DNA from: a virus
Lineage: Duplodnaviria > Caudoviricetes
Direction: 5' to 3' (one strand)
IMG/VR virus record: IMGVR_UViG_3300022837_000052
Location: 1-30,820 of that record
DNA: 30,820 nt
The notes beneath the pieces are model-generated. The model saw only the letters and a program-made list of their open reading frames with translations, did no database searches and had not been told where the DNA came from. This document shows, piece after piece, positions 1-30,820 of this stretch. Each line of letters opens with the position of its first letter. The stretch's first letter is position 1. The position numbers and the translations under genes were made by a program.

Positions 1-132
1 CTATGCTTTACGCATAGCCAACGGCTATTCCTTAACGGCTGGCGCTGGCGTGCCAGAAATTAGGGAACGGCTTAACACGTTCGGTGTGTGAATCTTTTGA
101 GTAGCTCCTGTTGGGTTCACACATCTCAATAC

Positions 133-290
133 CTCGTTCCTCGTTTGCTATGCGTTCGGTTAGCAAACTACTTCTTCCTTTAGGGACTGGCACCTGGCGA
201 TTTTGCTTAGACATCTCGTTTCTCGTTTGCTATACATGTCATTGGCAAACTACTTCTTCCTTTAGGGACTGGCACCTGGCGATTTTGCTT
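133..290. repeat. Imperfect tandem duplication, period 82 bp, with an identical 46-bp core (163-208 = 245-290)
   Basis: GCAAACTACTTCTTCCTTTAGGGACTGGCACCTGGCGATTTTGCTT occurs twice; the preceding 36-nt segments match at 24/36 positions. Confidence 0.95.
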
Positions 291-361
291 TCGCACATTA
301 TTCTAAATTTTTTATTGCTAGACCAAGAGGAGTGTGATACACAAAAGGAAAAGGAGATAAC

Positions 362-613
362 ATGACAGACCAAACAGATAGACTAATAGAAGAAGTACAA
401 TCAAGCAACAAGGCGATTGAACATGAGAACATAAAGAAACAAAATCACAAGCTGAAGCGATTGCTCGCAGAGATGTGTATGCACGCAGATGAGGACACAC
501 CATCAGAACATAGGACTAGACATTTCACAAGCACTATGAATACCTCGTATGACTACTTGCATGAGATAGGACATCTAAAAGAACCCAACAAAAAGCAGGA
601 GGAACAATGCTGA
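362..613 (+). CDS. Hypothetical protein (83 aa)
   Basis: ORF with strong AAGGAG RBS just upstream of ATG; coiled-coil-like N-terminus. Confidence 0.75.
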   Translation: MTDQTDRLIEEVQSSNKAIEHENIKKQNHKLKRLLAEMCMHADEDTPSEHRTRHFTSTMNTSYDYLHEIGHLKEPNKKQEEQC

Positions 614-660
614 TCCTCGTTGTAATCCTCGTTGTAGCCTCGTTTGTTGTATTAGACTAA
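607..660 (+). CDS. Possible 17-aa hydrophobic micropeptide MLILVVILVVASFVVLD
   Basis: AGGAGG at 597-602, ATG 607, TAA 658-660; overlaps the end of the previous gene; may be a by-product of the CTCGTT repeats. Confidence 0.35.
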   Translation: MLILVVILVVASFVVLD

Positions 661-662
661 CC

Positions 663-696
663 CCCAGCACCAGTGCCCAGCACCAGTGCCCAGCAC
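663..696. repeat. Tandem 13-bp repeat CCCAGCACCAGTG x2.6
   Basis: Units at 663-675 and 676-688, partial unit at 689-696. Confidence 0.95.
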
Positions 697-716
697 TAAA
701 ACTTCTTAAATATAAA

Positions 717-743
717 AACCCTCACTAAAAATCAGTGAGGGTT
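717..743. other. Perfect 10-bp inverted repeat (AACCCTCACT-N7-AGTGAGGGTT); hairpin, possibly a minus-strand terminator or an operator
   Basis: Direct inspection; A-run on the left side, no long U-tract on +. Confidence 0.6.
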
Positions 744-810
744 ATTCACAAGCACATCTAAATTAAATTAAAATAAAGTTTATTTTTTTGTATCAATCTT
801 TGTAAAAATC

Positions 811-846
811 TTTATCTTATCCAGATAAGATAAATTATTATCTTAT
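811..846. promoter_or_regulatory. Operator-like palindrome TTTATCTTATC-CA-GATAAGATAAA plus a third half-site TTATCTTAT (838-846)
   Basis: Perfect 11-bp inverted repeat in the AT-rich region upstream of ORF 875. Confidence 0.5.
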
Positions 847-874
847 AAATTAATAAAACAATAAGGAAATAAAA

Positions 875-1252
875 ATGCAAAACGCAAAAAAAACAAAAGC
901 TAACGCAGTGAGCAAGGCAGATGTTAGAGTGCTTAAAGCATACATCAATCAAGCTTACTTACTTAACAAGTATCAAACTTTAAAAGCAGATACTAAAGAA
1001 GTTGTGAAAGGTATCTTTGATAGACTTAAACAAAACGTCTACATCATTGATAACAGTTCTTACATTCAAAAGATTGAACGAACTCAAAGAAGATTTGATA
1101 GTAAGTCATTTATTGAACACGTTAAAAACAGTGGCGATTATAAATTGCAGTTGTTGGTTAATGGCTTTTATAAACAAATAGAAACGCTTGAGTTCAAGCC
1201 TTTCAATGATACATTAGAAAAAATAAAGAAAGGAAATACTAATGCCAAATAA
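875..1252 (+). CDS. Hypothetical protein (125 aa, basic)
   Basis: ORF with AAGGA RBS; overlaps the next ORF. Confidence 0.75.
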   Translation: MQNAKKTKANAVSKADVRVLKAYINQAYLLNKYQTLKADTKEVVKGIFDRLKQNVYIIDNSSYIQKIERTQRRFDSKSFIEHVKNSGDYKLQLLVNGFYKQIETLEFKPFNDTLEKIKKGNTNAK

Positions 1253-1535
1253 CAATGACAATAATAACTTACCATCTAAATTGTTTTCAACTATGCTTGA
1301 TAAACATTTAGGCAACGACATTGATAATAGTAAAATCCAATCGTTGATGAGTGATGACAAGTTCAAGTCGCTTAACTATGAAATACTTTATAAGTTCATG
1401 GAAAGTGCAGTTGAGGAATTTATATTGCTTAACAATGGCAACCCATTAGTTGATGATTTTAGAGAGAGAATATTCTCTAAAATGGGTGATGTAATGAACT
1501 TACTTATGGGCAACCAACCACCTAGAAACGACTAA
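1242..1535 (+). CDS. Hypothetical protein (97 aa)
   Basis: ORF with AAGGA RBS; coupled to the upstream ORF. Confidence 0.7.
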   Translation: MPNNNDNNNLPSKLFSTMLDKHLGNDIDNSKIQSLMSDDKFKSLNYEILYKFMESAVEEFILLNNGNPLVDDFRERIFSKMGDVMNLLMGNQPPRND

Positions 1536-1545
1536 CAACTCTCTC

Positions 1546-1570
1546 ATGGTGGCGACTAGGTCGCCACCAT
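1546..1570. other. GC-rich perfect hairpin ATGGTGGCGAC-TAG-GTCGCCACCAT (terminator-like or packaging-site element)
   Basis: 11-bp perfect stem 10 nt after the stop of ORF 1242; no U-tract. Confidence 0.6.
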
Positions 1571-1713
1571 TCCCCACCTCAATAGAGGTACCAAACCCCC
1601 ACAAAAACTCTTACCTGTACAGGCTTACCCCCACCCCTCTTATTTGGCGTATTATGGTACCTGACGCTTGCCTTTACAATCAGGAATACACATGTATAAA
1701 CTATCAATTACTT

Positions 1714-3180
1714 ATGAGTCTCGATACACTAACAAATGATCAATTAAGAGATCGTGTAGAACAAGCCTACATTCAACATATTAAGTTATGTCAAGATAAT
1801 TTTTTATATTTTGCTCAAGCAGTTTGGCCAGATTTTATTTGTAGAAAAGAAAAGGACCCAAAAAAGTGGGGCCACCATCAACATATTGCTCATGAGTTAA
1901 CTAAAATTGCAGGGGGAAAACAAGGAAGGCTCATTGTGAATATGCCACCCCGTCATACAAAATCTGAATTTGCATCTTTTTTATATCCGGCTTGGTTTAT
2001 AGGGAAGTACCCTAAGAAAAAAATTATGCAAGTTTCACACAACGCTGAACTAGCTGGTAGATTTGGTTCCAAAGTTAGAAACTTAATTGATAGCCAGGAG
2101 TATAAAGAAATTTTTGGAGATGTTAAACTTCGAGAAGACAGTAAAGCAAAAGGCAGGTGGGAGACTAACCATGGCGGTGAGTACTTTGCAGCGGGTGTTG
2201 GCGGATCTATCACAGGTCGAGGGGCCGATTTGCTTATTATAGATGATCCACATACAGAGCAAGATTCTTTATCTGACTCTGCTATGGAAAGAGCGTACGA
2301 TTGGTATTCATCAGGACCCAGACAGCGTTTACAACCAGGTGGTTCCATATTGTTAGTAATGACTCGTTGGGCTCAAGATGATTTAACAGGAAGGCTCGTC
2401 AAAGCACAAAGTGAACCTAAAGCTGATAAATGGAAACTTATAGAATTTCCTGCAATCCTAGATAGTGGGAATCCTGTATGGCCTGAGTATTGGTCATTAG
2501 AAGAATTAGAAGGTGTTAAAGCATCTATTACACCTAGAAACTGGAACGCACAATATATGCAGGACCCAGTTGCTGAAGAAGGTGCCATCATTAAAAGAGA
2601 TTATTGGGTCCCCTGGAAAGGAAAAGTCCCTGCTTTAAAACATGTTATCCAAAGTTATGATACTGCATTTTCTAAAAAAGAATCTGCCGACTACAGTGCT
2701 ATTACTACATGGGGAATATTTGAACCTACTCCAGAAGATAGTTGTTTAATTTTACTTGATGCTGAAAAAGGTCGTTGGGATTTTCCAGAACTTAAAGCTG
2801 TTGCTTTTGAAGCTTATAAATATTGGGAACCAGAGTCAGTTATTGTGGAAGCTAAGGCTAGTGGACAATCTCTAATACAAGAATTAAGGCGTGCTGGTAT
2901 TCCAGTAATTGATTTCATACCTACAAAAGGTAAAGATAAGCATGCTAGAGTTAATGCTGCTTCTCCTGTATTTGAATCAGGAATGGTGTTTTATCCAGAT
3001 GGAGCTCATTTTGCCGAAGAAGTAATAGAGGAATGTGCAGCTTTTCCTTTTGCTCAACATGACGACTATGTCGACAGTACCACACAAGCTGTGTTAAGAT
3101 ATCGACAAGGTAACTTTATATCAACCTATATGGATGAACCAGAAGGTATGAAAATTGAAAGAGACTATAAATATTATTAG
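1714..3180 (+). CDS. terL: Terminase large subunit
   Basis: Walker A-like VNMPPRHTKS, Walker B LLIIDDP, coupling motif VMTRW, nuclease motifs QSYDTA, DYSA and HDDYVDS; start moved from 1546 to ATG 1714 because the upstream part is hairpin/C-run sequence. Confidence 0.95.
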   Translation: MSLDTLTNDQLRDRVEQAYIQHIKLCQDNFLYFAQAVWPDFICRKEKDPKKWGHHQHIAHELTKIAGGKQGRLIVNMPPRHTKSEFASFLYPAWFIGKYPKKKIMQVSHNAELAGRFGSKVRNLIDSQEYKEIFGDVKLREDSKAKGRWETNHGGEYFAAGVGGSITGRGADLLIIDDPHTEQDSLSDSAMERAYDWYSSGPRQRLQPGGSILLVMTRWAQDDLTGRLVKAQSEPKADKWKLIEFPAILDSGNPVWPEYWSLEELEGVKASITPRNWNAQYMQDPVAEEGAIIKRDYWVPWKGKVPALKHVIQSYDTAFSKKESADYSAITTWGIFEPTPEDSCLILLDAEKGRWDFPELKAVAFEAYKYWEPESVIVEAKASGQSLIQELRRAGIPVIDFIPTKGKDKHARVNAASPVFESGMVFYPDGAHFAEEVIEECAAFPFAQHDDYVDSTTQAVLRYRQGNFISTYMDEPEGMKIERDYKYY

Positions 3181-3189
3181 GAGATTATT

Positions 3190-3441
3190 ATGAAAGATTC
3201 AGTAGACGTTTCATACTTTGGTGAAAAAGCTATGAAGAAGTATAAAAAATATAAAGATTCAAAAGAAACTCAACTACATTCTAAGACAGAAAAAGAAGGA
3301 AAAGAAAAAGCAAAAAGTAGAACTCTAAGTGAGATGTCTCAAGAGGAAGGTGTTACACCTAAATTTAATCATGGTGGCGAAGCAGTGGTACAAGGAGTAG
3401 GTATTGCTATTAAAGGTACAGGGTTTAAAGGAGTCTTTTAG
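3190..3441 (+). CDS. Small Lys-rich protein ending KFNHGG...AIKGTGFKGVF
   Basis: AGGAG RBS; C-terminus shared with ORF 9284. Confidence 0.8.
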   Translation: MKDSVDVSYFGEKAMKKYKKYKDSKETQLHSKTEKEGKEKAKSRTLSEMSQEEGVTPKFNHGGEAVVQGVGIAIKGTGFKGVF

Positions 3442-5699
3442 TGGCCGAACAATTTCTAAATACAAATACCTTTCTTGAACAAATAAGAAAAGGTTCTACT
3501 CCATTGACTAAGGAGGATACTTCTATTGTTGTAGATGATAAACGGCCTTCGGCCGTTGGCGGAATAGCAGCACTGGGTGCTACTGCACTAGGTACCGCTT
3601 TAATTGCAAAAAGAATTCCAGGTGCTAGAAACTTTTTTAAGTCTCCAAAGCCAAGTAGTAATGTTACTTACACTCCAAACAAAACAGTATCAGATTCAGC
3701 TGGCGACAGTTTAACGGCCACCGGCCAATCACAAGAATTAATTTTAAGTCCTTCTAAAGCTTTAGTACCAATGTCCTCTCGTTCTAAATTTGGTGAAGTA
3801 CAAAACATTCCTTTCACACAAGGAAAAGGTTATGGTGACACTAATCCAATTGTGGGTTCAGCAACTTTTGATAGAATTAAAGAAGCACAATTTGATTCTG
3901 CTCCGGCAGAACAATGGATTAAGTGGTTAGGAAAAGCAAACAACCCACAACTTAAAGTTAACTCTGGTCCGTTGACCGGTGTCTCTCGTAGAGTAACCGC
4001 TGACGAGTTAGATGAACTTAATATGATAAAATTAAATAAAGACGGTAAACCTGAATCAGGATTCTTAAAAATCGCAATGGATGAGAAACTACCCGTAGAC
4101 AGAGATACTTTATTAGACATGGTAAAAAATTCTCCAATCAATGATTTAAAAACATTAAGGTTAGGAGTTAGAGGAAACCCGACAGAAGAAGTTTTAGAAC
4201 TTACTAATAATTTTAAAAATGTAGCAATTAAACAAGGGCTACAGGACACCGGCACAACTCAATCTATTTTAAATAATTTAAGAGGGCTAGCTAGAACAGC
4301 AGATAATCAAATGAATCCTATGGATGCAGACGCTATAAGAATATTACAAAATGATTTAAGAGATCTAGCAGGAGAAGCATCAGACCCTGCTGCGTTCGCA
4401 AATATATTAGTTAAGTTAAATAGAACTACAGGAGACTATAATCAGTATAGTAAAAAAGTAGATCTTCCAAACGGTTTAAAATTTAGAAGAGATAAAGTAG
4501 GTAAAAATAATTTTTACCCAACTTATAAAAATCAAACAGGGTATGCTTTAAGAGGTGGAGAAAATTATACTGAAGACGTAATTTATTATGGCAAAAGATT
4601 ACCTAATGTTGACGGAGGAAAATTTGCAACGGGTGGCGGAAATCCTCATTTCATAGATAATGAAATTGGTTTTATTAGATACGATGATTTACCTAATCCT
4701 AAACTTGGAGGTAACAAAAGACATTTAAGAGTAAGTGAGGCTCAAACAGATATTCACTCGGAACAATTTTCAGCTAATAAAAGTAGTAGAGAAAATTATT
4801 TTAAAAATAGAATTAATCCTTTCAACACAGAAACTTCAGTTAAGATTCTTAAAAAACAAAGAGATGAGTTAATGGAGAAGGCTGCTCCTTTTAGAGAAAT
4901 TGGTAGAGGGATTGCAGGATTGACTAGAAAACAGCAACAAGAATTAGCTAATGTGAATTACAGGATTTCTCAAATAGAAAAATCTGCTGCAGGTAAGTTA
5001 TTACAAAGAGGAACTATCGAACAAACTACAGCCGCTCCTTTATCTAGATCTTGGCCAGATTATGTAGCTAAGAACTTACTTAGAACAATGGCAGAAAGAA
5101 ACATTAACGCTGTATCTATAATACCTTCATCAATGAATAAAGGAATTAAAATGCCTGGTGGTAGTATGATAGGAGATGAGATTAATTATGGATTAATGGA
5201 TGGAACTACTATTATGAGAACTGCTAGTGGTGAGATTAGAAAAACAAGTTCTCTTGCAACTATGGTAGCTCCTTTTAAAAAAATTGCTAATCAATATGGA
5301 GCTAAATTTGAAATGTTTCCTATGCCTAAATCTAATCCTAATAAAAGATTTAAAGTTGTAGAAGAAATAAGCACTAGAGATAATTCTGAGTATTTAAAAA
5401 ACATTAAAGACGGTAGAGCTACTTATACTTATAAAGACGGAGATAACTATGTGTTTCAAGAGCATATAGGAGCTTCAAATACTTTAGATGAAGCAGAAGA
5501 ATTATTAAAAATATCTTCAGGAGACAGAGGTAAACTAAGAGTAATTGAAATGGGTCCAGACGAACCTAGATTATATGAAACAGTTCCTACTTTAATTGCA
5601 GATGACCAAGTATTAAAGAAATTTTTGTTGCCTATGAAAGCTTATATGAACGCAGGTGGTTTTGTAGACAATACTAATATATTTAAACCACTATTATAG
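3441..5699 (+). CDS. Large protein (752 aa), probable internal virion/ejection protein
   Basis: GTG start coupled to the upstream stop with AAGGAG; one N-terminal hydrophobic segment; RHLRVSEAQTDIH and APLSRSWP..KNLLR resemble the EEIQSD-type motifs I associate with large phage virion proteins; ends YMNAGGFV... Confidence 0.6.
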   Translation: MAEQFLNTNTFLEQIRKGSTPLTKEDTSIVVDDKRPSAVGGIAALGATALGTALIAKRIPGARNFFKSPKPSSNVTYTPNKTVSDSAGDSLTATGQSQELILSPSKALVPMSSRSKFGEVQNIPFTQGKGYGDTNPIVGSATFDRIKEAQFDSAPAEQWIKWLGKANNPQLKVNSGPLTGVSRRVTADELDELNMIKLNKDGKPESGFLKIAMDEKLPVDRDTLLDMVKNSPINDLKTLRLGVRGNPTEEVLELTNNFKNVAIKQGLQDTGTTQSILNNLRGLARTADNQMNPMDADAIRILQNDLRDLAGEASDPAAFANILVKLNRTTGDYNQYSKKVDLPNGLKFRRDKVGKNNFYPTYKNQTGYALRGGENYTEDVIYYGKRLPNVDGGKFATGGGNPHFIDNEIGFIRYDDLPNPKLGGNKRHLRVSEAQTDIHSEQFSANKSSRENYFKNRINPFNTETSVKILKKQRDELMEKAAPFREIGRGIAGLTRKQQQELANVNYRISQIEKSAAGKLLQRGTIEQTTAAPLSRSWPDYVAKNLLRTMAERNINAVSIIPSSMNKGIKMPGGSMIGDEINYGLMDGTTIMRTASGEIRKTSSLATMVAPFKKIANQYGAKFEMFPMPKSNPNKRFKVVEEISTRDNSEYLKNIKDGRATYTYKDGDNYVFQEHIGASNTLDEAEELLKISSGDRGKLRVIEMGPDEPRLYETVPTLIADDQVLKKFLLPMKAYMNAGGFVDNTNIFKPLL

Positions 5700-5752
5700 A
5701 TTTTTAAGTAAATTTGCTTTACAATGTGGCGATAAACCTATAGGAGATAACA

Positions 5753-6097
5753 ATGAAGAAGAATATGAAAAGAGCACTTGCAGCCGGTGTTATTGGTATG
5801 CTTGGTTCTAAAATGGCAGGAGCGGGAACAGGCTCTGCTTTAATGAGACCAAACATGAGAAACATCGCTGGAGAAAAGAAAAAAAGCATTTTAGAAAAGA
5901 TTTTAAATATGGGTCCAGGAAGAAATGCAACATCTAGTAAAGGCGGAACGTTAGCAAGTAAAGTACTAGGAAGTAATGGTTTTGGCTTAGGAGCTATGGA
6001 CGGAGCTAAATACGGTAAAATGATCAAAGCTAACAAAGGTACTTACGTAAAAGCATCTTGTAAGTTAGGAAGAAACAAGCCAACTAAAATAACATAA
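5753..6097 (+). CDS. Small basic Gly/Met/Lys-rich protein
   Basis: AGGAG RBS; C-terminal AKYGKMIKANKGTYVKASCKLGRNKPTKIT. Confidence 0.75.
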   Translation: MKKNMKRALAAGVIGMLGSKMAGAGTGSALMRPNMRNIAGEKKKSILEKILNMGPGRNATSSKGGTLASKVLGSNGFGLGAMDGAKYGKMIKANKGTYVKASCKLGRNKPTKIT

Positions 6098-6103
6098 TAA
6101 TTT

Positions 6104-8440
6104 ATGGCTATTGAGACCGATAATCCAATTGATGAAGAAATTGATATTGAGGAAGAGGCAGTTGTTTCGTTACCTGAAGATGGTGAAGAAGAAGTAGCTG
6201 AAGAAACCGAAGCAGAAGATTTTTTTGCAAACGTTGCAGAAACAATTGATGACAAAGCTTTACAACAGTTAGCGTCTGATTTAATTTCTGAATATGATTC
6301 TGATAAAGAATCTAGAAAAGATTGGGAAGACACTTATAGAAATGGTTTAGATCTTTTAGGATTTAAATACAAATCTACTACACAACCTTTCAAAGGAGCA
6401 AGTAATGTTACTCACCCTTTGTTATCGGAAGCCGTAACACAATTCCAATCACAAGCTTATAAAGAACTCTTACCTTCTGATGGTCCAGTAAAAACTAAAA
6501 TTGTTGGATTACAAAACGAAGAAGTTGAAGCACAATCTCAAAGAGTAAAAGATTTCATGAACTATCAAATCATGGAGAAGATGGAAGAGTACACTCCAGA
6601 GTTTGATCAGTTATTATTTTATTTACCTTTAGCAGGATCTGCATTTAAAAAAATTTATTATGATTCTCTTTTAGAAAGAGCAGTATCAAAGTTTGTTCCA
6701 GCAGAAGATTTAGTAGTACCTTATTACGCAACTGATCTAAAAGATGCTCCAAGAATTACTCACGTTTTAAAACAATCAGAAAACGACTTACTTAAAAAGA
6801 TGGCTTCAGGATTCTACATGGAAGTAGACTTAATGAAACCTCAAAAGAAAGAAGACAAAATTCAAGATAAATACAATGAACTAGAAGGGATTAAACCTGT
6901 TGAAACTAACGACTATATCTACAATGTTTTAGAGATGCATGTTGATTTAGATTTATCTGATTATATTTCAGAAGGTGAGGATTCTTTAGGAATTAAAATT
7001 CCATACATTGTAACAATAGAAGAATCTACAAGACAAGTTTTATCTATATATAGAAATTACAATAAAGATGATTCTAAATTCACAAGAAAAGAATATTTTG
7101 CACACTTTAAATTTTTACCAGGATTAGGTTTTTATGGTTTTGGTTTAATTCACATGATCGGTGGCCTGTCACGAACAGCAACTACTGCTTTAAGACAGTT
7201 ATTAGATGCTGGAACGTTATCTAACTTACCTGCTGGATTTAAATCTAGAGGAATGAGAATTAGAGATGATGACCAACCTATTCAACCAGGAGAGTTCAGA
7301 GACGTAGATGCACCTGGCGGAAATATTAGAGACCAGTTTCAGTTACTACCTTTTAAAGAACCCTCAGCTATTTTATTTAACCTTTTAGGTTTTTGTGTAG
7401 ATGCAGGAAGAAGATTTGCATCTATTGCAGATAACCCAACTGCTGATATGAATTCACAAGCACCTGTTGGAACTACAATTGCTCTTTTAGAAAGAGGTTC
7501 AAGAGTAATTAGTGCTATTCATAAACGTTGTTACTATGCAATGAAGCAAGAATTTAAGTTATTAGCTAATGTAATTTCAGAATATTTACCTCCTGAGTAT
7601 CCTTATTCAGTTTATGGAGCAGAAAGAGTTATAAAATTATTAGATTTTGATGAGAGAGTAGATATTTTACCTGTTGCAGATCCAAATATTTTCTCAATGT
7701 CACAAAGAGTGACGTTAGCACAGACACAATTACAAATAGCACAGTCAAATCCTCAACTTCATAACTTACACGAAGCTTATAGACGTGTTTATGAAGCTTT
7801 AGGAACAAAAGAAATACCTCAATTATTAAAACCAGAGGTAAAACCTATCCCAGAAGATCCTGCAATGGAAAATATGAAAGCAATGCAGATGAAAAGTCTT
7901 GTAGCTTTCCCAGAACAAGATCATGATGCACACATAGCAGCCCATTCAGCGTTTATGAGAACTAGAATGGTTCAAATTAACCCTACTGTATACGCAAATC
8001 TACAAGGACATATTTCTCAGCACGTATCTTTAAAAGCAAGTGCTGAAGTTCAACAAATGATGCAGCAAAATCCTCAAATGATACAGTTATCACAAGAAAA
8101 CCCTCAAGCATTCCAAAATATGCTTAATTCAGAGATAGCTAAACGTGTAGCACAGATAACTTCTGAGTTAGCTCAAGCAGAAATGCAAGCAGATGGAGCT
8201 AAACAAGACCCAATTGTAATGTTGAAACAAAGAGAGCTTGATTTAAGAGCTATGGATTTACAACGTAGGTCTCAAGAGGGTACAATCAAGATAGAAAACC
8301 AAGAAGACCAATTTGAAGACAGATTGGACTTTGATAAAATGAAATTAGAACAAAACGATGACCAGTCAGATGCAAGACTGGAAGTTGCACGTGAAAAAAT
8401 GGAATTAAATCAAAAGAAACAGGAGAAAAAAAATGGGTAA
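6104..8440 (+). CDS. Portal protein (P22-like)
   Basis: Size, position after terL, motifs HPLLSEAVTQFQ, LAGSAFKKIYYD, FLPGLGFYGFG, LLDAGTLSNLP, and a Q/E-rich C-terminal coiled coil. Confidence 0.9.
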   Translation: MAIETDNPIDEEIDIEEEAVVSLPEDGEEEVAEETEAEDFFANVAETIDDKALQQLASDLISEYDSDKESRKDWEDTYRNGLDLLGFKYKSTTQPFKGASNVTHPLLSEAVTQFQSQAYKELLPSDGPVKTKIVGLQNEEVEAQSQRVKDFMNYQIMEKMEEYTPEFDQLLFYLPLAGSAFKKIYYDSLLERAVSKFVPAEDLVVPYYATDLKDAPRITHVLKQSENDLLKKMASGFYMEVDLMKPQKKEDKIQDKYNELEGIKPVETNDYIYNVLEMHVDLDLSDYISEGEDSLGIKIPYIVTIEESTRQVLSIYRNYNKDDSKFTRKEYFAHFKFLPGLGFYGFGLIHMIGGLSRTATTALRQLLDAGTLSNLPAGFKSRGMRIRDDDQPIQPGEFRDVDAPGGNIRDQFQLLPFKEPSAILFNLLGFCVDAGRRFASIADNPTADMNSQAPVGTTIALLERGSRVISAIHKRCYYAMKQEFKLLANVISEYLPPEYPYSVYGAERVIKLLDFDERVDILPVADPNIFSMSQRVTLAQTQLQIAQSNPQLHNLHEAYRRVYEALGTKEIPQLLKPEVKPIPEDPAMENMKAMQMKSLVAFPEQDHDAHIAAHSAFMRTRMVQINPTVYANLQGHISQHVSLKASAEVQQMMQQNPQMIQLSQENPQAFQNMLNSEIAKRVAQITSELAQAEMQADGAKQDPIVMLKQRELDLRAMDLQRRSQEGTIKIENQEDQFEDRLDFDKMKLEQNDDQSDARLEVAREKMELNQKKQEKKNG

Positions 8441-9284
8441 GAAATTAGGATTAGACAAACTTTATAAAAGTATTGGAGTTTTTCCAACAACAAGTAAGTT
8501 TAAGGAAAGATCATTAAAATTAAGAGCAGGAAATCCCAGTAAACTACCTAGTAGTGCTTTAACTGTAGGAAAACCTTTAGTTAACAGTAAGTTTATGGAA
8601 AGATCGTTAAAACTAAGAGCAGGTACAAGTGACGGTAAAAAATATCCTACAGCATTAACTACAAGTGTAAATAAAAGTTCAAAACTTTTAAATATAGGTA
8701 AAAAAGTTTTGGGTAGAACACCTGTGGGTAGAGCAATAAATCTTGCAGTAAATGTTGGATCGGGTATTGGAATAGGATATTCATATGCTAAAAATAAATT
8801 TAAAGGTAAAAGCGAAACTAAAGTAGATAAAAAATCTGCCGGTGGCGAAATGAACCAAATGAATATCAAAGGTTACATGGGTGGTGGAGCATCAAGAGGT
8901 TATGGTGCTGCTAGAACATCTGGAATGGGATTACAAGATGAGTCTTTAATGCCTGGTAAAATGGTTAGAGCTAGCGAAGGTAAAGCTGTAAGACCTTATA
9001 ATCCAAAAGATAAAAAACAAAAAAAAATAACAGATAAACAGAATCCACATTCTTTGTATGATTCTAAAACTGGAAAATTAATATACACTGCCGCTAAAAA
9101 TGGTAAAATGGTTAAGATGAACAGAGGTGGCGGAATGGATGCAGGAGCTGCTCAAAATAAAGCAGATTTTAGAGCAAGAGTTATAAAATATGCACAAAAA
9201 AATAAAGGTGAAGATAGAGTAACTCAATCTGATATAAAAATGGCTGAAAAAACTTTAACAGCAATGAATAAATTAAAAAAATAA
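8433..9284 (+). CDS. Basic low-complexity protein with several xxGG motifs and an internal 31-aa duplication
   Basis: AGGAG RBS; SKFxERSLKLRAG twice; KSAGG, YMGGG, MNRGG. Confidence 0.75.
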   Translation: MGKKLGLDKLYKSIGVFPTTSKFKERSLKLRAGNPSKLPSSALTVGKPLVNSKFMERSLKLRAGTSDGKKYPTALTTSVNKSSKLLNIGKKVLGRTPVGRAINLAVNVGSGIGIGYSYAKNKFKGKSETKVDKKSAGGEMNQMNIKGYMGGGASRGYGAARTSGMGLQDESLMPGKMVRASEGKAVRPYNPKDKKQKKITDKQNPHSLYDSKTGKLIYTAAKNGKMVKMNRGGGMDAGAAQNKADFRARVIKYAQKNKGEDRVTQSDIKMAEKTLTAMNKLKK

Positions 9285-9904
9285 TGGCTATAAGAACTAA
9301 TAAAAGATTAACCAGAACTATTCCTCCTTTAAGAGGACCTAATTCTCAAGTACCTCCTGTTAAGTTTTCAAAAGGAATGACTAAAGGTGGGTTAAGAGTT
9401 AGAAAATTTAGAGGTGGTGGTGCTGACATGGGTGATCCAGGAAGAGCTCAAGAAAGAGCTGATCGTGGTTATGGAGATACAAGTGGTGTAGACAGAAGTG
9501 CTGTTTCGGGGACTTCTACTTATGGCAGAAATGTAATGAATCAAAACATTGCTGACGTAAATAAAGGTTCAGGTTTTGGAGGTGCTATAGGTAATGCAGC
9601 TAATTTTGTTGTTGGAAGAGTTTTAGATGTACCAGGTATAGCTATTGGAGCTGTTAAAGGTATAGCAGACAAATTTTCAGGAATTACTAGAAGCAAAACA
9701 CAAACTGCTAACCAAATAGCAGATTCTTATTCAAAAAATAATTTAAATAATAGTATGAATGACGGTCAAGGAGACAATACTGTTTTATGTGCTGACGGAA
9801 CACAACCACCTTGTAAAAGTGCTGGAATGGTTAACGGTGGTGAAATAAGAGTAAGAGGTAGTAGATCTGCTATTAGAGGCACAGGTTTTAAAGGAGTCTT
9901 TTAA
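9284..9904 (+). CDS. Gly-rich basic protein ending MVNGG...AIRGTGFKGVF
   Basis: TAATG coupling on both sides; C-terminus shared with ORF 3190. Confidence 0.8.
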   Translation: MAIRTNKRLTRTIPPLRGPNSQVPPVKFSKGMTKGGLRVRKFRGGGADMGDPGRAQERADRGYGDTSGVDRSAVSGTSTYGRNVMNQNIADVNKGSGFGGAIGNAANFVVGRVLDVPGIAIGAVKGIADKFSGITRSKTQTANQIADSYSKNNLNNSMNDGQGDNTVLCADGTQPPCKSAGMVNGGEIRVRGSRSAIRGTGFKGVF

Positions 9905-10281
9905 TGTGGTTCTCAGCAATTAAACTAGCTGTCCAAGCGGGAAGTCATATCTACAAAAATAAGCAAAAAACTAAGATGCTTATGGCAGATGCACAGATGA
10001 ATCATGCTCAAAAAATGGCAGATGGTCAAGCAGAGTATCAAGGTAAGTTATTAGAAAGTAGAGATTCAGATTGGAAAGACGAATTTATTTTGCTTTTATT
10101 GGCACTCCCAATCGTAATGTTAGGATTTGCAGTATGGTCAGATGATCCAACTCATATGGAAAAAATGCAATTATTCTTTGAGTATTTTTCACAGCTTCCA
10201 TTTTGGTATCAAACAATTTTCGTGGGTGTCATAGCAAGTGTCTATGGACTTAAAGCAACAGATCTGATAAAGAGAAAATAA
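9904..10281 (+). CDS. Membrane protein, putative holin-like (WKDEF family)
   Basis: Two hydrophobic helices after DWKDEF and a basic C-terminus. Confidence 0.55.
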   Translation: MWFSAIKLAVQAGSHIYKNKQKTKMLMADAQMNHAQKMADGQAEYQGKLLESRDSDWKDEFILLLLALPIVMLGFAVWSDDPTHMEKMQLFFEYFSQLPFWYQTIFVGVIASVYGLKATDLIKRK

Positions 10282-10327
10282 TGTGGAAATAAATTTACAA
10301 ACCTTATAATTAATATATAACTATTTT

Positions 10328-10885
10328 ATGATTAAAGGAGATAGTACAGAGTATGAATTACTTACTAAATGGACTAAAGAATTTGATTGCCAAGGTTTTA
10401 AATCATGTGAGATCGGAATTCGTGAAGGACTTGGGTCTAAGATTATTATTGATAATGTCATTAATAATTATATCCATGTGGGTGTTGATCCTTACGGTAA
10501 TTTAAAATACCAACATTACGATGAATCTTCAGAATATACATGTGACTACACAGATCAGATGAGAGATACAATGTTGAATGATTTTTATGCCTATAGAAAT
10601 GAGGGTAAATTTACTTTAGCTAATATGACTGATGTTGATTTTATGACTATATCAGAACATATAAATTCTAAATTTTCATTAGTGCATTTTGATGGGCCAC
10701 ACATGACAAAAGATGTAATTGCTGAAGCTGTTTGGTTTGCACAAAGATCAGCCCCAGTTACAAGATTTATATTTGATGATTATCCAAAATATAATCTCAC
10801 TTTAATTCAAGATATTCTTAAATGTTGGGGATTTAAAACAATTGAACAAGGAACAAACAAAGTATTATTAGAAAAAAACAATTAA
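10328..10885 (+). CDS. Class I SAM-dependent methyltransferase (Methyltransf_24-like)
   Basis: Motif I EIGIREGLGS, GVDPY, LVHFDGPH, FIFDDY. Confidence 0.8.
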   Translation: MIKGDSTEYELLTKWTKEFDCQGFKSCEIGIREGLGSKIIIDNVINNYIHVGVDPYGNLKYQHYDESSEYTCDYTDQMRDTMLNDFYAYRNEGKFTLANMTDVDFMTISEHINSKFSLVHFDGPHMTKDVIAEAVWFAQRSAPVTRFIFDDYPKYNLTLIQDILKCWGFKTIEQGTNKVLLEKNN

Positions 10886-11100
10886 TGGATTCAGAATTTT
10901 CAGTAGAAAGATTAATTAATAAAAGATTAGAGGGTTTAAAAGATACCTTAGTGTACTCCGTTGACAAAATGGAACAATTACATTATATTAGAGGTCAAAT
11001 CAAAGGCCTAGAGTCTTTGCTTCAGGATCTTAAAGACCTGCAGAAAAAACAGGAGCAATTAAATGAAAAAGAACTTAGAGACTTCAAAGGAAGTACCTAA
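10885..11100 (+). CDS. Small helical hypothetical protein preceding GroES
   Basis: Coupled ORF with YIRGQIKGL and heptad Leu pattern. Confidence 0.7.
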   Translation: MDSEFSVERLINKRLEGLKDTLVYSVDKMEQLHYIRGQIKGLESLLQDLKDLQKKQEQLNEKELRDFKGST

Positions 11101-11536
11101 AAATACAGAAGCATTACTCAATGCTTATAAATCAAAAGACGAAATAAAAACAAAAGATACAATCCTAGATGTTAACGAAGTTGAAAAGAACGTAGATCTT
11201 TTAGAAAAACTTCCAACACCTACAGGATATAGACTTTTAGTTTTACCTTACGCTGGTCCTCAAAAAACCAAAGGAGGTATATATCTTTCAGACAAAACTC
11301 AAGAGACAATACAAATGACTACCGTATGTGCATATGTATTGAAGGTGGGGGATCTAGCCTACAAAGACAAAGAAAAATTTCCAAATGGAGCATGGTGTTC
11401 TAAAGGAGATTGGGTAATTTTTGGTCGATACGCAGGATCTAGATTTAAAATAGAAGGCGGAGAAGTTCGTATTCTAAACGATGATGAGATTATAGGAAAG
11501 ATTAATAATCCGGAGGATATCTTGCACGCATACTAA
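11063..11536 (+). CDS. groES: Co-chaperonin GroES (Cpn10) with N-terminal extension
   Basis: PTGYRLLV, KTKGGIYL mobile loop, VLKVG, GDWVIFGRYAG, RILNDDEI. Confidence 0.92.
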   Translation: MKKNLETSKEVPKNTEALLNAYKSKDEIKTKDTILDVNEVEKNVDLLEKLPTPTGYRLLVLPYAGPQKTKGGIYLSDKTQETIQMTTVCAYVLKVGDLAYKDKEKFPNGAWCSKGDWVIFGRYAGSRFKIEGGEVRILNDDEIIGKINNPEDILHAY

Positions 11537-11563
11537 TACATACGCAATTAACAGGAGCTACAA

Positions 11564-12550
11564 ATGGAACAAAACGAAGAAATAAAAAAGTCGCCAGAAG
11601 TTGAATTAGATACTGATGGTGTTCAAGACCAATCAATAAATGTCGAAGAACTGGCGGAACCAGTTGAAACAGAACTACCAAAACAAGAAGTTGATTTAGG
11701 TTATACAGAACCTAAACCTGCTGGAATTGAAGGTATTGAAGTTGAATCAAAACCAGAGAAAACTAAAGTCGCTGTCGATGATCTTACTGACGTTTCAGAA
11801 AAAGTAAAAAGAAGAATTGACAAATTAACTTTTAAAATCAGAGAAGCTGAACGAAGAGAAAAAGCCGCTTTGGATTACGCAAAAAGTGTTCAAGGAAAGT
11901 TAGACGATACTAACACTAGGTTTTCTAAAACAAGTAAAAGTTATATTGAACAATACTCAGCTAGAGTAGTCGCAGAACAAGAAAAAGCAAGATCAGCATT
12001 AAAAGATGCAATTGCTGAACAAGATTCAGATAAAATAGCAGATGCTAATTCTACAATGGCAAGATTAGCAGTTGAAGCAGAAAAAGCTAAAATGTCAGCT
12101 GCAGAAGAAGAAGCTAAAGAAGAAAAAGCTACTAAAGTCGCTACTGAAAAAAGAGAAAACCCAGTAATGCAAGAACCTCAAAACCCTACTTACGCACCAC
12201 CATCTGGTAGAGCTAAAGGTTGGGCAGAGAAAAATGAATGGTTCGGAACAGATAGAATCATGACTAGTGCAGCCTTTCAGACTCACCAAGATCTTGTAGA
12301 GCAGGGGTTTGACGCAGAGAGCGATGAGTATTATAATGAAATTGATAAAGTTATGAAGGATAATTTTCCTCATAAATTTAGTCAACCACAGGAGCAAAAG
12401 AAACCCGTCCAGACTGTTGCTTCTGCACAAAGAAACCAAACCGGACGCCGAACAGTGAAACTCACCAAGTCACAAATAGTTATCGCTAAAAAACTAGGGG
12501 TGCCACTAGAGGAATACGCAAAATACGTGAAGGAGAATGCAAATGGATAA
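11564..12550 (+). CDS. Capsid scaffolding protein
   Basis: Acidic N-terminus, long coiled coil, W..KN.WF motif, C-terminal LTKSQIVIAKKLGVPLEEYAK; position upstream of the capsid genes. Confidence 0.75.
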   Translation: MEQNEEIKKSPEVELDTDGVQDQSINVEELAEPVETELPKQEVDLGYTEPKPAGIEGIEVESKPEKTKVAVDDLTDVSEKVKRRIDKLTFKIREAERREKAALDYAKSVQGKLDDTNTRFSKTSKSYIEQYSARVVAEQEKARSALKDAIAEQDSDKIADANSTMARLAVEAEKAKMSAAEEEAKEEKATKVATEKRENPVMQEPQNPTYAPPSGRAKGWAEKNEWFGTDRIMTSAAFQTHQDLVEQGFDAESDEYYNEIDKVMKDNFPHKFSQPQEQKKPVQTVASAQRNQTGRRTVKLTKSQIVIAKKLGVPLEEYAKYVKENANG

Positions 12551-13013
12551 TATAAAAAGAACCTCACGCGAGTCAGAGACTAGGAAAGAAAATACACAAC
12601 CTAAATCTTGGGCTCCACCATCGAGTTTAGATGCGCCACCTGCACCACAGGGATATGCACATCGTTGGATAAGAACGAGTGTTACTGGGTTTGAGGATAC
12701 AGCTAATGTAACCAAAAAACTTAGAGAAGGTTGGGATTTCGTAAGAGCCGATGAACTAGAAAGTTCTGGGCAAGCTCACAAATTTCCAATTTTACATCAG
12801 GGGCAGTATAAAGGATGCATCGGAATTGGTGGCCTTGTTTTGGCAAGGATACCTGAAGAGATATTAAAATCGCGTGCCGAGTACTTCACAAGAATTACTC
12901 AAGACCAAATCACTGCGGTAGATAATGATCTAATGAAGGAACAAAGACCCGAAATGCCAATCAATATTGATAGGCAGAGTAGAGTAACCTTTGGCGGTAG
13001 ACGTAAAAGCTAA
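12537..13013 (+). CDS. Head-module hypothetical protein
   Basis: WAPPSSLDAP..GYAHRWIR..REGW..GGLVLARIP; lies between scaffold and capsid genes; start may be 12543. Confidence 0.75.
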   Translation: MQMDNIKRTSRESETRKENTQPKSWAPPSSLDAPPAPQGYAHRWIRTSVTGFEDTANVTKKLREGWDFVRADELESSGQAHKFPILHQGQYKGCIGIGGLVLARIPEEILKSRAEYFTRITQDQITAVDNDLMKEQRPEMPINIDRQSRVTFGGRRKS

Positions 13014-13093
13014 AATTAGTTTTTTAGTAATAACTATATACCACAATCGGGGACTCTTAATTGTAACATAAATGTTTAAATAGGAGAAAACAT

Positions 13094-13681
13094 ATGAGTA
13101 ACGTAGTAGAAAAGTTCGGTCTTAGACCTTACAGAAAACTAGACGGAACACCATTAGTTGGAGCCCAAAACAGATATACAGTTAAGCCCGGATATGCTAC
13201 AGCAATTTATCAAGGAGATTTGGTTATACCAACTTCTACTGGTAATATTGAAAAGTACGATCCATCGGGTGGAGCTTCAAATGTTGTTGTGGGTGTCTTT
13301 AATGGTTGTTTCTATAACGACCCAACAACGCAAAAGCCAACGTATAAGAACTATTACCCTGGTGGAGTTACACCTACTGAAGGTAATTTAACTGCATACA
13401 TCGTAGATGATCCAGACGCAGTATTCTTAGCGGATGCTGATGCTGTTTTTGCAAGAGCAAACCTTTTTAGTAATTACGGTATAACTAATACTACTGGAGT
13501 TACACAAACAGGTATTTCGAAAGCACAACTTGACGTTTCTGTTGTAGGAACTGCAAATACTTTTGTTGTACAAGCAATAGATATTTGTCAAGATCCAGAC
13601 AACAGTGACACAAGTGAAGCTAATGCGAATATTCTTGTTAGAATCAACAATCACTTCTTTAGAAGTGGAACAGGAGTATAG
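13094..13681 (+). CDS. Minor capsid/cement (decoration) protein
   Basis: AGGAG RBS; FGLRP..IYQGD..GVFNG..VDDP motifs; immediately upstream of the MCP. Confidence 0.65.
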   Translation: MSNVVEKFGLRPYRKLDGTPLVGAQNRYTVKPGYATAIYQGDLVIPTSTGNIEKYDPSGGASNVVVGVFNGCFYNDPTTQKPTYKNYYPGGVTPTEGNLTAYIVDDPDAVFLADADAVFARANLFSNYGITNTTGVTQTGISKAQLDVSVVGTANTFVVQAIDICQDPDNSDTSEANANILVRINNHFFRSGTGV

Positions 13682-13684
13682 ATC

Positions 13685-14602
13685 ATGGCAATATCACGAG
13701 CACAACTAGTTAAAGAACTAGAACCAGGTTTGAATGCATTATTCGGACTTGAATACAATAGATATGAAAATCAACATGCGGAGATTTTCCCATCTGAAAC
13801 ATCTGACAGAGCTTTCGAAGAAGAAGTAATGTTAAGCGGTTTCGCTTCAGCACCAGTTAAACAAGAAGGTGCAGGAGTAGTGTTTGATCAAGCGGGTGAA
13901 ACTTTCACTGCTAGATACTCTCACGAGACTATCGCTTTAGCATTCTCTATTACTGAGGAAGCAATCGAAGATAACCTGTACGATAGACTTGCAGCTAGAT
14001 ATACTAGAGCACTTGCAAGATCTATGTCTAACACTAAGCAAGTAAAAGCTGCTTCTGTGTTAAACAACGCACAGCAAGCTGCTGGTTTCAACGGAGGAGA
14101 TGGTGTTTCATTAATAAACAACGCTCACCCACTTGCAACTGGTGGTACGTTCTCGAACGTATTAGCTGTAGCTGCTGACTTAAACGAAACTTCACTTGAG
14201 CAATCTTTGATTGACATTGCAGGTTTTGTTGACGAAAGAGGTTTAAAAATTGCTCTTTCAGGTAGAAAAATGATAATTCCAAAAGAATTACAATTTACTG
14301 CTGAGAGATTAATGAAATCACCTCAAAGAGTCGGTACTGCTGATAATGATATCAACGCAATCGTTAACATGGGAATGATTCCTGAAGGTTACAGAGTGAA
14401 TAACTTCTTAGCTGACACGGACGCATTTTTCATTATGACTGATACTCCAAACGGTTTTAAACACTTCATTAGAAGTCCAATTAAAACTGCTATGGAAGGC
14501 GACTTTGATACTGGTAATGTTAGATTTAAAGCGAGAGAAAGATATTCTTTCGGTTGGTCTGACCCAAGAGCAGTATTTGGTAACGGAAACTTACCAACTT
14601 AA
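13685..14602 (+). CDS. Major capsid protein (Mu gpT-like, HK97 fold)
   Basis: MAISRAQL.KELEPGLNALFG, ITEEAIEDNLY, DFDTGNVRFKARERYSFGWSDPR; followed by a terminator. Confidence 0.92.
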   Translation: MAISRAQLVKELEPGLNALFGLEYNRYENQHAEIFPSETSDRAFEEEVMLSGFASAPVKQEGAGVVFDQAGETFTARYSHETIALAFSITEEAIEDNLYDRLAARYTRALARSMSNTKQVKAASVLNNAQQAAGFNGGDGVSLINNAHPLATGGTFSNVLAVAADLNETSLEQSLIDIAGFVDERGLKIALSGRKMIIPKELQFTAERLMKSPQRVGTADNDINAIVNMGMIPEGYRVNNFLADTDAFFIMTDTPNGFKHFIRSPIKTAMEGDFDTGNVRFKARERYSFGWSDPRAVFGNGNLPT

Positions 14603-14630
14603 TAGCTTAAATACTTAAAAGTATTATTTA

Positions 14631-14662
14631 AAAGGGGCGGAGTTTACTCTGCCTCTTTTTTT
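14631..14662 (+). terminator. Rho-independent terminator after the MCP
   Basis: GGGGCGGAGT/ACTCTGCCTC stem (two G-U pairs) followed by T7. Confidence 0.8.
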
Positions 14663-14671
14663 ATGTATAAT
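14643..14671 (+). promoter_or_regulatory. Sigma70-like promoter TTTACT-N17-TATAAT overlapping the terminator
   Basis: -35 at 14643-14648, perfect -10 at 14666-14671. Confidence 0.6.
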
Positions 14672-14689
14672 ATAAACACTAGATAATAT

Positions 14690-14751
14690 AATTTTGTAGA
14701 CTGACTAGTCAGACGGTATAGAGACTACAAAATTTAACCGCTATACAGGAG
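14690..14751 (+). ncRNA. Structured RNA element, candidate Mu-gpT-DE motif
   Basis: P1 14690-14699/14725-14734; inner hairpin CTGAC-TA-GTCAG 14701-14712; pseudoknot GTATAG 14716-14721 with CTATAC 14741-14746 abutting AGGAG; lies downstream of a gpT-like MCP. Confidence 0.6.
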
Positions 14752-14760
14752 AAAACTATT

Positions 14761-15279
14761 ATGGCAAACACTACCTTTTCAGGACCGGTCATTTCTAAAA
14801 ATGGCTTTATAGGTACTGGACCAGGATCAACTGTAGCATTAACAGGTAACACATCGTTAACTGTAAACGCTCATGCAGGAAGAATCCTTTTAACTCAAGA
14901 TGCTGATGGTATTTTTACTTTACCATCAATCAATGCAAATGCTAATGCAGCAACTGCAGGTGAGACAGACTACAACAATCAAAATAACATTGGTGCAACT
15001 TTTACTTTTTATGTAGACTTAACTGCAACTGATATTCAAATCGTAACTGACGGAACTGACAAGTTCACAGGGGCTGCTATGATCGCAGTGGATGATGGAG
15101 CTAAAAAAGCTTTCTTCCCTGCTGCATCTAATGATGTTCTTTCTATGAATGGAACAACAACTGGTGGAATTGTAGGTTCAGTAATTACAGTTACTGCTTT
15201 AGAAACTGCTCAATACTTGGTACACAATACTTTGATTTTAGGATCAGGAACTATTGTTACACCATTTAGCGACACGTAA
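14761..15279 (+). CDS. Virion structural protein (head fibre/decoration-like, MANTTFSGPV N-terminus)
   Basis: AGGAG RBS; Thr/Gly/Ala-rich beta composition; FTLP motif. Confidence 0.65.
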   Translation: MANTTFSGPVISKNGFIGTGPGSTVALTGNTSLTVNAHAGRILLTQDADGIFTLPSINANANAATAGETDYNNQNNIGATFTFYVDLTATDIQIVTDGTDKFTGAAMIAVDDGAKKAFFPAASNDVLSMNGTTTGGIVGSVITVTALETAQYLVHNTLILGSGTIVTPFSDT

Positions 15280-15287
15280 TAATAAAC

Positions 15288-15311
15288 TAGTGGCTCCTTC
15301 GGGAGCCACTA
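15288..15311 (+). other. cUUCGg tetraloop hairpin with a 10-bp stem, directly before an RBS
   Basis: TAGTGGCTCC-TTCG-GGAGCCACTA; no U-tract. Confidence 0.75.
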
Positions 15312-15324
15312 ATTAGGAGAATTT

Positions 15325-15651
15325 ATGTTTAAAGGCGATATACAAGCCACAAGATCGACAGCAGGAAACACAGGAACTGCCGTAATTGCACAACCTGTAA
15401 GACTTAAAGGAATTATTGTTGCCTCAGATAGTGTTGGAGCAGGTTTGTTAGAATTAACAACTACTTCAAACTCAGGGGATACTTTATTTATTGCAGATGT
15501 AACTAGTGGAGATATAGTTAATTTTTCTTTTCCAGACGATGGTATTTTATTTCCAAAAGGAATTTTTTGTAAAACAAAAACAAATGTTACAGCTTACACA
15601 TTATTAACAGATAAATATTCTGGTCCTAATTTAACAGGGAGTAATGGATAA
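15325..15651 (+). CDS. Small beta-rich virion protein (paralog of the next gene)
   Basis: RLKGI...FPDDGILFPKGI. Confidence 0.7.
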   Translation: MFKGDIQATRSTAGNTGTAVIAQPVRLKGIIVASDSVGAGLLELTTTSNSGDTLFIADVTSGDIVNFSFPDDGILFPKGIFCKTKTNVTAYTLLTDKYSGPNLTGSNG

Positions 15652-15938
15652 TGGGTGGTTCAAGTTTTTCATCAGATCAAGGTAATGCTCATGCAACTGC
15701 TACAGCACAATTGGTTGCAACAGGTGGTAGAGCTAGACTAACTTCTATTCAAGGAGAAGGTATTGCATCAGCACTATTAGTTTTTAGAAGTGGTGGAGGT
15801 ACTGGAGATGTAATAGCTACTTATGGATTTGGTGTAGAAGGTTTAGCTGTTTATGTTCCAGGAAATGGTATTGTTTTTGAAGATGGTATCCACGTTACAG
15901 TAACTAACTGTCCAAACGTTTCTATTACTTTTACGTAA
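15651..15938 (+). CDS. Small beta-rich virion protein (paralog of the previous gene)
   Basis: RLTSI...VPGNGIVFEDGI; TAATG coupling. Confidence 0.7.
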   Translation: MGGSSFSSDQGNAHATATAQLVATGGRARLTSIQGEGIASALLVFRSGGGTGDVIATYGFGVEGLAVYVPGNGIVFEDGIHVTVTNCPNVSITFT

Positions 15939-15939
15939 A

Positions 15940-16266
15940 ATGGATTTAGAATATTACTCAGATATTCTGGAATTAAAAAGAGGTGGTTCAATTAGAAAAA
16001 CTACCAAAGGACCTGGAGCCAATTATAGATCTACAAAATCTGGTGCAGGAATGACTTCCAAAGGTGTTAAAGCATATAGAAAAGCTAATCCGGGAAGTAA
16101 ATTAAAAACTGCAGTAACAGGTAAAGTTAAAGCAGGATCTAAAGCTGCAAATAGACGTAAGTCATATTGTGCAAGATCACTAGGTCAACTTAAAAGATCT
16201 TCAGCTAAAACAAGAAACGATCCTAACTCTAGAATAAGACAAGCTAGAAGAAGATGGAAGTGTTAA
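15940..16266 (+). CDS. Highly basic protein of the RRKS[YF]CAR...RRRWKC phage family (DUF6321-like), possibly DNA-binding
   Basis: GMTSKGVKAYRKANPGSKLKTAV, RRKSYCAR, NSRIRQARRRWKC; family name is from memory. Confidence 0.7.
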   Translation: MDLEYYSDILELKRGGSIRKTTKGPGANYRSTKSGAGMTSKGVKAYRKANPGSKLKTAVTGKVKAGSKAANRRKSYCARSLGQLKRSSAKTRNDPNSRIRQARRRWKC

Positions 16267-16433
16267 TGAGAGATAATAGAGTAATAGAAAGTTTTTTAAA
16301 AAAAACTCAAAGAAAACTAAAAGAAATGAGTCTTTTTAAGTCTTTAAAAAAAGAAGTAGAAACAGGTGCTAACGGCACTCAAGATTACATCATTAAAAAA
16401 GGCATAAATAAAGACACAATAGCCAAAAAATGA
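16266..16433 (+). CDS. 55-aa hypothetical protein (not in ORF track)
   Basis: MRDNRVIESFLKK...EVETGANGTQDYIIKKGINKDTIAKK; TAATG and ATGA overlaps with both neighbours. Confidence 0.75.
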   Translation: MRDNRVIESFLKKTQRKLKEMSLFKSLKKEVETGANGTQDYIIKKGINKDTIAKK

Positions 16434-16639
16434 TTTCTAAAATATATTGGTGGCTTGTAGATATATCTATGTATCTTGTGTTATTATTGTTTTTTTTATT
16501 AGTTTTGTTAGGCATATATTTTAAAACCATGATAGATAAATTTTGTTATAAATTCTTTGGAACACTGGACAATATCTGCGAATGGATAGCTAATAAAATA
16601 GCGGGCAAAAGATGTAAATGTAAAAAAGGAGAAAAATAA
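16430..16639 (+). CDS. Small membrane protein, lysis region
   Basis: N-terminal hydrophobic helix, basic Cys-containing tail; a shorter start at MIDKFCY is possible. Confidence 0.55.
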   Translation: MISKIYWWLVDISMYLVLLLFFLLVLLGIYFKTMIDKFCYKFFGTLDNICEWIANKIAGKRCKCKKGEK

Positions 16640-16839
16640 TGATTAGAAATTTTAAAGATATAGTGATTTTATTAATAACAAGTGGTGTATTATTACTCCT
16701 TGGAGTTATTATTATAGGTGACTATGTGGTAGCACTAGAAGAAAATAGACCAGTAGATGAAAGCGTAATTACATTAATGAAGATGTCGGTTACAGGACTA
16801 ATTGGTGTCATTGGTGGTTACATTGGTGGGAGTAAATAA
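16639..16839 (+). CDS. Two-TM small membrane protein, holin candidate
   Basis: AAGGAG RBS; two hydrophobic helices; GxxxGxxG pattern at the C-terminus. Confidence 0.65.
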   Translation: MIRNFKDIVILLITSGVLLLLGVIIIGDYVVALEENRPVDESVITLMKMSVTGLIGVIGGYIGGSK

Positions 16840-16840
16840 T

Positions 16841-16915
16841 ATGATTAGATATATATTAATGACAATCAACCACTATGCTACAGCCTTAACAAGTTGGTCA
16901 TGGCAAAAGTTATAA
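16841..16915 (+). CDS. 24-aa micropeptide MIRYILMTINHYATALTSWSWQKL
   Basis: GGGAG upstream; starts right after the previous stop. Confidence 0.45.
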   Translation: MIRYILMTINHYATALTSWSWQKL

Positions 16916-16947
16916 AGTAGATTCTAATTAATATGGAGTGTGCTAGT

Positions 16948-17019
16948 GTGAACTATTATTTTACAGGAGCTTTAATTATTGGATTTATTATACTAACAAT
17001 ATTAGTGGCACCCTTATGA
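16948..17019 (+). CDS. 23-aa single-TM micropeptide (GTG start; in-frame ATG at 16933)
   Basis: NYYFTGALIIGFIILTILVAPL; GGAG upstream; ATGA overlap with the next gene. Confidence 0.5.
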   Translation: MNYYFTGALIIGFIILTILVAPL

Positions 17020-17204
17020 CTAGAAAAACTAACACAGCAATGATAGCATTACTTGGTACAATCCTTATGGGATTAGCTACTTGGACACTCGTCACACTTA
17101 TAGAACTTCAGTTAATCGTAACCATGATCCAATCTGACTTGATGTCTATTGATAAACAATTTGGAAGAGTGTACAATTTCATAGATTCTGTTAGAGGTAA
17201 ATAA
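17016..17204 (+). CDS. Small protein with an N-terminal TM helix and short coiled coil
   Basis: Hydrophobic residues ~8-36; coupled to neighbours. Confidence 0.65.
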   Translation: MTRKTNTAMIALLGTILMGLATWTLVTLIELQLIVTMIQSDLMSIDKQFGRVYNFIDSVRGK

Positions 17205-17338
17205 TGAAAAATTGTAAAAAATGTAAAAAAGAATTCGAAGCTAAAGAAGAACTAGATATGTTCTGTAGTGATGAATGTAAACAAGAAGCAATAGCTGATC
17301 TTGACAGTGACAGCGATGAATGTTTATCTTGTCAATAA
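17204..17338 (+). CDS. 44-aa Cys-rich protein (CxxC..FCSxxC finger plus C-terminal ECLSCQ); not in ORF track
   Basis: MKNCKKCKKEFEAKEELDMFCSDECKQEAIADLDSDSDECLSCQ; GAGGT RBS; exactly fills the gap before the endolysin. Confidence 0.8.
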   Translation: MKNCKKCKKEFEAKEELDMFCSDECKQEAIADLDSDSDECLSCQ

Positions 17339-17812
17339 ATGAACTTATCTCGTAACTTCACTCTTCAAGAATTAATTAAATCAGACACTGCTGTCCGTAA
17401 GGGCATAGATAATAATCCTAATTCAGATCAGATAGAAAAGTTAAAACTATTGTGTGATAATATTCTACAACCCGTAAGAGATCACTTCGGTCCAGTGGTC
17501 GTTACAAGTTGTTATAGGTCATCTGAGTTATCAGTTGCAATAGGTAGCTCAATCAATAGTCAGCACTGCGATGCGGAAGCCGTTGATTTTGAATGTCCAG
17601 GAGTAGATAACGCAGAACTTTGTGATTGGATCTATAAAAATTTAGATTTTGACCAAATGATTTTGGAGTTTTACAAAAAAGGAGAACCTAATAGCGGATG
17701 GTGCCATTGTAGTTATATTGAAGATAAACCTAGAAAGCAGTTCTTGCATGCATTTAAAGAAGATGGTAGAACTAAATATAAACCAATAATAGGAAAAGCG
17801 GTAGATTTATAA
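17339..17812 (+). CDS. Endolysin, peptidase M15A (Zn D-Ala-D-Ala peptidase fold)
   Basis: LSRNFTLQE, VTSCYRS, SQHxxxxAVD, WCHCS. Confidence 0.88.
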   Translation: MNLSRNFTLQELIKSDTAVRKGIDNNPNSDQIEKLKLLCDNILQPVRDHFGPVVVTSCYRSSELSVAIGSSINSQHCDAEAVDFECPGVDNAELCDWIYKNLDFDQMILEFYKKGEPNSGWCHCSYIEDKPRKQFLHAFKEDGRTKYKPIIGKAVDL

Positions 17813-17976
17813 TGGCTATAACAAGAGGACAAATACCAGCACAGATAGACGGTCAACTTAGAGGCGCTAGAAAGAAAAAAGCACCATTAGGATATCATTA
17901 TATGCCAAATGGAAAGCTTATGAAAAATAGCGATCATGTTAAAAAAAAATCCAATAGCAAAAAAGCTAAGGTCTAG
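17812..17976 (+). CDS. 54-aa basic protein with an MCP-like N-terminus and GYHYMPNGKLMK motif; not in ORF track
   Basis: MAITRGQIPAQIDGQLRGARKKKAPLGYHYMPNGKLMKNSDHVKKKSNSKKAKV; TAATG coupling. Confidence 0.7.
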   Translation: MAITRGQIPAQIDGQLRGARKKKAPLGYHYMPNGKLMKNSDHVKKKSNSKKAKV

Positions 17977-18082
17977 AATCTTCACTTTAAAAGTGATACA
18001 ATCCAAGAAGTTGTACAACCGCAAAAAGGAGAAGTTATACACTCTCAATGCCGCGGCACAAAAAGGAGAAACAAATGGCTAA
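17936..18082 (+). CDS. 48-aa basic peptide, ArfA-like; not in ORF track
   Basis: MLKKNPIAKKLRSRIFTLKVIQSKKLYNRKKEKLYTLNAAAQKGETNG; overlaps both neighbours. Confidence 0.6.
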   Translation: MLKKNPIAKKLRSRIFTLKVIQSKKLYNRKKEKLYTLNAAAQKGETNG

Positions 18083-18275
18083 AAAAGGACCTTGTTGGCA
18101 AGGGTATGAAATGATTGGAATGAAGTCCAAAGGTGGACGTAAAGTTCCTAATTGTGTACCTAAGAAATCAAAAGGGGGTGAAATGGAATATAATGGATCT
18201 TCTATAAATTCAAGTATAGACGGAGAAACTATTTCTAATCAATCTTTAGTAAATTATTACAAAGGTATGATCTAG
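18075..18275 (+). CDS. Small protein with CWxGY...KVPNCVP motif, KSKGG and a NYYKGMI end
   Basis: AAGGAG RBS supports ATG 18075 rather than 18048. Confidence 0.75.
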   Translation: MAKKGPCWQGYEMIGMKSKGGRKVPNCVPKKSKGGEMEYNGSSINSSIDGETISNQSLVNYYKGMI

Positions 18276-18499
18276 TGAAAGCACAAAGACTATTAATTGG
18301 TGGTTTATTAACTGCTGGTATTAGATATGGACTTAAAAGATATGCTAAAGCTAGTGGTAAAAAACTTATTGATTTAGGTAAAGGACAGTCTAAAAAATTT
18401 GCTAAAGCAGATAAAGTTGAGGCTGTAAAATTACATGGTTCTACAAAATTAACTAAAACAGATAAAATTAAATTAAATTATTACAGAGATATACTATAA
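18275..18499 (+). CDS. Small basic protein (RLLIGGLL...NYYRDIL)
   Basis: GTG start overlapping TAG; coupled to the next gene. Confidence 0.7.
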   Translation: MKAQRLLIGGLLTAGIRYGLKRYAKASGKKLIDLGKGQSKKFAKADKVEAVKLHGSTKLTKTDKIKLNYYRDIL

Positions 18500-19188
18500 T
18501 GACTTCATCAGGAACAACAACTTTTGATTTAAACGTAGATGAAATAATAGATGAGTCTTATGAAAGATGTGGAGTATCCACTGAATCAGGTTATGATTTA
18601 AAAAGAGCTAGAAGAAATTTAAATATTTTATTTTCTGAATGGGGCAATAGAGGACTTCATTTATGGAAAATTAAAAATAAAGAACAGCTTCTTACAAGCG
18701 GAGTAAGTCAATATGCAACTCCACAAGATTGTAGTGATGTACTAGAAGCTTATATATCTACAGGAGCTGGAAACAGTCCTACAATAACAGATGTGTCTTT
18801 AACTAAAACAGACAGATCTACTTACGCTGGATTACCTAATAAAGGAGCTACAGGCCAACCTTCTCAATATTATGTGGATAGACAAATAAACCCTCAAATT
18901 TATTTGTATCAAACACCTAATGCTGCTACTTATACTTATTTAAAATATTATTATATTGGAAGAATTGAAGATGCTGGAGGATATACAAATACTCCTGATG
19001 CACCTTTTAGATTTTTACCTTGTATGGTAGCAGGACTTGCTTATTATTTATCTTTTTTAAAAGCTCCAGAAAGATCTCAAATGTTAAAACTAGCTTATGA
19101 AGATGAAATGAAAAGAGCTTTAGACGAAGATGGTTCTAGAACTTCTTTATATATTTCACCTCAAACTTACTTTGGAGATGGTGTATAA
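18499..19188 (+). CDS. Head-tail adaptor/neck protein
   Basis: SGTTTFDL..EIIDESYERCG, EWGNRGL, PNK..GQPSQYY, PFRFLPCMVAGLAYYL; position at the start of the tail module. Confidence 0.7.
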   Translation: MTSSGTTTFDLNVDEIIDESYERCGVSTESGYDLKRARRNLNILFSEWGNRGLHLWKIKNKEQLLTSGVSQYATPQDCSDVLEAYISTGAGNSPTITDVSLTKTDRSTYAGLPNKGATGQPSQYYVDRQINPQIYLYQTPNAATYTYLKYYYIGRIEDAGGYTNTPDAPFRFLPCMVAGLAYYLSFLKAPERSQMLKLAYEDEMKRALDEDGSRTSLYISPQTYFGDGV

Positions 19189-19547
19189 TGGCTTATGCAA
19201 CAGGTAAAAGATCTCATGCAATATCAGATAGATCTGGTATGTCATTTCCTTATCAAGAAATGGTTAGAGAATGGACTGGAGCTTTAGTACATATTTCTGA
19301 GTTTGAGTCTAAGCATCCTCAAATAAGAAGAAAAACAGTTAAAGCAGATGCGATAGCTTTAAAAAATTCTAGAACACAAGATTTCACATTTCTTTCTGGA
19401 GGTGCTATATTTACTACAATTGATTTAACATTACCAGGACAATTTGGTTTTCAGTCTTCTGGAATGCAGCCTGATAATAGTGCAGAACAAAATAGAAGAC
19501 GACAAATTAATATGAATTTAAATTCGGTTACTGTGGAGATTACATAA
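19188..19547 (+). CDS. Neck-region hypothetical protein
   Basis: AISDRSG..EWTGALVH..E.KHPQ; coupled. Confidence 0.65.
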   Translation: MAYATGKRSHAISDRSGMSFPYQEMVREWTGALVHISEFESKHPQIRRKTVKADAIALKNSRTQDFTFLSGGAIFTTIDLTLPGQFGFQSSGMQPDNSAEQNRRRQINMNLNSVTVEIT

Positions 19548-20203
19548 TGGCTATATCATATGCAAATTTTTTAACACAAATAAGAGACTACACAGAAGTA
19601 GATTCTAATGTATTAACGGACACTATTATTCAAGGTTTTATTAGAACAGTTGAATTAGATGTAGCTGGAAAAGTAGATTATGATGATTTAAGAAAATACT
19701 CTACTTCTACTTTTACTCAAAACAACAGATATGTAAGCTTACCCGCAGATTGTATGATTGTAAGATCAGTACAAGTTATTAAAGCTAATGGTGATAGATC
19801 TTTTTTAGAGAAAAGAGAAACCAGTTTTATTTCTGAATATAATAGTGATGGAACTACAGGCTTACCTGCATTTTTTGCTAATTGGGATGATTTTAATATA
19901 CTGGTAGCACCTATTCCTGATTTAACTACTTATCAAGTTCAAATTAATTATATTATTGACCCACCTCAATTTACGACAACGAATACTACTTTTCTTTCTG
20001 TATATCAAGAAAGCATGTTGAAACACGGAGTTTTAACTGAAGCTTTTCTTTATTTAAAAGGACCCGACAATCTTTACAGTATGAATAAAAGCAAGTATGA
20101 TGAAGAAGTCAATTCATTTGCTTTACAGCAAATGGGGAGAAGAAGACGAAGTGAATACGATAGTGGTGTACCTAGAGTTAAGGTACCTTCACCATCACCA
20201 TAA
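19547..20203 (+). CDS. Second adaptor/ring-like protein
   Basis: YANFLTQIRDY N-helix, YVSLPAD, GLPAFF..ILVAPIPD..YQVQINY. Confidence 0.65.
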   Translation: MAISYANFLTQIRDYTEVDSNVLTDTIIQGFIRTVELDVAGKVDYDDLRKYSTSTFTQNNRYVSLPADCMIVRSVQVIKANGDRSFLEKRETSFISEYNSDGTTGLPAFFANWDDFNILVAPIPDLTTYQVQINYIIDPPQFTTTNTTFLSVYQESMLKHGVLTEAFLYLKGPDNLYSMNKSKYDEEVNSFALQQMGRRRRSEYDSGVPRVKVPSPSP

Positions 20204-20225
20204 AATTATATAAAGGAGAAAAATT

Positions 20226-20669
20226 ATGGCAATAACAACAAACGCAATCTGTAATTCTTTTAAAAAAGAATTACTTCAAGGAAAACACGATTTTGATACA
20301 TCATCTGATACATATAAATTAGCAATGTATACATCAGCAGCAACACTAGGTGCTTCAACTGAAAACTATACAACAGGAAATGAAGTATCATCTTCAGGTT
20401 ATACTGCAGGTGGTGGAACACTTATTAATCAAGGTGTTAAAGTATCTTCAGCAATAGCTATTACTGATTTTGCTGATTTATCATTTACAGGAGTAACTCT
20501 TACTGCAAGAGGTGCTTTGATTTACAACACAACAACTGATGGTGGTGCAGGTACTACTGATGCAGTTGCTGTATTAGATTTCGGTGGAGACAAAACTGCA
20601 ACAGCTGGAACATTTACAGTTCAGTTCCCTGCATTTACAACATCTGCTGCGATTTTAAGAATAGCTTAA
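20226..20669 (+). CDS. Virion structural (tail-associated) protein
   Basis: AAGGAG RBS; SFKKELL, KLAMYT, GYTAGG, DFADLSF, ARGALIYN, LDFGGDK. Confidence 0.7.
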   Translation: MAITTNAICNSFKKELLQGKHDFDTSSDTYKLAMYTSAATLGASTENYTTGNEVSSSGYTAGGGTLINQGVKVSSAIAITDFADLSFTGVTLTARGALIYNTTTDGGAGTTDAVAVLDFGGDKTATAGTFTVQFPAFTTSAAILRIA

Positions 20670-20686
20670 TAAAGGTATAAAATGAT

Positions 20687-21640
20687 ATGGCTGCTACTTG
20701 GGGCTCAGCAACATGGGGACAGAATCAGTGGGGCGATCAAGCCGATGCTAATGTATCTGTTTCTGGAGTTAGCTTAACTTCAAGTAGCGGTTCTGTAACA
20801 ACTACAGAAGAACTTAATACAGGTTGGGGAAGAGCTGAGTGGGGCAACCTTGTATGGGGTGATGCCTACACTGTTCAAGTAAACGGTATATCTTTAACAG
20901 CATCTCTTGGAGATGAGACTTCCTTTACAGATATAACGATTATTGCTACAGGTCAGCAATTAACTTCAAGTATTGAATCAGTTACTGCTTTTACAGATAC
21001 AGAAGTAGATATTACTGGAATAACTTTAAATTCTAACATTGGTCAAGCAACATTTAATAAATTAGATGCTGCTAATTTACAGATGTCTACGGGAATAGGT
21101 TCTGTAGATATTGCAGCTGATGGTAATATATCTATTAATGTTACTGAGCACACATTAAATACAAGTATTGGTCAAGTATCAGAAATTATTACAGCAGGAC
21201 CTGCTGTAGATGGAATAGCAGTTACCATGAGTCTTGGATCTGTTGCAATAACAGCAGATGCAAATTTATCAGTAACCGGTATTGGTTTAACTTCTACAAT
21301 TGGGACTGCAGTAGCAGACTTAAACCAAGAGGTAGATGTTACTGGAAATGTAGCAACTTTACAACTTGGTCAGGAAACTGCATTTAGTGACGTTACGGTG
21401 TCAGTTACAGGGTTCTCTATGACAATGTCTATTGGGGATGCAGACGCTGTATCGGTGGCAGAGGTTACAGGTCAGTCATTATCTGCTAGTATAGGAAGTG
21501 TAGCAATTACTGCTAACGCAGACATAAGTTTAACTGGTATTTTAATGAGTTCTAGTGTTGGAACAGCCAACATTACAGCATGGGCTGAGATAGATCCAAA
21601 TGTAACTAATGTATGGACTGAGGTTGATTTAGCAGCTTAA
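20687..21640 (+). CDS. Very acidic repetitive fibre/spike-like protein with WG clusters
   Basis: ~19/38-aa VTG..LT.S.G.V repeats; only about two K/R in 317 aa. Confidence 0.65.
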   Translation: MAATWGSATWGQNQWGDQADANVSVSGVSLTSSSGSVTTTEELNTGWGRAEWGNLVWGDAYTVQVNGISLTASLGDETSFTDITIIATGQQLTSSIESVTAFTDTEVDITGITLNSNIGQATFNKLDAANLQMSTGIGSVDIAADGNISINVTEHTLNTSIGQVSEIITAGPAVDGIAVTMSLGSVAITADANLSVTGIGLTSTIGTAVADLNQEVDVTGNVATLQLGQETAFSDVTVSVTGFSMTMSIGDADAVSVAEVTGQSLSASIGSVAITANADISLTGILMSSSVGTANITAWAEIDPNVTNVWTEVDLAA

Positions 21641-21677
21641 TAATAGTAAAATATAAATTTAATAGGAGAATTTTTAA

Positions 21678-22526
21678 ATGACATCGGCATATTCAACAGA
21701 TCTTCAACTCGAACTTATGGTTACTGGCGAGAACGCTGGAACATGGGGTGATAAAACAAATACAAATTTAAATTTAGTACAACAAGCTATTGCAGGTTAT
21801 GAAGCTGTATCTATAGCAGGTGGGGTACAAACAACTAATCTTGCAATGACTCCAGAAACTATTTCAAATGCGAGAAATGCAGTTATAAAATTTACAGGAA
21901 CAATTACAGGAAATCAAACTGTAACAATTCCAAACGGAATTGAAAAAACATATATCTTAGAAAATGGAACTACAGGTTCTTTTACAGTTGCGTTTAAAAC
22001 TGTTTCAGGAACAGGAGTAACTTTTGCAACAACAGATAAAGGTTTTAAATATGTGTTTTCAGATGGGACAAATGTAAATGATATTGCATTAGCTTCACCT
22101 CCAGGAGGAAGTGACAAACAACTTCAATTTAATGACTCTGATGCTTTCGGTGGAATCACTATGGGGACTACAGGCCAAGTTTTAACAACTGATGGTACAA
22201 CAGCATCATTCGGAGATATTTCTGGTGGCGCTTCTTGGCAAGCAGTTATTACTGCTGATCCAGCAAATGCTGTAATAGGTAGTGGATATTTTTGTAATAC
22301 AACAGGTGGAGCATTCACAGTCACTCTTCCTACTTCCGCTGCAATAGGAGACTTTATTTCGTTTATAGATTATGCAGGAACCTTTGATACTAACAATTTG
22401 ACTATAGCAAGAAATTCACATAACATACAAGGCGCTGCAGCTGATTTAACAGTAGCAACTGAGAGAGCAGGTTTTACTTTGGTGTATGTTGATAGTACAC
22501 AAGGTTGGCTGCTCCAGAATAATTAA
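21678..22526 (+). CDS. Tail fibre/baseplate-type protein
   Basis: GENAGTWG..TN.NL N-terminus, GSDKQLQFN, GQVLTTDG, C-terminal FTVTLP..GD.I.FID.AGTF.TNNLTI.RN..LVYVD..GW domain. Confidence 0.75.
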   Translation: MTSAYSTDLQLELMVTGENAGTWGDKTNTNLNLVQQAIAGYEAVSIAGGVQTTNLAMTPETISNARNAVIKFTGTITGNQTVTIPNGIEKTYILENGTTGSFTVAFKTVSGTGVTFATTDKGFKYVFSDGTNVNDIALASPPGGSDKQLQFNDSDAFGGITMGTTGQVLTTDGTTASFGDISGGASWQAVITADPANAVIGSGYFCNTTGGAFTVTLPTSAAIGDFISFIDYAGTFDTNNLTIARNSHNIQGAAADLTVATERAGFTLVYVDSTQGWLLQNN

Positions 22527-22534
22527 GGAGTAGA

Positions 22535-23479
22535 ATGTCAACATTCAAAGAAATAGCTGGACGAAACATCAGATCCCTTTCATCAGATCCATCTCCGGCA
22601 GCGGCTGGTGACATTTGGTATAACTCAACTTCTCAAACATTAAAAGGTCAATTATTAGTTGGTGCGTGGTCAGCGGGAGGTAATCTTGGAACAGCAAGGC
22701 AAGCTCTTGCTTCTGTTGGTACTCAAACAGTAGCTTTAGCTTTTGGTGGTAGATTACCTGATAATTCTCCTACAGGTGTTACTGAAGAATACAATGGTTC
22801 ATCGTGGAGTCCAAGTAATAGTTTAAACACTGCAAGATTTCAAATAGCAGGAGCAGGTACTCAAACAGCAGGGTTAGCTTTTGGAGGTACTCCTACTACA
22901 GCAGACTCGGAAGAATATAATGGTACTTCATGGACAGAGGGAGATAATTTAAATACTGCAAGAGGAAGTTTAGCAGGTGCAGGAATACAAACTGCCGCAT
23001 TAGCTTTTGGAGGAGGAGATGGGACAGAATCTTACAATGGTACTTCTTGGACAGCATTAGCGACTATGAACACAGCTAGAGTAGGGATAGCAGGTGCTGG
23101 AACTTCAACTGCTGCATTAGGTTTTGGTGGAGAAGGACCTGCACCAAGTTATACTCTTTATAATGTTTCAGAAGAATGGAATGGTTCATCATGGTCAGAA
23201 GGAAATAATTTAAACACTGCTAGACAACAGGCAGGTGGATCAGGTATTCAAACTGCCGCTTTAGCTTTTGGTGGGCAAAATCCTACACGAGCATTTACAG
23301 AAGAATATGATGGAACATCTTGGACAGAAATAGCTGATATGTCCACTGCAAGATACGCTCTTAGTGGTAATGGTACGACATCAGCATCATTAGCCGCAGG
23401 TGGTAACACACCCTCTGTTACAAACGCAACAGAAGAATTTACAGCCGCCGCTGCAACACAAACATTTACAACAAGTTAA
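22535..23479 (+). CDS. Kelch-like beta-propeller virion protein 1 (~6 blades)
   Basis: Repeats LNTAR...GTQTAxLAFGG...EEYNGTSW. Confidence 0.8.
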   Translation: MSTFKEIAGRNIRSLSSDPSPAAAGDIWYNSTSQTLKGQLLVGAWSAGGNLGTARQALASVGTQTVALAFGGRLPDNSPTGVTEEYNGSSWSPSNSLNTARFQIAGAGTQTAGLAFGGTPTTADSEEYNGTSWTEGDNLNTARGSLAGAGIQTAALAFGGGDGTESYNGTSWTALATMNTARVGIAGAGTSTAALGFGGEGPAPSYTLYNVSEEWNGSSWSEGNNLNTARQQAGGSGIQTAALAFGGQNPTRAFTEEYDGTSWTEIADMSTARYALSGNGTTSASLAAGGNTPSVTNATEEFTAAAATQTFTTS

Positions 23480-23485
23480 AAAATT

Positions 23486-25306
23486 ATGACAACATACAAA
23501 GAAATATTTGGAAAACAAATTAAACAACTAAGCACAGATCCAACAAGTGTTGAGGCCGAGGGCCAAGTTTGGTATAACTCGACTGCTGGTGTTTTTAAAA
23601 CGGTTCTAAGTGTTGGTGCATGGGCTAGTGGTGGAGCTTTGAATGTTGCAAAAGAATCATCTATGGGAATGGGAACACAAACAGCTGGTTTAGTTGCTGG
23701 CGGACAACCTGATAGTAAAAATGAATCGGAAGAATATAACGGAACAAGTTGGACAGAGGGAAATAATTTAAACACAGGTAGAGGTGCTGGATCAGGTATG
23801 GGTTCACAAACCGCAGGTCTTGTAGCAGCCGGTAGTCCTTTTGGAGCTCTTTCAGAAGAATATAATGGAACAAGTTGGTCAGAAGGAAATGATTTAAACA
23901 CAGGTCGACAAAATGTGGCATCTGCAGGAACTCAAACAGCAGGATTACTTTTTGGTGGACAAGGTCCAAGTAGTAGAGTTGATGCTCTTTCAGAAGAATA
24001 TAATGGTACTTCATGGACTGCAGGAAACGCTATGAATACAGCAAGACTAGGACTTGGAGGTTTTGGATTACAAACTGCTGCAGTTGCAGTCACAGGAGAT
24101 AATGGTTCAACTAAAATTACAAATGTTGAGGAATACAATGGTACTTCTTGGTCAGAAGTAAATAATAATAGTTTAGGTAGACAAAATATAGGTTCTGCTG
24201 GAATACAAACTAATGGACTTATTTTTGCAGGAAATAGTGGTAGTCTTTCTGCAGCAACAGAATCTTATGATGGAACTAATTGGACAACAATTGCTGCAAT
24301 GGCAACAGCTAGACAAGCAGTACAATACGGAGTTGTTGGAACAGCTTCTGCTACTTTCGCTGCTGGAGGAGAAACACCCTCCGTTGTTACAACAACAGAA
24401 GAATTTACTACATCAATATTTTCACCCGTAGCTGCAACATGGGCTAGTGGTGGAAGCATGGCTAACGCAAGAGATCATATTGGAGGAGCAGGTTCAGAAT
24501 CATCTGGTTTGGCATTTGGTGGAGAAGCTGCAAGCAATACAAATTCAACAGAAGAATATAATGGTTCAGCTTGGACTGCTGGAGGTAATTACCTTTCTGA
24601 AGATGAAAGTATTATGGCATGTGGACTTACAGAGTCAACAACTTTAGCTTTTGGGGGAATTAATAATGCTTCTCCTGGAGCAAGACAAGCAACTTCAGCA
24701 TTATATAATGGCACAGCTTGGACAGCTACAAACTCACTTCCTACCGCAAAAAGAGCAGGTCAAGGTTTTGGAATTAGTACAGCAGCAGTATGTATGGGAG
24801 GAGATAGTTCTCCTACTGCTGGTGGTGATACTGTAGAAGAATGGGACGGAACTAATTGGGCAGCAGTACCAACTGCTCCTTTTACAAAAGGTAATATGGG
24901 TGGAGGAACAGGAACATTAACTGCAGGTTTAGTTTTTGGAGGAGCTGATCCAAGTACCACAGGAACTACATATGAGTATGACGGAACAAACTGGACAGCT
25001 GGTGGATCAATGAGTACAGCTAGAAATCAAGTTAATGGTTTTGGTGGACCTGCAGGACAAACTGCATCTATTTGTGCAGGAGGTAATTCTGGAAGTGTTT
25101 CAGCAGCTACTGAATTATATAATGGTACATCTTGGGCTGGGACATCAAGTTTAGCAACAGCTAGACAAGGTTCTGCAAATGGGATTGGGGTAAACACCAC
25201 TGCAGGAGTTCAAGCAGGTGGTTCAACAGGAAGTTATACAACAGCAACAGAAGAATTTACAGGTGAGATACAAGCATTAAATTACAAAACATTAACATCT
25301 AGTTGA
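23486..25306 (+). CDS. Kelch-like double beta-propeller virion protein 2 (~12 blades)
   Basis: Same repeat; internal TEEFT junction near 24395-24450. Confidence 0.8.
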   Translation: MTTYKEIFGKQIKQLSTDPTSVEAEGQVWYNSTAGVFKTVLSVGAWASGGALNVAKESSMGMGTQTAGLVAGGQPDSKNESEEYNGTSWTEGNNLNTGRGAGSGMGSQTAGLVAAGSPFGALSEEYNGTSWSEGNDLNTGRQNVASAGTQTAGLLFGGQGPSSRVDALSEEYNGTSWTAGNAMNTARLGLGGFGLQTAAVAVTGDNGSTKITNVEEYNGTSWSEVNNNSLGRQNIGSAGIQTNGLIFAGNSGSLSAATESYDGTNWTTIAAMATARQAVQYGVVGTASATFAAGGETPSVVTTTEEFTTSIFSPVAATWASGGSMANARDHIGGAGSESSGLAFGGEAASNTNSTEEYNGSAWTAGGNYLSEDESIMACGLTESTTLAFGGINNASPGARQATSALYNGTAWTATNSLPTAKRAGQGFGISTAAVCMGGDSSPTAGGDTVEEWDGTNWAAVPTAPFTKGNMGGGTGTLTAGLVFGGADPSTTGTTYEYDGTNWTAGGSMSTARNQVNGFGGPAGQTASICAGGNSGSVSAATELYNGTSWAGTSSLATARQGSANGIGVNTTAGVQAGGSTGSYTTATEEFTGEIQALNYKTLTSS

Positions 25307-25331
25307 TAATGATTAAGTTTAACGATATAAT
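25303..25331 (+). promoter_or_regulatory. Sigma70-like promoter TTGATA-N17-TATAAT
   Basis: -35 at 25303-25308 overlapping the stop codon; -10 at 25326-25331. Confidence 0.65.
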
Positions 25332-25352
25332 AATAACAAAGGAGTAAATATT

Positions 25353-25652
25353 ATGGCACTAAGAGAAGCACTATTTATATATGGTACTGCTACAAACACT
25401 GGAAAAGGATTTTTTACCCATCAGGATAGACAAGATTTTTTTCTTCAAGGTCACCCTGCAAACGTCTGGGTCATTGGTTTCAATGAAAAAGGCGCAAGAT
25501 GGTTAGCTGAAAAGAACGGTGTTGAAAAGACAAAAGTGGAAGCACAAGCTTTAGTGGATGCAGAAGTAACTGCGGCACAAGCTGCGTGGGATTTATTGTC
25601 TGAAGCAGAACAATCTATGCACAATAGACCTGGTCCAATAACACTCCCTTAA
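25353..25652 (+). CDS. Hypothetical protein within the propeller cluster
   Basis: AAGGAG RBS; NTGKGFFT..GHPANVW..AQAAWD..ITLP. Confidence 0.75.
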   Translation: MALREALFIYGTATNTGKGFFTHQDRQDFFLQGHPANVWVIGFNEKGARWLAEKNGVEKTKVEAQALVDAEVTAAQAAWDLLSEAEQSMHNRPGPITLP

Positions 25653-25662
25653 GGATTTTATA

Positions 25663-26628
25663 ATGGCTAGCTACAATACAATTAAAGGACTAACAGTTAA
25701 ATATTTATCAGCAGATCCTGCAAATCCAGAAGATGGACAGGTATGGTATAATTCTGGTACAGGTAATTTGCGTGTTGATGGTATGGTTTTAGCTGGATCA
25801 TGGGCATCTAGTACAGCAATACCAACAGGTAATCAAAGAATGGGTGCAGCAGGTACATCAAATTCAGCATCTTTATTATTAGGTGGAGATAATGTTAGTG
25901 ATACTGCACAAACTTCTACGTTTGAGGGTAATAGTTCATCTTGGACTAGTGGTGGAGCTTTAGGAACTGCAGTTGCAAACATGGCTAGTTATGGAACTCA
26001 AACTGCAGCAATGGCTGCTGGAGGAGGACCTCGTACAGCTAACTCTCAAACATACGATGGAAGTAGTTGGAGTGAAGGAAATAATTTACCTGCAGCAAAA
26101 CTAGAATTATCTGGGTGTGGAACAACTGCTTCAGCTTTGGCTGTTGGAGGAAGTTTACCTCCTTTTACAGGAACATCAGAAGAATATGACGGAACAAACT
26201 GGACAGCAGGTGGAACAATTCCAACAGTTGTTTCAAATAATGGAACAGTAGGAACTCAAACAGCTGCTTTAACAAATACTGGTTATCCTGGTTATACAAC
26301 AGGTACTTGGAATTACGATGGTAGTTCTTGGACAGCAGGTGCAGCTTTAGTAACAGGTATGGCATTTAATCGAACTTCAGGAACACAAACTTTAGCAGTT
26401 TTAATGAATGGTTCATCTCCCCCAACTGGAGATTCTCCAGGAACACAGTTATATAATGGAACAGCATGGGCTACAGGTCCATCAAGAGCAGTTACTGCTT
26501 CTAATAGAGCTAGTTCAGGAAGTGCAACACAAGCTGAAACAATGTCAGCAGGAGGTTATCCAAATAAAACTGAAGTAGAAGAATTTACAGGTCCTTCTGT
26601 TATAACTAAAAACATTACTACAAGTTAA
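25663..26628 (+). CDS. Kelch-like beta-propeller virion protein 3 (more diverged)
   Basis: Same N-terminal LSxDP..GQVWYNS and C-terminal EEFT..TTS as proteins 1 and 2. Confidence 0.8.
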   Translation: MASYNTIKGLTVKYLSADPANPEDGQVWYNSGTGNLRVDGMVLAGSWASSTAIPTGNQRMGAAGTSNSASLLLGGDNVSDTAQTSTFEGNSSSWTSGGALGTAVANMASYGTQTAAMAAGGGPRTANSQTYDGSSWSEGNNLPAAKLELSGCGTTASALAVGGSLPPFTGTSEEYDGTNWTAGGTIPTVVSNNGTVGTQTAALTNTGYPGYTTGTWNYDGSSWTAGAALVTGMAFNRTSGTQTLAVLMNGSSPPTGDSPGTQLYNGTAWATGPSRAVTASNRASSGSATQAETMSAGGYPNKTEVEEFTGPSVITKNITTS

Positions 26629-26629
26629 C

Positions 26630-26657
26630 TTGACTTATAACCCTTAATAGTTATATT
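26630..26657 (+). promoter_or_regulatory. Possible promoter TTGACT-N16-TATATT for the modification cluster
   Basis: Near-consensus hexamers in the intergenic gap; 16-bp spacer. Confidence 0.45.
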
Positions 26658-26679
26658 TTAATTAACCAAAGGATTATAA

Positions 26680-27363
26680 ATGTCAGAAGAAAAACGAAAT
26701 ATTCATGCACTAATAGAAAAAGAAGCTCCTAGCTTAAATAATTTGCTTGACCCAAATGATGTCAAAGAATTTAAAGAATTAACAGGTGAGCTTAGAGATA
26801 CTTGGACAAAGAAACAAGTGTTTAGAACTGAAACAGAAATGAGAATGTCTGTTCTTCAAGATGCTAAGTACCCTACAAAAGCTTCTAAGTATTGGCAATG
26901 TGTTAGAGAACAAAATGTATTCCTAGAAAATTTAATGAGTCTATCATTTGATGCAAGACGTAATGAAGTTAAATTAAAAAGATTACAAGAAAAATTACTT
27001 AAAGAAGAAGATCCTTTAAAAAAAGAATTACTTCAAATTGATATAGATGAAAAAACATATTCTGTTGCTAACATGCAGTTAGTAGCAAGAGACAGAATGA
27101 GAGAAATTAAACTATGGTCAGTTCTTAAAAAAGAATTTAATGATGGTTCGTTTGATGACAAAGATGTTAACAGTCATCAACTAGATTCATATCATTTGAT
27201 CATGAAAAATAAAGCAGAGACATTGACATCAGGATCAAGTCAGCCGGAAGTATTTAATGTATTAGGACAATTACAAACAATCGAGAGAGTTAAAAAATCA
27301 GGAGAGATGATTTATAACAAAAAAGAAAAATTGACTAATGACCTCGGAGCCAAATCAGAATAA
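26680..27363 (+). CDS. Coiled-coil hypothetical protein (YWQCVREQ motif)
   Basis: AAGGA RBS; first gene of a tightly overlapping operon. Confidence 0.75.
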   Translation: MSEEKRNIHALIEKEAPSLNNLLDPNDVKEFKELTGELRDTWTKKQVFRTETEMRMSVLQDAKYPTKASKYWQCVREQNVFLENLMSLSFDARRNEVKLKRLQEKLLKEEDPLKKELLQIDIDEKTYSVANMQLVARDRMREIKLWSVLKKEFNDGSFDDKDVNSHQLDSYHLIMKNKAETLTSGSSQPEVFNVLGQLQTIERVKKSGEMIYNKKEKLTNDLGAKSE

Positions 27364-28132
27364 GAAACTATTTTTTTTAGTAGCACAACCTAGATCCGGT
27401 AATACTTTATTTGCAAGTATTATGAATCAAAACCCTGAGATAGCTGCGACTGCTAATTCTGTTACCTTAGAGATAATGAAAGATTTGTTTCTACTTAAAC
27501 AAACAGATGTCTTTCAAAATTTTCCTGATCATAGATCCTTGGACAACGTATTAGATATAGTTTATGATGTTTACTACAAAGATTGGCCTCAACGTATAAT
27601 CATTGACCGTGGTCCAGTAATGACAACTGGTAATTTTAAATTAATTAAAAAACATTTTAAAAGACCTTTTAAATGTATTGTATTACTTAGAGATTTAATG
27701 GATGTATTAGCAAGTTATATGCAATGGTACACAGAAAACCCTGATGCCTTCCCTAATCGATTTGGAGTACAAACTGACGAAGAAAAATTAGCAATGATTA
27801 TGAATAAAAATGGTGCTGTTGCAAAAGATTTAGAAGCTATAAAAAATTCATATAACTATAAAGATATGTGTCATTATGTAAAGTACGATGATATGGTTAC
27901 TAATCCTGAACAAGAGTTTAGAAAAATATATAAATTTATAGGTGAGCCTTACTTTAACCATAACTTTGAAAATCCTGGTGATGTAAAAGTAAATGGTTTA
28001 ACTTACGATGATAAAATTGTAGGTAGTAATATGCATAAACTATTTGCAGGGAAAGTTAGAAAAGTATACAACCCTTACATTGAAAAAATTCCAGAAAGAA
28101 TAAGAGAAAAATATGGACACATTAAATTTTAG
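27338..28132 (+). CDS. PAPS-dependent sulfotransferase (Sulfotransfer_3/TPST-like)
   Basis: 5'-PSB loop QPRSGNTL, LLRDLMDVLAS 3'-PB motif, VKYDDMVTNPE..IYKFIG. Confidence 0.85.
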   Translation: MTSEPNQNKKLFFLVAQPRSGNTLFASIMNQNPEIAATANSVTLEIMKDLFLLKQTDVFQNFPDHRSLDNVLDIVYDVYYKDWPQRIIIDRGPVMTTGNFKLIKKHFKRPFKCIVLLRDLMDVLASYMQWYTENPDAFPNRFGVQTDEEKLAMIMNKNGAVAKDLEAIKNSYNYKDMCHYVKYDDMVTNPEQEFRKIYKFIGEPYFNHNFENPGDVKVNGLTYDDKIVGSNMHKLFAGKVRKVYNPYIEKIPERIREKYGHIKF

Positions 28133-28769
28133 TATCTGTCCCTTAGGACAAACCGTTTTAAAATATCAAGTACCTCTTGATGTATTTAATATTATTAATC
28201 ATGTGTATGAAACAAAATATCCAACACTACCTCCAGCTAACAAACAATTAGTAGGTAAGATTGAGAAAGAACATAGTTTATTCTATCAAGGTACAGACAC
28301 TTCAAAGATGCATCATCACAATATGTTACCAAATAATGTCTTGCAATGGGTTGATAAAACTATGGGTCACTATCTAGATTTTAATAAAATTAAAGACTAT
28401 AAAAAATCTTTAAATTCTATTTGGATTAATCAAATGTTTCAACATGAATATAATCCAGTGCACGTTCACCAAGGTTCTTTGTACACAGGTTTATCAAGTG
28501 TGATGATTTTAAAATTACCAGAATCTTTTGGAGTAGAATATTCTTCAGAACATAATCCAATGAATGGTAAGTTACAGATTATGGGATCAGTATCTGGTCA
28601 ATTTGCAACGTGTGATTATTCTCCTAATACTAAAGAGAGAGATTTTTATATATTTCCATATGATGTTAGACATTGTGTCTATCCTTTTAATGGGCCAGGA
28701 TATAGAAGAACGTTGTCTGCAAATATGGATGTAGAATACAACCCAATAATGAATAGAGGAAGGGACTAA
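28113..28769 (+). CDS. Putative 2OG-Fe(II) oxygenase (HxH type)
   Basis: WIN..EYNPVHVH, LSSV, IFP..VRHCVYPF, RRTLSAN. Confidence 0.8.
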   Translation: MDTLNFSICPLGQTVLKYQVPLDVFNIINHVYETKYPTLPPANKQLVGKIEKEHSLFYQGTDTSKMHHHNMLPNNVLQWVDKTMGHYLDFNKIKDYKKSLNSIWINQMFQHEYNPVHVHQGSLYTGLSSVMILKLPESFGVEYSSEHNPMNGKLQIMGSVSGQFATCDYSPNTKERDFYIFPYDVRHCVYPFNGPGYRRTLSANMDVEYNPIMNRGRD

Positions 28770-29119
28770 TGTTAGAGCCTCATTACCAAATATTTAAAAA
28801 CCGATTAAAAGAAGTAAAGTTTAAAGATATGAAAACATTATTTCCTACAATGGATAAATTTAAAAGTGAAGTAAATCCTGATATGGAAAAAAATGGATTA
28901 CTATGTCCAATTGTATTAGATAAAGATGGTGTTACTATTAGAAGCGGCACTCATCGCTATGAGTATTTTAAAGATAAACATGAAGCCACTTTATGTTATG
29001 TAGGAGTAAATGGAGATGAAACAAAATTTTTTCAATACTTAAATGTATTTTGTTGGAGAAATCATCCTGTACAAAAATCAGATTTTTTAAAATCAATGTA
29101 TGAGAAAGGACAGATATAA
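28769..29119 (+). CDS. ParB/sulfiredoxin-like domain protein
   Basis: MEKNGLLCPIVL...RSGTHRY. Confidence 0.6.
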   Translation: MLEPHYQIFKNRLKEVKFKDMKTLFPTMDKFKSEVNPDMEKNGLLCPIVLDKDGVTIRSGTHRYEYFKDKHEATLCYVGVNGDETKFFQYLNVFCWRNHPVQKSDFLKSMYEKGQI

Positions 29120-29712
29120 TGTACGAAAATAAAATTATTACAGAACCTAAATGGAAGAGTTGGATTATTCAAACGACTACACCTTTATTTACACCGGATC
29201 AATGTAATCAAATTATTGCATCAGGTAGAGCACAAAAACCACAAGAAGCACAAGTGGGTATGAATAAACCAGGAGGTGGGACAGATACAAAGAAAAGAGT
29301 AACAACTATTAGTTGGATTCCGTTTAAAGAAATGGGACACATGTATCAGGATTTAAATTCATTCATTCAAAAAGCAAACGAAAATCATTTTGGTTTTGGA
29401 GATATAAGAGTAACGGAACCCGCTCAGTTTACAGAGTACCCTGAAGGAGGATTTTATGATTGGCATATGGATTGTGATGTGAGCATGCAACATGAACCTC
29501 CAGTTAGAAAAATATCAATGACTGTTTTATTAAACGACCCTTCTGAATTTGAAGGTGGAGACCTAGAATTAATGGCTCCCGGTAAATTTGCAAATCTTAA
29601 ACAAGGTCATGCAATTTGTTTTGCGTCGTTTTTAAATCACAGAGTTAATCCAGTAACTAGAGGTATGAGACAATCTCTTGTTGTATGGTTTGGAGGCAAA
29701 GCTTTTAGATGA
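29119..29712 (+). CDS. 2OG-Fe(II) oxygenase (prolyl-4-hydroxylase/PKHD type)
   Basis: QFTEY, YDWHMD, RKISMTV, FEGGDL, HRVNPVTRG.R.SLV.W. Confidence 0.9.
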   Translation: MYENKIITEPKWKSWIIQTTTPLFTPDQCNQIIASGRAQKPQEAQVGMNKPGGGTDTKKRVTTISWIPFKEMGHMYQDLNSFIQKANENHFGFGDIRVTEPAQFTEYPEGGFYDWHMDCDVSMQHEPPVRKISMTVLLNDPSEFEGGDLELMAPGKFANLKQGHAICFASFLNHRVNPVTRGMRQSLVVWFGGKAFR

Positions 29713-30287
29713 TTAGAGAAGAATTTTTTCCAACAAGTGTTTTTGGTAAAGACATAAAATTAGATAATGATAAGTTAGCACAAGACATTGTTAACTGGTC
29801 TAATCAGGATAAAGGAGTACAGAAAACAAATTATAAAGGATGGCATTCTACAACTGATATGGCATCAAAACCAGAGTATCAAAATTTAGTTAATGAGTTA
29901 ATGACTATGTGTAAAGATATGTTTAAAGAAGAATGGTTAGATAGAGAACCCGTCCTTGGTAATATGTGGGCAAACATCAATCCTAAAGATGGAATGAATC
30001 AACCCCATATACATCCAAACTCATTATTTTCAGGTGTGTACTATGTTAAATCAAACCCACAAGCAGGAAGATTAAAGATATATGACCCTAGACCAGGAGC
30101 ACAAATAGTAATGCCTGCAAGATTAGAAGGACAACCTCCTAAACATTTATGGAGAGATGCAAACCTTGATCCATTTCCAGGAAGAATTATAATGTTTCCT
30201 GCTTGGTTATGGCATTCAGTAGAACCTAATCAATCAAATGATTTAAGAATATCAGTAAGTTTTAATTTTATACAACAAGGATTTTGA
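29709..30287 (+). CDS. Putative 2OG-Fe(II) oxygenase (TIGR02466-like)
   Basis: MWANIN, HIHPNS..SGVYY, DPR, FPAWLWHSV, RISVSFN. Confidence 0.88.
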   Translation: MIREEFFPTSVFGKDIKLDNDKLAQDIVNWSNQDKGVQKTNYKGWHSTTDMASKPEYQNLVNELMTMCKDMFKEEWLDREPVLGNMWANINPKDGMNQPHIHPNSLFSGVYYVKSNPQAGRLKIYDPRPGAQIVMPARLEGQPPKHLWRDANLDPFPGRIIMFPAWLWHSVEPNQSNDLRISVSFNFIQQGF

Positions 30288-30598
30288 TGTTAATTCATAA
30301 AGATAAAATGATGTTTAGAAATTGCAATAAGTTTTTAAATACTGAAAAAGGTAAAAACGCTCAAAAAGATAATGATGGATATAAAAAATTAAGAGATAAC
30401 ATAGGTGAAAAAGGAATGATTAATCCCATCTTGTGTATAGAAGAAGATAATATGTATAAAATATGTATTGGTATGAGAAGATTTATAGCTGGATTAGAAT
30501 TAGGTATGACAGAATTTGAAGTTAAAGTATTACCTAATGATACTCGAGATTTATTAGTAAAAGAAAAACAACAATATAGGCATACAGATGTTCAATAA
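30284..30598 (+). CDS. ParB/sulfiredoxin-like domain protein
   Basis: LRDNIGEKGMINPIL...YKICIGMRRF.A; start may be 30287. Confidence 0.65.
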   Translation: MMLIHKDKMMFRNCNKFLNTEKGKNAQKDNDGYKKLRDNIGEKGMINPILCIEEDNMYKICIGMRRFIAGLELGMTEFEVKVLPNDTRDLLVKEKQQYRHTDVQ

Positions 30599-30820
30599 AT
30601 ATCAAGTAATCAAAGGAGCACTTAGCTATGAGCTAGCTAATTTTATATTTAATTATTTTCTTCTTAAAAGAGATGCTGTTGAATTTATGTATAAAAATAA
30701 CATAACCTATGACAATGGTATGTTTGGTACATGGACAGATGCACAGATCCCCAATACTTACTCTCATTATGCAGATCCTGTAATGGAGACTTTATTAATG
30801 AAAGTATTACCAGTCATGGC
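30588..30820 (+). CDS. Partial ORF, probably another 2OG-Fe(II) oxygenase (truncated by the window end)
   Basis: MFNKYQVIKGALS...DAQIPNTYSHYADPVMETLL, open to the end; N-terminus resembles marine-phage 2OG oxygenases; catalytic motifs lie outside the window. Confidence 0.55.
   Translation, partial: MFNKYQVIKGALSYELANFIFNYFLLKRDAVEFMYKNNITYDNGMFGTWTDAQIPNTYSHYADPVMETLLMKVLPVM

Follow-up and report, generated by a model that had tools for sequence, protein, structure and literature searches.

Many late proteins of the head module of an HTVC023P-type pelagiphage, an abundant type of marine phage, are otherwise unrelated but carry a short peptide tag with the consensus [M/Y/F/K]-[A/K/N/S]-x-G-G-x-[V/I/M]. 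Its conservation, its occurrence on ejection proteins and its position at module seams indicate that selection maintains it as a signal at the protein level, on what is probably head cargo. The best reading, likened to the T4 capsid-targeting sequence (CTS), is that the tag may act as a loading handle for ejection and accessory basic proteins entering the prohead, perhaps clipped afterwards, and we give this reading roughly even chances. The packaging or cutting code proposed in the initial annotation is supported in part, as a signal; its analogy to adenovirus, ASFV, Ulp and C39 processing is not supported. How podophages without a prohead protease select their head contents is largely open, and the tag bears on this question.

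The window, i.e. the whole stretch of 30,820 nucleotides that was analysed, represents the structural half of the phage genome. The same DNA is present in salt-lake metagenome assemblies (contigs of four runs), where none of the matches listed gave an informative joint at a tag. A literature search, with supplements and subscription papers outside its scope, turned up neither a published description of the tag nor a virion proteome for any of its carriers; such supplements may bear on the cargo status of the carriers, which we infer to be virion components.

Consensus and enrichment of the tag

The [K/R]-[F/Y/M/L/K]-x-x-G-G pattern of the initial annotation, defined post hoc, captured a real motif, but its leading K/R is weak and the information resides at positions -3 (M/Y/F/K), -2 (A/K/N/S) and +3 (V/I/M). 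In 15 window ORFs picked by position alone that pattern occurs 8 times vs. 1.2 expected (p=0.0005), and p=0.005 with every GG fixed and the flanks locally shuffled. A held-out profile, trained on 264 proteins of relatives lacking a BLAST match to this genome, ranked accessory sites of the window first to fifth among 156 GG sites (5 vs. 0.7 expected, p=0.001), with p dropping to 0.03-0.05 when GG was fixed. The strict pattern was not significant over the whole genome (4 vs. 1.5), and a mixture model run without an anchor, which slipped from one glycine to the other, reached p=0.058. The looser [FYML]xxGG is also enriched in the remaining 32 window ORFs (25 vs. 8.8), which is attributed to AFGG repeats of tail proteins.

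In the relatives, the 392 position-defined accessory head-module proteins hold 89 consensus sites, compared to 6-14 expected from local shuffles, and the 245 core proteins hold none (2-3 expected). A further count gave 106 sites in accessory (18-37 expected) and 11 in core proteins (8-14 expected), and 30 of 172 accessory families carry the tag vs. 5 expected. We give almost no credence to the motif being a compositional or nucleotide-level artefact, arising from Gly/Lys richness or from a translated Shine-Dalgarno sequence with an internal start. The carriers are indeed Gly/Lys-rich and the window alone is marginal in the strictest held-out test, but the enrichment in relatives goes beyond composition, surviving both local and GG-fixed shuffles, and this refutes the artefact at the family level. 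Codon usage likewise speaks against a translated Shine-Dalgarno sequence, with the first Gly encoded by GGA in 7 of 79 tags and Val at +3 by GTG in 5 of 48, frequencies no different from background.

Of 106 sites, 48 are no more than 30 aa away from the C-terminus and 20 are equally close to the N-terminus; none of the 392 accessory proteins has the motif at its very start. End-proximal tags occur on 7 of 18 large accessory proteins (0.4 expected), five of these being one family; none of the 20 large core proteins has one. Not every phage of this capsid family has the tag, with no strict site in ct2os315 or in the 50 kb covered of the 53 kb of CRP-901.

Tagged and core proteins of the window

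All peptides cited in the initial annotation were found in place, and all genes described here lie on the plus strand. An 83-aa basic ORF (3190..3441) carries KFNHGGEA (3361-3384, rank 3 of 156), followed by a C-terminal G-x-G-x-A...FKGVF module. It is followed by a 752-aa protein of unknown family (3441..5699) with the tag YMNAGGFV (5643-5666), which matched nothing in Pfam, PHROG or NCBIfam and nothing significantly in the PDB, all Atlas matches being under 0.9; it is not of low complexity, which corrects the description of the carriers in the initial annotation. The C-terminal tag is kept in 118 of its 120 homologues, the two exceptions being shorter and stopping ahead of its position; the GG is conserved in 17/17 homologues, down to 24% identity, and Y735, G739 and G740 are invariant in 49 sequences.

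Two tandem 8-residue variant tags, GAKYGKMI and KANKGTYV (6002-6049), are found in a 114-aa basic ORF (5753..6097), whose orthologues show AKAGGM or AKTGKM at the equivalent place; the previously listed variants AKYGKM, ANKGTY, ASEGKA and AKNGKM are all present. Two basic mosaic proteins follow the portal gene, one of 283 aa (8433..9284; tags at 8829, 8871, 8967, 9090 and 9114, including KSAGG, YMGGG and KMNRGG) and one of 206 aa (9284..9904; tags at 9374, 9404 and 9824, with MTKGG, KFRGGG and GMVNGG). The carriers had been described as dissimilar, which holds only in part, as ORFs 3190 and 9284 have a C-terminal ...GTGFKGVF module in common.

ORF 15940 (15940..16266) consists of a 16-residue leader ending in the tag ELKRGG (15970) and a DUF6321 module (PF19846) that stands alone in other phages. 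Of 28 DUF6321 carriers, 10 have neither leader nor tag, and the leader matches the tag in 16 of the other 18, the remaining two carrying variants. A 75-aa ORF (18048..18275) has a CWxGY...VPNCVP module, the tag KKSKGGEM at 18162 and a C-terminal NYYKGMI motif; its MKSKGG sits within a shared module. The 74-aa basic ORF that follows (18275..18499) ends in a second shared motif, NYYRDIL. Its RLLIGG (18287), alone among the tag sites listed earlier, is unsupported because it ranks 127 of 156 GG sites and the ORF has no homologue among 3253 proteins; a hydrophobic tag subtype that might have rescued it showed no enrichment. A 54-aa basic ORF without GG (17812..17976) starts with MAITRGQ, resembling the capsid N-terminus MAISRAQ, a type of start seen in 4 of 392 accessory proteins.

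The portal protein (6104..8440; phrog_1216, E=2e-46) carries no tag and is a candidate tag receptor. So is the probable scaffold (11564..12550; phrog_28737, unknown function), which is acidic and encoded upstream of the capsid genes, its role being deduced from position and composition. A conserved 158-aa core protein (12537..13013) has the C-terminal end RVTFGG, and the major capsid protein (13685..14602) shows 88% identity to that of HTVC023P. PHROG 'head and protease' matches on the capsid gene span just the C-terminal part of those profiles.

Variants, covariation and module seams

The variant A-x-x-G-[K/T]-x-[VIM] occurs at 27 sites vs. 4-5 expected and exchanges with GG among orthologues. 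F/Y/M at -3 pairs with G at +1 (60/89) and A at -3 with non-G (49/55), a covariation that persists when 68 independent flank contexts are considered, with a median p of 1e-5 and a worst p of 4e-4. Overall, the tag is a conserved sequence of 7-8 residues, ([M/Y/F/K]-[A/K/N/S]-x-G-G or A-x-x-G-[K/T])-x-[V/I/M], and on the basis of the covariation it likely folds as a short beta-hairpin, in which a bulky -3 would pack over Gly +1, or Ala -3 would lie beside Lys/Thr +1.

Pure tandem arrays with periods of 7, 8 and 12 residues (L043, ORF 5753, L060), the greater frequency of the tag in basic (66/225) vs. non-basic (15/167) accessory proteins and the breaks of DNA identity between strains at tags might indicate a small structural repeat, such as a DNA-binding or self-stacking beta unit, spread by recombination among ejection proteins and basic peptides and devoid of any sorting role. 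This seems unlikely in view of the single end-proximal tags conserved on large proteins, the common acidic versions (FNEGG, MADGG, FAEGG) and the lack of tags on core proteins. If the tag is a loading handle, its repetition would also offer recombination seams through which new modules gain the handle.

The motif was proposed to divide peptide modules, and this is borne out: at 25 of 117 homology breakpoints a tag is no more than 5 residues away, against an expectation of 11.4. In ORF 8433, the module between 8967 and 9090 is swapped in a relative with a 99% identical portal. The DUF6321 module of ORF 15940 begins directly after the tag, where its stand-alone versions begin. These seams would also fit a tag that is mainly a cleavage signal, with a cut between -3 and -2 (X|A-x-G-G), whether autocatalytic or made by an enzyme of the host or by a phage protease that escaped recognition, which would free small basic modules and mature ejection proteins. 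We consider this possible but doubtful: recombination between repeats also predicts seams at tags, the ~60-kb genome yielded no protease candidate, and none of the 392 accessory proteins begins with a would-be product N-terminus. The stretch after a C-terminal tag is 12 residues in the 752-aa protein, 7 in gp83, 4 in gp52 and 2 in L144, differing between families; tails so short would make no useful product, and being short and family-specific they look more like handles.

Search for a protease

The initial annotation considered a protease encoded outside the window. The near-identical complementary contig and two relatives at least 95% complete revealed no C39, C48 or S78 peptidase, and the reconstructed ~60-kb genome yielded no di-glycine protease. 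C39 (PF03412) and clan CE (PF02902) were each absent from 4 records, with positive controls in 7/14 and 1/14 genomes, respectively, and no match to such Pfam families was obtained among the 47 window ORFs and 33 of 43 ORFs of a near-identical genome (G001). S78 gave 0/5 records with 4/14 controls positive, a search that a divergent enzyme might escape, and S77 gave 0/5 with no control positive either. The sole peptidase call in the genome is an M15 endolysin; a Peptidase_M1 match on a 132-aa G001 ORF was below the cut-off (E=0.018). ORF 12537 was considered as a hidden protease but found no support, its AF2 model (pLDDT 76.6) giving no Foldseek match at E<=0.001 and a best VIA Z of 3.9, although a novel fold might escape this comparison; its His42 is not conserved in distant homologues.

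A clan CE or C39 protease cutting after GG is therefore very improbable. In its favour, most tags have GG, Met is over-represented at +2 and the leader of ORF 15940 ends in GG, the one leader-type site supported among window carriers. Against it, apart from the enzymes not found, G-K/T often takes the place of GG, also between orthologues, and the second residue of GG covaries with -3.

Ejection proteins and tape-measure module

In G001 the tag is present on three of four proteins of the ejection cluster, namely a 330-aa tape-measure-like protein (phrog_3547), a 750-aa protein (near the N-terminus) and a 1080-aa protein (near the C-terminus); the DNA-ejection protein, matching phrog_4287, has no clear tag. 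The low flank identity (0.33) around the tag of the 1080-aa protein, for which insertions in the query are partly responsible, carries no weight here. The cultured HTVC023P carries the tag on gp43, gp51, gp79, gp82 and gp83, of which gp82 and gp83, syntenic with G001 ejection proteins, have it at the same ends with no BLAST match to their counterparts.

The module of the 330-aa protein matched phrog_3547 (E=5.5e-4) and PDB 8ZDO (E=3e-6). Among carriers, this protein alone combines a tape-measure C-terminal GEF module with the tag, a combination absent from the window carriers. The loose tag pattern lies at most 62 aa upstream in 79 of 130 GEF-module matches, a raw count without shuffle control. 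An AF2 model of the tagged module has pLDDT under 50 across residues 41-118. A complex prediction of the module without its own tags and the C-terminal peptide of the 752-aa protein scored 0.00 and carries no weight either way, its controls not having folded.

As a loading handle, the tag would likely bring ejection proteins, as well as basic proteins of the accessory set, into the prohead through a putative receptor in the portal, scaffold or ejection core, and once inside it may be clipped just before A-x-G-G. Like motifs are also found on tape measures; since these are tail proteins, not all carriers can share a receptor in the head.

Comparison with known systems

Adenovirus, ASFV and Ulp (clan CE) and C39 proteases recognize a hydrophobic residue upstream of Gly-Gly, and clan CE processing has an obligatory di-glycine at the cut. 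The pelagiphage tag differs in its dispensable second Gly and its conserved hydrophobic +3, and no cognate enzyme was found for it.

T4-like cyanophage 'gp114'-like proteins (S-RIM2 SWTG_00073, P-SSM5 PRTG_00318; DUF6321) contain the mini-modules of ORFs 15940, 18048 and their relatives, three by BLAST and a fourth by eye. There the modules are joined within one polypeptide by Glu-rich, gp21-like linkers, without GG excess; they thus travel with head-processing-type signals elsewhere, and by analogy cleavage at these linkers would favour a cleavage role for the tag.

The crAss001 cargo protein C1 (gp45) has several A-x-G-G-type motifs, and according to the main text of PMC10172136 its residues 425-552 are the resolved portal-bound segment. 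This segment starts at the A of AFGG, in the register of the putative cut, and spans an INEGG. The likeness is seen by eye, with no detectable homology (hhalign probability 0.3%); in that main text neither 'cleav' nor 'protease' appears, and 'motif' is matched once, in the title of a reference.

In the Gly-rich region at the C-terminus of siphophage tape measures (T5 pb2, lambda gpH (PMC12617516), mycobacteriophage TMP gp16 (PDB 8ZDO)), RAEGGMM, FATGGFT, YATGGYV and YANGGFL flank a GEF-type module. These are single tail proteins, whereas the pelagiphage motif is spread across many head-module proteins. A cut at a motif of this kind has been mapped in a single case, T5 pb2, after R1127 (PMC10038345); the context SFVPR|AEGGMM places it before A-x-G-G, not after GG, which favours a cleavage signal. 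Against it, a cut of lambda gpH after FATGG would yield 12.2 kDa vs. the ~14 kDa reported, and how gpH is cut is stated as unknown in PMC12617516; the profile of the tape-measure-like module did not match gpH significantly (E=0.32). It is conceivable, if decidedly unlikely, that a portable beta-hairpin tag derived from the tape-measure C-terminal module serves as a general ejection-cargo code in protease-less podophages, whose acquirers would be threaded onto the ejection core, delivered and cut between -3 and -2; such a cut would also account for the way lambda gpH and T5 pb2 mature without an assigned enzyme.

The T4 CTS, to which the loading handle is likened, is a 10-mer at the N-terminus, and a protease encoded by the phage removes it behind a Glu; targeting and cutting are separable there, and Alt is processed at the C-terminus as well (PMC9026906). 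The pelagiphage tag is unlike it in being mostly internal or C-terminal, Gly-based and repeated, with no Glu required by the consensus and no protease gene found. The likeness to the CTS/gp21 system would lie in a short peptide common to divergent, often basic, head-internal proteins.

Genome context

The window corresponds to the half of an HTVC023P-type pelagiphage genome that encodes packaging, head and tail functions, with a capsid protein 88% identical to that of HTVC023P and genes for terminase, portal, GroES, adaptors and tail proteins. Eight of the group's 13 core genes have no annotation in PMC9599517. A near-identical IMG/VR contig, G001, carries the complementary part of the genome, including the ejection-protein cluster; it matches window positions 215-8555 at 99.9% identity, and its other end is an exact match to 30694-30820. 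Because of this overlap at both ends, the two sequences likely form a circle of ~59.9 kb, which opens the remaining genome to examination. At 22535-30287 the window encodes three tail proteins with Gly/Ser/Thr-rich repeats; genes for a sulfotransferase and three 2OG-Fe(II) oxygenases come next.

A recurrent GG-centred tag in accessory head-module proteins

All motif peptides cited in the initial annotation are present in the window at the positions given there. To guard against circularity, proteins of related loci were classed by position alone, which gave 392 non-redundant accessory proteins, whose genes lie between core head genes, and a core set of 245 proteins. With the glycines numbered 0 and +1, the surrounding residues in accessory proteins are M, Y or F at -3, A or K at -2 and V, M or I at +3. 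The pattern [FYMK][ANKS]xGGx[VIM] occurs at 89 accessory sites, compared with 6.4 expected from 20-residue local shuffles and 14.0 with GG kept fixed, and at none in the core set; 30 of 172 accessory families carry the tag (5 expected). In relatives, Gly/Lys composition alone does not account for this recurrence. When a profile was built from those 264 accessory proteins that lack a BLAST match to this genome, window sites took the top five places among 156 GG sites (p = 0.001, or 0.03-0.05 if the GGs are held in place). The strict motif count over the whole genome was not significant (4 vs. 1.5), and an unanchored motif model gave p = 0.058. RLLIGG, one of the peptides originally cited, ranked 127 of 156, had no homologue among 3253 proteins and finds no support as a tag. 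Origin from a translated ribosome-binding site is excluded by codon usage.

CRP-901 (50 of 53 kb covered) and ct2os315, of the same capsid family, have no strict tag sites, which argues against an essential role. Two large head-module proteins of CRP-901, gp72 and gp73 (L084, 40588-44747), both end in [YF]D-x-[DE]-GNP and are also BLAST-related to each other.

A second motif, YY-x-[D/G]-[I/L/M]-[I/L/M], ends ORFs 18048 (18252-18272) and 18275 (18476-18496) and recurs in the leader of ORF 15940 (15952-15969); the accessory set contains 8 such sites (0.2 expected), all in the last 10 residues. The basic 54-aa product of ORF 17812-17976 begins MAITRGQ, mimicking the capsid MAISRAQ, and such a capsid-like N-terminus is found in 4 of the 392 accessory proteins, one of which also has the GG tag. 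The gene at 19188-19547, conserved and flanked by the two adaptor genes, has a tag-like [YF]A-x-G-K-x-A at its start.

Conserved tags on large and ejection proteins

In the 752-aa protein (3441-5699), GG-x-V lies exactly 12 residues before the end in 118 of 120 homologues, the other two being shorter sequences that stop before the tag position, and a comparison extending down to 24% identity finds GG intact in all 17 homologues. E433, Q435 and D437 of this protein are invariant in 49 homologues and no family match was obtained; it is possibly an injected enzyme.

The G001 ejection cluster encodes three tagged proteins: one of 330 aa, in which FNTGG and FNEGG precede a tape-measure-like module; one of 750 aa, with FFVGG at residue 31; and one of 1080 aa, with LNKGG close to its end. 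The DNA-ejection protein amid them has no clear tag. HTVC023P gp82 and gp83 bear the tag at the same ends as the G001 proteins, which they do not match by BLAST.

Covariation within the tag

Sites with F, Y or M at -3 have Gly at +1 in 60 of 89 cases, whereas sites with Ala at -3 have another residue there, mostly Lys or Thr, in 49 of 55. The covariation persists if each of 68 independent flank contexts contributes a single site (median p = 1e-5), and AKYGKM of ORF 5753 is AKAGGM in orthologues. From this covariation we infer that -3 and +1 may be in contact, as in a short beta-hairpin; an AF2 model of a tagged module was of low confidence.

Tags at module seams

The small tag carriers are mosaics. 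A relative whose portal is 99% identical has a different module between RASEGK and AAKNGK of ORF 8433, and DNA identity between the two phages breaks at the tags; overall, 25 of the 117 internal homology breakpoints have a tag no more than 5 residues away (11.4 expected). Among 28 DUF6321 carriers, 10 begin directly at the module, without a tag; the remaining 18 have a leader, and at the seam 16 of these match the tag and two have variants. A structural repeat spread by recombination would account for such seams and for tandem arrays, but it leaves the conserved terminal tags unexplained, and we consider it rather improbable.

Phage records containing the modules of ORFs 15940 and 18048 number 429 and 261, respectively, and most bear Synechococcus or cyanophage names. 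S-RIM2 and P-SSM5 have these and related modules chained by linkers rich in Glu (EE 6 vs. 1.7 and 4 vs. 0.9 expected, respectively) with no GG excess, and HTVC119P and Skadi-6 encode DUF6321 alone. The sharing of modules on Glu-rich linkers in T4-like phages suggests that the GG tag can take the place of gp21-like sites. In PRTG_00316 of the T4-like cyanophage P-SSM5 (L256, 4649-6640), a protein with Glu-rich linkers, two sites resemble the GG tag (0.1 expected). The CWxGY...VPNCVP module of ORF 18048 lies mid-protein in HSTV-1 gp13 (L254, 1802-3223), an archaeal virus protein annotated as a head maturation protease.

Search for a processing protease

Pfam scans, which covered 47 window ORFs and 33 of the 43 in G001, found an M15 endolysin as the sole peptidase. 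Searches in all six frames, with controls recovered, were negative for C39 and C48 in G001 and three relatives, two of which are 95-97% complete, and for S78 in the same four records plus the window; an S77 search, run without a recovered control, was also empty. The clan CE/C39 protease suggested to lie outside the window was not found in G001 or the three relatives. A host or unrecognised protease may act at the tag.

The best protease candidate by position, ORF 12537 (12537-13013), received no support, having no protease match and no conserved His; modelling predicts a small alpha/beta domain. This core protein without recognised fold is encoded between the scaffold and capsid genes. Its C-terminus reads RVTFGG followed by a few basic residues, a feature shared by at least 90% of 80 close homologues, though not by distant ones.

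The tag is a real signal, and its carriers are probably injected proteins; as to function, we infer with about an even chance of being right that it is a loading handle. This reading is favoured by conserved single tags near the ends of large proteins, followed by short family-specific tails, by confinement of the tag to accessory and ejection proteins, by covariation suggestive of a folded element, and by the lack of an evident protease.

Comparison with known systems

The tag is apparently undescribed, no published description having been found in the literature searched. New here are a search of the whole genome for proteases, the covariation between -3 and +1, the DUF6321 split into forms with and without a leader, and the equivalence of GG and Glu linkers for identical modules.

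T5 pb2 is cut after R1127, according to PMC10038345, and its sequence there, SFVPR|AEGGMM, places the cut between -3 and -2 rather than after GG. The di-glycine protease analogy of the initial annotation is very unlikely. The chief competitor of the loading handle, though clearly less probable, is a primary role in a cut of the T5 type, which could come after loading.

The portal-bound segment of crAss001 C1 (residues 425-552, PMC10172136) has the A of AFGG as its first residue and includes an INEGG, with no detectable homology to the tagged module. Lambda gpH has FATGG and YATGG around GEFVF; cutting at the first would give ~12 kDa, compared with the product of ~14 kDa reported in PMC12617516, where site and enzyme are given as unknown. 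In T4, one short peptide serves both targeting and cutting, and the two functions can be separated (PMC9026906). As a loading handle, the tag would work like the T4 capsid-targeting sequence but lacks its N-terminal placement and Glu-ending cut site; in sequence it is related to tape-measure C-terminal motifs.
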